A stretch of DNA of 64,000 bases from Paragordius varius (lineage: Eukaryota > Animalia > Nematomorpha), in contig OZ176054.1 in NCBI GenBank assembly GCA_964247055.1, positions 4,402,001-4,466,000 on the forward strand, written 5' to 3'. Positions 1 through 64,000 of the stretch are shown one piece after another (positions within the stretch are counted from its first letter, which is position 1; every line of letters begins with the position of its first letter). Both the position numbers and the translations under genes were made by a program. Below the pieces are notes generated by a model. It was not told the origin of the DNA. It searched no databases and saw nothing but the letters and a program-made list of their open reading frames with translations.

Positions 1-33
1 AATATTTGAAACTATCTTATAAAAAAATTATAG

Positions 34-2747
<2,714 letters not shown>

Positions 2748-3899
2748 AAGGGAATGAATAAAAAGCAACTCCCATGTCTCAAAAACGCACACCAAATTAT
2801 ATTTACCACCCATATATTATTTATCATTATTAATTTAAAATAACGCTTATGACTTTTTTTTGTGGTTGAAAATAAATTATTATGAAATTCAACATGGTTA
2901 TATATTGCAATTTTTTAACAAAATTTACTAGGTTGGTACCCTTACAAGTTAAACATTTTAAGCGTTACCCGAGTGACATTTAAAAAAAACTTTAGGAACT
3001 AACGCAGTTTTGGTGCCATATTTTTTAAATAAGTTTTCCATATCAAATAATATTTGATAGATGATATTTTTATATATTTATTATTGTTGTGTATCATTTT
3101 TCTCTTTTACGGAATCTAGAGATCGAGTGCATCATTAAGTTTTTAATTGTAATAAAATTTTTGAATAAATATAAATTTTTGCTTTTTTAAAGCAGTTATA
3201 AAAAATCGCACTTTGTCTCTCCCAATCGTAAAGCGTATTTAATGATAAACCGAAAATGGCACTTGTCAGATCTTATTTCACACAATTCGACATATTCTTT
3301 TGATGTCAAAAGTACAAAATTTTTAACCACAATGCAAATCATTTTATAAGTAAATAAACGTCTTTGTGAGTGTCCATGGTTATGCGTTGATAGAGTAAGA
3401 TTCTTGCATCGCATAATCATTTTTTTCACGCCAAAGTATTAAAATCCACCTAATTTTTGAGAGCTTTCCAAGAAAATTTAATCTAATAAATTTTTTTTGC
3501 TGTGAAGTAAATAGTACAAATATAAATATTTTCCTTCATAATATCTATTTTTATCACAAACGAATTGGCTAAAATATGGTATTTTTGGACAATTTAGATC
3601 GAAATAATATCTTTACTGCTTATCCCTAATTAAGATTTTTATAATCATTATACCAAAGTTTTAGGTATATTTATTATAAAATACAAATGTTAATTTATTA
3701 AGCCACAGTATGATAATCGTTATAAATAATTATTTAAGTCTTATTTATTTAATATAAATGTTGTTAAAATAAATTTACTAATTATATATAAGTTCATATC
3801 AATATTGTTAGATTACCTTAGTGTATAAGAAAATAAATAATAAAAAATTTATTAAAGCATGCTGATATTGCACAAAAGCACATATATTTTATAATTTAT

Positions 3900-6499
3900 T
3901 TAATCTTTGATTCGATTTGCTAATTCACGATATATCAACAATTGATCCTCATGACTTAACATTGAGATGCTATTGAGTATTTTTTCTATGCTTGGTAATC
4001 TATAAATAATATGATTTAAATAAGGTAAAAAATCTATTTATCGTTTTAACATAAGATAATACCAATTTTATATTAACAATCATGATTTACGCTTAAAATT
4101 TTAATCTAGTTAAGATACAAACATAACATATACTTATTAAACTTTTTTATTTTATATTTAGTTACTAAATTCTTTGATTATAAAATCCCTAAATTTATTA
4201 TATGATTGTTATTTTTACTGAATGTGGTTTTAATTGGGCTGCGCGCGATGAATTATATTTGATTCAATCAAAGTGATTTATGCACATATGCATGCGAAAA
4301 CATATATATGTGTTTTTTTATACAATTTATATATATATATATAAAAATTAAATGAATTAACTTATAAACAGATTTCGAGGTTTATATGCTGTTTAAATAG
4401 AAAATACAGGAAAATAAGAATTATCACCCATAAATCTAATATATTATCTTAGAATTTTTATGACCAAAAATAAAATATTAAAACAATATGCGTATTTTTC
4501 GGTTAAAGGATTGGTGATATTAAATATAGAGCAGATATTAATAATTACTTGATAAAACTAGAGTAATAAACATGGACAAAAGTAGCCATCAAAACTTGAC
4601 AATCAAATCTATCCATCAATCCACCGTGACCTGGTATGGTATCGCCAAAATCCTAATTACATTAAACCGTAAAACAAACCTTAATTTTGAAGGCTCTCTT
4701 GAAACCACTGGCAAAAAAGCCACCAAAAGGTCCAATTATTGACCCAAACAAAGACATAGCCAATGAGTGCAATTGAAAAGGGTATATAGTCAACTTGTTT
4801 GATGGGATATGAAACTGACATATATAATTTAAAAAAGGGAAAAATTAGTTAAATTACAAAATATGTTTAAAAAAAATTATTTTATCCAAATATAAATATG
4901 TGTTGCTTTTGTTACCTTTTGAAATAAGGGCTGTAAGTTTTTGTGAAATGGAATCAATCTTGGTTGAAAGACAGGGCCAGGCGTACAATCAGTGATGAAG
5001 GAATCAATACTAGCGTTATATCCCGTAGGACATATCATGTATTTGTATTTGCACAAATATCCTGACAACTTTATAATTATATAAGAAATAACCCATCTAT
5101 AAAATATCTAATTAAATATACATTTTAAACGATAACATTTTTTAATAATTAAAAAAAAGTTATAAAGCAAAATTATGTTATAAATATGTAATTACTATTT
5201 AGGTTTTTAATGCAGATTATACAAACCCTTTAGGTTAATTTAGGTTCATATAATGTATAATTTTAACTTTTTCATTAGATTTTTTATGCAAACAAATTAT
5301 AAGCCCATTCAAATTATTTGGCTACTTTATTTAATTTTGCATCTTGGTTCTTCCAGTTTTCTTTATTTTAATATTTCATAATATTTTTATTTTCATTCCT
5401 CAAAGATAAATTATTTCTTACATGTCAAATGGGATTTAAAAATAGTTATATGCCATAATCTGTATTTTATTCGTTATTTTAAGAGCCAATAAATGATTTT
5501 AAAGTATTCAATATAAATTAAAAAATGATTACAATCCATCCAAATATCAAAGTGGTTAAAAACCCTCCAATATATCCTTCCCAAGTCTTTTTGGGGGACA
5601 ATTGTATGAGTGGTGTTTTCCCAAAAAAGAAACCGAATAAATATGCCCCGATATCGTTACAAATAATGATTGACACGGGAACTAAAAACCTAAAAAATGA
5701 AAATTATATCATTAGTTGAAAGAATAATGATTAATAAAGATAATCTAATTAAATACCATATTAGGCCTTCAAATATATTTTGAGCCAAGAGATGAGATTG
5801 TATGACAATGATCATTAAAGTAATATGAGTCCATGCAAACTATATATACATGTATGTTTTAAACTAAATTTACCAATGAAAATTGTTTCATGTAAAAATT
5901 CTTTTTCAAACTCAACACAAATATCATGATACCAATGGTGTACAGGGCAAATGATATAAACCGATGATATGTTATGAAAAATCCCAAGAGATTCTACAGT
6001 AGGTTAAGAAAATTTTTTTTACTCGGCCTTTAATAATAGCTCCAAAATATTCAACAATACTTTCCCCATAAAAATAATAATTGGATGTGATTAAAAAGTA
6101 CCAACTAAGGGTACGAAACCATGGAAGATTATCAACCGAATACACGGCATAACCAATCGCAATTATTTCGGCAAAACATTTTAATTGAATTATTTGGACC
6201 AATAAAACTAGCGCCAATGGACCAGAATATATAACTAAAATAAACGCAGATATCATCAATAGAGTGAAAAGGCCACGTATGGAATAGTTTTTCCATCTTT
6301 ATGTTTAAGTAAGATATTTACCTTGGTGATAAAAAATTTAAGTATTTATTCAATATAGTATTGTCTGATGACTGTCCTATAATATTTGCAATCTTCTTTT
6401 CATCCACATCTTGAATTATAGTTTCTTCTTCATCAGCACTCAATTTTTTATCCAAGTTCTAAAAATTATTTTGTATTGTACTCTTTTAACCACGGGCAT
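3900..6499 (-). CDS. CDS: Phosphatidate cytidylyltransferase (CDP-diacylglycerol synthase)
   Basis: Spliced exons give MPVVKR...RWKNYSIRG...[11 protein letters not shown]...LSPKKTWEG...[38 protein letters not shown]. Last exon 3999-3900 reads LPSIEKIL...RIKD*. Confidence 0.95.
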
Positions 6500-6882
6500 C
6501 GTTAGAAACCAATGTTAGAGATCTAAAAAGAAAAATGCTTGATTACGTCAAAAGTTAATCACATACAATAATATATTAAATCGGCTATAAAAAATATATT
6601 TATCCCAAAGCTTATAACGCAATTTTTACATATTTAACAATGACAAAAAATTTGTTGAAATATTATTTTAGCTTAGATTATTACAAAAATGCAAATAAAA
6701 ATACAATATACCTTTTGGCAAATAGGTATATCTGATCCAGGATCAGTTTTAAAAGATTAAAGAAGAAAAACAATAATCTAATTTGAGTATTGGACCATAA
6801 ACTGAAGGAGCAGCTGTTAATTTTAATTTACCATATGAGCTACGTTTGTATTTTAGCACTGGTTTTTATGACAAGTGGTTAA

Positions 6883-7433
6883 CATTTCGATTCAAATTGG
6901 GGTATCTAAATACCCCAGACTAAATTTAAATTAAAATTTTTAAAAAACTACTGAAGGAAACGGTCCCAATTTAAATTTATGCTTCTATCCATAAATATTA
7001 TATAAATATGCCAAAAAAGTTCCATCTCAAACTACTTCGATGCCATTTTTACTTTGCAAAAATTTTGCAAAATATCGTCTTCATTAAATTTTAAGGGTAA
7101 AACTAAAGCTTATTTTTTATATAAATCACATCTAACATTGATAGAAATAGAAATAGCGGTTTATTTTATATTATCTTTTAATTTTACAATTTGACACATG
7201 TCAAGTTGACTAAATTTTTACCTTTCAGTTTTAGCTCAAAATAAGTAATATCAAGTATTTTTGAATATAATTTTTTATATATTTGGGTTTATTAATGTTA
7301 TATAAGTGCAAAATTTTACCATGGTTTTGATTACTTCCATACTTTTTAAAGTATTTGATTTTAAACAGGCCTGGGGTACCCAACTACCCCAATTTGAATC
7401 AAAGGACTAAAAGGAGTGTGTTGCATCCAAGTG
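6883..7433 (+). mobile_element. TTAA-flanked piggyBac-type MITE, family A (copy A1)
   Basis: Starts TTAA|CATTTCGATTCAAATTGGGGTATC and ends CAAGTG|TTTAA. Colinear with 9525-10089 and four or more other copies. Confidence 0.75.
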
Positions 7434-7519
7434 TTTAACCTTAAATAAAAATATTTAAAAAAAATACTAAAAGGTAGCGCCAATTTAAATTTATGATTGT
7501 ATTATAATATTAAACACAC

Positions 7520-7745
7520 TGCTGGTAATATAAATAGATGAAATATATATATCTGATGGGAAAATTTGTCAGGATTATAATGTGCTTTAAATTTTCGTCA
7601 TTACGAATGATACAAGAGTTTCACTTTAGTTGTAACTACCCATATGGGAAAATAATTTGCGCACATTTTAATAAAAATAATTTTTTGGTGTATGCTAAAT
7701 GCTTTATTCCAATAAATATTATTATATATTCTATCTTAGGATAAA
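7520..7745 (+). repeat. Dispersed repeat family C fragment
   Basis: Similar to 31560-31770 and 49125-49330 (GGAAAAT...CAG(G/A)ATT...ATG(G)TGCTTT...TTACGA...AATGCTTT). Confidence 0.55.
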
Positions 7746-7774
7746 AGCAAAAAATTCTAGATTTTGCGATTTAA

Positions 7775-8283
7775 CACTTGGTCTTTTCACTTTTCCGCGA
7801 TGACATATTAGGTTAGTTTTATATTCCAAAGCTCAATCTAGTAAATTAACTTCTGTTTTGAATATTATAAAAATTTTGTTATTGATCATTGAACTCATGG
7901 ATTGGATAAAAAGTTTATATTTTCTCTAGTTTTGTAACTTTTAGCTATAATTAATTCTGCTTCTAAACACGATTAAATAAACTCCAATTTTAAAATAACT
8001 TAGCTTTAAAAGTAACCAAAAAGCTTACTTTAGTTTACTAGTTTAAATTTTCTAACCATAAAATACATTTATTTCCCCATTGTATTAGCGATTAAAAAAA
8101 TTAAAGGCAAAAAATGGGTAAAAGTTCATGAGGATTTTACAATTTTACATTTTCTAAAAAAAATTAATGGAGCATGGGCCCTAAACGCTAAAGAAAGTAT
8201 AGATTTTAACTAACCTAATACCAAATATACACAATTTTTAGACTAATTCTTCGAATGCTTACACTGCGGTCAAAAGAGGAGTA
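7775..8283 (-). mobile_element. TTAA-flanked MITE, family B (reverse copy)
   Basis: The reverse complement matches 10361-10844 and 35814-36300 (GTAAAATCCTCAT, AATAAATGTATATTATGG) and ends GACCAAGTG|TTAA. Confidence 0.65.
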
Positions 8284-8750
8284 TAAAAATAATCCTGATG
8301 AAATATATGCATTGTGTTGATTGTTATTGTGCTTTTGTTTCTCCCTTACGATTGAACAGAGTTATTCTTTTGCTGTAACTGTTTTATATAAGAAAATGAC
8401 AAAAACATTTTGCATAAATCTAAATTCTAAAAAATATACTGATATACGAGTTATTTAGGAAAGGTATTTACCCTTTTATGGTAGCTCCATATAAAATGGG
8501 AAAATTTATTCAAATTTTGTTGATAAATATTTTTTGTAAAAGCTAAATGTTTTCTAGCCCAAAGCCTAAAGTCGTTATTGTCTTCAAAGTTCTTCTCCTC
8601 TATTAGATAATAAAAAATAAAATTTTACTGGCTGCAAAAGTTAAGCAAAAACTGATATAAAAAATGGAATGGATTGAAACCATGGCAAAAATTTGCTCCT
8701 TTATAACATTAATGAATTAAAATATATAAAGATTTAAGCATACTTGATAT

Positions 8751-9260
8751 TGTTGTTGTTGAGCTTGTGTCAGTTATCGACCATTAGCGATTTTGTAGAA
8801 AAAACTTCCTCCATTCGGTTCTGTTGTGAGCTTTTAGAGATAGTTTTTGCAGTGACAATTTGGAAAGTGATAAGATTTCGTCTACCCAGCTAATACGTCT
8901 GCGTCCTCTTCCTCTCTTACCATTTACTTTTCCTAACATAATATCCTTTTCCAAAGAATTGCCCCGAATAATGTGTCCAAAGTAACCGAAATTTTGTTTT
9001 ATTATTTTACCCCGAAGCCTTGTTTGTGTGTTAATTTTATTCACAATGTCGATATTCTTTATTTTGTCCTTCAATGTTATACCAAGTATTTTTCTTCAGC
9101 AAAACATTTCAAACGCGTTTATTCTTATTTAGTCTTCACTTTTGATAGTCCAGCTTTCACAACCGTATAACATGATAGGAAAGATTAATGCATTTACTAG
9201 TCGGATTTTTGTTTTAAGGGTTATGTCATGAGATTTCCATAACTTCTAGTGTGAGGATAG
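8751..9260 (-). mobile_element. RTE (BovB-like) LINE, 5'-truncated 3' end
   Basis: Reads TKIRLVNALIFPIMLYGCESWTIK...AFEM...YFGHIIRGNSLEKDIMLGKVNGKRGRGRRRISWVD...WRK with stop codons, followed by a (CAA)n tail at 8751-8760. Confidence 0.9.
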
Positions 9261-9524
9261 AGTACTTATTTTTAATTAAAACCTCAAGGTAAAAATTTAG
9301 TCAACATGACATGTGTGCACAAGCTAAATTTAAAAATAAAATAAATAGACCACTCTTTCTGTTTCAATCAATGTTAGATGTAATTATAATAAAAAATTAG
9401 CTTTCATTTTAGCTTTAAAATCAAATAAATACGATATTTTACAAAAAGTTTCTAAAATAAAAATGGCTCGTAGTTGATATAGAGCTTTTTGTTCAAAACC
9501 AAATCTTTAGATATTTCGGCTTAA

Positions 9525-10089
9525 CACTTCGATTTAAATTACGGTATCTAAATACCCGAGACTAAATTTTAGTTAGATTTTTTCAAAAACTACTCAAGGA
9601 AACGGTCCCAATTTAAATTTATGCTTCTTTCCTAATAATTATATAAATTGCCAAAATATCTAAATCGAATTTTGTTTTGAAAAAAGTTCCATATCAAACT
9701 ACTTCGACGCCATTTTTATTTTACAAAATTGTCGCAAAATATCGTCCATTTATTATTAAGGGTAAAATTAAAGCTAATTTTTTTATTTAAATTACATATA
9801 ACATTGATAGAAATAGAAAAAGCGGATTATTTAGTATTTTTTTCAATTTTACCATTGCACACATGCCACGTTGACGAAATTTTTACCTTTCGGTTTTAGC
9901 TTAACATAAGTAATATCAAGTATTTTTATATAATTTTTTTTATATATTTCGGTTTATTAATGTTCTATAAGTGAAAAATTTGCCATGGTTTCGATTACTT
10001 CCATATTTTTTAAGGAATTCAATTTTAAACAGGCCTGAACTATCCCAATGTGAATCGAAGGACTGAAATAAATTTGTTGTATCCGAGTG
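9525..10089 (+). mobile_element. Family A MITE (copy A2), nested in A4
   Basis: TTAA|CACTTCGATTT ... CCGAGTG|TTAA, with a TTAA duplication at 9521-9524 and 10090-10093. Confidence 0.85.
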
Positions 10090-10360
10090 TTAATATAATT
10101 TTCATTAGGATAGAAGCATAAATTGAAATTAATACCGTTTCTTTCAGTAGTTTTATTAAAAATAAAATATAAACATAGTCTTGGGTATTTAGATATCCCG
10201 ATTTGAATTGAAGTGTTTACAAAGCATATTTTGACCCAATTTTAAATTAATGTCAACCGCATTTATCATTTAAAAATTCATAATCTTGAAGCATTTAACT
10301 ATCAAATGATATGATTCACCTACATTATTTTCTGATCCTCATTGCAGTTTTATTCATTAA

Positions 10361-10844
10361 CACTCACCCGTTGGGATAGTGTTATATCCCAGAGAGATTT
10401 AAAATTTGAATATCTTAAAAAGTATATATAAAAGGTATTCTTTAAAAATTGTAAAATCGTAAAAAAATCCTCATACCAAACTTTATGCCGCCATTTTTAC
10501 TATAAATTTTTTTAAATCTCTAATTAGGGAAATAAATGTATATTATGGTCAAAAAATGTAAATAAATCACTTTCAAAAGCTTTCTGGCTATATTTTACAA
10601 AAATATTGATTTTAATATCAACTGTGCGTTTTGATTGTTTTTAGGAGGTGTTAAATTTTAGACTCTAGAAGTCACAAAACTTTAAAAAGAATAAACTTTA
10701 GCTAATGCGAGAAACCAATGTTTGATAATTTAATTAAAACTAAAATAACTTTTAAAACTGATGTTTATTTATAAAATTGAGCTTTGGGAAACAAAACTAC
10801 CTCAAAAGGTAAACTAGGACAAATAAGTAAAAAGGTATGAAGTG
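10361..10844 (+). mobile_element. TTAA-flanked MITE, family B
   Basis: TTAA|CACTCACCCG ... GGTATGAAGTG|TTAA; colinear with 37069-37574. Confidence 0.8.
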
Positions 10845-11150
10845 TTAACAAACTCAATAATATCAGCTATATAAAAGTTTTTAATTCTCAAATATTGACC
10901 CAATATGTGCCATGATTTTAAAAGATATTGGTGCGATCACAAAAAAATTAGATAGGAACATTTCATATCACTCAAAAAACTTATTTAGCAATTTTCGCTA
11001 ATAATTGTTTTGCAGTACCTGTCATAAAATATCATTTTAAGTAAATGATCATATTGCCTTTGTTTTTTTTTATTAATTTATCAAGGCACCTAAAAAAATG
11101 CTATCTTTTATGCGACCTTTAAAATCTTTTTTTACCATTCATTTTTTCAC

Positions 11151-14100
11151 ATGGAAACTCAAAAATTTACCGGGGCCTTTACCCAAAAAATTATTAAAAC
11201 GATATTGTCGAATAAAGATGTTGATTCAAAAAATGTGAAAATTGATGACATTAATCAGTTAACTAAATTAGACCAGAGTCTTTTTGAATTACATTTTAAA
11301 GAAGCAATATTGTCATTTAAAGATCTCACATATATTATCAATCAAAAAAAACATTGGTTTAGCAAATCATCCAAAAAAACCATATTATTAAATATTAAGT
11401 AAGTTTTTTTTAATATTAGTGGTATATTTCCTCCAGGGGTCAATGCGATAATGGGACCTAGCGGGGGTGGAAAAACCTCGTATCTATTTATTTAATTTGT
11501 TCAGATTATTAACCGTTTTAGGTGGACGTCGCGAACTAGATGGTGTCGAAGGATTAATTCTTTTGGATGGAAAGCCTATAACAAAAAACTTTAAAAATGA
11601 ATCTGGTTTTGTAACCCAGGTATCCATATAAATATTAATTTTTATGTAACAGCGCTAATTTTTTTATAATATGATAAATAATTTAGGAAGACGTGTTGAT
11701 GGGAACTTTGACTGTGCGCGAAAACATTATGTTTTCTGCTTCACTTCGTTTATCAACAAAAATACCTTTGCACAAAAAACGAGAGTTAACCAATACCATG
11801 ATTAACGAATTAAATTTGGAAAAATGTGCCGATTCTAAAGTATTTTAAACATATATATTGTATAATTTAAGCAAGAAAAAAGTTTTTTATTTTCTTACAC
11901 TTAATTTATAACATATCACTATTATCCATTTTAAAGGGCCCATACAACTAATAATAGGGCGACTTTTTACTGTGTATAAACAATATTTTTCCAATAATTC
12001 AAATGCTATTTAGGTAGGTACGGAACTCATTCGGGGAATATCGGGAGGTGAAAAGAAGCGAGTTAACATCGCCATTGAATTGGTGACAATCCCATCCGTT
12101 TTATTTTTGGATGAACCGACGAGTGGTTTGGATGCAGCCACTGCTGTTTCCGTCATGCAATTGCTCAATAAGTAAATTACATTTAAATAACTTTTTTTGG
12201 CTTGACCCCGATTGTCGGAAAATATATGGCATATTTTGGAATTAAGATTTTAAAAGTAATAATACTTTGGTTTTATTTTTTTCTGTTGTAGTTTATACAA
12301 ATTTAAATGACATAATTATAATTATTTGTTGCAAATCATACTCCAAGAAAATAATTCCTTTTCGTTTATCTTGGTTAATAATACCCAACAATATATTTTT
12401 TAAGATGATAAGGTAAAAATCTCCTGCGTTGTATACTTATATATATTCATTTTAAAAAAACTTACACGAATGGGATATGATCTTAAAATTTAATTTTTTT
12501 AATTGTATAATATTAACATTGACATAATTCAATAACTTAAATTAATTTTCGTATTTTATTATGGTCGCAATAAAATTAGATTTAAGTTTAAGCATATATT
12601 TGAGAATAATTGAGATCTGGCTGTTACCATATCAATATATAATCTTAAAACATTTTTTTCGACATGCGCCCACTCTTATAATATTGGAAATTTGATTGGG
12701 GATTAATCATTTATAATTTTATATAATTATTATTGGATAAATTAACAAATTTTATATTAAATAAGTTTTTTTACAAAATATCTTCTCAAGTTCCAGAAAA
12801 TGATGTGTAGATTACCAGATTCTATATTATTATTAGTCATGCATTTACCTAACATTATTTTTACGTCATTCCTTTTATACATTTCCACGAAAAAAATATT
12901 TTGCAGAATATTAACCTTAAGCAATATGTTTGTATGACACACTAAATTGTAATTTACAATTAAATGCTAATACCTATGTCGTAACAATGGTATTTTATTG
13001 GGAAAATTTGTATTATCATTGTTATGTCTAGATTTGTAAATCAATAAAAGAAGATTTTGCCATTTTTTATAGATTATTTTTGAATATACATTTTTCCTTT
13101 GACTTAAATATTTGGATTATTATTAATTGTTCTGCCAATTAGAATTATTGATGTAATTTTCAATTTATTATAAAGATAGCGGCTATTTGACGTATTAATT
13201 AATGAAGATCTTTTTTAAGTTAAATTATAAAATTAATTTTTATATTACGCCTAAAACATATATAAATAAGATGTATTATTTATTTAGTTAGAGTGATGTG
13301 TTGAAATATTGCGATATGTAATATATAAAACTTTATTGTTTATTAGACAAATTAGTACATATCTTTTTTATTAATATTTTACTTATTTTCCAACGAGTAT
13401 AAATTAATACCTCTATTGTTTTTTTTCAATTCATATCAGATATGTTTATTTTGGACGTAATACATATCTCGATTAATTATTTTTATTTTTTGAAAAAATT
13501 AGATTCGGTAATAAATTCAAAAAATATATTTGTCTTCAAATTTTTTAACAACAACTATATTTTCAATACACTCAATATTTATCAAACCTTATTTTACCAA
13601 TCAATTTCAGATACCGTAAAAACAATGTTGTTATAAAATTATTGACTTAAGGCACCTTTTTTACAATCATTTTTTAATTTGACTTTTTTAAACCAAAATA
13701 CACATTAAGAGATGCATTAATTTTGCTTAAATGTACAGTAAAAACAAAATAAGAATATTTTGTTATTAACACTTAAATACAACACATTCATTTCAGTCCT
13801 TCGATTCAAATTGTGGTAGTTGTATACCCCAGTCCTGTTTAAAATTAAATTCTTTATAAAATATGGAAGGAGTCGAAACAATGGCAAAATTTTGCACTTA
13901 TATAACATTAAGAAACCGAAATATATAAAAAATATTATTCAAAATTACTTGATATTACTTATTTTATAGCGAAAGGTAAAATTTAGTCAACGTGACATGT
14001 GTGCAATGATAAAATTGAATACAAAATAAATCGCTTTTTATATTTCCATCTATATTAGATGTAATTTAAACAAAAAATTAGCTCTAATTTTATTTACCCT

Positions 14101-17100
14101 TAAAATTAAATGAAGACGATATTCAATCCCGATCATGCACAATAAAGACACATTTTTGCCTAAAATATATTTACATTATACCTCTTAGCCCTCAGCGATT
14201 GGGAATCGTCAAGTTGGTGTAACCCCATATATTTTAGGGTTTTAACGAAAACCCGGATTCGTCGAGGTAGTATATTTTATTTATTTGTATATTTATGGGG
14301 GTGTTTCGTTCTCGGGGCTTCAAAATACAACGCTTCCGTGTGATTTTGGCTATTTTCATCAGTTTGATTAAAGTAGGTTTGGAAACCTTTAAATTTTCTG
14401 GTACTTGTTCTAGAATGTCATCTATTGTGGTTTCGGGATTTACTTTTACAATATTTTGAACCAACTTTATTAGTTCAGAATTATCATATTTTCCTTTTCT
14501 TCCTGTCTTTTTAGGAACCTTTTCAATGCCCAATACCATATTTCGTCGAAATTTGTTGATAATATAGACCTATTTTAATCCTCAACAAATTCCTTCGAAG
14601 GCATTTCATTATATATGGGATTTGAAAATGTTCTGTAGGCTTTATTTTTCTTCTCAGCAGTCCAAAACTGAAATAAGTCACCAGTTTCTTCATTGACTAA
14701 TTGTTCGTTTCGCAAAATGTTCAACAACTGGATCTTGTTATAAAAAAGAACGATACCTTGACTCTCAGATCGTACAAATTGCTGAGATAAGTCACTAATT
14801 TCTTCATAGACTAATTGTTCGTTTCGCTCAAAATGTTCAACAATTGGATCTAATTATTAAAATACATGATAATCTTTTACTCCAAATAATATGCTGTCCA
14901 GTATTTTTATTCCGTTTATAAGGCAATCATCTATCACCATCCTTGTTATATGAAAAAAAATTTGTGTAAAACTATTCTTTCCAGTGATAGGGCCATGGTA
15001 ATGGTATGGACTACTGAGTAGAAAAATAATGCCTACAGAACATTTTCAAATCCCATATATAATGAAATGCCTTCGAAGGAATTTGTTGAGGATAAAAATA
15101 GGTCTATATCGGTCATCAACAAATTTCGACGAAACATGGTTTTGGGCATTGAAAATGTTTCTAAAAAGACAGGAAGAAAAGGTAAATATGATAATTCTGA
15201 ACTAATAAAGTTGGTTGAAAATATTGTAAAAATTAATCCCGAAACAACAATTGATGATATACTAGCACAAATACCCGAAAATTTAAAGGTTTCCAAGCCT
15301 ACTTTAATCAAACTAATTAAAATATCCAAAATCACACGGACACGTTGTATTTTGGAGCCCCGCAAACGAAATACCCCTATGAATATACAAAAACGGTATG
15401 AATACGCATATAAAATGCAATATATACCTTTAAATAAAATATATTACATCGACGAATCCGGGTTTTCGTTAAAACCCAAAGATATATGGGGTTATGTGGA
15501 CGATTCCCAATCGTTAAGGGTTTCCAAAGAGGTATATTATAAATATATTTTTGTGTCCTTATTGTTTTAGAGCTTATGATGGCGAGGCGTTTAAAACATT
15601 TTTGCAGGAGAGCCTGCCAATGTTACCACCTGATGCAGTTATTGTGTGCGACAATGCGCCAATTCATAAAGCTGCGGTGGTTGGGGATTTAAGGAACAGG
15701 CTTGTTTTCTTACCTCCTTATTCCCCTCAACTCAATCATATGGAAAATCTTTTTCATGAAATAAAATTTTATTATTATAAAACACCTAGGTGTAAAAATT
15801 ATTTAGAACAACACCTTCGAATAATTCGTTTATTTGGGGAACGCAAAAATAAGACATTAAAAAATATTTTAATTTTTGTCATGATATTTTATTAATTACT
15901 GCTTTGAAGCGAAAAATGAAAACAATTATAGATATAGTTTTTATTAATATTCTAATCTCATTCGGAGGTGTTTTAAATTATATTTATTATCATATTTTTA
16001 TACATAATTATTCATAAATTTTTTAGTAAATTTTTATATTTATATAATTTTTTTAATGGTTGCTTTGAGTCGAACTTCAAATATTTTAAAAAGGCTCTTA
16101 AATCAGTTATTTGCAGCTTGGTTAAGGTTCTATCATCATCCTTGTTATAAGAAAAAAATTATATGTAAAACTATTCTTTCCAGTGATAGGGGCATGGTAA
16201 TGGTATAGTACACATACTCAGTAAATGCCCTTTTTTTTCCTTTTTTCTTAATAGTAAAAAAATAATTATAAATTAATGGGCATGGTAATGCTTACTTGTG
16301 CACCATAGCCTTTTGTTTTATTCTTTATAAATATTCATTTTTTTACTCCTTATATTAATTTTTTACTACAAATATTCGTTTATTTAATCCACTGTATATG
16401 CTATTATGAGCAAAGTGTAACAATGTTTCTATGACCTCTCACAAGAGACACTCTCTTACACGACAGTTATTTGGGTGTTCATGAATATTAATGTAATACA
16501 CCGATAAATTATAAAAAAAATATAAGAAAATATATTACAAAATTGTACCCAGGAATTCAATACTACTTGTGATAACATTTATTCTTCATATGTTACTATT
16601 GTATGTTTAAGCAAGAATGAAAGCACTACGATAGCGGAATGAATTTTTGGACCTTTTTATAAGATTTCGAGTAAATAAGGTCGACTGTAAATAAGTCTTG
16701 ATTTGCGATATTTTCCGCCAGTCAATATATGGTTCAAACTTTTGTGTTTTGTTATATAACTCGTTTGAGAGGGCCATAACTAAGGTATATTTAAAACTGA
16801 TTTGAGCAATATTATTTGTGCTAAATTTATTATCTAATTTAATAAAGTTTTTTAAGAATTCTCACTTTTCACCATATAATATGTTAAAAACCCTAAATAT
16901 AGAAAACATGTTTTTATTCCTGCAATTTTATCAAAAAATAATTTTATCAACATTATATATCTTTTACAGATTATCGAATAAAGGATGCAATATAGTTATA
17001 TCTATTCATCAACCAAGATATGAAATTTTTAAAATGTTTGATTCCCTTATACTACTATGCAATGGGGAGGTGGTGTACCACGGATTCTCATCTTTTGCCC

Positions 17101-20100
17101 TAGATTATTTTTCAAATCTTGGTTAGAAAATTTTTTTTTAAATTAAAATATTAGGTTTTCAATGTGAAATACATAACAATCCTGCCGACTTCTTTTTGGA
17201 CACTATTGAAAGGGATTCAGTAAATCCAAGTAAAGAATACGTTTATTAAGCTTAATTTAGACGGTCACATATTAATCAAATCTTACAAGAATTCGGAATT
17301 ACGGAAGAGAGTTATTGATACCCTGGATCAAATCGAAAAAGTGGCTCCAAAAGAGAACAAAAAAACTTTTTTGCACAATCTCCAACGAATTGGCACAGTT
17401 AATTTCCCCACCAGTTTTTGCCATCAAGTAACGCTAATTTAAGATTTATATTTAGTTAAATATTGTATCCAGGAGAACTATACTTAATTTGATTAGGAAT
17501 CCACAACCATTACTTGTTCAGGTATATAAAACAAATAATTTTTCAGTCCTTCACAATGATTATATATTCTTTCATTGTTGGTACCATATATTTCCATGTT
17601 GACGATACGTATAAATATGGGATTCAAAATCGGTATGATTTTCCCCTTACTTATCTCTAGAACTGGAGCCCTATTTTTCTTGCTTATGAATCAAGTCTTT
17701 GGTAATATGTCTGCTATTGAGTTATTTATGCGGGAAAGACCATTATTTGTGTAAGATATATTGCTGAATATTAATTATTTAGGCATGAATCATGTAATAA
17801 TGTCTATCGGATATCCGTCTACTTTTTATCAAAATTATTCTGTGATTTGGTACCGATGAGATTCGTTCCAGTCCTTATTGTGTCTATCATTGCTTATTGG
17901 ATGATAGGTATATATCTATGCCATTTAATCAAATTATCTTATAATACTTAATAATTGAGCATAATTGCTAAATATATCGCTAATCTTTTATTGACAAAAA
18001 TTTAATATGTTTGTTGATAAATGAAATGTATGTTTTAAGAAAATGGTAATTACATTGACTAAAATGCATCAATCTATATATTTATAAAAATGGAAAATGA
18101 CTGCTTTGTGATCTGAGACAATTTTGCGGGAAACGTGTGGGACCATTCGATTTCAAATATCATTTTTATTTACTTTTTTTCAATTGTGCCGAACATAGTG
18201 GGCTCTCTTTTTTAAGTTAGACACTCTTTTTACCCGCGCCCCCCGTAAAATGCCATTTTTTAAAATAAACCAATAAGGTGAGCAGTTTTTAAAATTAGCC
18301 GTTAATTAGGCCCTTTACGCCCTAAAAATGCGCTATCATTGAACTATTATTTAGTTTTGAAGCCATTCTTCTAAAAACAATTAAGAATATATGAAATGAA
18401 TGATGATACCAGATATTCCCCTATACAAAATTTTTTAGCGAGCGTTTTTTGTTTCGCCCCCTGTTAGGGGGCTACCCGCATAAAACTGCGTCACCATATC
18501 GATACAGCATGTCTTTGGAGCCAAATTTCAGAAAACTTATGAGGCTATGTGAGTTGAATAAGGGATTAAAATATTTATTACCCCTAAAAAAACAAATATT
18601 TTCTATAGGGGGTTATCTCAATGAGTCGTTAAGTAAAGTTTTACGCCCTTAAAAATGCGCCGCCATAGAACAAATTTTTATTTTGAAGCAATATTTCCAA
18701 AAATTTAAAGGACCATTTGAAATCCATGATAATTCCAGATATTCCCTATAAGGCGAAAATTTTGACCTGACCCTGGGTAATGAGCTACCCGCCAATAACT
18801 GGGTTACTATATAGAAATTGCGTTATTTTGAAGCTAATTTACAAAAAATTTATGAAGCCATAAGAGCTCATCAAAAGCTTAATATTACTCATAACTAGGT
18901 AAAAATTAAGGTCAGGCTTTTTTTTATTAGACGTTAATTTGGGGGCCTTTATGGCCTGAAAATACGCCAATTAGACGATGGTATCAAAGATGATCCCAAA
19001 TATTTCCCCTATAAAGGAAAAGAATTAACTCAACGCCTTTTCCATATAGGTCTATGGGTAGGGGACTACCGGTTTAAAACTGAGACGCCATACAAAAATG
19101 GCGTGGTTTTGGAGCTAATTTTTAAAATTAAGAAGCCATAGGAGTTCAATAAAGGCTTTAAATTATACCCATAAAAGATAAAAATTATAGTATAGCAGTT
19201 TCGTTAGCCTTCAATTTGAGGCCTTGACACCAGTTCACAATATATTAGTATGAAGGCACGGTTTTGAAAATTCTATGAAGCTCCGATCCTATGAGATCAT
19301 AACTATTGAATAATGTTTCGAAATAATCCACATATATGGATCACAATTTTGTTATCCCTTTTTTCAAATAGCGCCCGCTAGTATATTAATATATATTAAC
19401 ACTATGTTATATACCATTTCGCTTAAATTCATTTATCCTTATTCATGAACAAGCTTCGTACTTTACACGATTATTACAAAGTCATCATACTTACAACATT
19501 TGCACTTTCTCTAAATTTCTCAAAGGTTTAGATAATTTTTTAACAAAAAAGAATATATTCATATGCAATATAATATATGCCAGGTCATTTTGTTAGGGTA
19601 TGCGATTGAGATTTATTTTCAACTAATTAGGATTAATATAAAGATTTTTAATGGATACTTCAAAATTTTGTGCGAAAGAGGTACCATACATTATTTCTGA
19701 TACAGCAATATAAATTAGTGGCATTAACAATATTAATAAACAAATCATATTTCAAACTAACAAAAGAACTATAAGCTTGGAAAAATTCGAAACAGTTACC
19801 ATAAATGTTCTAACTTTATGGGGCAGAAAGAAAAAAAAACCTAGGTGGTTTTCATTAAAAGATAAAAACAAAAGTTTTACCTGGATAGAAACAGAAGGTA
19901 CGAATGATCTAAGGCTACCTTTAAATTGAAAAATATAACCCCAGATGGATGGATGCTTTTGCTAAAGTAGAATATCACAAAGTTGCAGGTCCGACAGAAT
20001 TTAGCTCAATGATAAAAGTCATGCTCTAAGTTTGATTGGCTGCCGACAGGTCTAGAACATTTATTAAAAAGTGACTCCATCCATTCGATAGTACTCCCAT

Positions 20101-20904
20101 TTTCATAAATCAACAACAGGCACCAAAAACTATATTTCTTGTTAAGTAGCGGTAAAAAAAACTAAATAAAAACAAGATATTTCCAAGTTATGAGAACCAG
20201 CGTTTAATGCAAAATAAATTATCTAAAAGGGAAGTTAGAAAAAAATTGAAAAGATTAGGGTAAATGTATCAAGGGAGTGGGTGGATTTAAACGAAATGGT
20301 GTTTATGTTATATTTTTTTGCTATATTATTTTAGGTTTTCGTCCTTATGCCGCAAACTATTTCACGTTTATTGTCACATTGTTATGCCTCACAACTTCTG
20401 CCAGCAGTGTTGCACTCTTTTCAAGCGTTAGTTTCAACACAATCAGCGTTGCAACAAATTACACTGGCCTATTTTTTGTGTTTATGATGGTAATATAATA
20501 TACGATGTAATATAATTTTTAGGTTTTTGGTGGTTTATTTGTGAACGTTAACTCTATACCCAAAAATATTCAATGGTTGAAATATATTAGCATATTCCGA
20601 TATGCCTATAATGTAAGTGTATATATTTTTATAATTAAACCCTAGGCTTTGCTTATAAATGAAATCAAAGATTCATCCTTTTGTTCTGTAACACCAAGCA
20701 TAAATGGAACGATACCTTGGTAAATTATTTATTTTATAACATTACTTTAGTGCATATGGTAATGATTATCTAACCACGCAAGGCATACCATACCACACTA
20801 AATGGAATTTATGGTCAAATCATTTAGCCTTGGTCATTATAATACTCGTGTTTTGGACATTAGCTTACATACAATTAAGACGTTTGAAGAAAAAAGCGAG
20901 ATAA
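11151..20904 (+). CDS. ABCG2: ABCG-family half transporter (ABCG2/white-like)
   Basis: NBD: [23 protein letters not shown] (Walker A), ISGGEKKR (signature), [11 protein letters not shown] (Walker B), [20 protein letters not shown]: [32 protein letters not shown]. Stop TAA at 20902-20904. Two large TE-filled introns (about 12171-16969 and 17908-20335). Confidence 0.93.
13770..14123 (-). mobile_element. Family A MITE (copy A5, truncated)
   Basis: TTAA|CACTTAAATACAACAC...CAGTCCTTCGATTCAAATTG matches the family A right end. It is cut at 14123, where transposase sequence begins. Confidence 0.7.
14124..14665 (-). mobile_element. Tc1/IS630-like transposase, N-terminal half (inverted partial copy)
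   Basis: Reverse complement of about 15006-15570; HTH region and [12 protein letters not shown]; contains stops and an internal deletion. Confidence 0.85.
14671..14851. repeat. Imperfect direct repeat of about 65 bp (14671-14735 / 14785-14851)
   Basis: ATAAGTCAC..TTTCTTCAT.GACTAATTGTTCGTTTCGC..AAATGTTCAACAA.TGGATCT occurs twice. Confidence 0.85.
14931..16206. repeat. Direct repeats of about 76 bp (14931-15006 and 16130-16206) bracketing the + transposase copy
   Basis: CTATCA.CATCCTTGTTATA.GAAAAAAA...GTAAAACTATTCTTTCCAGTGATAGGG.CATGGTAATGGTAT occurs twice. Confidence 0.85.
15006..15895 (+). mobile_element. Tc1/IS630-like DDE transposase, frameshifted
   Basis: ORFs 15067-15570 and 15551-15895: [48 protein letters not shown]. 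Confidence 0.88.
16440..16700 (+). pseudogene. Possible decayed LTR-retrotransposon integrase zinc-finger remnant
   Basis: With stops and shifts it reads H..LGVH...YPGI...ICYYC..KQ, resembling an HHCC integrase motif. Weak. Confidence 0.3.
18105..19240. repeat. Family D repeat with about three diverged tandem units of roughly 300-330 bp
   Basis: TT(T)ACGCCCT(T)AAAAATGCGC, CCAGATATTCCC(C)TATA, CTACCCGC and TTTGGAGC(C/T)AA recur near 18310, 18640 and 18945. The 5' part resembles 21550-21760, 51360-51720 and 54217-54560. Confidence 0.65.
19880..20130 (+). mobile_element. Old LINE reverse-transcriptase remnant
   Basis: [11 protein letters not shown] and DSTPIF resemble the KAxGPD...PIxK region at the start of the RT domain; many stops. 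Confidence 0.35.
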
Positions 20905-21549
20905 TTATTAAACACAATCAATAAATTATTCTAGTCACATAACCTCAAAATATGAATAAAGGGACCTTGTTTTGCAATATATTTAAAAAAACAATATATA
21001 AAATACAAAGTTCGTCGGTTTAATTTGTTCTTTAAAGGATTCAGTTTGTTCTTGTATCAATTCACTACTGATTGCGTATTTCAATCAACTTTTTATATTT
21101 AGCCAAAACTAATAAAATCTTCAGAACATTATGCTAATTAAAAAAGATTGAGTAAGCTTTATTTAATAATTTTCCGAAAAATATTTAAAAAACCGTAGTA
21201 AATAATTATGGGCGCACTGAAACTCATGTATCTATTAAAATCCATATGACCCAAAAATGCCTCTCGCAACAAAAATATGAACCGTGTTAGTCGTAAATAT
21301 ATATTTTTAATTAAGTAGTATATATGATGATCTTACTGAGGCCAAACTAAAAATAGAAGATGCGGAAAATAGAAAAACAGCAATAAAAACTTATCTCAAA
21401 TCAGCTCTCTTCAATTCTGAAGACAAACAGCTTTGATGATGATAAGTATATCGCCATCGTTTTACAATTAAGATTTTATAATATTATATATTTAATTCAA
21501 TCTAAAACACCCTATAACTTTATCTATACATTAATAAAAATGTCGAATA

Positions 21550-22502
21550 TTGGCTTTGAGACAATTTTTTGGCAAACGTATAGTCTCTCATTCATATTTA
21601 ATTCAAAAGTGGAAATCTATGCACTGAAATTCAGGCTATTTTGGATTAGCGCCTTAATTAAGCCCTACCTCCTCTGAAAATAAAGTTTTTTTAAAAAAAC
21701 TAAAATTTTTGAGACAATTTTCCGCGAAACAAGATCCCATTCAATGTTTTTTTACGAATAACCAAACACATGGCCTTATTTTTTGATTCAGTTCCTATAT
21801 TTACGCTGGAAAAACAACAAAGTCTCCAAATATTATGGGAGCAGGTTTACGCCAAACTTATGAGCTAATTGTTTTAGATTTTCCCATTATTAATAAATTT
21901 ATCAGAGCGCTTTTTAAATTCGGCTCTTGAGCCAGCATGCATAAATAACGTGGCTTTTATGCACCTTTCCAGATTAGCTTAGAGACTCTTTAATATTAAT
22001 CGTGGTATAGGTATCCGTATAAATACAAAATTTTGCAAACCGCTTAATAGGGCATCATCATCTCTAAAATAACCTAGCTTTGAAGAAACATATTTATTAA
22101 ATGAAGTGGTTTTTATTTACGAATGCGCCGCTGAACATAGTCCAGTCACTTATTTAAATTATCCCTGTATTTAGTCCTTCCCCCGTACACCATTTTTTGC
22201 GAACAATGTAGGTCCCGAAAAATATTTTTTAACTATAAATAAAATTCAAATTCACCCTTGAACAATTTAAATTCACCCTAAAATAAACTGTGTTTTTTAA
22301 GATTAAAAAATACCTATATTTTTTTAAAAAGAAATTTTCTTTTTAAGCTAATACTGAAATAATAAACAATGCTTAAAAGATGTATTTCATATTCATGAGT
22401 TTTATTAGCCCGAAAACAGATAATTGTTTTTTTTGGGTGAATTTAATTTTTTAAGGTTATTTGAATCGTAAATGGTAAATAAATGATCCAAACATTTGTC
22501 GC
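21550..22502. repeat. Family D-like repeat followed by a small inverted-repeat element (about 22199-22502)
   Basis: TTTGAGACAATTTT motifs at 21555 and 21708; GCGAACAATG..AAATTCACCC versus GGGTGAATTT..CATTTGTCGC. Confidence 0.5.
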
Positions 22503-22940
22503 ATAAAAATAAAGATTATACCTGAGCGCCTTTTATAAATTAGCCCTTAAATATAGCCGCCAGATGTAAAACGCGGTTCCTGATCGGAACGATTTTTTTG
22601 ACTGAATCAAAGCGACGCGTGTCCAGACGTACATAGTATCAAATAAAAATTAAATCTACTAAAACTAACATCGTAATTGTTAAAGTTTTTGGTGAGAAGG
22701 TGTGTCAATAACTGCAAAAAACATGTAATTGTTCATATAGGAAAAATATTCTTATATTTTGTTACAACTAAATTGACTTTAGGGTTTAAGTAGATAGCAA
22801 ATGAAACTCGCCACACCAAGCATAAATACACACCATTTATTTTTGCAATAAATAATTTAACATATAAATGCACTTGACTTCACTCATACTTTCTGATACA
22901 AATACAAACAATTTTTCAGTCCTTGTAAATGTTTTAGATT

Positions 22941-25900
22941 TCAAAGAATTACAAAATAATTGTGTTTATATGTATAAATTACAATGAGTGAAGTACCAAC
23001 CTGATTCACTAATGAAGTATGAATCGATATAAATTCATTATTTTTAATAAAATTGGTAATTTCATTTTGTTCTTTGGTAACCATATCTGGCTTAACATTC
23101 ATTTTCCAACAATTATTGGCAATCGATAAAATCTCTATAGGTTCCATATCAGTTATAAAGACGGTTAAATAAAACGGATCCTTGACCATGTATGGTAAAA
23201 ATGAGTGATTGTGTAAGTTAAATATAATGGAATTTTCCAATTTCTTCTTTAAATGATTTACAATTTTGCAAAAATATTGAAAAGCTACATGTGTTTCGAA
23301 ATCTTTTAATGTTAGTTTCGTTAGATTCGATGAAACGAATAATGGAATTTCTTCCTTTACATACATTTCAGATATGGATTCGGGATCTATGGGTATTACA
23401 TTTTGCGTTTTCACATCAAATTCGTAGAGTGATGTGTAATGTTTAACCGATCTTTCGTAAACAATTTCATTAAGAACATTATTAACATGATTACAATTTA
23501 TAATTAAGATTTTAGCATGTTCCAAGGTTTGACTGATTTCATTGATATCCTAAACAAAATATTGTATTATTTTTAAAAGATTAGAAATGATAAGCGAAAA
23601 ATTTTATTCATATTTTTTGACCACACACTTTATTCAACTAGATAGTTGAACTATTAATAAATTATTTGTAAATATAGTATTATTTGTATGATTAAAAAAA
23701 TGTAATATTACAATTTAAGTATTAATTCAATAATTTATGATTACAAATCATATTTATATTATTTAATTTAGCCAAATTTCAATTATTTTTTATTCAAAAT
23801 TTAAATACTTCTGGCATGTCCATAAATAATACATCTATATCATTTTTGCTCAAAAGTTCCCGTATTTTTGAACAAGTTTTGGCCAAAAGTTTTGATATAT
23901 CCAAATCAACAGCAATTTCCTAAAAATATATGAAAAATTATTTTTGCTACCTCTTCTACCGGCTTATTATTCATTAATACAATCATTTTGTTTTTAGCAT
24001 TTGTAGGATAAAAATTTTCGAGGAGACTTTCCACATTAACTGTAAAACCGATTGCAAAAGATTTGGCGTATTCGGTTGATTTATTAAAGTTGTTTGCATA
24101 ATATTTCAATATATTTGTATAAGTACCTCCTAAAACGATTATTATAACGAAAAACCTTCTATAAATGGTTTAGTTAAACGGTGTTTTGCCAAAGTAAATG
24201 CAAAATCATGAAAATCATAAGTTACATTATGTTGACGCGAATAATTGATTACTGAATACATTGTTTTGTCTAATTTGATATTATAATAGAGATAAGTTTC
24301 TAAAGTATATTTAATGTCATGTAGGGCATCATGTAGGAGATTTATTGGCATTTTCTTTGAGCATATATTTTTCCCTATAAAAAAATGTTAAAACAAAAAT
24401 TCTTACGTAAAAAATGTTCAAAATTAGTAAATGAAGTATCATAAAAATCGAGGAGATCAAGAAAGTTTCCAAATAGTTCATAATCCATTATTTTATGATT
24501 GTTTTTGGTACATATCATTTTGTAATGATTAAAGAACGAGTTTTTATAAGTTTTATCATTTGCATCGAGGCGTATATCCAAATAATAATCAATAATTTCT
24601 TTTGATACAGGTTTAGATATATCATAAAACGTAAAAATGGCATCTGAAATTTTGGTATGTGAAATGTATATAAATACATCTTCCTATATATTATACAAAA
24701 CTATTGTAATACCAAATTAAGCTTGTCCCTAATCGTATTGAGCAAATGTATACATTCAGCTTGATATAGGTATCGATATTTATGAAATGTGATAATATCG
24801 TAATTAATTTGTTCAAATGTGTTCATCGCATTTAAATCTTCACCTACTTCAGATAAAATTATATCGGTATTTAATCGTTTTAATTGTGTCAAATGATTCA
24901 GCACGGCGAAACAAGCTAAAGGAATTCGATAATTATCAACATGATATAACAGTCTCCCACTATGATCCATAATAAGTTTGTTGCTTGGAAATTCGGGACA
25001 ACTAAATATTTATGAAAAAAATGAGGAAATATAATCGATAAATTGAGAATAGATGCATGAGAATAGAACATTAATAAAGGCGATTATTAAGATAAATTCA
25101 AGCAATTCCATCAAATCATAAGACCGCAGATAGTGTTTTAATATTAGTCTTGTGAGTATTTAATTTAGTTTAGGCCATCCAAAAAACTTAACTATTGCGA
25201 TTCGGAGATAAATATTTTTTATATATGGCAAAAATTACATACGGAGTTATTAAATATGGCATTGGGATAGATATGGCCCCGTATTCTGAACAAACGTCGT
25301 AAATTAAATTTGTCAGCGAATGAGTTGCATCATACAAATTGATTTGATGTAAAAGTGACTTAAATGAATCATTCTGTTTGCAAGTAACATCGTTGGCCAT
25401 ATAAATTGGCTTGTTGTCCCCTTTATGGAGAGCTGGAAAACGTATTTTGTTAAACAAAAAGGAAAGAAGTTTAGCAAAGACAATAGAATTAGTAGATTCG
25501 CCGCCGTATATAACTTTCGAAAAAATTGCATCGTAAGCTAAGTCATCCTGTTCTTCTTGTGGTATGATTTGAGAGAGGAGTATTTGTTTAGCATTTGGCC
25601 TTTGTTCAATATCATGTGTTAAAAGCCATTTAACGAGAGTAGTTTGAGTCGGATAAGTAAGACAAAAATTATTGGGCATTTCTACGCCCTTTTTCCGCAA
25701 ATCACATATGATGGAGATTCGTTCCATGGTGGTGTTAAAGGGTGGATTCCATATTTCGTAAATGATTATTCCAAGGGAATAAATGTCGATTTTATAGTTA
25801 TAGATGTTTTTACTTGATATACGTAACTCAGGTGCCATATATAACGTGGTACCAACTAACGAGCCAGAAAAAACATTTTTCCCAAGAAAATCTAAAAAAT

Positions 25901-28156
25901 GCATGCGCAGAGATAGAGATATGAAATGAAAATATTATCAGAATGTATTGATTAAAATATCTTTAAATGATAATCCTTTCATGTTTAAGGCTAAAAATGA
26001 AATACAAATTAATAACAAAAACTGCGAACTAAACTTATTTTGATATTTTTTTCAGTAATCAATGATGTTATGCGTAAAAACTGTTTTAAGTTATTTACAG
26101 TTTTTTTCCAATCGGCTGCAATATAACCGAAAAAATGATCGGTATTGAAAAAAAGCTAAATTATAAGATTATTTATTGAGTTTGTGATTACATACTTGTA
26201 GCGTTCTCCGCAAGACTAATATTTTCAGCGAGACCGAAATCGCCAATTTTTATCGTGTCACGTTTATCTAAAAATATGTTGGCAGGTTTCAAATCCCGAT
26301 GAATTATACCTTGGTCATGTATATAGGACAAACCTAAATTTCCATATAACACCAATAATATACCGTGCAAAATTTCTCGAATATATCGCCAAGCCCTACC
26401 ATGTTGAGCATATAACATATTATTTTCAATGATGTATTTAAGGGTTTTATTTTCACAATATTCCATTTGGATGTATATAAGTTTTATTTTTATGTTTCTT
26501 TTTTCATCATCCGTGGTGTCAACAACACAGTCCCTCGTTCTTTCAAGGCTAGTTACTATGCTTTTATAACTGTCATATTTGTCGGATTGGGCTAAATTAT
26601 AATCATTTTCATCTATTTCACAAGATTCCAGCCATGAATTATAATACCTAAAATAGTAAAATAAATAAAACGCTTATAAAAAAATTTAAATAATGATGTG
26701 TGGGGTAACAAGAAAGGACAGAATTGAGAATAGATTTATTCGTGGGAGCACAGATATTAAACCAATAGTGGAAAGAATGTGAAAAAATAGGCTACGTTGG
26801 TTCGGTCACATTGAAAGGAGAGATCTAATTTTTTTGCAAAAATAATAGATAGTTATATAGTTGAGGGAAAACGAGGACGTGGGCGGCCTAAAACGAAATG
26901 GATAGATACAGTAAAAAGAGAGCTAGCATACGAGCTTAATGCAGAAGTCGCCATACATAGAGTTCTATGGCGAGACAGGTTGTACAACATGAACGCTCTC
27001 AAGAGTGAAAACATGCAATGTAATAATAATTATTACCGTAATTAATATAATATGTTGCTATTTTTCATTTTAAATTATGGGTTTTAGATTCAAATTAATA
27101 TATTTTATTTACCGTTTAAATTTTAATATTTAATATCAATTTTTTAATATAAAATGAAAAATGGAGGGAAAAAATGGAAGAAATCAGAACCATAATTTTT
27201 TAGAATATAATCTTAAAACCGAAACGATTTGTCCAGGTATTTTATAAATACTTTCGCTGGTAAAAACTAAATCTTTACTTTAATTTTTAATATTATACTA
27301 TAATAAATATAATCAAATGGCTAATATATACCGTTTTTATGTAATCACCGAAAAATTTATATTATCGTTTGAGCTTTCAATTATTTTAAAAATTTAACCT
27401 TACAACGTTTTTGGAATCCAGACTACTTAAATATTTTATTTCTTGCAATATCTTCTCTTCATTGTCGGCAAAATACATTGGGACCCTTTTGATAGCATAT
27501 AACATCCCATCTAATTTATTTTGCGTTTTTATGACATCTCCAAAACCACCTCTACCCAAGTGTTCAATAATACAAAAATCTGCGCTTAAACGTGTACTTT
27601 TTTCATCAACCAAAGAAACCAGATCTAAAATATATTAGATAATATCGGGAAAACCTGATATTCGAAGCGTTTTATTTGATTCATTTTTTGTATTTTCAAG
27701 TTTAGGTAAAAAAGTATCTGGGTGTTTATATGTCGGTCGAATAGTATTTCTAAAAATTAAATAATTACATTACAAATCATTGATAAATTTCTGAATTTTT
27801 ATGATAATTTCAGATAACAAATATGTACCAATGTGTTTTGCAGAATATAAGGAGATCAAATTTTTTAGTGATTGTAGTTCACGTTTCCCAATTTTATTTG
27901 AAGAAACAATGCATATTTTTGGATGTCTATTATTAAACAAAAAAATACGTTTTGGGATACCGATCTTGACAAAAGACTTTTATTTTAAGGAAATAAATAT
28001 CGGCTTTAAATAATACAAAAAAAATTATTTGGTTTATAGTCTGTGTTATATATAAAAATATACTGGACAAATTTTATTGTGATCGTCCAGCACAACGCTA
28101 AAAACTTCGGACAAAAATGACAATTCGTAATTTAATTTTGATGGCATGGTCAACAT
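22941..28156 (-). CDS. EIF2AK4: GCN2-like eIF2alpha kinase: RWD + kinase + HisRS-like + C-terminal region; no pseudokinase domain
   Basis: RWD ([10 protein letters not shown]...RYPKTHPKI...[10 protein letters not shown]), kinase ([56 protein letters not shown]), HisRS-like ([38 protein letters not shown]). Start at 28156 or 28147. The exact 3' end is uncertain. Confidence 0.88.
26695..27035 (+). mobile_element. RTE LINE 3' fragment inside a GCN2 intron (antisense to the host gene)
   Basis: [12 protein letters not shown]...[11 protein letters not shown]...[18 protein letters not shown]...W, followed by a (TAA)n tail. Confidence 0.88.
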
Positions 28157-28164
28157 CTGCCCAC

Positions 28165-29254
28165 ATGAATGTTATTGAATTACCTATGGCACTAGTCAAA
28201 GAAATATCAAATAATCAGGATATGAAAAAATGGTCCAATTCCACGGCTTATATGGATTATTTATCTTTTCTTAAAGAGTTAAATATTTCAATTGAAGGAA
28301 AGTTAGATGTAAAATCAGAATCTACGGTAATTAAATATTTTATTTAAGGCTATCCATGGGTTAATATCTTTATTGGATGAAATTAAGGCCTACATAGACC
28401 AAAATCCTCCTATAAAACAAAATCAAAGATTTGGAAACGCTGCTTTTAAAGGATTTTACTCAACCTTGTCTAAAGTTATTAAAATTTAAATTAAAGAATA
28501 TACCTAATCTTTTACAAAAATATTTATCAGTTGAAAATAATATTCCCGAAATTAGCTATTATTTAAACGAAAGCTTTGGAAATGATAGTCGTATTGATTA
28601 CGGAACTGGTTTTTCCATTTAGCTAAATTAAGGTCACGAACTTTCATTCGTAATATTTTTATTATGTTTGTACAAAATTAATTTATTTGGCAAAGAAGAT
28701 TATCCCTCTATAGTTCTTAACGTATTTGAACAGTATTGATTATTATTATGGTAATTATAGATATATGAGATTAGTTAGAAAACTTATAACGGTTTATCAA
28801 ATGGAGCCTGCTGGCAGTCACGGTGTTTGGAGTCTTGATGATTATAGTTTTCTTCCGTTTTTATTGGGAAGTGCACAATTAAAAAGTGGCATTTTATTAT
28901 CTTTATAATATATTTAGAAACAAACATTGAAGTATCATCATTTATTGATCCGCATATGGTAGAAAAATACAAAAATAATTGCTTGTTTTTTAGTGCCGTA
29001 GCCTATATAAACCAAGTTTTTACCGCTTTTATAATATTAAAAAAGGTTAAAACTGGAGCCTTTTCCGAGCACTCCAATGTTTTATGGAATATTAGTGGGG
29101 TACCAACCTGGTCCAAAGTTAATGATGGTTTATTTCGAATGTATAAGGAAGAGGTATAAAATTTTACACGACTTAGGTTTTAAATAAATTCCCAATCATT
29201 CAACATCTCAAATTTGGTGCTCTTTTCAAAATTTCAAACGCTAATACAACATAA
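28165..29254 (+). CDS. PTPA: Serine/threonine phosphatase 2A activator (PTPA / Rrd)
   Basis: [97 protein letters not shown]. Start at 28165 or 28186; stop 29252-29254. Confidence 0.95.
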
Positions 29255-29340
29255 AACCCGTCCTCTTTGATTATCAAAAGCAAAATACACATACAAATAT
29301 ACAATGCCCAAAAACATCATACATAGAGCTTATTTATTTG

Positions 29341-31115
29341 TTATGTTTGAATGATATCCAATACATTGGCATAAGTTAAGGCAATTTGATCTCTGCCATT
29401 ACTCTCGATGTATTTGATCGGTTGGGAGGCTTTATAAAGTTTGGTAATTTTGGATGTATTCATGTCCCATATAAAGCAAAAACCATCGTTTGTACCAATT
29501 ATCAGTTTGGTTTCATCGCATTCTGACCATGTCATATTATTGATCATGCCTTCACATTCACAAATTTTCATTGGATTTAACGGTTTTCTCATATCAATTA
29601 GCTAAATAAAATTGTTTATAAGTTATTTTGTACAGTTTCCTAATTATTATAATTATAAATGTTATTACTATGGATATAACTTAACATTATTTCAAAAATA
29701 TATTAATATTAGTGCTTATTTTGTTTAATATACGCTCATTGTTAAGAGTAAAAATGATCAATTTTTTGTAATTTTTACATTAGTTTTATTTGAGAAATTT
29801 TTAATGCTAAATCATATGTAAAAAATTACGACAAGATCTTTTGAATCCGCAGGCAATACGGTCAAATAATTTGAATTATTTTTATTCCAAGATAATTTTA
29901 CAAATGTTTGGGGACTATCTTCATATAGTATAGTTGAATGTTCCAAATGTCTCAAATCAAATATTCTTACAGATGAGTCGGCACTTACTGTAGCAAAAAG
30001 ATCCTTACTCCCTCCACATTGACAAAACGCAATGTCACACACCTCTTTATCATGGGCAACTATTTGATTGATTAGTGTTGCACTAATTTTCGATTCGGGT
30101 GAATATGAACTTATAGGTTGTTGAGTCTAATATAAATCATATAGAGTATGAATAAATTGCGATACTTAAACTGCTGCCCAAAATGCTTTTTTATGGCCCT
30201 AAAATTTTATTATAAATATCCGCAAAGGTGTCAAACAGTATTAAAATTTTATCGCTATTATCGCCCTTAAGACAAAAAAAATTTTTGGCCCTTTAAATTT
30301 TTTTTCGTTAGTATCACCGCTTTATAGTTATGATTCGTCGAAACAGCAAATCATACTTTTTATAAGTCTATTTTGGCATTTGTTTTTTAAGAACGAAAAA
30401 TGCGTTTAAAACCCACTAAAAACTAAAGAATCTGCATGTGTTCGTTACCTTCAAATTAATATGTGACTAATATCGAATATATTTAAATAGCTGTTATAGA
30501 TTAAAGGGATAATATTTAAATATTGTTGACTATATTTTGTTTAGAATCCTTTGTCCATTTTTAGATATCAATATTTCAAAGTTTTTAAAATTATTAATTT
30601 ATTTGTTAATGTTATATATAATATATACCTCCAATGACCATATAGTGCAAGTAGTGTCTATACTGCATGTAGCCAGCAAATTTGGATTTATTGGACTCCA
30701 ATCAAATGATGTCAGGGGGGCGGAAAAATCTAGATCATTATTCTAATATAGTTTTATGATTCAACCTTTTCGAATTCGCAAAGTAGATTAGGATTAATTT
30801 GGCTTACATCATATATGCGCAATATATCACTCGCTGTTGCAATAAAATTTGTATTCTGAAATTTAAATAACCGCTACCTTAGGCATATATTTAATTTTTG
30901 AAGCAGGATATAATTCAGATATTTGACATAATTCACTCTTGTTTTCAAGGCTAAAAATTTTAACCTAATTGAGTGAATATCCATACTTTGTTATGAGATT
31001 TTTCTATAAAACTACCAACTGCTATGTTGACTAGATTATCCCATGAACAGGCAAATAAGGGATCGAAAGAAGAAAACTGAAATAGCGGTGTGCTTGTCAT
31101 ATTGGAATGACCCAT
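29341..31115 (-). CDS. DCAF7: DDB1- and CUL4-associated factor 7 (WDR68/AN11 family WD40 protein)
   Basis: [22 protein letters not shown]...[54 protein letters not shown]. Start at 31115 or 31100. Confidence 0.92.
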
Positions 31116-31771
31116 TGTGCTAAACAAATGTAATCATCTGAGTTTACAGTTGTATTGTGCAAATGAAATAATTGACGCTTAATTTTCTTTGCAAAGCGGT
31201 TCAGCATTTTTGAGCTTAAATATAAAGACATATCTGTTTTTAAGTTATTAATAACACGGTCCCAAATTAGGTGCAAAGATATTCTGATAAAATATATATT
31301 TTTAAATATAAATGCATTGAAATATTTGCAGAGGCGTTTTTATATCTAACGAATGGTGAAAATTGCCGATGGGGATGGATATTTTTTGAATTAATCTCAG
31401 TATAACATCATCGCGTTTAAAAATTCAAAATTTGGCAATTTGGTGAAGTAGCCTCGAACTCCTATAATAGTGTTTGAATCATTTACTTACACACTCGAGT
31501 TTGTAAACTGTGTTATTAGATAAAAATATATATCTTTTATCCTAAAGCGATAAAACTGCGTCAAAAATCAAAGGTATAGGAAAATGATCGATAAATATAT
31601 TATGGGAAAATGTATCAGAATTATCATGGTGCTTTTGGTTTTGGCCCTTACGAATGATATAATTACACTTTTGTGGTACCTCTATAACAGAGAATGGCAA
31701 AATTTGAGAATATTTAAATATTATTTTTTTGGTGAAATCAAAATGCTCTTTCCGAAAATTTCAGTAAATTA

Positions 31772-34662
31772 CACTGTGACACAACTTTTTCTGGACTCGA
31801 TTTTCTAAATATTTTCTGATTCCTTATAGTATTGTGATCAGATTTGCGTAAAAAATTTTTTTACTTACCCAGCTCGTTTTCGAGATATGGGACTTTTTCC
31901 ATATTTGGACATATCCAAAATTTTCTTGTTTGTAAATATTTTTCGCTATGTAAACAAATAATATGTGGCTTACATAAGTATTTTTACAAGAAATTACTAA
32001 TTTATCTTCAAAATATAGAAAAAATTTACTCAAAATATCCAATACTTTTTGTTTTAGGGGGCAAAAACCCTCAAAAATTGGGTAACTTAACATATTTTCA
32101 CACAAATATTTTTTATCAATTTATTAAATCAAAACAAACTTTATTATAGTTCTTGGATGTTAATAATGTTTGTTTAAGTATAAATATCTTTTTGTAATAG
32201 CTTTGTGGACTTTAATTTTTAAAAATAAATTTAATTTTTACAGCTTTTTTGCTGTTTTTTTATGTAAAAATGATTTAATTTACTCAGCTGTAAATACTAA
32301 TTTCATTTTTTCATCTGAAATTTTTAAATATTTACATGGTAAGGAGCAAGCCTGTCACACCCTTTTCTGGATACCTCGATGATGTATTCAAGAATACTAA
32401 ATTTTATGCCTTAAAATATAATCTTAACCATGTAGGATGATAGTCGGGTTGTTATGTTTAATAATTTACCTTATATTAGTTAGCTTATGAAAATATAATA
32501 TTATCCTTCTCTCTTACCTTAGTGCATAATACACCTTTGTCCTTGTTACGCTAAAAATGTGTATTATCTTGATTGTGAATGCTTTCATCTAAGGGCCATG
32601 TGAATGATCCAGTTGAGCCGGCTCCTTTACCACTTTTAATAATCCGAGTGAATGAGCCTTCCTCATCCTGTTGAGATGGAAGAATTTTTAATCCTGGTTC
32701 AGGGTTAAGGTTATTACAAAAGCCGATATCTCAAGAACTAGGAAGAATTTTTGGAATCTGAAAACTCTATTAGCCTAAATAAAGTAAATTTAATATATGT
32801 ATATGGTAGGTTATGGAAATTTTGGACATGTATCAAAAAATATTTTTCGGGCAGATGCTTACTAAAGGTTATAATGTTTTAGTGCTTTATTTTTGTATAT
32901 TTAGGCAAGAAATGGTAGTTAGTTGAAGTTTATAAGCAATTCAACTGAATATTTAGAAAATCATTGTATAACTACTGATATGTTTTTTCAAGAATTTAGA
33001 ATATGTCATCATATAATATTTTCCTTACTTGAAACCATTCTAAATGGTAAAATCATCAGGAATACTATCGAGTATTTTTAAATTTGGTTTATTTTAGACA
33101 TGAAACTCTGCTACTTACTAATGATAATCGGAGTATTCGGTAATACATATTTCCATAAAAGCGATAGGTAACATTGACGAAAATGAGTTAGCAAACTTTA
33201 TATCAGAAGATCAGACACACCTATATTGAATAGCCATCAGACAGGAGTAGATCAAGAAACGATTTAATTTGACATAATTTTATTAATAATTTATTTTTAC
33301 ACAATAAATGAATATATTTTATAAATATTTAAATATTGATCATTTCTTCGGCTAAAGCCTCCCAGACCTTAAGCTTTTCATTATTTCTGAATTTATTTAC
33401 GGATTCATAAAGAGGCACAGATATGTAGAAATTAATTGGCTCATTCACAGGCCCTAAATATCAATGCAACATTGCTTTAAAACTATATATAATGCAATAT
33501 ATTTTATACACGATATATATAATTTTTTATGCTATAATAAATTCTTTTTTTCGCTTATTACACGGGTAAAAATATTGTATCTCACAGCAAAAAATCTATG
33601 TAAACTATTTAGAGGGGGGCGTTTTTGGGCCGTTCGAGTAGGAAGCACTCATAGAGACGGTGAATATGCAAAAAATGCTTTTCGTATCGTATCGTCTTTG
33701 TGTAATGGCTAGCCATTGTATCCGTATAGAAGCTGTCTGTAATATTTGCGATCCTGCCAGGCGTTATCATCAATGTTGGCAACATTTATATCATTATTTA
33801 TTGTTTTTTTCCAGTTAGATGTTGGTCTACCCCTGTTATTGTTACCTTCGAGCTGGAGTGTAACTTATTGGGGTGGAATAAATCCGCTTTTCTATGTTCA
33901 TTAGTTTTTTCTCAATTAAATGTCATCGGCCAAAGGTAAGAAAGAAGGATAGTATATTTTCATAAGCTAACTAATATAAGGTCAATTTAAACATAACAAC
34001 CCGTCAGTCATCCTAAATTTAAAATAAACAATTACTTGGTTAGGATTTTATTTTAAGGCATAATAGTATTGTTGAACACATCATATATGGATATTTAAAA
34101 ATTTCAGATGAAAAAATGAAATTAGTATTTACAGCTGAGTAAATTAGATTATTTTTTAGATAAAAAAGACAGCAAAAAAGCTGTAAAAATTAAATTTATT
34201 TTTAAAAATTAAAGTCCACAAAACTATTACAAAGTGATATTTATACTTAAACAAACATTATTAACATCCAAGAATATATAATAAAGTTTGTTTTGATTTA
34301 ATAAATTGATGAAAAATATTTGTGTGAAAAAATGTTAAGTTACCCAATTTTTGAGGGTTTTTGCCCCCTAAAACAAAAAGTATTGGATATTTTGAGTAAA
34401 TTTTTTTTTATTTGAAGATAAATTGGTAATTTCTTGTAAAAATACTTATGTAAGCCACATATTATTTGTTTACATAGCGAAAAATATTTACAAACAGGAA
34501 AATTTTGGATATGTCCAAATTTGGAAAAAGTCCCATATCTCGAAAACAAGCTGGGTAAGTAAAAAAATTTTTTACGCAAATCTGATCACAATACTATAAG
34601 GAATCAGAAAATATTTAGAAAATCGAGTCCAGAAAATTGACCCCATATTTTGTTGCACAGTG
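31772..34662. mobile_element. Foldback / long-TIR DNA element (2.9 kb, arms of about 730-750 bp, CACTGTG...CACAGTG termini)
   Basis: 31787-32520 is the near-perfect reverse complement of 33933-34636. The left flank is TA; the right flank reads TT. Confidence 0.88.
33690..33900 (-). mobile_element. LINE 3' end remnant inside the foldback element
   Basis: EG.NNRGRPTSNWKKTINND...WQDRKYYRQLL, a typical non-LTR ORF2 tail. Confidence 0.65.
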
Positions 34663-35039
34663 TTATATTTTAAATCTATATGCAGCAAAAAAAATTTAAT
34701 CAAATTTTTTCGCTCTTCTAAAATGGGCTAGTTCTCTTAAAACATACGCAAAAATGTCTGGATTGCACTATAAAATTTTTTAATATATACTGCTTTTTGG
34801 TATCAACTAAAAAAATTCTTTAAATGCATAATCTTTAGCAAAATTTTGTTAAAGCACCCTTCTTACTATTTTGCATGATGGTAACCAAATACAAACGCTA
34901 GATACAATAAAAACCCTTTTTCTATATATTTCTAACTCACAAATCTGATTATATTCATTGCTCTTTAAATTTAGTTTATAAAATGTTTTTTTTTGCTTAA
35001 AATAATAAATTAAAATAAAGCGATAGACATATTCAGCAT

Positions 35040-35510
35040 AATTTAAAACGTTTTTATACCGTTTCCATCATGCCTAAAACTAGTATGAACTACGCTTTAA
35101 CAAAATAAAATGACATTTTTGAAAAATGTATGCATTTTATTAAAAATATTTTTAATTGATATAAAAAATCGGAAGATATTTATTTTTCGCACAATCCCGG
35201 CAAGGCGTTTATTTTAAGAGAATTAGCCCATTTTATAAGAAAAATTCAATACTTTAGGGCCCACATCTAAAAATTAATTTTTTTAAAAAAATGTTGTTTG
35301 CTTTTTTAAGTAATTTATGGTATATTTTAGTGATATTTTTTAGAATGAAGCATTTAGCTTTCACCAAAAAAATGTGCTCAAATTTTGCAATTTCTGATAT
35401 GGACCACTTACCACAAAAGTGTTGATAAATTCGTTATATTATTAGTAAGGGTAAAAACCATAAGTAGCATGATATAAAACATTTTCTAATCAGAATATAT
35501 ATTCAAAAGG
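35040..35510 (-). repeat. Family C repeat, reverse copy
   Basis: Reverse complement matches 49125-49580 (TACCGTTTCCATCA, GCATTTAG.TTT, CCAC.AAAGTGT). Confidence 0.65.
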
Positions 35511-35813
35511 TTATTGCGGACACTTTGTAATTCTTCATTAATTAGGTTATAATAAATTTAAGAGAAAACTTTTTAGTATTTCATTTAAACTATCGCTATC
35601 AGTTAATTGTCCCATCAAAGATATAGAGTATTTATTTTAAATAAAATTTTCTAAATAAGACGAAGATTCTTATAATTTTTCGCGGTTATGTTGTTACAAT
35701 TGAAATAAATTACTGTTGTTTATTAACAATTTAGCGATGAAATTTAATTTGTACTATGTCTTACAGTTATAAATAACATATCTTTTTAAAGTTAACAATA
35801 ATTACACAATTAA

Positions 35814-36300
35814 CACTCCATGACCGTGGTAGTTTTATATCCCAGAGCGATTTAATATTTGAATAACTTAAAAAGTATATAAGATATTAAGCCAAATGAA
35901 AAAATATGCTTTCTTTAGCCTTTTAGTCGCATTATATAAAAATTCGTAAAAAATTGTAAAAAATCCTCATCTCAAGCTTTTTGCCGCCATTTTTTTATAA
36001 ATTTTATTAAATCGCTAATGCAACAGGCAAATAAATGTATATTATGGTTAGAAAATAACAATTCATTTTAAAAAGCTATCAGGCTACATTTTAAAAAACT
36101 TTATATAGATTTTAATATCAGTTGTATTTGTTTTGATCGGAGCTGTCCCAATTTTAGACAAAAGTCACAAAACTGTAAAAATATAAGCTTTTTATCTAAT
36201 ACATGAGAACGATGTTGGTAATTAAATTTTAACTAAAATCTAAAACAGTATTACAAAATAGAGTTCTGGGATATAAATCTACTCCAATATGTTAGCACAA
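35814..36300 (+). mobile_element. Family B MITE, right end not found
   Basis: TTAA|CACTCCATGACCG...ATATCCCAGAG.GATTTAA; colinear with 10361-10800. Confidence 0.7.
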
Positions 36301-37068
36301 ATACCGAAAATGGATTGATTTTTTGTGGGGTTATTAAAAATATTTTCAAAATATATCCGTGATTGAGCAAATGTTTTTAAAGGTTCGCGGAATTGATGAA
36401 TTTAGGAGACTTTTACATGCATTGTTCAAATATTAGCAGTGTCAAAAATTTCGTCTTCTTTTGTTAGGTGAATTAGCCAAAAATTATCAAATAACATAAA
36501 ACCTAAATATACATATATAGTTTCCGATATAATATTAACCATATTTTTAAATCTGTCCCCGCCTGTAAAACATCTAGTTTTAATTGATCATAGGATTTTT
36601 TATCACCTCGGAATCAAGCTTTCTTACCTCAAATCCTTTAATCATAAATTTTTTTATAACATGAAGTAAGCCATGACTCGAAAAACTTGAAAAATCACCC
36701 TACGCTCTATTTAAAAATCTAACAATTTAAACAAAAATTTTAGATATAGGCTGATTAAGACATACTTTTTGGACCCCTCCAAAATCTATAAATAAACGCT
36801 AATATTCAGAGATTGCGAACATTCTGCTAAATTATCAGATCAAAATTTAAAAAACATACTTTTTCAATAATATAAGTTCTAGCAGAATTATGATGAAGCG
36901 TTCTTTATAGTATTTTCACGCATGTTGGACACGGTATGAAAATCATTTATGATAAAAACACTTTGCTATATAATTTGTTTACGGTATGATTTTCTCCAGC
37001 TTAGATCAGATTGAAAGCGTAATTTGCATTCAAATTTAAGTTAAACCTTGTATAAATAACAATTATAA

Positions 37069-37574
37069 TACTTCCTGACCTTTTGGGGAAGTTTTTTATC
37101 CCAGGGCGATTTTATTGAATATCTTAAAAAGTAATTAAGGTTTTAGGCCGAATTTAATAAAATGCTTTCATTAGCCTTTTAGGTGCATAATACACTTTTT
37201 TATAAAAAAATTAAAAAAAATCCTCTCAAACTTTTTTGCCGTCATTTCTTTCTTTAATTTTTTTAAATCGCCAATATATGTAGATTATGGTTAGAAAATG
37301 TAAATAATTAACATCCGTAAGCTTAACGGTTTTATTCACCAGCAATTGATATTTATTGATTTTGAAATCTGATGTTTTTTTGGAGGTGTCAAGTTTCAGG
37401 CTCTGGAAGTTAAATTGTTAAAAATATAGGCTTTTTTATCTAATTAGGAAAACATTGTTTGATAATTAAATATTTGCTATGATAACTTTTAAAATAGTAG
37501 ATTTACAATATTGAGCTGTGGGACACCCACCCGAATATATTATCTAAAACAAAAAGTGAAAAGGTCATGAAGTG
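37069..37574 (+). mobile_element. Family B MITE
   Basis: ATAA|TACTTCCTGACC ... GGTCATGAAGTG|TTAA. Confidence 0.75.
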
Positions 37575-37848
37575 TTAAAGTGTTAGATATAAATTACGTT
37601 CACAAAAATTCACACAAAGAAAGCAAATGAACCTTTTAATCAAAATTCTGAGGTGAGAGAAATGTTATGTATCAGCGAATTCTATAGAAAGTGTTCTAGG
37701 TTTTAAAACATTTTCATACCGTTTCCACCATCCATATTACCGTGTTCGCTTCAATAAGAATATTGAAATTTAATTTTAAGAAAACTATGCATTTTTTCGA
37801 AAACCTTTTTGACTTGGAAATTGCTTGGAATTTTTGTGATTATTTTAA

Positions 37849-38388
37849 CACTTATAAAACACATTCATTTCAGTCTTTCATTTCGATGTGGGGTAACTAG
37901 AGACCACGGTTTGAAAATAAATATTTTAAAAAATATGGAATAAATAAAAATTATAGCAAAAGCTTGCACCCATAGTTGAACCGAAATATAAAAGGAGATA
38001 TTTACAAAAAACTGGATATTACTTATTTTGCTGAACGTAAAATTTTAGCTAATATAACATGTAACTCTTAGCTATATTTTAAAAATAATGTGAAACATAC
38101 CACTTTTTCTGTTATTATTGTAAAATGTGATTTTAAAAAATAACTTTAATTTTAGCGTTAGAAAAAAACGATATTTTGCAAAAATGTAGCAAAATAATTA
38201 TGGCGGGGAAGTGGTTTGATATGGATCCTTTTTCAAAACTTAATTTTATTTATATATTTTTGCTTATTTGTATATTTTTTATTAGAATAAAGCCTGAATT
38301 TAATTTAAAACCGTCATCAGTAGTTTTTTCATAATATATATTTATTATAAGTTCACTAGTTACCCCAATTCGAATTGTTGAAGTCTTA
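37849..38388 (-). mobile_element. Family A MITE (copy A6, older and more diverged)
   Basis: TTAA|CACTTATAAAACAC..CAGTCTTTCATTTCGATG at the left; CCCCAATTCGAATTGTTGAAGTC at the right. Confidence 0.65.
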
Positions 38389-39109
38389 GCCCCACGCTTA
38401 GCTGTGACTAGCTCACCGATAATTATTCTAATAAAAATCCTCAAATTAATAGAGGAAATGGAAAAAATTAATAATAAGATATAAACTAGATAGGATGTCT
38501 CTAAACATTCTTTAGGGGGTCATATGCTTATATATTGCACCAATTACTTAAAATTGGCCATATTAAAACTGTCCCTTATTGATCAACTATCATCGGACTT
38601 ATTTTAAGATTGTTTTTATATAATATTACTCGAATGTTTTATTGAGGGAAAGTGTTCTCACATAGGCTGGGACTAAATTCAAAGGATTTAAAAAGATAAT
38701 TGATTTGTGATCTTATTTATAAAGGATAGTATAATATGACTATACAAATCCTAGAAATGTGTTTTCAACAATATGTATTTTTGGTGGCATATGTTATAGA
38801 TAAAGAGCATCAAAAATCTTAACCCTAATACAAATAGTAAGATTGGTAACAAAGTTATTTTATTTTGCCAAAAAAATCTTTTGGATTTTTATGGGTATTT
38901 TTTGTGAAACGTCATTTAAAAGAAGCAGCTAGTTACAGGAGCTAATTTTAATACAACTGCTCTGCCAAATTAACTATATAATTAAAATACTAGTTTTATT
39001 TACATATCGTTATATGTAGATAAGTAAAATTTATTTAATTTTTAAAATAAAAAAATATGAAAAAGACATCTAATTAATCTTTGGAAAATTTAAAATTACA
39101 GTCCATGCA

Positions 39110-41030
39110 TAAGGTGACCAGACGTCCCGCTTTTGGCGGGACAGTCCCGCTTTTTCACACTTTGTCCCGCGTCCCGCTAGGTTTTTAATATGTCCCGCTT
39201 TTTCACGATTATATAAAAAAAATATTTTTAATACAAATAAATTTATCTGTTATCATTAAATATATTTAAAATCTATATAAATTTTAAATTAATAATTATT
39301 TTTTTCGAATTTATATCATATGATTATACACTTTCCTTCCTACTACTACTGTCATCATTATCAAATAGCGAAGTTAATACCACAAATCTTTAAAAGACAA
39401 ATTGATACCACAAATCGGTACCTTAAACGTTTATTCCAGAAAATTAAGGTAATATAATATTTATTATACTAATAGTAGTTTATAAATATGAGCACAAAAA
39501 GAGGTTGTAAATTCAACGATGAATTAATGAAAGATTTTCCTTTTATCAAAAAAACGAAGAATGAATCATCTGTTGAATGTATTATTTGCGAGGGGGAATT
39601 CACCCTAGCACATGGCGGCAAGTATGATATTACAAAGCTGGAAACACAGAAACTTAAAAAATGTTTAGATATGGCAACATCATCTTACAAAATGAGCGAT
39701 TTTTTTCGAAAAACCGTTTTTGGAGAGGAAGAAAAGAATTTGGCACTAGCTGAGGGCGTGTTATCTTTTCACGCTGTTAATCACAATCATTCCTTTTGAT
39801 CTATGGACTGTACCACAGAGTTTATTCGCACGTTATTCCATAAAAAATTTACATGTGCCCGTACAGGGGTGTAAACCATTGAATGCAATGTCCTTTCGCC
39901 ACATGCATTTTCTGAAATACAAAAAGATTTGCTGAAAATTAATTTCATATCGCTATACTTTGATGCATCAAATTACAAGGAAACAAAATTATTTCCCACT
40001 TTAATATGATATTTTGATTCAGAAACCGGAGTAAAAATTAAAATTTTAGATTTAATTTCTCTACCCGGTGAAAATTCCGAAATAATATTTACTTCAATAA
40101 TGCATATTCTAGAAAAAAATAATTTAAAAGACAAAATTATCGCATATTGCGCTGACAACACCAATACGAACTTCGGTGGAAAAGCAAGGAGGGGAACGAA
40201 TAATATTCATAAATTAACAGATAATCATTATCAAAACATTATTGGCGTTGGGTGTGAAGCGCATATAATACACAACGCTATTCAAACAGCTGCTGATTTG
40301 TTACCACTAGATGTGGAAAATGTAGTTGTTATAATATATTCCTATTTTTATATATACACGGTACGTGTTGAAACGCTTAAAGAATTCTGTGAAGATGCAG
40401 AACCTCAATATCAAAAAATGCTTGCATATTGTAAAACTCGTTGGTTAGCTTTTATCAGCTATCGAAAAAATTTAAAAAATTTATAATCCTTCAAAATCAT
40501 TTTTTTATCACAGGACAAATGTCCTACAACTTTAAAAAAGTTTTTTGAAAGTGATTCTTCAAAAATATGGTTAGAATTATAATCAAGCTTCTCTCTTTCA
40601 AAATGTTATAGAATTTATAGAAGGTGACAAAACTTCGGCAATCGAAGTAGCCAATGAAGTAAGTAACCTAAAATTCCAATGTCAAGAACGGTTAGAAAAT
40701 AATTTTATACCATTAACCATCCGCAATATAATAAATTTAGAAAAACAAGGCTTAATAAATCGCCAAGATATCCTGTACCATATAAAAATGTTTTATACAA
40801 ACTGTAAAGATTATTTGGAAGACTGGACATTTTCATTGGATAACATTAAAATCAGAATTTAATTGGTGCGATGTTCAAAAATCATTTGATTATATCTGTT
40901 CCTAAAAATTCTCAAAAAGTAATCTTTCAGAAAATGATCTTTTTTCTGAAGAATCATTAGTTAAAAGATATATTAATAATGAAAAACTTAAATTATGGAC
41001 AAAGAAAAATTATATAAATAAAGACTGTAC
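39110..41030 (+). mobile_element. hAT (Blackjack-like) transposon with decayed BED-finger transposase; right TIR missing
   Basis: Left end AAGGTGACCAGACGTCCCGC...GGGACAGTCCCGC with five GTCCCGC repeats. Fragments ECIICEGEF..AHGG, ISLYFDASN, YCADNTNTNFGG, GCEAHIIHN, KTRWL. Confidence 0.88.
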
Positions 41031-41425
41031 TAAAATTTCTCTAAATATATGGGAAATACCTTAAAAATTATTTATTTGGTCTCATTGTGTGCAAAAAAGG
41101 CTACGTTTTATTATAACGAGTGGCGTTTTTACCACTTAATGACTTTCTGGGGTAGTTCCATCTCCTATGACCATATAAAATTTATATATCTTTTTTTAGC
41201 GTTGGGCAACATTAATGTATTTTTTTACATATTATAGGGGTATATTTAAGTTTATTTTAATACATTAAAGTTTTATTTTAGCACTTAATCGTGTTTAAAA
41301 TATATTAGATGGAATTTATTTCAAATCCAAATTGTCTTATATTTGAACAATTGACATTATTTGATAAAAGCACTTGCTAACAACTACTGCGTTGGTGGTT
41401 TTAGCTCTCATTATAACATCTGAAA

Positions 41426-44400
41426 ATGGAAAGTACGGATAAAACCATTTTTTGGCTGGAGCAGGCTAAATACTCTCCTGAAGAAAATGATATTAACACT
41501 GCTTTGGAGAATGTTTTTTTCTATATAAATATAGGCTATTAATAACATAATAAAAGAGCAAACTTATGATACGCATTTATCTGTTTAATTTTATTTTATT
41601 TTTAGAGCATACTTTCTATTAACAATAAGAGCATTAATACCCAATTACTAATTTTAAGATGTGTTGAATTAGCCTGGTTTTAATTATTACATAATTTTAG
41701 CAAACATAATTTTCTTAACATATTAAAGGTTATGGATTTTGTGAACTCCTGCTTGAAAGATTTTCATATTTTAATACTAAAAAGGTTGATTGAGATCATA
41801 ACAGTTTTTTACAAAACTTTTTTTCAAGTATTATATAATACAGTATTAAAGTTTATGGCTTTTTCATCCAGTGATTTTGATGCAAATCAAATTTGGAATT
41901 TCTTAAAAAATTGCAAATCGCAAGTGTTGAGTTTGCACGAAACTGAAAATATTGGTTTATCTACACAGACCATCAAATTTATTGAAATACTTATAATAAT
42001 TCAAAGCTGGTCATCCGCAGTTAAATCTTTTCTATTATTTAAAGGATTCATTTCAAACTAATGTACTTGAATATTCTCTGGATAATATTTCAGAAAATTA
42101 TAAATTTATGCGGTGTTTACAGTTGGAAGAAGAAAGCAAACATTTATTTCAAATGCTTATTAACCATTTAATTAGCATTAATGTTTCCCATTCAAATTTA
42201 ATTACACTGATAGGAAGCCTGACCAATATATCCCTACAGCGTCCCCATTACTTGTCCAAAGTTGTTGCGTCATTTTTATCATTATACAGTATATATGTCA
42301 TCATATTTTATATATAGATAATTTACCACCCACATTATCACGTTCACAAATATATTCGATTAAGAAAAGTCTTAAAAATCGGTTATTAAGTCATTTAAGG
42401 CATCCATCATCGTACGAATTTCACGATGTTATTATGCCAATTTTGTATGAAATGGGTTTATCCCAATACGAAATCAATAGATATGTGCCAAAAAATCGGG
42501 CCAAGCATGTTAAAGCAACTGAACTATACTCCTCGGAGGTTTTCTTCAATAATTTCAAATTAAATATAAATCTTTTAATTGTTTATTATAACTACTATTA
42601 AAATTTGCCATTAATTTATGATTTTTTATTTCCTATTATTTGCTATTAGCAATCGGAAACAGTGAAAACCAATATAAAATTAATGACCAATCTATTATCT
42701 CCCCCGGCTACGGTTGAATTAGTTTTGTACAACATGGTAAATTTACAATAATATTTGTGTAGGAAAAACTGCCAGAAAAAATTCCAAAAGATTTTGTTTC
42801 CATCTATAAACCAGTTCAAAATGCTGGATCAGAACAACAAATTCAATTTTTAGCTAAACTTTTGGTCAAAAAAACAAATTTTGACGCTTATAAGGTGCAG
42901 TAAATATTAGAATTATAAAGATAAAAGAAAGATATAAAATAACTATCTGTAAGATCCTTTTTATTTTTTTATATAACCTAAATTATTATAAAAAATTGTA
43001 GATAATAGACTATATTACCACATCTGTTCCTTATTTTGCTAACTGAAATAGGTTATAGTTTGGATGTCTTTTTCTAAAAAATATTTGTCTTTTTTCATTT
43101 TTATAATTTCAATTTAAAGCAAAACTTAAATACGGACAAAACGTAATAACTAAAAGACAATAAATTTTTTAAATTTAACTATGGTTTTGGGGTTACAATG
43201 GGATTATAGATATAAATTGGTAATACATAATTATATAATTTAAATAATAATTATATATTTTATGTAGTGGTTTTAAAAGTGTGGTTGTTTTTTTTTAAAA
43301 AATATTCTCATTACCTTTTGTAGGTGTATTTATATTTTTTTACTGTATATATCATTTTCATAATATAATAATGATTGAAATATTACTTGGTTATTAGCTT
43401 TGGTAATAATTATTATTCCACCGATTATTAGTGGTAAAATTATTTTGTCTATTTATAAATTATTTTTGTATATATGCATAGAATAATCAAAAACTTCATC
43501 CCAATACCGTACCTATAAAAAATGATTTTTCTGATACCAACAAATCTTTGGCCTCCAAAGCAAGCCTTTTCAAGTTTGATGCGAAATCATTTGATTTACT
43601 GGCTCGTTCGAGCCATATAAAAACTGTTTTAAAAGGAAAAGTCAAACATTCCTATCCAGATTTGTTTGAAAATTTTGATTCAAAATCATTGTTTAACATC
43701 TTATTCCTAAGGATCCTGGAGTGCCCTTGTAAATCAAACGTTGAAATTTTACTGAAAAATACATGGATAATTGATTTAATCGTTACGAAAGATTTATGGT
43801 CGACCACTGATATTACATCGCTAAATTTGGTGAACAGTATTAAATATTTCATTTAATATAAAACAACATAGTATTTATGGAGTATTTGGAAAACGATTTC
43901 AAAGACAATTTTGAATTGTTTATATTTTACATGAAATACATGTACAAGCAATCCATCCTCAATAACAAGGGTTTCGAAGTTTATGATAAATTGTTGGAAC
44001 GTATTTTTACGACAGTCATGGAGAAATACGGTTGTGATGAAGAGTTAATTTTTATGATTTATGTATTGGTAGATTAATTTACAAAATTTTGACACAAATA
44101 CCTCAGATATCCAATAAAATTTTTGATATATTAACTGAATTCTTAACTGATGAAAATGAAGAAATTCATCAGATTATATTGAAAGTAGCCAACGTTCGCC
44201 CTATGTTAAGACGAAAATTAATGGAAAACTTTATTTTACCCAAATTATATAATGAGAATGAAGAATGTAGACGATATATAAACTCGTTGGTTTTAACCTG
44301 CTACGCTGATAAAAAGTATCAAGAATTAATAGAGGTTTTTTGATTTTTTTGTTAACCTACTAGACCTATATTTTCAACAAAATCGCAGAGCTCAATGATG

Positions 44401-46587
44401 ATACATTAGATGACGTATCTGATGATACGATTGAGTTATATTTCAATTCTTACTTTATTTTACTGCCCAAGAATCCAAAATTAATCACAAAACTTTTTAG
44501 CCTTTATGATGAATGCAATGCCAGGGCCAAAAAAGTGTTATTACGTGTTGTTGATACTCCGGTATAATATAATTTGAATATAAAGGTAAAAATTTTGAAT
44601 GGTATTGAATCTCAAGATTTAGTTGATGCACTAAAAGATGAAAGTTGTCAAGCGGGGAAAGATCCACTCATCACACGTCTAATACAAATTATGGCCACAC
44701 TTTATACTGCAGGGACTGTTCACAACACTGGTATTATACTAAACTAATTTTTCATGGCCAGATGCGTATAAAAATAATTTTATTATTTCTATTTTTACGC
44801 ATCGCGCTATAAAAATATTTTCTTAATATTTTAAACAATGTACGTAACACGCTATAAAATATTTCTTATTCATTGGATTCATATATATATATAATGTTAT
44901 TGTAGGACATTTGACACCGTTGAATATGTTAAAAAAACCGTTATCACCCAAACTTGTTAGCTTAGTCAAATACTTGTATTTTGAAACAAAGAGTGTTACC
45001 GACGTTAAAATAACGTTACCAGTTATAAATGGGTTATCTCACGAGGACATCATATCACTCCTCCCTAAATTTATATCCATTAACAATATCAATTTGGTAA
45101 AGGATATACTATTTAAGTGTTGTTCTGTTAGTAATTTATATCCAAATTTGCTGTCACCTACGGAACTTTTTGTAGCCCTTCACGAAATCCAGGTTTCAGC
45201 TTCAAACGAAAAAGGTATGTGTGAAAAAATTTTAATGTATCACATAAAACGGTTTTTTCCATATTTTTTATTGTTATTTGAAGATAAGCAATTATTTAAT
45301 ATTTTAAGCATATTTATTTTGAGTGAAAATACAAAGACTCTCTGTGCAAAACATTACTAGTTTTTCAGAAACTAGGCTTATAAATGTCATTATTGTTAAT
45401 TAAAATATTAGAATATTTTAATTTTTTGTTTACGCAATCTTAACAATGTAATATATTAATTAAAATTTTGGTTTACCGTCAAGCTCTTTTTATTTATAAA
45501 TAATTAACCTTTAGTTTTTGATAATTTTTTGTTAAAATATATAGAATATTAACGTTTTTTATGCAATTTCAAAAAAATTCATTTTAATCAGATAATTCAA
45601 ATATGTGTGACACAAAAAACGTTATTAAAGCAATCAATATATGTTTTGGAAACAAGCGATTATTTAATTCTGATGTTTTGATGCATTCATTGGATTCAAT
45701 GATTAACATTAAACCATTACCCTTATTATTTATGCGAACTGTGATACAATGTGTTGTTCAATATCCACATTTAGTCAACTATGCCATCGATATTTTATTT
45801 AAATTAATACAATTACAGGTAACCAATATTTTTTGTCACGATAAATTTGGACTCTTTTACATAATTTAGGTAAATATATATGTAAATCATGGTTCTAGAA
45901 ATACAGGTTTAAGCAAAAAATGACTAAGAGAGTTTAAATGACCAAATTTGATGTGGTTTATTACTATATATTCAGGTTTACCAAGTGTATTTCCAATCTA
46001 TATTTTTTGTTTTTAATTATACAATAGAGTTTATTCCTCATTTAAAATGTCATTGGGCCTATTTCTAATAATACCAGCAACAATATCGATATTTAATATA
46101 AAATTATAAATTTTAACATTTAATTATGTTTTAATGCGAAAAAATATTATTATTTTATTGTTATTTACATGTTTTTTGAACAACCATTTATTTAAGAGTT
46201 TTTATTTTAAAAAATTTATAGTGGTATGCAATTTTCTCATTTATTAATTTATTTTGCTATAACATTCTATTTTTGGTAATAAAACGACATATAAATTGTT
46301 CATTAATCATTATTTATCATTTATTTACATTTAAAGGTATGGAATCAAAAACAGGCATGGATAGGTTTTGTTAAATGTTGTGAAAAAATTTTACCACGAT
46401 CAATATGTGTCTTATTGTCATTGCATGAAAAACAATTTATAAATGTGTTAGAAATGGCCCCACAGTTAAGAGAACCATTGAAAGAATATTATAATAATTT
46501 GTCGAGAGAAAAGGTTTGTTTTTTCCTATACATATTTTTTAGCAAAAACAAATTCCCATATACATTGTTGATGAAATAAATAACTAA
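41426..46587 (+). CDS. SYMPK: Symplekin (scaffold of the cleavage/polyadenylation complex)
   Basis: N-terminal HEAT region ([32 protein letters not shown]), [73 protein letters not shown]. Stop TAA at 46585-46587. Confidence 0.9.
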
Positions 46588-47687
46588 CCCTTTATGATTT
46601 GTATTACATCTTCATCATTAAGTATATGTTCTTTTCCAACTCTTTGTGGGTTGTGTTTAACCGAGCTACCCCAAACTTGGGCATATTTAAATTGAGCAAG
46701 TATAGTTTTGTGGATACTATTACAAAAATCTTCCACTGTGCGCGATTTTTGTTTTAAAATGACAGGACTGTTATAATCAGGTATTTGCCCTTTTGGTTTA
46801 GTATATATCCGTAAAAGCTTCATATATTCCCACATAGTTTCTAAAAGTTCATCAAAATTCCACTTTAGATGAGCAGATATTGGAACACAATGGGGGAGTT
46901 GTGATAGAATGTTTAATTCTTCCAAGGAAATGTCATCTATTTTGTTTAGCACATAAATACAGGGTATATAAACTCTATTACCCTCTATAACATCGATAAA
47001 TTCGTCAGTAGTTACATCAGTACGAAAGGTAATATCGGCATTGTGTATCTTATATTCACCCAATATATTTTTTACCTGGTCATAATCGAGTTCTGATTGC
47101 GGTACTAATGCATTGAAATTAATACCACCACCAATTTTATCTTTGCGTTTAAAGCTAATGGGAGGAGGACTTTTATTTAATCGTATGCCGAAACCATCCA
47201 GTTCTTTTTCCAACAATAATTTGTGTTTGAGCGGTTTTGTAACATCGAGTATCATTAAAATTAAATCACACGTTCTTGCTACAGCTATGACTTGTTTACC
47301 TCTGCCTTTTCCATCTTTCGCGCCTTCAATTATGCCAGGAAGATCAAGCAGTTGAATTCTGGCACCCTTATACTTTACGACACCTGGTACGGTAGTGAGT
47401 GTTGTAAACTCATAAGCTGCAACTTCGGAATAAACGCCAGCCAAGTTAGAGAGAAGCGTACTTTTACCAACCGATGGAAAACCCACAAAACCGACACGAG
47501 AATCTCCAGTTTTAGCGACATCAAATCCTTCGCCAGTGCCACCACCGCCTGATTTAGGCGTAATAAGTTCTCTTCGTAGTTTTGCTAATCTAGCTTTCAG
47601 AATTCCCAGATGACCCATTGTAGCTTTATTTCTTTGCGTACGAGCCATCTCATTTTCAATTTCACTAATTTTTTCCAACACGCCCAT
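46584..47687 (-). CDS. DRG1: Developmentally regulated GTP-binding protein 1 (intronless, 367 aa)
   Basis: [60 protein letters not shown]-terminal TGS domain. Confidence 0.98.
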
Positions 47688-47819
47688 GCTGATATTTGAT
47701 TGTATGAAAACGTATGTGCAATCACCGCATGAAATCTTTCTTTTTTCGGTTTATAAAGTAATGCAATACTTATAAATATATAAAATATAAAAATATGGTA
47801 TTGTAGCTGCTTTTATTAC

Positions 47820-48830
47820 CACTTCAATTTGAATGGTATTTAAATGCCCGGGACTATATTTAATTTTTCAAAAACTACAGAAGGAAAATCCAATTAATTT
47901 ATGCTTCTAAAATAAATTATATATAAGCCGAATTTCTTAATAAATTGTGTTTACAAAAATTATTCCATATTAAACTACTTCGACGCTATTTTTACAAAAT
48001 AGCGTGCAAAATATCGTGTTATAAAATTTTTTTGGATACAACTTCATTTTAGTTTTTAGGATCATATTAGGGTAGTAAAATTAAATATTTTGAAAATTTA
48101 CATTGAAACTTTGGGAAAAATTTGCACTTGTAAATTAATGAACCAAAACATAAACAAAATTTATTTAAAATTGATATTACTTATTCAGAGGTTAAACCCA
48201 AGGGTTTAATTTTAGCCAAGTGCATAAGCTAAATATAAAAATAAAGCAAATATCAATGATGCGATTTTAATAAAAAGGTAAATAAAATTTTAGGCTTAGA
48301 ATCAAATAAACACGATATTTTGTTGCCGTTTAAGTAGTTTGATAACGGAACTTTTGTCAAAAATTAAATTTAGATATTTTGGCCTCTTTTTATTATTTTC
48401 TTATAATAGAAGCATAAATTTAAACTCTTTATGGTATTTTTTTAAAAATATTAACGTAATTATTGTCTGTGGTATTTCGATACCCCAATTGGAGTTGAAG
48501 TATTAAAGTTAAAATGAATTATTTTTTATTTTTATCACATCTAACATTGATAAAAACAGAAAAAGCTTTATTTTGTATAATTTTTACATTTAGCTAAGGC
48601 TCACATGTCATGTTGACTAAATCTTTACCTTTGTGATTTGTGTTAAATTAAGTAATATAAATTATTTTGAATATTTTTTTTATTTCAGTTTATTCTTGTT
48701 AGATAGTGTTAATCTTTGCCATGGTTTCGATTTTCCATGTTTTTTAATTTATATTTAGGGGCATCCACCGGCCCCAATTCGAATCGAAGGACTGAAATAG
48801 AGTATTTTATTCAGTCAAAAAATTTAAATG
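47820..48830 (+). mobile_element. Family A MITE (copy A3) carrying a nested reverse family A copy (about 48090-48502)
   Basis: 47820-48030 and 48505-48830 join to a + copy. The insert is a reverse-complement A copy ending GAGTTGAAGTA|TTAA. Confidence 0.65.
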
Positions 48831-49094
48831 TTATTTATAAATCAATAATGTGAAGGATATTTATATGTATTGCAAAATAATTTAAACGACTTTATCTTAA
48901 AATATGGGCTGCTACTACGATTTCAAAAAACTCTTCTCTACCTGAACCTTATAAGGCATTTTAGTATGGATTTAGTTTATAATGTGACCAGCTATTTTGA
49001 ACCTTGACGCAGTACAAAATTTAAACATACTTTGCCTGTTTTTACACCATCGGTGTAGTATATTACACAGTTTCCACAAAAAAACATCCTGATG

Positions 49095-49097
<3 letters not shown>

Positions 49098-49124
<27 letters not shown>
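49098..49124. repeat. (AT)n microsatellite
   Basis: About 13 AT units. Confidence 0.95.
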
Positions 49125-49125
<1 letters not shown>

Positions 49126-49580
49126 CTAGAAGGAAAATATCAGGATTTTCATGGTGCTTTTGGTTCTTTACGAGTTATTAAAGAAAGTTATTTACACTTT
49201 TGTGGCAAGTGCTCCGTATAAAATTGCAAAAGGTGTGCAATTTTTTCAAAAACATTTTGTGTTCAAAACTAAATGCTTTATAACAAAAATATCATTAAAA
49301 TATAACATAACTACATATGAAAAGCAGTATTTAAACATTTTGTTAGTTGTGGGCTCTGAAAGTCCCAAATTTTTTAGCACTTTTAAAATGGACTCTTCTC
49401 TTAAATATAACGCAAAAATTCGGACATTTTGCAATTATTTTAAATATATGCTAAATTTTGATATAAATTGAATGTATTTTTTGAAAAATGCATACTTTCA
49501 AATTTAATTTTTAGCAAAATTTTGTTGAAGCGTACTTCATATTATTAACAGGATGATGGAAACGATATAAACGGTTGAGA
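49125..49580 (+). repeat. Family C dispersed repeat, most complete copy
   Basis: Matches 7520-7745, 31560-31771 plus 34663-34910, and 35040-35510. Confidence 0.65.
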
Positions 49581-50789
49581 TGTTATAACACTTATATATA
49601 TAATTCGATGCCATTTTTCTCACTCAGAATCAAAAATTGTTCATTTTTAAATATATGTTAAATAAAAATTGTGTTTTTTTTAAAAAAATTCACCAAAATT
49701 TGCAAGCCAGCAAACTTTTAAAGTAAAATTCTGAAACTATAGTAAAGTTCAACATAATCGAATTAGAAAAGGGTTTTATTATATTAAAGCGAGTACGCGT
49801 CAACAAAATATATCAAATTTGTTGGTGCAAAAAATAAGAAACTCATAAAAATTGAAATTTAGGAAAAAAATTAAGAAATATCATACCTCCGACCTAATGA
49901 GTGTGGAAAATGTAAAAAAACTGTTAATTTTTTAATATAAAAAAAGGTTTTCGATATCATGTGCCATATATAATAAATTTTAAATAATATGTTACTATAA
50001 TAAAAAATGAACTTTCTAAACTTGTTCAAACATTTATTCAAATATCATTAATTAATTTTGTTACTTTTTAATTTTGAGGCACCTCTTTTTGCGGAAGCTC
50101 TTAGTAAAAGAGCTACCCTGAATCTTACGGTAGAGTTCGAGATTTATAGTTTCGCTATTGCGGGAAAGGTTGAATCATAAGTTTTATGTATGATTTGAGC
50201 TGAAAGTGAAATATTAACCAATTAAAAATAGGCCAATCTAAGTTTTTACCGCAAAATGAACCATTTCTTTACACATTATGGCGTTATTTTTACAGAGGTT
50301 ACTATATCAAATTCTAAAATAATTTTTTAAATAAAAAAAGCTAATTAATATATATTCCTAAAAAATTATTTTTTAATTTCAAAAAGCAGTGTTATTCAGT
50401 AATGTATTGCGAAAAACAGCCTATCTGGTCACATTTTTATTGCCAAATAAATCATGTTTTATCAAATAATTCCGCCAAATTATGAGTTATTTACTTATCG
50501 GATTTACAGGTGTAATTCTAACCTTCAGCATGAATATATACCATCTTTGGAAAATAATTTGCTTAGTATAATAATATTATCATAGGTTTAATATAAAACT
50601 TTGATTAAAAAAGTTAAAAATGCAATGTATAGGATATATATTTGTTTGTATAGCATTTATATATTTGATTTATCATCACAGATAAGTTCATAAAGTTTGA
50701 ATTATCTTTTGAAATACTCGTATATACCAGAGCGTAAGAAATTTGGATATCTTTAAAATTATTAAAAATATCATTAAAGAAACATATAG

Positions 50790-51010
50790 ATATGATACCG
50801 GAACTTACCAAATAGTTTTAGATCAGAATTAAAGGATAGGAGAATAATTAGACAATAAATGTAATTCCGAATAAACATGGGGATCGATAAAAATGTGATT
50901 ACTGAGGTGCAAAGGTTTAAGAGGAAAGATAACAAAAGGATTCTTGAAAAGAGATAGGAGAAAAGCAGAAATATAAATGAAAAGGTAGATATGTTAATGT
51001 AATAAAATTA
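50790..51010 (+). mobile_element. Decayed RTE LINE fragment related to 63800-64000
   Basis: GATATGA..C.GAAC.T.CCAAATAGTTTTAG...TGTA..TC.GAA.AA..ATGGGGA.CGATAAAAA...AAGAGGAAAGATAACAAA is shared. Confidence 0.65.
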
Positions 51011-51359
51011 TTGCAATAAAGGAAACGGAGATAAATTGATAAAACAGTGTTCACTCAAAACAATGTCTTTAACTTTTCTTTTGCGCGATTATGCACAGGC
51101 TCAAATATGTACCTATAAACATAAAATAGGCCGTGTAAAGTCCCTTATTAAAGTTACTATTAAAATATCATTGATTTAGATCTTTAAAATCTTCATAAAA
51201 ATGTATAAAAAAATTTCGCTATCTATATATTAATAAAAATAAGAGGTGTGAGCTTTGATCTAGGCTTGGGAAAAACAGATAAGCCTATTCCGATTCCAAG
51301 GTAAAATATATTTAATCCTTTATTGATATGTCGACAGTGACTGTCTTTTTTTGAATGAA

Positions 51360-54300
51360 GCTATGAGCTCAGCTTCACCTCGTGTAAAAATCACTTTTTT
51401 GAAAAAACGGGAGTTCCCAAAATTTTAAGTTTGAACGATGTGTACAGAAAACGTGTGGACCCACTAGTTTCAATAGTGTTAAAATTTACGCACCGAGGGT
51501 CACTTTGCCCTTTTTTGAAAACTCCCTTAGTTTAGCAATACACTATTAAAAATTGGGATTTTGGAATTGTTGGCTTTTTAACACAATGCTGAAAAATGTG
51601 TGGGCACAGTCAGTTTAAAGCTTTTTTAAATCGTTTTACAGTTGCAAGTGACTAAGCGCTTTTTTTATATTAGGCCCACATTTTGAGCCCATTTAAGGTA
51701 AAAATAGGGGATTTAAGATAATATAGACCAGTATTCAAACCGCGGCCCGCGGGCCGCATGCGGCCCTAAGAGTGCTTCAAAATTGCCCTATGACCATATT
51801 AATACTTATATTATTTTTTTAACACATAAACGAATTTTCGATTATTTTTATACTAATTTATTTTCTTTAGATTTAATTTTGGTAGTTTTTTTTACCCAAT
51901 TCGAAATGTAAAAAATTTCCCCACTAAAATAATTTCAAAAATTTGGCACACGTTGTTTCTGTTTCTGTTTCTGTATTCTATTTTCTTTTCTATTTTGAAA
52001 TTTTTACTGCATTCCTTTTTGTATTTAAGCAAGCCTTTCACCCAAACTTGCATATACATATTCTTTTCACAGCTATCCTGCCTCATTTTTTATAACTCAT
52101 TCCCATAAAATATTTTTCCAATAAACATCATTAATTTTCAACGTTTTTTTATAGCGTAATTTAAATTATATACGTATTTTTTGAAAAAATTTACATAATA
52201 ATTAAACATAAATTCAAAGGATGACATCTAATGCTAAAAAACGTAAATTATCCGATGAAAATCGCCTTTTAAAAAAGAATGGGAAGAAAAATTCTTTGTC
52301 GTTTAAAATAAAAATGTTGTTACCTGCCTTATATGTAAGGACAACATAATTAAAAATACAATATTGAAAGAATTTTACAATCCATGTTTTTCATAAATTA
52401 CCAGAAAATCATGAGGAAAAACGAAAAATATAAAAAGATTAAGGAATTATACCAGAAAGGAAAATCTATTATGTCCATAGCTTTCTCCCAGGAAAAAGTT
52501 GTATAATTCGTATGAAATTTGTTATATTTTAGGAAAAAATTTGAAATCGGTTACTGATTCCCAACTAAAAGAATGTCTAATAAATGGTTGCACTTTTTTA
52601 TTTCATAAATTCCATGTAAAGATCAAATCATGAGGCAAAACTTTATGCAACATGTGCACGACGCATTAAAGATATGTCTTAATATATTTTTAACAATACA
52701 TTATTGGCTCTGAAAAACTGCAAATATTTTAGTAAAGCTATTGATTCTAGCACTGATATTCGTACAACACCTCAATGTGCGCTCTTCGTAAGATTTTGCA
52801 ACGACAACATAATCACGATAAATATTTAAAATTTTTACCAATGAATAATACCACGAAAGGAAGTGATTTTCTCGAAATAATTAACACTTTTTTCGATAAT
52901 AATGGTATATCTATAAAAAATTGGTTTCGATCTGCACAGATGGCTGTCCCTCTATGATTGGAATAACCAAAGGATTTACTCCTCTTTTGAAAAAACGATT
53001 ATAATTTACAAAATATTTTATCCTTTTACTGCTTTATTCATCAGCAAAACTCGGTTTCGCGTGTAAAAGATGAATCACTCAATTCAGTAATTAAAACGGT
53101 TGTTTAAATAGTCAACCACATCCGTGGCAGAGAATTCAACCGCCGTAAATTCAAAAACCTTCTGAAGGATATCCACAGTGAGTTTGATTATATGCTTTTG
53201 TACACCGCTGTGAGATGGCTAAGCCTTAGCAAAGTATTAATAGATTTTTTGTATTAAGACATGAAACTCTATTATTTATAAAAGATAACAGAAAGTTTGA
53301 CGAGGAAATTAATAGTGACATATGGTGGGTTTTATTAGTCTACCTTTGCGACATTACTTATAAACTTTTTTAATACGTCGTCAAGGAAGCAAAATAATAA
53401 CTTAATTTGCTAATCTTTTAAAAGTTAATAATATAAACTAGATTTTATAAGTTAAACACTCCTATATTTTCCAACACTTAAAACGATTCATGAAGAATAT
53501 ATGGAATTTAGCAGATTAATTTAATAATAGATGATTTGACATTTTTATCTAATGATATATAATTCCAATTTCAAAAATTAAGATATATTAAAAATTGCTT
53601 AAAATTCGTTGAAAATCCATGGCATATGAATATATTCAATATTAAACAACTTGAGCATTTCGGTTTTGATAAGGCGCATATCATTGAAACTTCGTAGGTT
53701 TTGAAAATTCCGATTTGGGTATTAAAAGAGAATCGCAGAGAAGAAAGATATGTAGAGTTTTGGCAAAATGTGCCAAATAAATATGAAAATATAAAAAAAT
53801 GTGCTCAAGTTATCCTAACTCTTTTTCCCTCAACTTATATGTGTGAGACGTCATATTCAAAAATAAAATATGTCAAGAATACATACAGAAACCGCTTAAC
53901 CGATGTTCATATGGAGGACGTATTAAGATTGGCCTGTCATGAGGTGAAGCCAAATTTGTCAAAAAATATTGGTTAATTTCGAAATTAAAATTGTTATCGA
54001 ATTATTTTAATTTTTTAAACTAAATGGTAAACCAGTTTTTAGCTGGATTTACATGCGATCCGCAAAAATTTCATTGTGCTGATTTAGAGTATAAATATGT
54101 GCATATGTGTAAAATAGCTATGGAATATTTGCCATTATAAGGTTCATGGCCCTCAAAAAAAATATATTTTATTTGGCCCGTCAATTTTTTTTTTGGTGAG
54201 TACCACTGATATAGACATTGAAGCCATTTTTTGGAAAGCTTTTAGGCCCAGGCAAATTAAAAATCGACTTTTTAAATTGTTTTGCAATTGCGCCGAGGGT

Positions 54301-54560
54301 GAGTAAACCCTTAATTAGCCGTCCAGCAACACCCGTGTAAAAATGGGTTTTTTAATAAATAATGGTTTTAAAGTATTTTCCGAAAAGCGTATAGGCGCAT
54401 TCAGTTTGAATGTACTTTTTTACATTTAGCCTCTCAGTTCCGGCCCGCCCATGTAAAAATAGTTTTTTTGAACAATTTCTGACTTTGAAATACGATCCTT
54501 GAAAATGTGAAGAACAGACCCGTTTTTAAATTAGCCCCTTATTTCAGCCCCGCCAGTGAT
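51360..54560. repeat. Family D diverged array with a unit of about 190 bp (51360-51720 and 54217-54560), split by the Buster hAT
   Basis: C(C)GTGTAAAAAT..TTTTT, GAAAA(C)GTGTGG(G)C.CA.TCAGTTT and CAATTG(C)GCCGAGGGT recur. Confidence 0.55.
51729..54208 (+). mobile_element. hAT Buster/Charlie-type transposon with degenerate transposase
   Basis: Perfect 8-bp TSD ATATAGAC (51721-51728, 54209-54216). Ends CAGTATTCAAACCGCGGCCCGCGGGCCGCATGCGGCCC / GAGTACCACTG. Fragments AKKRKLSDENR, AIDSSTD, YCFIHQQ, YTAVRWLS, FPSTYMCETSYS..K.VK..YRNRLTD. Confidence 0.93.
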
Positions 54561-54899
54561 TTTTACTAGAATACTTACTTTAAGCAAAATTTAAAATTAG
54601 AAATATTTTGTTGATAAATTCGTCACTGACAACTCCACCACATATTCCCATCTGTTCATGTAAAAATGAAGTAATCTGACATACCATTTACAATTCAAAT
54701 TTACCATTAAACAATCAATATATATTTTTTGTAATTTTTCTGATGTATCAACTATTAGATAATAATGCATTAAACTTAAAAGGAGAATTGTGGTCAAACT
54801 ATTTTGTAGGTCTTCGTATTCTGCACTAACATTGTTTCGATTATCTAAATATTCTCCTAATTAATGGTAAATATTCTCTTACTGGATATAGGTAGGTAA

Positions 54900-55670
54900 T
54901 TTCTTAGGTCGAGTTAGACGCCTGGGAAAAAATAAAATGACAGTTTCCTCATTTACCAGATTCCTTCCAGTGTCCAGTCATCTTAACATCGGTCTTCCTT
55001 TTTCCATTTCCATTCAACTTCCCAAAAAAATAAATTCTTAGGGACGTATTTCTTAAATGTGCCCTATGTACGCAAACTTTCTTTTTGTTATAGCTCCCAT
55101 TAAGATTTTCTCAATATTGAATATATCTCGTATTGTTTCATTCTTAACCTCGTCATATTACCTTATATTCAACATTCTCCTTCAATATCACATTTCGAAT
55201 GCTGCAATTCTTTTATCATTCATTTTGTCCAACTTTCTAGCATCATTTGCTGCCGGAAAAATCAAGCATTTCATTGCTATCACTTTAGTTTTCATAGTGA
55301 TATTATTATTTATCCATAATTTAGTCCACTTGGCAGCTGACTTTGATAATGCTATGCGGAGTTAACCATCAATTAATGAATATATACAAACATTTCACCA
55401 TGTTCCCGTTTCCGAAGGCTTTGCGAAAATCCAAGAAGAATAATAAGTGCCTTCTTTAAACATCATATTTTGAATTTATATTATTTAGAGCATCAGAACA
55501 TCATATAAATGTCAATATAAAATAAAAAATTTATTTAGCGTATAAGTGTTATTGTTATAACTGATGACAGAAGAGTTTAAAGATGCTGTCAACTATGATG
55601 CAAGCTGACGAACAAATTACATCGCATATCATATTCGAGATGAAATAGTACTCACCTGAAGATTTCTTGT
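54900..55670 (-). mobile_element. RTE LINE remnant, internally deleted
   Basis: LDFRKAF, TMKTKVIAMKCLIFP, RIAAFEM, KFAYIGHI, GRP..RWLD with stops. Confidence 0.75.
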
Positions 55671-55674
55671 CCCA

Positions 55675-55833
55675 AGGGCCGTGCATTATATAATACCGAC
55701 AAATATTGCAAAAATGTTTTATACATTTGCACTTATTAAAATTCTAAATAAGTGCATCAAAAAATTAAATGGATAATTAATGGCCATAAAAAGCCATTTA
55801 TATGGCCTGTGGGCCGCAGTTTGAATACGACTG
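55675..55833. mobile_element. Right end of a MITE related to the 51729 hAT
   Basis: GGGCCGCAGTTTGAATACGACTG is the reverse complement of the CAGT..TATTCAAAC.GCGGCCC terminus. Confidence 0.7.
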
Positions 55834-56030
55834 TTTAAATGTATATTTAAATAAGTAGAATAGTAAACTTAACAAGTTGTATGCCTATATTTATTAAAAA
55901 TAAATTTTAATCATATATAGTGTGCTGAATTAATTATAATATGAGTGCCAGATTAGATAAAGTAATCAGTACAATTTTTTGTATGAGTTTTTGTAAACCG
56001 ATGAAAAAATAACCCAGGATATATATATAT

Positions 56031-56497
56031 AGTGTGCCGAATTTGGGGGTATTTCTACATTTTGTCAGACTCGTAAGCGCCATGTAGGATAAATAAATGC
56101 AAAATAAAACAGGCTTGAACTTTTTAGCTAATATAAGATGTGATTGAATTTTTATCTATGTCTGTATTAATATATAATTAAAATCACTAAAGAAGTTTTA
56201 AAATTGAAATTTTTATATCAATGGTTTTTTAGTTAAATTTCAGCATGTTAACATCTAGCAAAACCACAAAAACGGTTCAAACGATTTAAATTATTTTGGT
56301 ATTTGAAAAAACAAAGATATGTTAAAAATTTTGAGCGTTTTGCATTTTAGCTAAGTTATAGCCCACAGCTGTTTTTGTTTTTTTGCGTTAATTTCTCTTA
56401 TATGGTGATTGATCCCCATTTTTTCGGATTCTGTAAGCCCTTATTAAATCTTGTGAGTATTATAAAACGGACACGAGATATCCCTAAATTGGATACA
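56031..56497. mobile_element. Probable TA-flanked MITE
   Basis: GTGTGCCGAATTTGGGGGTATTTC versus GAGATATCCCTAAATTGGATACAT (imperfect inverted repeats). Confidence 0.4.
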
Positions 56498-56590
56498 TTA
56501 TGATAAATTTGGCATTAATGCGCCGTTTTAAAAACGTATACACATTGAATATAAATATATTGCCATTTATAAACCAAATATTTATTATCC

Positions 56591-57338
56591 TCAAGCTTCA
56601 ACTATTTCATAAAGAAGATGTAAAGCATTTCCTACCGCTAAATTTTTATTTTGTATGTCCCCAAGGGTATCGGAATTCTGTAATTTAATAAATTGTCCAT
56701 TTTTCTCCAAATATATATTATATTCACATTTGTCTGTGTTACTTAATAAATCTCTCATATTTAGATATTTTTTTAAATGTTCAACTATAAATTAATATAA
56801 TTAATACTGGATGCGTTCGAGGTAGTTTTCAAATATTTTGTTGAATCCTTAGACGATTGTTGATTATACGGCTTAAAAATAATTTCAATAGGTTTAACTA
56901 AATTATATATGAAATATAACTTTCTTCAAAAGCGGAACAATTTTTTATCGTATCCATACTTATTTTTTTCCATTTTTGGTGAATCCGTTGCTCATATTCT
57001 TCCCTATATGGATAAATTTTTTTAATTAGTGTATCAAAGGTAGGATCTGGTCGTAACGAACGTTTTGAAATTAATTTTTTACGGCATGTTGGGCATTCTT
57101 TGTTTCCGCTCCTCAATGCTGTGATTATACATTCATGACAAAAGCGATGTAAACATTCTTTCGTTGTCATAGTTTGTTTCAACATATCGAGACAAATAGG
57201 ACATATTAACTCATTATGCAAACTTTGCATAGATATGGCAATTTTGGTGTCATCCTCTATCAACTTCTGTGGTTCACGATTTAATTCGTATAAATTCAAC
57301 TCCCAAACCTTATTTGAAAATATTGTATCAGCAGACAT
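56591..57338 (-). CDS. RNF2: Polycomb PRC1 E3 ligase RING1/RNF2 (Sce), 233 aa
   Basis: Exons 57338-56921, 56897-56808, 56784-56591 (702 nt). [10 protein letters not shown]3HC4 [58 protein letters not shown] domain IEIIFKP...[17 protein letters not shown]. Confidence 0.95.
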
Positions 57339-57350
57339 GCAATAATTGTA
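57339..57350. promoter_or_regulatory. 12-bp spacer between the divergent RING1 and VPS16 start codons
   Basis: Sequence GCAATAATTGTA contains the dyad CAAT-A-ATTG; both starts are fixed by conserved N-termini. Confidence 0.6.
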
Positions 57351-59119
57351 ATGGATACAGCTGACTGGATCCCAAGTGGAACTAATAAATACTACAGGTA
57401 AAAGGGGTTATGTAGAAAATAGGAAATTCGAATTAGGATTAATGAAATGGAAGGACATTCCAAGTTTTTCTCATTATTACATTGCGTGCTCATTATATGG
57501 CGGTCCTCTTGCATTTCTTTTGAAAGACAATGGTGAAAAACAAAAGTGCATGATTATGATTTTATCCGCATTCGGTAGCAAATTGGGCATGATCAAGTTT
57601 TAACTTTATAAAATTTAGTATTTTAGATACTCGTATAGTTCTTATAAGTTGGACTATAGCTTATCCTGATAATTTATTGCTTCTTCAAGATGATGGGACT
57701 ATTTTAATTTATAACCAATTTGGAAATTTTATTAAAAATGATAAGCTAAGCATTCAAGAAAATTGGACCATATTGGATTCACACATATTTTTAAGAGAAG
57801 AAAAGGAGAAAAATACTGGCTTAGCCGTGCTTTCTAGGCTCTTACATCAAAACGTACCACAATATAAACTATTTTACATTGAAAATGTTATGAATAAAAA
57901 TTGTAAAATTGCGGAATTTAAAACAAATTTTGAGTCTTTTAAATGTGTCAATACACATTTTAATACCCAACACATTCAATCTTTTCAGGCATATCGCCCT
58001 TTATGGCATTTGATATATCAATATAATAGAATATATTTGATATCCATCAATTTGAAAAATAATAAATTTTTCATTACCGATAAAAATAATTATGAACTAA
58101 CACTCAACCTTGATTTAAAAGGTAATCAAATACAATTTTCCATTCACTCTAATAACCGACACATTGCCATATATGACAAATATTCCATCCATATTGTAAA
58201 TATTTTATGGGATGCTGATATTTCTAACCTAAATTGCCGCTTACTTTACAGTTTTTGTATTGAATCCGATCCTTTCATTAAAATAAGTTTTGTGTTATTT
58301 GTTCAATTTTTTTATTATAGAAAATGAATATGGAAACGTTTATTGGTGTGGGTCAGATACATTGCTATGCATAGGGAGTGTTAATTATGTTTTGTACTCT
58401 CTTGATGAAGGGTCCACGCAAGTCAATAAACTCTTTTTCACTCTAAACAACACTGAAGATGCAGGCAGCAAAGAAAATGACATCATTGTCATACCAGAAA
58501 TCGATGGTTGTAGATTAATTACAAAATGTACGACATTGTTTGTGCAAAAAGTTCCAACTCTCACAACCAATATATTTAAGATTAGTAGTACATCGTACAC
58601 TTCGTTCCTTTACAACAATTTTTGTGGCGAATCTTCCTCCAAATTTATGACACAAATGTTTAACTTGCACCGATTTCGCACCGAAGATCGAAAAAACTTA
58701 AAACACGCCATTATGGAATGTATTAATGGAGCGTTTGAAGAATACTGTGTATTAAGACAGAAAAAGCTCCTTACAGCAGCATCTTGTGGTCTTAAGTTAT
58801 TGGCATTTACGGAAAAAAGCACAAAAAACATGGTTGGATATTTTTATCGCGCCCTAGGAATTCTAAAATTATTGAATAATCTTAGGTGTTTTGCCGACAT
58901 ACCGCTAACTTACACACAATTTATCATGCTATGTTACTCTGATACAGAAACCAATATATATTCTCTAAAAGACATAGATTCTAGCATCAAAATTGTCATT
59001 AATAAATTAACCGATAAAAAATTTTATGCACTTGCTTTGGAGATTACCAAAAATCTACTGAATGATTCACGTTCCAAGGATCAAATTTTGTGTAAATGGG
59101 CTTGTTCTATGGTAATTTT

Positions 59120-59164
<45 letters not shown>

Positions 59165-61356
59165 CAATGAATTTTATTTTCAAAAATATTGTGTTAATTC
59201 GCTAATTTGAGGTTTACATCTAATTAAATTTACTGCGACATTAGATAGATAAATGGCTGTTTTTCAAGGAAATCTAGGACCTCCTGTCTTGACTGAATAT
59301 TTTTTCTGGGTATCAATGGATTGAAAAATTTTTTGATTAACCGATCCCCGTCTTTTATGTTTTTAGACTGTAGGTCTTGGGTGATGTTATTGTCTCATGT
59401 TATTGCTAAACGACCAACTCTGTTTTATTTGTTTGGATAATTTATTAAATTTTCATCCAATCATTATTTAATCTTTGTTTATGACCATAGTGGTCGAGTC
59501 TATGGGTCTGGATATATTGAAATCGATAGGGCATTTGTTTGGTTATACTTATGAGAAAATGCTCGTTTGAATGTGCTTATCTTCCTATTCAGCATATTCT
59601 CATATGTTTTATTCATTTGCCATGTCTCCTGCATATGCTGTTGTGGGGCTTAGCACCAATAGTGTATATAGCCCACTTACCTTGATGCAACCATTTCCGT
59701 TCAAGGAAGTTCTTTAGAAGCCATTAAAGATCGCAGGGAAGGTTAAACTAGTATAAACACATATTCGCAATAAATATAGTTATACGAAAAGAAAATATGC
59801 ACGATTAGTGTTAGGCCCACAATTACTTAACCATGTGAATCATGGCAAATGAAACCTAATGCGTATAAACTCATAAATTTTCACTTTTCTGGTTATACGA
59901 TTATCCTAATGCATATTATTATATATAATCGTATGTTTTTAGAGTTAAATATAACGATTTTAACTTTTTATCTTATGTTAATTTCATATTCCATTAATAT
60001 TACCAATTCATTTAGTGTTTAAGCCATTTTTATTTTTTGAAGTAGTTCTAAATCAACTATTTCAATACACAGGAAAATAGTTTCGGTTAAAATCACCGGC
60101 TTTTATGTTAGTTCGTAGATCTCGGGTAAAGTTATTGTACAAGTTTTGCTGGACGATTAACTCTAATTTTTTGTTCGGCATATGAATTATATTTTTTATC
60201 CGTTGAACAAAAAATTCTTCAATAAATCGATCAATAGAATAACCCCGTCACGACGTTTGGTCCAAGATTTCCTTGGCAACAGCCAGCTATCTACCTTTAT
60301 CAAAAATCTATTCTATTAAATTTGTACCTAAGTTAGTCGAAGTCAAAGCATTAATTAAATTTTATCTCTTTTGGTTAAACTTTGCCGCACAAAATTTAAA
60401 CTGAAATGATCCATATTGGTTTATAATTAATGTTAACGATCATTTACTCATATCAATCATATAGAATAAGCTGATCACAACTTATTTTTTACATAGTTTA
60501 TATATTTTATGCATAGGCCCGCTCATCTGTGAAAGATTTAAATTTAACAGAAAGCTCTTCTAAACTACCTGACCAAGTTAAAGCTTCCCAATCTCTTGAT
60601 CATAATATTGAACAACGTAAACTTGGAGAAATTTTAACTATTTGTGATAACGATCATCGCATGAAATTGTACATTCTTATTCAACTCCATAATTTTCGCG
60701 AAGCATTAAATTTGATTTTGCCTAATAAAGATAATAATATACCCATCCCATATAAATTGGTTGACGTTGAATGGACTTATTACATTTTGATTGACGCGCT
60801 CCAAGTTAATCAGGATAGAAAATTTTATAATTACATTGTAAATAACTCTTGCACTTACAACAATCTTAAAAATATTAATCGGTACATACCCATGAGTTTG
60901 TATGGTGGAAGCAATGATACCACTAAAACCTTGTCCAGAAAAGACATTTATATAAAATTTTTCAAAAATTTATCCAATACGGATTCTACCAAATACAACA
61001 AAGTTTTACATGATAAATTTATTTTTAGAGTAACTATGTCCCGAAAGATTCATTGTTTGAAGAAAGAAGACAACTTTCCAAACATTTGGAAAAATTGAAA
61101 TTGGGACCGAAAACTTCTGTGAATACCCTTTTAAAATATTGCATTAAAAATGAATTAAATGTAAATGAAATTAGGACTATGTATCAAATTCCTGCTAAGA
61201 GGTTTGCCTCTATTTTATTATAGATTTATGTATAATCAAATAAAAAGTCTAGCAGAACAGAAAAAATGGAAAGAAATCCAGACACTTCAAAAAACATTTA
61301 AGAATCCCAGTGAGATTGTCACACTTTTGCAAAATGTTTTGAAAAATGAAATGTGA
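57351..61356 (+). CDS. VPS16: Vacuolar protein sorting 16 (HOPS/CORVET subunit), divergent
   Basis: [13 protein letters not shown]|KFEL..M.W...YGGPLA after a 25-nt intron (57398-57422); [37 protein letters not shown]...IPLTY.QF, KWAC; Vps16_C IPAKRFMY.QIKSLAE..KW. The 3' end is approximate. Confidence 0.85.
59125..59165. repeat. (TA)n microsatellite in a VPS16 intron
   Basis: A pure TA run interrupted near its end. Confidence 0.9.
59270..59720 (-). mobile_element. Old LINE remnant in a VPS16 intron
   Basis: [22 protein letters not shown] resembles the LY..lv.P...Yg.E.W...kl..F region. Confidence 0.4.
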
Positions 61357-61439
61357 CTGATTTAAACTATTTTATTATTTATTAAAATCAATAATAAATT
61401 CTTTTCTATACAAAAGTGTTTTTGTTTTATCATTACATA

Positions 61440-62250
61440 CATACTACGTTGTTATTTGAACCGTTGTCTGGACGCCTTAAACATTTATACATGTCATCTT
61501 TTTTTTTCATTTTCATTTGTTTACAACCATTTACTAGGACGGACTACCTTCCTTCTACAATTAATTGTCTTGATATAAAAATATCGCGATCTGTTTTAAA
61601 CTATCCACTTTGTTATTGGCTTAACTGTTCCTGCCCCGCATCTATGATTAGTTTATGTGTATTCACCCATAAAGTATTTTAAAATATGTCATTTTTCAAG
61701 GTAGCCCATATTTGGGAGTTGTACATCATTGTGATCTAGACAACAACCCCTATTTCTTTCCTTTCTTTAGATAATTGTTTCCGAGTTAAAACAGCTGCAT
61801 TATTTAATAACTGTTAATGAACAATTTGAGATCAATATTTCTTCTAAATACTTAGACCTCATTTGTTATACACCAATTTTTTTCAAATTTAATTTGATTA
61901 TATTGCACCACTAATTTATTTAGTTTTTTCTTTAGTTATCTCACCAGCATTCATGCGATTTACATAACAAACTATGCTTTTAAAATGTTTCAAGCGTTCA
62001 GATATGATTATAGATCATTTGCAACCGAATATTCCACCCGCCTTTTTCTCCCTTTACTTTAATGATGTCGACCATGCAGATAATAAATAACAAGACTCGC
62101 CGAACCTTGGTAAACACCTTAGCTTCATAAGGATTTTTTTCTTAATAAATTATTTACACTCTTGTCGAATGGGTCAAGCAGTAAATTTAGTCAACTGTCT
62201 TAGCCACCATATAATGACTGGGATACTGATGATACTGCATTAATTCGGAT
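61440..62250 (-). mobile_element. Old LINE remnant (RT and 3' end)
   Basis: GVYQG (RT motif 4-like) near 62110 and VEGR..R..P.KW near 61545. Confidence 0.45.
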
Positions 62251-62299
62251 TTATTCTACCTTAAAACCGAATATAATATACCATTTGCACTTTAAGAGT

Positions 62300-62383
62300 G
62301 TCCTTGAACAGTTCAAGTTGGTCCTTGAACATTTCAAGTTGGTCCTTAAACACTTCAAGTTGGTCCTTAAAATTTTCAAATTT
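62300..62383. repeat. 21-bp tandem repeat, four units
   Basis: GTCCTT(G/A)AACA(G/T/C)TTCAAGTTG x3 plus one degenerate unit. Confidence 0.95.
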
Positions 62384-62954
62384 TGATTTAACCATAATTT
62401 TTGCATTTATTTTTTTATTTAATTATTTATTAACTTAACTTCTTTATTTATTATATATTTATCCATTTAAAAATAAATTTTTTTATTAAAAAACCACTTT
62501 TTTGTTTCAAAATATTTTTTTTAATTGAACAAAATTATTAACTTTTAAATGTTTCTAATGAAAAATTTCAATTAAAGCGGCAAGAAATTCAAGGGAGTAT
62601 TATTTTTATTATATACTATAAATATATTTAAAAATATGTTTCCTTTTAGTATTTATTAATCTTTTTCTTTGTTTTGTAGAGTTTCTTTTTTTTATTTGTA
62701 TGCTAAGTATGTAATTTAATGAGTAATATAATTCATAAGTCATCAAAAATCATTGTTATACATATCTCTTTTTTTTCTCTACTCCTTGGTGCCTAATTAT
62801 TTTATTTTTACTAGCCTAGCCATAATTTCTTTATATTTTTCTTTTATGATTGCTAGACAGAGTGAAATATTAATATTTATAATTTACCCAAATTAACAAC
62901 ATTTATAAAGATTACTCTTTAATTTTAATTATTCTAGATATTTATTTTTTTTGT

Positions 62955-64000
62955 AAAGAGGGTAAGTGAGAGGGAAAGCAATGGCAAACCACCCTCGTTT
63001 ATTACTGCCAAAAAATAGTTTTACTATATGAACTTAACGAGACTTTTTAAAGTTGGATGCTGGAATGTACGTTCCTTAACAGAAACCAAACAGGTGATAA
63101 TTGAAAAGGAAATGGAAAGATTGAACTTAGATATACTGGGTCTAACGGAAACTAAGCAAAAAGGTAGCGCGAAAGTACAAAACGAAAATTATACATTGTT
63201 AAGATCGGGGAGAGATGACCAGAAATCAGAAGGCGTTGCAGTATTAATAAAAAACAAATTAAATAAAAGTCTCATTAGTTATACACCATATACACCCAGA
63301 TCATGACTATTAGGCTGAATGCCAAGCCACTTAAATTTACATACATAGTAGTCTATGCTCCTACGTCAAACGCTCCCAAAGAAGACATAGAGGACTTTTA
63401 TGCAACGTTGCAAATAGTTTTGGATGAAACGAAGAAAGGAGATATGATTATCATAGGAGGGGATTGGAACACCAAAGTCGGTAGAGGTAGAGTAGATCAA
63501 ATAGTTGGCCCATATGGATTGGGAGAACGAAACGAGGCCGGTGAAGCACTGATCAATTTTTGTCAAGAAAATGAGATGATGATAACCAACACATGGTTTC
63601 CACAACACAATAGGAGGTTATATACATGGACCTCTCCATGTGGTAAATATAAGAACCAAATTGATTACATAATATGTCCTCAAAAATGGAAAAGCTCTAT
63701 AATCGATACCAAAACAAGCAAAAGCAGCGATTGCTCTAGCGATCATGAGCTTCTAATAACCAAAATCAAATTAAAATAATTAAAAATAAGGTTAAACAGA
63801 TATACAGATATGACACTCGGAACATTCCAAATAGTTTTAGAACAGAAACAAAAGATAGTTTAGAAAGATTGGACAATGAATGTAGCTCAGAACAATTATG
63901 GGGAACGATAAAAAATGTTGTTAATGAAGTGGCAAAAGAAAAAGTGCAGAGAGTAAAGAGGAAAGATAACAAATGGATATCAGAAAAGAGTTTAGAGATA
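62955..64000 (+). mobile_element. RTE (BovB-like) LINE 5' part: APE endonuclease, frameshifted; continues out of the window
   Basis: KVGCWNVRSL, DILGLTET, GVAVLI, IVVYAPT, IIGGDWNTKVG, GLGERNEAG, NTWF...RRLYTWTSP, NQIDYI, SDHELL. Frameshifts near 63300 and 63780. 5' motif GCAATGGCAAACCAC at 62978-62992. Confidence 0.93.

Follow-up and report, generated by a model that had tools for sequence, protein, structure and literature searches.

Can an animal GCN2 do without its pseudokinase, the least understood domain of this protein? The question is raised by a locus of Paragordius varius lying in a 64-kb stretch of DNA (hereafter the window), whose G+C content is 24-32% throughout, and in which an initial annotation read a GCN2 gene that passes from its RWD domain directly into its kinase. 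Loss of genes and domains would be expected in a parasitic lineage, and loss of the GCN2 pseudokinase would fit that expectation. It was also claimed at the outset that the pseudokinase is necessary in canonical GCN2, which agrees with published work, since the domain is required for GCN2 activation in yeast (PMC4014428) and mutation of its dimer interface abolishes GCN2 activity in human cells (PMC12867742). A GCN2 lacking this domain could be a misread gene, a paralogue, a relic or a kinase that is regulated in another way, and these readings are weighed below.

Gene structure and identity

The coding region of P. varius GCN2 runs from 28156 to 22941 on the minus strand and is predicted to consist of 14 exons and 13 GT-AG introns. 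This model, obtained by reading the strand in three frames and splicing by hand at GT-AG sites, is a single open frame of 1137 codons, free of stops and frameshifts, and the extent of the gene (22941..28156) rests on this uninterrupted frame together with the pattern of polymorphism described further on. In order, the introns measure 23, 22, 24, 30, 751, 30, 304, 241, 29, 32, 26, 31 and 259 nt. The first four, which had been proposed at 23, 22, 24 and 30 nt, all begin with GT and end with AG exactly where they had been placed on the minus strand, that is, intron 1 at 28041..28063 (phase 0), intron 2 at 27927..27948 (phase 2), intron 3 at 27750..27773 (phase 2, where the RWD domain ends) and intron 4 at 27625..27654 (phase 1, containing an in-frame stop). 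Read from the sequence, each of them would cause a frameshift or a stop if kept, the stop being immediate upon retention of intron 3. Intron 6 (26334..26363, minus strand, 30 nt) is in frame, stop-free and inside the kinase (REILHG/LSYIH), and its retention would add 10 residues just upstream of a conserved kinase stretch, a placement that comes from the alignment with the Gordionus protein discussed below.

The intron calls are backed in three ways, by (i) the positions of introns in Gordionus, (ii) a +T indel at 27932, a polymorphism that lies within intron 2 (22 nt) and is present in three of four DNA runs, and (iii) the confinement of the listed indels to introns (12 of 12 in predicted introns, none in exons, which has a chance of ~4e-4 with about eight independent sites). 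Contigs from other samples span 27061-27965 and are colinear with the window, which argues against an assembly collapse; they read straight through the introns, and the runs that contain the locus are therefore DNA, while the possible RNA runs under the same species label gave no match to the locus. Introns of only 22-30 nt make it probable that standard gene finders will fragment the gene. At its 5' end, P. varius GCN2 is bounded by a divergent gene on the plus strand, made of ORFs at 28165..29159 that we take, from motifs, to be of the PTPA type. As this PTPA-like gene starts on the opposite strand at ~28165, only 8 bp away from the start codon of GCN2, and fills 28165-29159, there is no room for further GCN2 5' exons.

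Along the encoded protein, an RWD domain is followed by a linker, one eIF2alpha-kinase domain and a HisRS-like region, and the protein ends in a divergent tail. The RWD domain (27774..28156, minus strand, residues ~1-113, ending in ...QKFINDL) is encoded by exons 1-3 (28064-28156, 27949-28040 and 27774-27926), and its YPxxxP motif (RYPKTHP, 27920-27962, minus strand) is interrupted by intron 2. A profile made from the N-termini of 34 canonical GCN2 matches it at residues 49-118 (E=5.4e-8), and BLAST aligns residues 44-110 with the Gordionus RWD at 39% identity (E=1.8e-6); Pfam returned no match on single RWD exons, which encode 31 and 50 aa. The active kinase domain (25531..27595, minus strand, residues ~155-480) is spread over exons 5-8, separated by introns of 751, 30 and 304 nt, and Pfam recognises Pkinase on the corresponding pieces (exons 5, 6-7 and 8) with E=5e-9, 1.7e-20 and 1.9e-12, which together make one kinase domain. 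The catalytic motifs, which had been described as intact (GxGxxG, Lys, HRD, DFG and APE), were every one located between residues 167 and 382, namely LGRGGFG at 167-173, YAIKR at 187-191, the HRD-type catalytic motif, kept at 326-335, DFG at 346-348 and MAPE at 379-382. Compared with solved structures, the C-lobe exon is most similar to GCN2 kinase domains (E=3e-19 to 6e-16), followed by PERK and HRI, other kinases appearing only from 1e-6.

Downstream of the kinase lies the HisRS-like region (23809..25530, minus strand, residues ~481-935). Residues 500-935 alone match the HisRS-like parts of canonical GCN2 with E=1e-8 to 6e-14, and exon 9 aligns to residues 1103-1183 of 8T7T_A, a chain deposited as GCN2 (1650 aa); on single-exon pieces, the Pfam tRNA-synt_His family was not reached. 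A HisRS-like domain after the kinase is a feature unique to GCN2 (PMC11606652). The last exon (22941..23549, minus strand) encodes 202 aa at the place of the C-terminal domain, which serves dimerisation and ribosome binding in canonical GCN2, but is too divergent to be recognised as such, giving no match by BLAST, failing to score significantly against a C-terminal profile that recovers Gordionus (6e-12) and Apolygus (1.7e-29), and showing weak end-to-end hints only when compared with Gordionus. That the gene is a GCN2, as first proposed, is supported by the best matches of the C-lobe exon, the HisRS-like alignment and a placement within the metazoan GCN2 clade. On the combined evidence of its RWD, kinase and HisRS-like domains and of its position in the tree, the gene is identified as an orthologue of GCN2 (EIF2AK4).

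Pseudokinase and motif 2

Between the end of the RWD domain (residue 113) and the kinase, the spliced model leaves a linker of ~40 aa (residues 114-153), close to the ~45 aa of the initial annotation. The bulk of this linker is encoded by exon 4 (27655..27749, minus strand, 32 codons), which is most of what stands in the place of the canonical charged region and pseudokinase, and the kinase starts at residue 155 versus about 520-610 in canonical GCN2. Four exons and as many introns, the latter 22-30 nt long, completely fill the 760 bp from the RWD domain to the kinase N-lobe, which bears out the view that the introns are too small to hide exons. None of the large introns precedes the kinase; they are located inside it or downstream of it.

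The absence of a pseudokinase, which was the central claim, held in every search. Run as had been suggested, although on in-frame exon pieces, Pfam found no domain besides Pkinase, and Pkinase solely in the active-kinase exons. A pseudokinase profile, built from the pre-kinase region of 34 canonical GCN2 sequences and scoring 110-378 bits in canonical GCN2, detected nothing upstream of the P. varius kinase and matched the active kinase by cross-reaction only. When residues 1-160 were aligned to the same profile with hhalign the probability was 0.4%, versus 99.6% for an independent canonical GCN2 used as a positive control. A separate pseudokinase, another possibility that had been flagged for checking, was not found within the 64-kb window either, where a six-frame scan of 1917 ORF pieces picked up active-kinase exons only; in a control from which moth sequences had been left out of the profile, the same scan recovered the pseudokinase exons of the Ostrinia locus at 113, 20, 18 and 9.5 bits. 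BLAST with the linker only gave nothing significant, and the final ~15 residues before the kinase are alone in extending alignments to canonical GCN2. As far as its sequence can tell, P. varius GCN2 is without a pseudokinase, be it between the RWD domain and the kinase, in introns or upstream.

The HisRS-like region has lost a shorter element. At the motif-2 site (24848-24865, minus strand), Leu626-Ser627 replace an aromatic-Arg pair, aligning with Phe-Arg of 8T7T_A and with Tyr/Phe-Arg of ten other GCN2, and the Gordionus protein has His-Ala. The ten aligned proteins that keep the pair include GCN2 of plant, amoebozoan and bug origin that are themselves without a pseudokinase. In yeast, the pair is Y1119/R1120, and the protein needs it to bind tRNA and to be activated by tRNA, ribosomes and the P-stalk (PMC11363354). 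Judging from the alignment, the motif-2 pair is lost in both hairworm-lineage proteins. Built-in activating substitutions were sought in the P. varius kinase and none was found, the residues that presumably match yeast R794 and F842 being Lys and Phe.

Gordionus and other GCN2 without a pseudokinase

An exhaustive HMMER search with exon 8 returned 494 proteins at E<=1e-10, none with more than 49% identity, and the closest relative by full-length BLAST is a protein of 1852 aa from Gordionus sp. m RMFG-2023 (XP_065317130), which is a computational annotation. Like P. varius GCN2, it passes from RWD to a single kinase, has no pseudokinase in either protein or locus, and has lost the motif-2 pair. 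Its RWD domain (residues 6-114, Pfam E=1.4e-12) is followed by a linker of ~220 residues, which is low-complexity, partly charged and rich in Asn, Lys, Ser and Glu, and by a kinase that begins at residue 342. Pfam detects no extra kinase-like stretch in this linker and one additional Pkinase stretch in each of the Ptychodera and Andrena GCN2, the pseudokinase profile scores nothing ahead of the Gordionus kinase, and hhalign of the linker against this profile gives 0.2%. The 23 exons of the Gordionus gene could be rebuilt exactly on the genomic locus, and a six-frame scan of this 26-32.5-kb locus, including introns of 3-5 kb, revealed no pseudokinase-like piece. The two proteins nevertheless differ, since in Gordionus the ~220-aa linker is spread over four exons and introns of kilobase size, the kinase insert is much longer and the C-terminal domain, unlike the P. 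varius tail, is recognisable, and the identity between them is only 33-47%, highest in the kinase N-lobe.

The two genes also share introns. Introns 2, 5 and 6 of P. varius coincide in alignment column and phase with introns of 50, 428 and 138 nt in Gordionus, and introns 1 and 3 have Gordionus counterparts of 39 and 44 nt in the same phases (0 and 2), offset by 2 codons and 1 codon, respectively. Intron 4 is likely homologous to a phase-1 intron that Gordionus has at a similar distance before GxGxxG. Between them, the four linker exons of Gordionus (residues 118-325) stand against a single exon of 32 codons in P. varius. Within 3-kb flanks the two loci have no neighbours in common, no hairworm orthologue besides Gordionus itself came up in a word search that used its N-terminus, and we found no literature linking Nematomorpha and GCN2.

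A maximum-likelihood analysis under LG+G4 (quick search) of 868 columns from 65 GCN2 proteins, each taken from its kinase to its C-terminus, places P. varius as sister to Gordionus with an SH-aLRT of 96, and the pair is nested in a clade with sponge, acoel, hemichordate, mite and insect GCN2, which carry the pseudokinase. The sister grouping is to be taken with caution and could be inflated, because both are long branches (the end branch of P. varius is 1.52) and a monogenean flatworm sequence joins them; over the columns kept, the identity of P. varius GCN2 to other rows of the tree is at most 33%. Taken together, the shared absence, the shared introns and the sister placement point to a pseudokinase that was lost once, secondarily, within Metazoa and before the split between P. 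varius and Gordionus.

How unusual is this layout? With canonical GCN2 of yeast and human (PDB 1ZYC, 7QQ6, 8T7T and 9F58), P. varius has in common the RWD domain, the kinase with its N-lobe insert and the HisRS-like region; of the charged region, pseudokinase, motif-2 pair and C-terminal domain of canonical GCN2, it is without the first three, and the fourth is unrecognisable. Pseudokinase-less GCN2-like kinases have been published in protists, namely Leishmania LdeK1, Toxoplasma TgIF2K-C/D and Plasmodium PfeIK1, and these still respond to starvation (PMC4889150). In our survey, the GCN2 of Selaginella, Spirogloea, Acytostelium, Clastostelium and Plasmodiophora were also found to be without a pseudokinase and form a separate clade. 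These protist, plant, amoebozoan and plasmodiophorid proteins have the same reduced layout (RWD, kinase and HisRS-like) as P. varius, but these lineages fall outside the sequences of animals and fungi in the tree and may never have had the domain, whereas the loss in P. varius is secondary in animals. There is a further difference in that Selaginella and Acytostelium retain the aromatic-Arg pair of motif 2, which P. varius has lost.

Among animals, the survey brought up two bugs, Apolygus lucorum (KAF6217270) and Cimex lectularius (XP_024083003, isoform X2), in which, as in P. varius, the RWD domain is followed by the kinase without a pseudokinase, and none was found in the 70-kb locus of Apolygus. 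Unlike P. varius, both retain motif 2, and their C-terminal domain is well conserved; a longer isoform may exist in Cimex. They group with arthropod sequences (insects and a mite), so that their loss is independent of that of hairworms. A 1247-aa GCN2 of Choristoneura was considered as another true lineage loss and rejected, since the pseudokinase is present in Ostrinia and Eumeta, two related moths; its absence from the Choristoneura protein is probably an annotation or isoform effect. With the published protist cases and the plants and bugs of our survey, the surprise is limited, and P. varius GCN2, whose reduced layout was already known from protists, is a natural variant.

Constraint and mode of activation

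Polymorphism in DNA tells whether the gene is still under constraint. Its 33 listed exon differences comprise 19 synonymous and 14 nonsynonymous ones, where 20% would be expected to be synonymous (p=2e-6), and pN/pS is about 0.18, these counts being lower bounds, with a further 100 substitutions and 13 indels beyond those listed. The listed differences in the conserved kinase core are synonymous without exception; the three nonsynonymous ones of the kinase all lie in its insert, and the listed nonsynonymous differences cluster in this insert and in the HisRS-like part. P. varius GCN2 is maintained by purifying selection.

The reading that we consider quite likely is that the GCN2 of the hairworm lineage lost the pseudokinase and nearly all of the charged linker secondarily, and has remained a selected and probably active eIF2alpha kinase. 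The loss would be older than the split from Gordionus, after which a linker of the Gordionus type, of ~220 aa, would have shrunk in P. varius to one exon of 32 codons. In view of the purifying selection and of a complete set of catalytic residues, the kinase, if expressed, may well still be working on eIF2alpha, its presumed substrate, which GCN2 phosphorylates at Ser51 upon starvation in dependence on GCN1/GCN20.

Could the locus instead be a diverged GCN2-like paralogue, with a canonical five-domain GCN2 elsewhere in the genome? There is a slim chance of this, as our search covered 64 kb of that genome, the protein is fast-evolving (with the long end branch of 1.52, low identity and an unrecognisable C-terminal tail) and Toxoplasma sets a precedent by having more than one GCN2-like kinase. 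The order of RWD, kinase and HisRS-like domains and the intron positions are however those of an orthologue, and the nearest relative, which is also without a pseudokinase, is the sole Gordionus entry identified among 30 source-named representatives. It would be just as conceivable that a parasite lineage has shed much of the pathway and kept a decaying relic, unexpressed or no longer working as a kinase. Such a fate is suggested by the disappearance of two elements that yeast requires (the pseudokinase and motif 2), by the unrecognisable C-terminal domain and by the concentration of nonsynonymous differences in the kinase insert and the HisRS-like part, but we hold it improbable for a gene with 14 intact exons, all its catalytic motifs, listed indels that fall outside exons, a synonymous excess of 19:14 (p=2e-6) and a conserved kinase core in which the listed differences are all synonymous. 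That a pseudokinase is present but was missed, because exons are hidden, because another isoform exists or because the assembly collapsed between the RWD domain and the kinase, deserves hardly any credence, for while predicted isoforms without the domain do occur elsewhere (as in Choristoneura versus Ostrinia and Eumeta), here the 760 bp are fully accounted for, independent DNA contigs covering 27061-27965 have the same arrangement, no such ORF exists in the window and the large introns do not precede the kinase.

If, as we favour, hairworms have kept a reduced but selected GCN2, how might it be switched on? The RWD domain would recruit it to GCN1 on stalled ribosomes, and since the motif-2 pair is gone, activation would depend less than in yeast and mammals on uncharged tRNA or the P-stalk, or not at all. 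Going by its domains, the regulation of P. varius GCN2 must differ from the scheme of yeast and mammals, presumably leaning on RWD-GCN1 recruitment. A protein without pseudokinase and motif 2 might also be weakly active or repurposed, because yeast needs each of the two (PMC4014428, PMC11363354). The stronger proposal, that of a minimal hairworm GCN2 that lacks both the pseudokinase and the motif-2 sensor and is still active, with activation proceeding via RWD-GCN1 or simple dimerisation, is possible but on the doubtful side. Were it true, nature would have supplied a separation-of-function variant, from which one could read what elements of GCN2 regulation an animal can do without.

In conclusion, an animal GCN2 that is constrained and catalytically complete but has neither the pseudokinase nor the motif-2 pair amounts to an experiment of nature, which could reveal by what means the kinase is freed from the autoinhibition built into it and whether GCN1 and recruitment through the RWD domain suffice.

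Pseudokinase-less GCN2 models in insects

Two cimicomorphan bugs point to a further, apparently independent loss of the pseudokinase among animals: the kinase directly follows the RWD domain in the GCN2 models of Apolygus lucorum and Cimex lectularius (isoform X2), and no pseudokinase-like exon was found in the 70-kb GCN2 locus of the former. The RefSeq GCN2 model of the moth Choristoneura fumiferana (1247 aa) also lacks this domain, which is present in its relatives Ostrinia and Eumeta; a true loss in this species is disfavoured, and the model probably reflects exon-skipping annotation or an isoform.

Compact 5' end and kinase introns

In P. varius, GCN2 lies head-to-head (window 28147-28188) with a putative PTPA-like gene. 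Their start codons are separated by 8 bp, or by 17 bp should translation begin at the second ATG, and the promoters and 5' UTRs of the two genes must therefore overlap. Downstream, the GCN2 micro-introns of 23, 22 and 24 nt have Gordionus counterparts of 39, 50 and 44 nt (5' exons, positions 3001-3774 of the Gordionus genomic locus). Since the latter are short and at matching positions, the P. varius micro-introns look like already-short introns that have shrunk further.

Within the kinase, a 30-nt intron (26334-26363) is stop-free and in frame, and an ORF-based reading through it would silently insert 10 residues into the domain. Only the conservation of the kinase sequence and an intron at the corresponding place in Gordionus reveal it as an intron. 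The 751-nt intron 5 harbours a high-copy repeat (26580-27131), where each of the four DNA runs shows a summed contig depth ~100-400-fold that of the flanking sequence, and variant contigs are numerous. This repeat is probably a transposon fragment.

Divergence of the C-terminal half

The last exon (22941-23549) encodes a 202-aa tail that occupies the place of the GCN2 C-terminal domain and shows no detectable similarity, whereas the same C-terminal profile clearly matches the Gordionus and Apolygus tails. In the HisRS-like region, the aromatic-Arg pair of motif 2 is replaced by Leu-Ser in P. varius (residues 623-628, window 24848-24865) and by His-Ala in Gordionus, whereas Tyr/Phe-Arg is retained in the ten other GCN2 sequences aligned. 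Loss of the motif-2 pair is thus common to the hairworm lineage and accompanies the loss of the pseudokinase.

Follow-up and report, generated by a model that had tools for sequence, protein, structure and literature searches.

Divergent and convergent gene pairs with almost no spacer in the transposon-rich genome of a horsehair worm

Genes transcribed divergently from a common control region are described as bidirectional promoter pairs when their transcription start sites (TSSs) lie no more than 1000 bp apart, an arrangement that is commoner than expected by chance and that resists being broken up (PMC2423431). In microsporidia, untranslated regions (UTRs) are very short or absent and transcripts extend into adjacent genes of the opposite strand, and genomes of this type are uniformly compact and contain almost no repeats (PMC2742732). 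Here we analysed a window of 64,000 nt from the horsehair worm Paragordius varius (contig OZ176054.1, positions 4,402,001 to 4,466,000), which was chosen because tight gene pairs were visible in it. The genome measures 110.6 Mb with a GC content of 28%, and DRG1, one of the genes in the window, is 85% identical to DRG1 of the horsehair worm Gordionus. The first-pass annotation had described interlocked gene pairs at this locus, and these proved to be real. In this genome, neighbouring genes on opposite strands often have start codons 12–70 nt apart or stop codons 0–90 nt apart.

RING1, on the minus strand, and VPS16, on the plus strand, stand head to head, and their start codons are 12 nt apart according to coordinates re-read by script. 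The features of this pair are as follows.

56581..56593, minus strand: RING1 stop codon TGA (56593-56591) and AATAAA (56586-56581), the latter 4 nt downstream of the stop
57336..57338, minus strand: start codon of the RING1/RING2-type E3 gene, placed by exon 1 homology and the lack of an earlier in-frame ATG
57339..57350, no strand: spacer of 12 nt separating the ATGs of RING1 and VPS16, by direct sequence reading
57351-57353, plus strand: VPS16 start codon, needed as the start for exon 2
57351..57397, plus strand: VPS16 coding exon 1 (ATG + 15 codons + 2 bases)
57358..57363, no strand: palindromic CAGCTG box within the VPS16 coding sequence (7 nt in), located 25 nt upstream of the RING1 start codon
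57398..57422, plus strand: VPS16 intron of 25 nt (GT..AG), whose removal brings the two frames together and re-forms the conserved Y-R-K-F-E-L junction

RING1 exon 1 (56901-57338) matches Pfam zf-C3HC4 and human RING2 (E 7e-59), with query residue 9 corresponding to residue 14 of the full-length chain, and the last exon carries a RAWUL domain. Because the RING2 alignment runs from query residue 9 and the open frame contains no earlier in-frame ATG, the RING1 start is fixed. On the other side of the spacer, the Pfam Vps16_N match of VPS16 exon 2 begins at profile position 14, and conservation extends to residues ahead of the single in-frame Met in this exon. Since the exon 2 frame has no upstream ATG, the first 15 codons of VPS16 must start at 57351, and we take the 15 residues of exon 1 to resemble other VPS16 N-termini. 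Introns in the size class of the 25-nt VPS16 intron were confirmed in PTPA and LSM1. An upstream ATG sits 14 nt before the VPS16 start. Of 13 promoter regions, 4 carried a CAGCTG between −61 and +14 relative to the ATG, compared with 0.27 expected, for a motif that was picked post hoc and is unreplicated.

SYMPK and DRG1 meet tail to tail.

46514..46542, plus strand: candidate last intron of SYMPK, 29 nt (GT..AG), beginning GTTTGTT like the 22-nt SLBP intron
46574..46587, plus strand: SYMPK AATAAA (46574-46579) and stop codon, TAA at 46585-46587 if spliced or at 46577-46579 if unspliced
46584..47687, minus strand: DRG1, a single-exon coding sequence of 367 aa with stop codon TAG at 46586-46584

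DRG1 shares 75–79% identity over its full length with its counterparts in other animals, and Symplekin_C profile positions 140–180 fall in the last exon of SYMPK. The tail-to-tail arrangement of the two genes noted in the first-pass annotation held; the overlap of their coding sequences, also claimed there, applies only if the candidate 29-nt intron is spliced, in which case the stop codons overlap by 2 nt, and if it is unspliced a 4-nt gap separates them.

The third pair, GCN2 (minus strand) and PTPA (plus strand), has start codons 8–38 nt apart, depending on the choice of ATGs, and continues into a further junction.

28064..28156, minus strand: putative first coding exon of GCN2, with ATG at 28147 or 28156, read by eye only
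28148..28185, no strand: GCN2/PTPA spacer, from ATG positions read in the sequence
28165..28326, plus strand: first coding exon of PTPA, with the start at 28165 or 28186 and two further in-frame ATGs, 28117 and 28141
29154..29176, plus strand: PTPA intron of 23 nt, whose splicing restores the C-terminal stretch after the Pfam PTPA match
29252..29343, no strand: tail-to-tail junction of PTPA and a DCAF7-like gene, with stop codons at 29252-29254 and 29343-29341 and an 86-nt spacer

GCN2/PTPA is the least certain of the pairs, the first exons of GCN2 being putative. The exon at 28064..28156 carries an E-L-x-x-L-x-x-V-F stretch like helix 1 of an RWD domain, no Met is encoded in the putative exon that follows (27773-27979), and the RWD-like exons gave no match in Pfam, PDB or Atlas; other minus-strand ATGs lie at 27684-27914. 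The first exon of PTPA covers Pfam PTPA profile positions 2–39 and aligns with human PTPA residues 28–62, and the Pfam and PDB alignments start at residues 32–33 of the frame that opens at 28102. An overlap between the two coding sequences would require PTPA to start at its ATG at 28117 or 28141. Towards the C terminus, the Pfam match (profile positions 189–275 of 293) stops just before the 23-nt intron, and the tail restored by splicing presumably resembles other PTPA C-termini. Pfam assigns the convergent neighbour as WD40 only, and its DCAF7 name is our assumption from family likeness; its AATAAA lies at 29338-29333 on the minus strand. The ends of PTPA and this gene are 86 nt apart, and GCN2, PTPA and the DCAF7-like gene therefore form a chain of three.

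The first-pass annotation presented such packing as a system-level pattern, and the same geometry was found at five tight junctions outside the window, four of them head-to-head and one tail-to-tail. Start codons are 29 nt apart in RPL32/BUD31, 41 nt apart between a UBE2K-like E2 gene and LSM12, and 68 nt apart between a UBE2L3-like E2 gene and an open reading frame (ORF) of 301 aa, and a random 200-kb stretch contained SLBP/LSM1 (head-to-head, 67 nt) and UQCC2/SLBP (tail-to-tail, 77 nt). At least 2 of ~17 junctions in this random stretch were tight, and in the E2 family, a gene set fixed a priori, two of eight resolvable starts had a divergent coding sequence within 70 nt; these frequencies rest on small samples (~17 junctions and 8 E2 starts). 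RING1/VPS16, GCN2/PTPA and four more pairs, located on opposite strands and divergently transcribed, have the layout of bidirectional pairs (PMC2423431). With 12–70 nt from ATG to ATG, a shared promoter region is unavoidable.

These pairs are embedded in a genome with about one gene per 11 kb, as estimated in a 200-kb sample. The claim of transposon richness was borne out: at least 18.7% of the window matched an unlinked 200-kb sample by blastn, whereas no match fell inside the tight junctions. Dispersed repeat families with at least 40 copies are present in the genome, and in the window kb-scale repeat blocks extend over 6.9–10.8, 35–41 and 47.9–55.8 kb, the last of them lying between DRG1 and RING1.

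47858..55802, no strand: repeat-filled block in the DRG1-RING1 interval, from blastn matches to the unlinked 200-kb sample

Repeats occupy long introns and kb-scale gaps, and introns of 22–29 nt stand beside kb-long transposon-bearing introns in the same genes. An element of ~200 nt at ~47811-47995 is repeated in 43 or more dispersed copies in the rest of the genome, and dispersed repeat copies stop between ~50 nt (UBE2N-like gene) and ~170 nt (DRG1) upstream of start codons. The short intergenic regions throughout and near absence of repeats that mark uniformly compact genomes (PMC2742732) were not found here. As the first-pass annotation had argued, overall compaction fails to explain the pairs, given the kb-scale repeat blocks, the transposon-bearing introns and a size of 110 Mb.

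AATAAA was located within −16..+20 of the stop codon in 9 of 15 genes, compared with 13.9% at random stop triplets (P = 4e-5), in agreement with an earlier statement that it accompanies most stops. In the region, it accompanied three of the five placed stops (SYMPK, the DCAF7-like gene and RING1), and none was present in this interval around the PTPA and DRG1 stops. Judged by the position of AATAAA, from which we infer the cleavage sites, 3′ UTRs would be very short, as in compact genomes.

The sequence shows directly how the paired genes are spaced, that this spacing recurs, where AATAAA lies and how repeats are distributed, and from here we infer where transcripts start and end. Compact bidirectional promoters combined with very short leaders and 3′ UTRs, an explanation to which we give about an even chance, would account for the pairs, and the mRNAs of the tight pairs are probably almost without untranslated ends. 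In this view they are intact, ordinary animal housekeeping genes with extremely short functional ends. The poly(A) signal mostly lies at the stop codon or within ~20 nt of it, and at the other end of the gene a few tens of bases surrounding the ATG would hold all that transcription and translation require to begin. The elements of such a promoter would reach into both first coding exons, transcription would start in the spacer or at its edge, giving leaders of ~10–25 nt or less, and translation would begin at the first AUG, which would lie close to the cap and lack a Kozak-type context; convergent partners would share an antisense overlap of a few bases to some tens of bases at their 3′ ends. 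Where genes face each other or stand back to back with no transposon between them, no dispensable DNA would be left, and an insertion into a tight junction would break both genes and be removed by selection. Insertions would accumulate elsewhere, and spacing would therefore be bimodal, at either tens of bases or kilobases.

How the pairs arose is a separate matter. Rather than having been tightened in place, they may be relics of an ancestrally tiny hairworm genome that was re-inflated by transposons. This origin is plausible given the 22–29-nt introns, a hallmark of strongly reduced genomes, beside the kb-long transposon-bearing ones, and the bimodal spacing agrees with it. However, a continuing deletion bias, combined with selection that removes insertions from shared control DNA, would lead to the same pattern, and we hold a relic origin to be possible, if somewhat less probable than not.

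For the 5′ ends, 19 starts were compared. Upstream ATGs were not depleted beyond −12 (12 seen at −13..−40, 9.7 expected) and a purine at −3 was not preferred (9 of 19), although with 19 starts that we placed ourselves a depletion to half the chance rate is excluded only weakly; the sequence around the starts is A+T-rich and without a shared motif. Three modes of transcription had been proposed in the first-pass annotation, namely TSSs inside the neighbour's coding sequence, leaders of only a few nucleotides and spliced-leader (SL) trans-splicing. The upstream ATGs, the −3 position and the proximity of repeats lean towards very short leaders, and trans-splicing gains no support.

If promoters instead crossed, with each gene starting transcription within or past the first coding exon of its partner, leaders would be of ordinary length and the transcripts would overlap in antisense at their 5′ ends. 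The 12-nt spacer is indeed too small for two conventional core promoters, and transcripts that overlap neighbours are known in compact genomes (PMC2742732). For RING1, RPL32 and the RAD6-like and UBE2D-like E2 genes, which lack an upstream ATG over a stretch exceeding 90 nt, a longer leader would do no harm. However, the VPS16, LSM1, LSM12, 301-aa ORF, UBE2N-like and UBE2L3-like mRNAs would then carry the out-of-frame ATGs found 12–26 nt upstream of their starts, and no depletion of upstream ATGs was seen overall at −13..−40, which makes crossing promoters unlikely.

A yet less probable way to form such 5′ ends is splicing, either of a trans-spliced SL near the ATG or of a far untranslated exon across a 5′-UTR intron. 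Nematomorpha are the sister group of nematodes, which trans-splice; splicing would account for the undepleted upstream ATGs, and many starts have an AG within the preceding 1–25 nt, the one at DRG1 lying 1 nt from the ATG. However, AG was enriched at no position upstream of the ATG, and the UBC9-like and CDC34-like starts have no AG for ~45–65 nt upstream. Searches by Rfam SL1, by 24-mer and by 5S linkage found no nematode-type SL: Rfam SL1 (RF00198) had no match in the genome at E up to 10 among the 50 scored of ~38,000 candidates, an SL1-like 24-mer (SL1 + GT) had no match with up to three mismatches, and no SL gene was linked to the ~20 dispersed 5S genes, six of whose loci have only 5S itself in common and yielded nothing else with Rfam. 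We therefore consider splicing improbable, although a spliced leader of a novel kind is conceivable.

A gene-model artefact, with true starts and stops elsewhere and spacing ordinary, is hardly credible: GCN2 lacks database support for its N-terminal exons and has other candidate ATGs, the SYMPK stop hinges on a candidate intron and PTPA has four possible in-frame ATGs, but the termini of RING1, DRG1, RPL32, BUD31, LSM1 and the E2 genes are fixed by conservation up to the terminal codons, VPS16 is conserved beyond the exon 2 Met, and unspliced SYMPK still ends 4 nt from the DRG1 stop.

Returning to compact promoters with very short leaders, the features might extend to hairworm mRNAs generally, with leaders no longer than about a dozen bases, 3′ UTRs a few tens of bases in length and translation from a cap-proximal AUG that lacks a Kozak context. 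This would amount to Giardia-like or microsporidia-like gene expression maintained in a transposon-rich genome of 110 Mb, with 22–29-nt introns as the footprint of an ancestral extreme reduction, a generalization that we regard as doubtful. To our knowledge, such a gene-expression architecture has not been known in animals.

In the bidirectional promoters of vertebrates and other animals, TSSs are up to 1000 bp apart and start codons farther, whereas the ATGs here are separated by 12–70 nt and promoter elements must therefore lie inside coding sequence. The TISU mRNAs of mammals have ~12-nt leaders, a near-cap AUG used without scanning and a G+C-rich consensus around the ATG; in the proposed reading the AUG would likewise be very near the cap, but the 19 starts are A+T-rich and have no common motif, and this class was rejected. 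The natural antisense pairs of yeast, flies and plants are arranged tail to tail and usually overlap between long 3′ UTRs, whereas the coding ends of SYMPK and DRG1 abut or overlap and the poly(A) signal lies at the stop. Nematode and tunicate operons share the very short distances between coding sequences, and leaders added near the ATG would hide the true TSS; an operon, however, joins same-strand genes ~100 nt apart in one transcript, and all three pairs in the window are on opposite strands and are therefore not polycistrons. The genomes of Giardia and nucleomorphs are gene-packed like those of microsporidia, and nucleomorph introns are tiny. Tiny introns and, in the proposed reading, short UTRs are shared with these systems, whereas here they would occur in a genome of 110 Mb with about one gene per 11 kb and with kb-scale repeat blocks beside the tight pairs.

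The tight, interlocked gene pairs that the first-pass annotation reported in the window were confirmed. Gene spacing is bimodal: among about nine gene junctions, four are shorter than 100 nt and the remainder are at least 2 kb. The genes were identified by their Pfam domains (RING finger and RAWUL, Vps16_N, PTPA, Symplekin_C, protein kinase and WD40), and exons were used as queries singly, one by one. The junctions and introns considered here involve the following features.

28147 or 28156, minus strand: ATG of the putative first exon of GCN2, which resembles RWD helix 1 on a by-eye reading
29154-29176, plus strand: PTPA intron of 23 nt; the Pfam PTPA match stops immediately upstream of it, and its splicing restores the C-terminal stretch beyond that match
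46514-46542, plus strand: candidate SYMPK intron of 29 nt
46584-47687, minus strand: DRG1, a single exon, with its stop codon TAG at 46586-46584
57398-57422, plus strand: VPS16 intron of 25 nt (GT..AG), joining ATG 57351 to exon 2

For the head-to-head pair RING1/VPS16, an alignment of RING1 exon 1 with human RING2 (E = 7e-59) sets query residue 9 against residue 14 of the full-length chain, and the RING1 start was placed at 57338 because the open frame holds no earlier ATG. The match of VPS16 exon 2 to Vps16_N starts at profile position 14, upstream of the sole Met in the frame of the exon, and no ATG precedes the start of the match in that frame; therefore, the VPS16 start is ATG 57351. The two start codons are separated by 12 nt, which bears out the claim that this pair has almost no spacer. 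The same claim for GCN2/PTPA stands in part. Counted along a frame opening at 28102, the PTPA domain starts at residues 32-33, and possible ATGs lie at 28165 and 28186 as well as 28117 and 28141; depending on the ATGs, 8-38 nt separate the two genes or their coding sequences overlap, and the GCN2 end depends on the by-eye first exon, since the putative RWD exons found no support from Pfam, PDB sequences or the protein Atlas. In GCN2 (27389-28156, minus strand), the RWD-like exons are followed, seemingly directly, by the kinase domain within about 500 nt. At the other end of PTPA, its stop codon lies 86 nt from that of the opposite-strand DCAF7-like WD40 gene, and the three genes therefore form a chain.

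The tail-to-tail pair SYMPK/DRG1 abuts as claimed, and the proposed overlap of the coding sequences holds only if the candidate 29-nt intron is spliced: the SYMPK stop then falls at 46585-46587, overlapping the DRG1 stop by 2 nt, whereas without splicing it falls at 46577-46579, leaving a 4-nt gap. In either case, each 3' untranslated region (UTR) must enter the coding sequence of the partner in antisense. The tiny introns are real. The PTPA tail restored by splicing presumably resembles other PTPA C-termini, and a 26-nt intron of LSM1 and a 22-nt intron of SLBP behave like the 23-nt intron of PTPA; these three cases support the VPS16 and SYMPK introns, which two of the junctions require. Introns of 22-29 nt occur in the same genes as kilobase-long, transposon-bearing introns (PTPA, VPS16 and SYMPK, together with LSM1/SLBP at C1:5065445-5065600 in the fetched piece L007), and their 3' splice sites read simply (A/T)AG and lack a pyrimidine tract.

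The genome as a whole is not compact. The assembly, in which the window occupies C5:4402001-4466000, comprises 110.6 Mb in 44 contigs, and G+C content is 28% across the whole window. The DRG1 of the window is 85% identical to that of the horsehair worm Gordionus sp. (other animals, 75-79%), and a published Gordionus genome has 26.9% G+C and 64% repeats; the window was taken to come from a horsehair-worm-type (Nematomorpha) genome and not from human DNA. DNA-level matches to an unlinked 200-kb stretch on another contig cover at least 18.7% of the window. They fall inside introns of ABCG and GCN2 as well as in three blocks (6.9-10.8, 35-41 and 47.9-55.8 kb), and no match to this stretch falls inside any of the tight junctions. 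The coexistence of tight pairs with transposon-rich introns and intergenic blocks was thus as the first-pass annotation had described it. One transposon family with hAT-transposase-like open reading frames (ORFs) is present both in the window (39108-41014) and in the 200-kb stretch (135.4-137.1 and 179.5-181.1 kb). Two short dispersed elements lie close to genes.

47811-47995: non-coding element of about 200 nt that precedes the DRG1 ATG by about 125-170 nt; at least 43 further copies (70-78% identity) are dispersed through the genome
L030:1219-1395 (C5:7923233-7923409), in a fetched piece outside the window: G+C-rich, SINE-like dispersed element of about 175 nt, with at least 40 copies at 80-87% identity

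MITE-like elements related to the first are found 150-300 nt upstream of two ubiquitin-conjugating enzyme (E2) genes. The second stops about 50 nt upstream of the start codon of a UBE2N-like gene; it was considered as a spliced-leader or small-RNA gene and rejected, being a dispersed repeat for which the Rfam search was empty.

Tight pairs recur outside the window. The start codons of RPL32 and BUD31 are 29 nt apart. In the E2 family, used as an a priori gene set, two of the eight placeable starts have a divergent coding sequence nearby, namely LSM12 (Pfam match, E = 1.3e-4) at 41 nt and a 301-aa ORF at 68 nt. In the 200-kb stretch, which was chosen blind and in which about 18 genes were recognized, three are interlocked (UQCC2, SLBP and LSM1): the stops of UQCC2 and SLBP are separated by 77 nt, and 67 nt lie between the starts of SLBP and LSM1. 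The pattern is genome-wide though not universal, affecting perhaps one-tenth to one-quarter of gene ends in these small samples. The SLBP/LSM1 spacer (C1:5065445-5065511; L007:5445-5511) contains a GGCGCC core in the context TTGGCGCC, which is E2F-site-like and would fit S-phase control of SLBP; the products of SLBP and LSM1 both act on histone mRNA. Two broader approaches were abandoned. A count of divergent and convergent pairs among ORFs beginning with ATG (at least 50 aa, 264 kb) was too noisy because most short ORFs in this A+T-rich DNA are non-coding and a first exon may comprise only 16 codons. A log-odds classifier based on codon usage, with 2,919 codons of the window as its training set, barely separated coding sequence from background (about 0.1 bit per codon).

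The gene ends themselves carry further signals. AATAAA, said to lie by most stop codons, begins within -16 to +20 of the stop in 9 of the 15 genes with placeable stops, whereas stop triplets taken at random show it at a rate of 13.9% (P = 4e-5); the motif is lacking near the DRG1 and PTPA stops. At the 5' ends, ATGs at -13 to -40 occur at the chance rate (12 observed and 9.7 expected over 19 starts), and out-of-frame ATGs lie 12-26 nt upstream of the VPS16, LSM1, LSM12 and other starts. A purine occupies -3 in 9 of 19 starts, base composition predicting no fewer, and there is no Kozak-type preference; T is the most frequent base at -1 (10/19 starts, from the window, the fetched pieces L021-L036 and the 200-kb stretch). 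Together with the approach of repeats to about 50 nt from the UBE2N-like start, the chance-rate upstream ATGs and the lack of a purine excess at -3 suggest leaders that do not exceed about 10-25 nt and promoters measuring tens of bases. The palindrome CAGCTG, noticed post hoc, occurs between -61 and +14 relative to the ATG in 4 of 13 promoter regions (0.27 expected), often as CAGCTGT(T/A), at the following sites.

57358-57363: window
L021:1785-1790: fetched piece outside the window
L023, about 1372: fetched piece outside the window
L032, about 1865: fetched piece outside the window

Of the 18 remaining CAGCTG sites in 264 kb, none is clearly at a gene start, and three are inside hAT transposon copies. 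The palindrome resembles the E-box motif found in core promoters of fly housekeeping genes.

Alternatively, mRNA 5' ends could be supplied by spliced-leader trans-splicing. An Rfam SL1 search of the genome gave no match among the few candidates scored, and the SL1 sequence followed by GT was absent with up to three mismatches allowed. No companion gene common to the 5S loci was found; the roughly 20 5S rRNA loci are dispersed (for example, C3:6978424 and C4:291195-315190) rather than in a single tandem array, with a small cluster in both orientations at C4:0.29-0.32 Mb. At two starts, no AG occurs for 45-65 nt upstream. The earlier interpretation of an unusual mode of transcription was partly supported: tight pairs recur in a repeat-rich setting. 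An SL1-type leader was not found in these searches; a novel leader may exist. Compact bidirectional promoters would instead yield very short leaders at the tight pairs, a mechanism that we infer with about even confidence.

If this is correct, an animal lineage would match the most reduced protists in the shortness of its gene ends, within a genome made mostly of repeats. Genome size and gene-end compaction would be separable, and compaction of control regions could survive genome re-expansion. Coding sequence would have to hold core promoter elements, and there would be scant room for UTR-based regulation, for example by microRNAs or upstream ORFs. Standard gene predictors skip introns below about 30 nt and make no provision for genes that abut; therefore, hairworm genomes will be mis-annotated, which may inflate reports of universal genes missing from the phylum.

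For Nematomorpha, no publication dealing with UTRs, gene spacing or trans-splicing was found. Bidirectional promoters are defined by transcription start sites no more than 1000 bp apart (PMC2423431). Microsporidia exemplify the uniformly compact genomes, poor in repeats, in which genes abut and transcripts overlap (PMC2742732). The window resembles microsporidia in the tightness of its junctions, but the hairworm genome is instead that of an animal, rich in repeats and with introns of 22-29 nt.

Follow-up and report, generated by a model that had tools for sequence, protein, structure and literature searches.

Coding sequences that overlap on opposite strands are rare in animals. Among prokaryotic convergent genes, four-base stop-stop overlaps are familiar. 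Williams et al. are said to have described, in 2005, overlapping transcription of neighboring genes in compacted genomes, namely those of microsporidia and nucleomorphs. Overlapping transcription in compacted eukaryotic genomes is also a topic in PMC3629993. Convergent yeast genes at short spacers form mRNA duplexes (PMC6993858), and Arabidopsis has convergent pairs with a common polyadenylation region (PMC3032780).

We analyzed a 64,000-nt stretch of the genome of the hairworm Paragordius varius (hereafter, the window), in which the genes for symplekin and DRG1 converge so closely that their stop codons interlock. This is an arrangement of a known kind, a convergent 3'-end overlap, found here in an animal with a documented sister state. 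The pair resembles the yeast and Arabidopsis antisense pairs in its convergent genes, in the very short distance between them, in the predicted complementarity of the mRNA 3' ends, and in its conserved orientation. However, the yeast and Arabidopsis pairs normally overlap UTR to UTR or UTR to coding sequence, whereas here, by the DNA sequence, it is the stop codons that interlock. With microsporidia and nucleomorphs, the locus would share a loss of intergenic sequence that forces transcripts, and sometimes coding sequences, to overlap, with termination signals inside neighboring genes. Those genomes are smaller than 3 Mb and uniformly compact, whereas the compaction seen here is local, in an animal whose genome spans at least 110 Mb and contains transposon remnants and introns of several hundred nucleotides (518 nt at the maximum in symplekin). 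As in prokaryotic stop-stop overlaps, CTA/TAG is combined with TAA, four bases are common to the two genes, and there is almost no coding cost. In contrast to those overlaps, the setting is eukaryotic and nuclear: the terminal exon is spliced, and 3' ends are made by cleavage and polyadenylation rather than at terminators.

Gene models of symplekin and DRG1

The pair and its junction comprise the following features:

41426-46587, plus strand: symplekin (SYMPK/Pta1) coding region, many exons, from domain matches and spliced alignment
46337-46513, plus strand: second-to-last coding exon of symplekin (59 aa), in which the Symplekin_C domain ends, from homology
46514-46542, plus strand: last symplekin intron, 29 nt, GT..AG, phase 0 after ..SREK, from sequence, profile, and the position of the Gordionus intron
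46543-46587, plus strand: terminal symplekin exon, 14 codons and TAA (46585-46587), from translation and the post-domain motif
46584-46587, both strands: shared bases CTAA, from direct sequence reading
46584-47687, minus strand: DRG1 (developmentally regulated GTP-binding protein 1), coding sequence without introns, 367 aa and TAG

In order to identify the plus-strand gene, its exons were searched singly against databases, as separate peptides. Two exons matched SYMPK_PTA1_N (PF11935) with 43.2 and 35.4 bits, above the cut-off of 25 bits, and others matched Symplekin_C (PF12295) over profile positions 1-70 and 71-142, with positions 72-180 matched in the genome search, which found only one Symplekin_C locus in the genome. 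The features by which we assigned the gene to symplekin/Pta1 are all present: the N-terminal HEAT-repeat domain, the C-terminal domain to its end, and the motif that follows this domain. The best library match to one 88-aa exon was the Gordionus symplekin-like isoform X1 (P0121, XP_065319683), and a scripted protein-to-genome spliced alignment against this protein covered residues 49-1078 with a score of 1319. The exon at 46337-46513, which ends in ..SREK, aligns both to residues 999-1050 of the human symplekin chain (E 6e-8) and to residues 1019-1078 of P0121, with 47% identity. The start codon is probably the ATG at 41426.

Small introns recur throughout well-conserved parts of symplekin, at 41677-41700 (24 nt), 42020-42044 (25 nt), 42289-42317 (29 nt), 42737-42762 (26 nt), 44044-44072 (29 nt), 44335-44363 (29 nt), and 44562-44585 (24 nt). 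At several of the junctions, splicing restores residues shared with Gordionus, such as ..ACK.. at 41677-41700 and ..LYN.LPPTL.. at 42289-42317. Since at least seven introns of 24-29 nt besides the last one have homology support, introns shorter than 30 nt are normal in this gene. The longest intron that we placed spans 518 nt (45819-46336). The spliced alignment also proposed introns in poorly conserved parts, such as 42900-42931 and 44928-44960, which are doubtful and were set aside.

The minus-strand gene is uninterrupted from ATG to TAG over 367 codons. Its product has the architecture of the DRG1 family, a GTPase domain with a C-terminal extension and a TGS domain in about 365 aa: MMR_HSR1 (PF01926), MMR_HSR1_Xtn (PF16897), and TGS (PF02824) all scored above their cut-offs, and the TGS match extends to residue 366 of 367. 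Its full-length identity is 85% with the DRG1 of Gordionus sp. m RMFG-2023 and 74-79% with that of many other animals. The first-pass annotation had named both genes, and these domains and alignments bear out its assignments. Among the 120 DRG1 homologues listed, the C-terminus lies three residues past the DEDV-Q-I motif in 97 and two residues past it in 19. The window protein ends two residues past its DEDVIQII motif; because those 19 homologues end alike, we place its stop at the normal position, at the short end of the range.

DRG1 is a single-copy gene in the 110.6-Mb assembly, in which the only other DRG1-like matches are a multi-exon paralogue on the same contig, about 4.7 Mb away (C5:9146282-9150773), and a weak match at C3:10657757-10658131. 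Two Logan contigs (L006 and L007) carry the next-best DRG1 proteins; their products are just 78-79% identical to the window DRG1, so they come from other species and teach nothing about this locus. Exact-product look-ups for the window DRG1 and for the Gordionus proteins P0001 and P0121 returned no match, nor any transcript, poly(A)-site, or small-RNA record of this species.

The last symplekin intron and the shared bases

Whether the two coding sequences overlap depends on the end of symplekin. Splicing from 46513 to 46543 yields a 14-aa tail with its stop at 46585-46587, so that the coding sequences share CTAA. Without splicing, the frame runs through 21 unrelated codons to a TAA at 46577-46579, and the coding sequences would not overlap but would have stops 4 nt apart. 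We regard it as unlikely that 46514-46542 is unspliced, or spliced only some of the time. In favor of retention, the frame stays open for those 21 additional codons, and the AT-rich sequence here offers many GT..AG pairs 18-40 nt long (194 within 5.2 kb). The last intron also lacks the TAAT element described for micro-introns of this genome. Moreover, when the 15-position tail motif was searched as a local HMM in the six-frame window, the terminal exon received -0.6 bits, which is not significant and is exceeded by chance peptides; the terminal exon therefore carries no signal in this search.

The conserved tail motif speaks against retention when it is read in register. In 65 symplekins, a post-domain motif directly follows the intron boundary, with the approximate form R-A-H-I-P-x-S-I-M-D-V-L in animals and the related form S-L-P-R-S-x-L-V-V-L-G-L in others. 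Under a register-fixed profile of these 65 tails, which asks a narrower question than the local HMM search that it replaced, the spliced tail scored +7.3 bits and the retained reading -13.1 bits. Only 66 of the 47,602 six-frame 14-mers of the window score as high as the spliced tail or higher, placing it in the top 0.14% (p ~0.0014). We take this profile test as supportive rather than conclusive for splicing. In Gordionus symplekin, the same codon boundary carries a GT..AG intron of 43 nt (..SPEK/KTDKV..; that is, ..SPEK followed by KTDKVKEIINDIL), and its splicing is required by the annotated proteins; RNA-seq evidence went into the published Gordionus annotation (10.1101/2023.06.26.546503). 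This identical position in an annotated orthologue, together with the seven or more comparable introns within symplekin, also argues against retention. A 29-nt last intron had been proposed from the first reading of the DNA, and the profile scores, the Gordionus intron, and the seven other introns of 24-29 nt favor its splicing. We consider it very probable that the intron, and hence the 4-nt overlap, is real. Even if the intron were retained, every 3' UTR would still be antisense to the coding sequence of the partner gene.

Direct reading of 46570-46595 places the symplekin stop, TAA, at 46585-46587 on the plus strand, while the plus-strand CTA at 46584-46586 is the TAG stop of DRG1 on the minus strand (46586-46584). 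With the terminal exon spliced, the four bases at 46584-46587 are common to the two coding sequences on opposite strands, as in a cis-natural antisense pair. C46584 serves as the wobble base of the last symplekin Asn codon and as the third base of the DRG1 TAG, and A46587 as the third base of the symplekin TAA and as the wobble base of the last DRG1 Gly codon. Were the last Asn codon AAT rather than AAC, the DRG1 stop would merely switch between TAG and TAA. Apart from the stop codons, the overlap touches just two wobble positions, so it costs the proteins about nothing and puts almost no constraint on either of them. The stop-codon overlap is thus confirmed at the level of sequence: the bases at 46584-46587 are as the first-pass annotation described them, and the spliced tail that brings them into both genes is favored. 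Its further statement, that any 3' UTR is antisense to the coding sequence of the partner, follows from the zero spacer.

Comparison with the Gordionus locus

The sister state is provided by Gordionus sp. m RMFG-2023 (G. montsenyensis; L004, OX940785.2, XP_065319683-87), in which DRG1 and symplekin also lie tail to tail, with consecutive accession numbers in both annotation sets. As in the window, the same two neighbors converge, the DRG1 coding sequence is a single exon, and the last symplekin intron falls at the same boundary. Unlike in the window, the Gordionus stops (TGA of DRG1 and TAA of symplekin) are 105 nt apart, and the coding sequences do not overlap. The symplekin tail has 42 aa there versus 14 aa here, and the last intron has 43 versus 29 nt. 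Each Gordionus gene has an AATAAA just downstream of its stop, 23 nt past that of DRG1 and 22 nt past that of symplekin. By this placement, the 105-nt spacer accommodates two minimal 3' UTRs that meet end to end.

When the two loci are aligned at the DNA level, the symplekin domain exon and the end of DRG1 align well on either side of a shortened middle. From the shared donor site to the DRG1 stop, there are about 73 nt here and about 280 nt in Gordionus, so that the region is about 210 nt shorter in the window. Relative to Gordionus, the locus here lacks the spacer and 28 symplekin tail codons, its last symplekin intron is shorter by 14 nt, and DRG1 has one codon fewer. Judged from these alignments, symplekin and DRG1 form a conserved neighbor pair from which the spacer and the 28 tail codons are missing here. 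The tails of most other symplekins are longer than that in the window, mostly 30-80 residues, and for this reason a loss in this lineage is likelier than a gain in Gordionus; no outgroup locus polarizes the change, and tail lengths are the sole indication of its direction.

A shortfall of about 210 nt in a genome that is AT-rich and repeat-rich could also point to an artefact, that is, a collapse or deletion error of the assembly at the junction, or a partner that is a decaying pseudogene. We consider this highly improbable: both frames are intact to their conserved C-termini, symplekin and DRG1 are each the only copy in the assembly, and the missing segment ends exactly at usable stops on both strands.

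Transcript ends and gene packing

The signals from which the 3' ends of the two mRNAs may be placed are the following:

46575-46580, plus strand: candidate symplekin poly(A) signal AATAAA, read from the sequence, its use predicted
46591-46605, plus strand: candidate downstream element, T/GT-rich, 11-25 nt past the AATAAA and antisense to the last DRG1 codons, predicted
46436-46441, minus strand: candidate DRG1 poly(A) signal TATAAA, 143 nt past the stop and antisense to the penultimate symplekin exon, predicted
46320-46325, minus strand: first canonical AATAAA on the DRG1 strand, 259 nt past the stop and inside the intron 45819-46336, its use predicted

The AATAAA at 46575-46580 lies within the last symplekin codons, as had been noted before. 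Between 46279 and 47253, the plus strand has no other AATAAA or ATTAAA; farther on, ATTAAA next occurs at 47254 and AATAAA at 47429, both at least 670 nt away and deep in the antisense of DRG1. The window has a G+C content of 24-32% throughout, and AATAAA is not enriched in it (382 observed versus 364 expected, about one per 335 nt per strand). Since the hexamer is frequent at this composition, its position at the end of symplekin may be due to chance. On the DRG1 strand, a weaker AACAAA lies 64 nt past the stop.

If the embedded signal is used, symplekin mRNA would be cut about 15-20 nt past the AAUAAA in its last four codons, near 46592-46605, leaving a 3' UTR of about 7-15 nt over the last codons of DRG1. 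DRG1 mRNA, in turn, would run antisense through the terminal exon and micro-intron of symplekin, and probably also through its second-to-last exon, because the nearest canonical or close-variant hexamers on its strand lie 143 nt (TATAAA) and 259 nt (AATAAA) past its stop. With these predicted 3' ends, the two mRNAs would form a natural antisense pair, complementary over tens of bases or more. In cells that express both genes, we would expect the complementarity to span tens to hundreds of bases.

Other genes in this genome abut as tightly. Within the window, only 12 nt separate the start codon of a RING-finger gene from that of VPS16. On the same contig, 4.49 Mb away, a second convergent pair (BET1/GINS4) has two open frames that end on one TTAA (L005:5168-5171). 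One of these frames has a Pfam match to SLD5_C that reaches the end of the profile, although its 17 bits are below the cut-off, and the other encodes a tail-anchored SNARE/BET1-like peptide (atlas, score 0.90). For the two BET1/GINS4 frames, a PDB search gave no match, and NCBIfam gave a noise match only. By its sequence, this pair is a probable second case of a 4-nt stop-stop overlap. These abutments suggest that compaction is general in this genome and that the link to the role of symplekin in 3'-end processing is probably a coincidence. Local compaction of gene islands is the simplest reading, and it accounts for the arrangement with no appeal to what symplekin does.

The first-pass annotation had pointed to symplekin as the scaffold of the 3'-end processing machinery, implying that its overlap with a neighbor was significant. 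The evidence does not carry this implication: the Gordionus pair has a 105-nt spacer with an ordinary AATAAA downstream, other genes abut here (the probable second 4-nt overlap and the start codons 12 nt apart), and the overlap is free for the proteins. Probably, then, the function of symplekin and the overlap coincide by chance.

The same observations bear on whether selection has shaped the overlap as a regulatory device. With weak or embedded 3'-end signals, symplekin mRNA might respond to the level of the cleavage/polyadenylation machinery that symplekin scaffolds, or the complementary 3' ends might couple the expression of the two genes by way of small RNAs, transcriptional interference, or an RNA duplex. 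Convergent order has been kept in two hairworm lineages, between which DRG1 is 85% and symplekin about 45-50% identical, and among the yeast convergent genes whose short spacers allow mRNA duplexes, the orientation is preferentially conserved (PMC6993858). A skipped AATAAA would, moreover, carry symplekin transcription to the next plus-strand signal at least 670 nt inside antisense DRG1. We nevertheless find a selected device quite improbable. In Gordionus, where the spacer carries ordinary signals, the predicted transcripts scarcely touch at their ends, so the overlap is not the conserved state; unrelated pairs in the genome abut equally tightly, and the shared bases are almost free selectively.

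The arrangement looks like ordinary extreme gene packing rather than a special device. In the account that we favor, the convergent symplekin/DRG1 pair is one of Nematomorpha, and the intergenic spacer and the non-conserved end of the symplekin tail would be missing in this lineage. Both proteins would then end at about their minimal conserved C-termini, with their stops interlocked in CTAA. Most likely, strong sequence loss in gene-dense islands of the genome produced this arrangement as a side effect, and the same loss would explain introns of 22-29 nt and start codons 12 nt apart. Taken as a whole, a conserved pair with its spacer and tail missing through such loss is a conclusion that we hold with good, though not full, confidence.

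One practical consequence concerns annotation, as symplekin here will be cut short or given a wrong end by gene finders that do not allow overlaps or tiny introns. A bolder reading, to which we give little credence, is that genomes of hairworm lineages may tolerate near-zero 3' UTRs and poly(A) signals within coding sequence, with read-through giving antisense DRG1 RNA, autoregulation, and cross-talk. If this were true, read-through at the embedded signal would tie the output of the scaffold to the efficiency of the machinery that symplekin builds. The Gordionus state, with its 105-nt spacer and two minimal 3' UTRs, shows a possible route to overlap by sequence loss. With its introns of 22-29 nt and head-to-head spacers of 12 nt, this genome would be useful for studying minimal splicing and 3'-end signals in an animal, and for asking how convergent transcription resolves without a spacer.

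Stop-to-stop gene pairs and a DRG paralogue

On the contig that carries the window, a single TTAA ends both ORFs of another convergent pair (G000:C5:8956167-8956170, corresponding to L005:5168-5171 in the stretch fetched from there). The product of one ORF is a SNARE/BET1-like peptide with a tail anchor, and that of its partner weakly matches the SLD5/GINS4 C-terminus; as at symplekin, an AATAAA lies within the coding sequence, here ~20 nt upstream of the + strand stop. In the orthologous Gordionus locus (OX940785.2), a 105-nt spacer (L004:21800-21904) runs from the DRG1 stop to the symplekin stop, with an AATAAA 22-23 nt downstream of each, an arrangement of sequence that implies predicted 3' UTRs of only ~40-50 nt, whose ends would almost touch. 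The P. varius contig also carries, at a distance of ~4.7 Mb, a DRG paralogue with several exons that is probably DRG2 (G000:C5:9146282-9150773; distance measured to the window).

Symplekin micro-introns

Within window 41513-44585, symplekin contains at least seven introns of 24-29 nt that are backed by homology, as based on spliced alignment to the Gordionus protein.

Homology-supported symplekin introns, 24-29 nt class
41677-41700, + strand, intron
42020-42044, + strand, intron
42289-42317, + strand, intron
42737-42762, + strand, intron
44044-44072, + strand, intron
44335-44363, + strand, intron
44562-44585, + strand, intron

Two more, of 22 nt (41513-41534) and 23 nt (41583-41605), are probable near the gene start. 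These tiny introns coexist with introns as long as 518 nt, and several begin with GTTT or GTTA, not GTAAG or GTATG.

Head-to-head starts and the extent of compaction

The start of a RING-finger gene and the likely start of VPS16 stand head to head at window 57336-57353.

Start codons
57336-57338, - strand, CAT, RING-finger gene
57351-57353, ATG, likely start of VPS16

Since only 12 nt lie between them, their 5' ends must overlap or come from some unusual source. Between DRG1 and the RING-finger gene, a ~9-kb gene-poor stretch holds a transposase remnant, an ORF with a hAT-family dimerisation domain (53701-53976); compaction is therefore local here, not genome-wide.

Follow-up and report, generated by a model that had tools for sequence, protein, structure and literature searches.

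Direct reading of the sequence revealed two genes, RING1 on the minus strand and VPS16 on the plus strand, lying head to head with 12 bp between their start codons. From the placement of a recurrent TCAG word in the sequence we propose, at what we judge to be even chances, that each gene is transcribed from a TCAG initiator that precedes its ATG by about 22 nt, with the two start sites crossed. The pair lies in a 64-kb stretch of DNA (64,000 nucleotides), called here the window, to which the coordinates refer; it is animal-type DNA of 28% GC, and the assembly amounts to 110.6 Mb in 44 contigs. The GC content published for a hairworm genome is 26.9%. RING1 is the Polycomb gene for the PRC1 E3 ligase, and VPS16 is the vesicle-tethering gene for the HOPS/CORVET subunit. 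The two are intact, unrelated housekeeping genes that abut at the following elements.

57336-57338, minus strand: RING1 start codon, CAT on the plus strand, assigned from the sequence and the orthologue alignment
57339-57350, no strand: spacer of 12 bp between the two start codons
57351-57353, plus strand: VPS16 start codon ATG, assigned from the sequence and orthologue N-termini

A preliminary description of this DNA had claimed the 12-bp head-to-head gap, and it is borne out, with orthologue support for both codons. The same two ATGs, at 57338 and 57351, were picked by a gene finder using coding statistics only. A divergent pair is defined by opposite strands and by 5' ends within 1 kb of each other; RING1 and VPS16, with ATGs 12 bp apart, fit this definition, and both are validated by homology. 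The searches on which this validation rests were made with single exons of RING1 and VPS16 rather than with joined, spliced proteins.

56591-57338, minus strand: RING1/RNF2-type gene of 3 exons and ~234 codons, from the Pfam RING finger, the N-terminal alignment and the exon model
56921-57338, 56808-56897 and 56591-56784, minus strand: the RING1 exons of the gene-finder model, with two 23-nt introns

The RING1 open reading frame at 56898-57338 on the minus strand encodes a C3HC4 RING finger (Pfam, E=2e-15) together with the N-terminal W-E-L..Y-E-L segment. The product is 61-69% identical to the aligned RING1/RNF2 orthologues of many animals, with 65 invariant columns. Its Met1 occupies the same alignment column (alignment A1) as Met1 of several orthologues, and the invariant W-E-L follows 11 residues on. 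The next methionine is residue 37, which cannot be the start because 14 positions before it, between residues 10 and 34, are invariant; RING1 had been said to have no other methionine ahead of the WELxLYEL motif. Upstream of the start, the RING1 frame contains no ATG and is closed by a stop 23 codons up. Exon 2, searched singly, matches orthologue P0073 where its RAWUL domain begins, with 50% identity (E=6e-7), and the last exon searched alone gave no Pfam match. An exact look-up of the exon-1 product in protein collections returned no record, and a word search found only RING1 proteins of other animals, 60-81% identical, with neither a transcript of this gene nor a close relative among them.

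57351-57397, plus strand: VPS16 exon 1, with 15 codons from the ATG on and then two bases of an Arg codon that is split
57398-57422, plus strand: VPS16 intron 1, 25 nt, GT..TAG, with the frame restored into exon 2
57423-57596, 57619-58286 and 58321-59111, plus strand: VPS16 exons 2-4, the Vps16_N region, from Pfam, orthologue tblastn and the exon model
60517-61401, plus strand: probable C-terminal VPS16 exons, of uncertain limits, in a model that runs on into a downstream retroelement

Exon 1 of VPS16 reads M-D-T-A-D-W..Y-Y, and exon 2 goes on with R-K-F-E-L. Many full-length VPS16 orthologues start MSTADW, MQAADW or similar and continue ..Y-Y-R-K, and the comparison of exon 1 and the split Arg codon with these N-termini confirms an orthologue-like beginning, MDTADW..YYRK, as had been put forward for this gene. 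In tblastn, residue 17 (the R-K) of four orthologues is placed at 57421, where the codons of exon 2 begin. The frame has no ATG from its upstream stop down to 57351. Pfam Vps16_N positions 16-78 match exon 2 (E=6.5e-4) and positions 295-401 match exon 4 (E=2.4e-18). The protein is very diverged: a full scan of a representative library yielded 152 relatives, the best 34-37% identical, and a length-limited word search with a 306-residue piece was without any match. In the C-terminal region, orthologue residues ~721-766 are weakly matched at 61222-61401 (tblastn, E=0.002), and Pfam gave no Vps16_C match on the piece at 60529-61002. A PDB sequence search with exon 2 returned a single match, which was spurious.

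The TCAG word emerged from a sample of 264 kb, made up of the 64-kb window and 200 kb adjoining it. Genes were called with a custom exon-chain finder that combines three-periodic Markov coding scores with GT..AG introns and makes no use of upstream sequence. It yielded 28 gene starts, several of them of transposon genes, a predicted coding fraction of ~26%, and 198 short predicted introns with a median length of 26 nt, whose acceptors are 72% TAG and 10% CAG. All 256 4-mers were scanned in 4-nt windows at 60 positions across the 80 nt upstream of the 28 starts, giving 15,360 tests. TCAG located 19-22 nt before the ATG ranks first, with 6 of the 28 starts against 0.24 expected (p=1.1e-7, or ~2e-3 once corrected for 15,360 tests); the next unrelated word reaches p=3.5e-4. 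This statistic is that of one 264-kb stretch and of our own gene models, in which transposon genes are included and some starts may be wrong. With the RING1-VPS16 pair left out, TCAG is still found at that distance in 4 of 26 genes (p=6e-5). Its presence in both members of the pair has a chance probability of ~1.3e-4, even at the higher frequency of the word antisense to coding sequence.

Across the whole genome, TCAG-N(19-22)-ATGGC occurs 1087 times and the same pattern at N(39-42) 981 times (z=2.3), a marginal excess over a control that is inflated by a repeat family. The raw genome-wide count of TCAG-N(19-22)-ATG is swamped by a satellite.

57328-57331, plus strand: TCAG, candidate VPS16 initiator, 19 nt before the ATG and antisense to RING1 codons 3-4; predicted +1 at A 57330
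57361-57364, minus strand: TCAG, candidate RING1 initiator, 22 nt before the ATG and antisense to VPS16 codons 4-5; predicted +1 at A 57362
57337-57345, plus strand: two-codon upstream reading frame ATG CAA TAA, 8 nt from the predicted VPS16 cap

With ATGs separated by a mere 12 bp, each candidate initiator falls within the first codons of the partner gene, and in both cases the opposite strand encodes Ala-Asp, written GCT-GAY. Rightward transcription of VPS16 would begin at the A of 57330 and leftward transcription of RING1 at the A of 57362. The leaders would then be 21 nt for VPS16 and 24 nt for RING1, the messages would overlap antisense by ~33 bp, and each core promoter, from about -40 to +1, would be written in the first ~16 codons of the partner. 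Leaders of ~22 nt would probably be near the shortest length at which the first AUG is read well. The RING1 start codon, read in the complement and followed by G, forces the ATG at 57337, which lies near the predicted cap and would mostly be skipped by established scanning rules. Among the other genes with TCAG, some predicted leaders hold upstream ATGs. A fixed distance between initiator and ATG is, to our knowledge, unusual for animals, and this counts against reading TCAG as an initiator.

On each side of a start site, tens of base pairs are taken up by the initiation complex, and we agree with the argument made earlier that the gap has no room for two preinitiation complexes. Two such complexes could not occupy the site together, and a given template would serve the two genes in alternation because both cannot load at once. 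From the position of the word we infer its role as initiator, the exact start sites and the alternate firing. Alternate firing has been discussed for human overlapping promoters (PMC10887517). Two promoter arrangements had been offered in the preliminary description: either each promoter lies in the first exon of the partner, or the spacer is one bidirectional initiator. The first is strengthened by the new positional motif, through the TCAG sites in the partner exons, whereas the second, which turned on a dyad in the spacer, falls away for the reasons set out below. One TATA-like word occurs ~30 nt upstream of the TCAGs, on the RING1 side, and was rejected as a candidate, being indistinguishable from background in DNA of 72% AT.

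The proposal of crossed initiators has to be weighed against other readings of where transcription begins. In one, which we regard as rather unlikely, transcription starts within the spacer or at its edges, giving leaders of 12 nt or less with no overlap of the messages, in a TISU-like or leaderless manner. Such starts would find a parallel in DRG1 (47687) and in the gene at 88168 of the larger coordinate system, where TCAG stands only 1-2 nt before the ATG, and the VPS16 leader would be spared its forced upstream ATG if transcription began rightward of 57337. The spacer, however, has neither TCAG nor any other recurrent word, its dyad being at chance level, and the positioned TCAG of both genes stands farther from the ATG, at 19 and 22 nt. 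The consensus around the ATG in TISU genes is GC-rich; here neither ATG is set in such a consensus, and position -3 is T in each.

Longer leaders were also considered, in which transcription starts at least 100 nt inside the partner, or from remote promoters, and TCAG is something other than the start site, for example a translational element of the leader. Upstream of the RING1 start there is no sense-strand ATG for 117 nt, and upstream of VPS16 none for 99 nt, apart from the forced one at 57337; the joint chance of ATG-free stretches of these lengths is ~0.02, which is weak taken alone. The motif, moreover, is fixed relative to the ATG and not relative to other promoter words, as would suit a role within the message. 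Against these points, a long VPS16 leader would hold the ATG at 57337, with its stop 5 nt before the real ATG, and the 4-mer scan found no other word enriched further upstream of the 28 starts. On this evidence we consider long crossed leaders improbable.

If, instead, long precursors were cut at an acceptor near the ATG and received a common leader by spliced-leader trans-splicing, the 12-bp gap would say nothing about promoters. Nematodes, the supposed sister group, do trans-splice spliced leaders; the last two bases of TCAG are AG, and in DRG1 a single base separates ..TATCAG from the ATG. The TCAG sites themselves are not acceptor-like. With a matrix built from the 198 predicted introns, the six positioned sites and two more rank among the lowest 1-9% of predicted cis-acceptors, with scores like those of random AGs, and they have neither the AT-rich tract nor the bias to TAG that marks acceptors in this genome. 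A genome search with the nematode SL1 22-mer gave 4 near-matches against 2 for the control, and its 12-nt core gave 27 against 41; the Rfam SL1 model (RF00198), in a search run without a positive control, had no match, and a literature search found nothing that links Nematomorpha with spliced leaders. These results speak against a leader of nematode type, though a novel one may exist, and we consider trans-splicing quite improbable as the source of the pattern.

The position-specific enrichment of TCAG, with its non-acceptor character, is thus an observed property of these gene starts, and crossed initiators remain our preferred account of it. The other element of the junction that might have served both genes is a palindrome in the spacer.

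57340-57348, no strand: dyad CAAT-A-ATTG, judged a chance palindrome

The dyad is present as had been claimed, centred in the gap, and it contains TAATTG, presumably a homeodomain-type core; both its central position in the 12 bp and this core count in favour of CAATAATTG being a dedicated bidirectional initiator or factor site. In the window, however, CAATWATTG occurs 3 times against 2.75 expected (4 times in the 264 kb), and 10.6% of genomic 12-mers carry a comparable dyad, defined by arms of 4 or more and a loop of 0-3. The RPL32-BUD31 and GCN2-PTPA junctions lack the dyad, as do the others read. The predicted enrichment between divergent ATGs did not materialise: CAT-N(0-10)-CAATWATTG-N(0-10)-ATG is found 104 times genome-wide against ~69 expected from word frequencies, a count that includes several copies of one repeat, and the reversed control gave 30 but is built of different words. 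The palindrome looks like chance, with no special role in the spacer. A dedicated two-way site at this junction is hardly credible, and as a general two-way element the dyad is close to refuted.

Mis-assignment of one start codon, through use of a downstream methionine or an unseen upstream coding exon that would make the true gap larger, is suggested by a VPS16 exon 1 of just 15 codons in so diverged a protein, but is highly improbable given the invariant residues ahead of RING1 residue 37, the conserved A-D-W..Y-Y-R of VPS16 exon 1 in a family with only 16 residues before R-K, and the lack of an upstream in-frame ATG in either gene.

Other closely spaced junctions occur in this genome. The spacer between RPL32 and BUD31, checked in the sequence, is 29 bp, and that between GCN2 and PTPA, in the window, is at most 39 bp, the value varying with the PTPA ATG chosen. 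GCN2-PTPA is without TCAG at 19-22 nt, and in the RPL32-BUD31 pair the word stands 9 nt from BUD31. The remaining divergent neighbours in the gene-finder models of the 264 kb are 1-8 kb apart. A histogram of pairs of open reading frames, both of at least 40-50 codons, showed no peak at short gaps, because such frames are mostly noise or exons from within genes. With ~26% predicted coding in the 264 kb and many transposons, the genome is not dense. The abutting starts coexist with ample spare DNA, and their closeness is not simply a lack of room.

57358-57363, no strand: CAGCTG palindrome, overlapping the RING1-side TCAG; the 8-mer TCAGCTGT is also present in the RPL32-BUD31 spacer

This palindrome, an E-box, was considered as a possible shared element; it is only about twofold over-represented in the 264 kb, mostly away from gene starts. 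Its genome-wide counts in the two orientations are 2381 and 2154, both contaminated by repeats.

Comparison with known systems brings out both likenesses and differences. In human, a divergent partner lies within 1 kb for 11% of genes, and in 23% of these cases the 5' ends overlap (PMC10887517). The 5'-overlapping head-to-head genes of human and mouse are likewise unrelated, housekeeping-type genes on opposite strands, although in RING1-VPS16 the crossing is predicted from the TCAG positions. The mammalian pairs overlap in untranslated CpG-island DNA, with most paired start sites more than 60 bp apart, whereas here the ATGs are 12 bp apart in DNA of 28% GC and the presumed core promoters lie in the coding sequence of the partner.

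The fly initiator is TCAGTY, with CA at the start site, and is found in ~18% of promoters (PMC1779564). The arthropod element (A=+1) shares with the word described here the core TCAG, strand specificity and precise placement, and the frequencies are alike (~18% against 6 of 28, or 21%). It differs in that the position here is counted from the ATG and not from a mapped start site, and in that the fifth base is not T-biased; at the six positioned sites TCAG is followed by G, T, C, C, A and T, with C in both RING1 and VPS16. By visual inspection there is no DPE-like word at +28. Starts with TISU elements or short leaders have a very short distance between cap and AUG, as predicted here, but 21-24 nt would be longer than is typical of TISU. 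In microsporidia and nucleomorphs, whose reduced genomes are gene-dense, transcripts run into neighbouring genes and regulatory sequence lies inside them. Regulation embedded in a neighbour would be the feature in common with RING1-VPS16; unlike theirs, this genome is not dense overall.

A wider generalisation can be put forward only tentatively, and we would not call it probable: the lineage may have settled on leaders of ~22 nt set by TCAG, with crossed promoters inside partner codons in many divergent pairs. If this were so, the same 30-40 bp would be the N-terminus of a protein on one strand and the promoter of the opposite gene on the other, and we know of no animal in which such systematic dual coding has been described. 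The first codons of many genes would be doubly constrained, by the protein and by the promoter of the partner. Such genes will be mis-called by gene finders that require untranslated sequence or a promoter between genes. The pairs would be natural either/or transcription units in an animal, and they would show how short the leader of an animal message can become. Crossed initiators would also explain why start codons abut despite the spare DNA, and the closeness of the genes would then not be a by-product of genome shrinkage.

Besides the RING1-VPS16 junction, with its 12 bp between start codons, two further places were read, a junction on contig C3 of the assembly (G000) and the start of DRG1 in the window:

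L031:1770-1804 (on a piece of C3), G000:C3 about 9937852-9937886: RPL32 and BUD31 start codons, 29 bp between them
47676-47710: DRG1 start codon, CAT at 47685-47687, - strand

The RPL32-BUD31 spacer contains TCAGCTGT, an 8-mer found in identical form on the RING1 side of the RING1-VPS16 junction, with a gap of 9 nt to the BUD31 ATG. On the other strand, the RPL32 side carries ACAG 20 nt before the RPL32 ATG. On the DRG1 strand, TATCAGC lies ahead of the DRG1 start codon, with a single base between TCAG and the ATG, and this start codon makes up a CATG together with an ATG of the + strand. A short + strand frame opening at ATG 47706 and followed by GT may be a first exon belonging to a divergent partner.

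VPS16 (57351-61401) is unusually diverged: its top relative among 1.84 billion representatives searched is 34-37% identical (E=7e-12), and a length-limited word search returned no hit. The long VPS16 open reading frame ends in a TA-rich microsatellite at 59120-59210, which appears as I-Y repeats in the translation and is placed by the gene model inside a predicted intron of 560 nt. The 198 short introns predicted in the 264 kb of C5:4202001-4466000 have a median length of 26 nt, nearly all falling between 19 and 44 nt, with the donor consensus CAG|GTAT and acceptors TAG (72%), AAG (16%) and CAG (10%).

Three stretches of the window look like transposon genes, their identities having been assigned by eye from open reading frame translations rather than from Pfam:

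14234-15895: two diverged copies of a mariner/Tc1-like transposase, arranged head to head
39488-40486: hAT-like transposase, with a near-copy at position 108053 of the 264 kb
63028-63779: endonuclease-reverse-transcriptase element, directly downstream of VPS16

Elsewhere in the assembly, a single-copy 22-mer at G000:C4:5338835-5338856 differs from the nematode SL1 spliced leader by two mismatches, a likeness at chance level. Two satellite-like arrays, at 0.56-0.90 Mb and 0.16-0.36 Mb of G000:C1, distort word counts across the genome. The same contig holds several near-perfect 33-bp palindromes running from CAT to ATG (at 2798882, 3296108, 3316224 and 3794944, among the matches listed), centred on an A-run, CAGCTG and a T-run; these could belong to a repeat family, or they could mark a class of start codons that abut.
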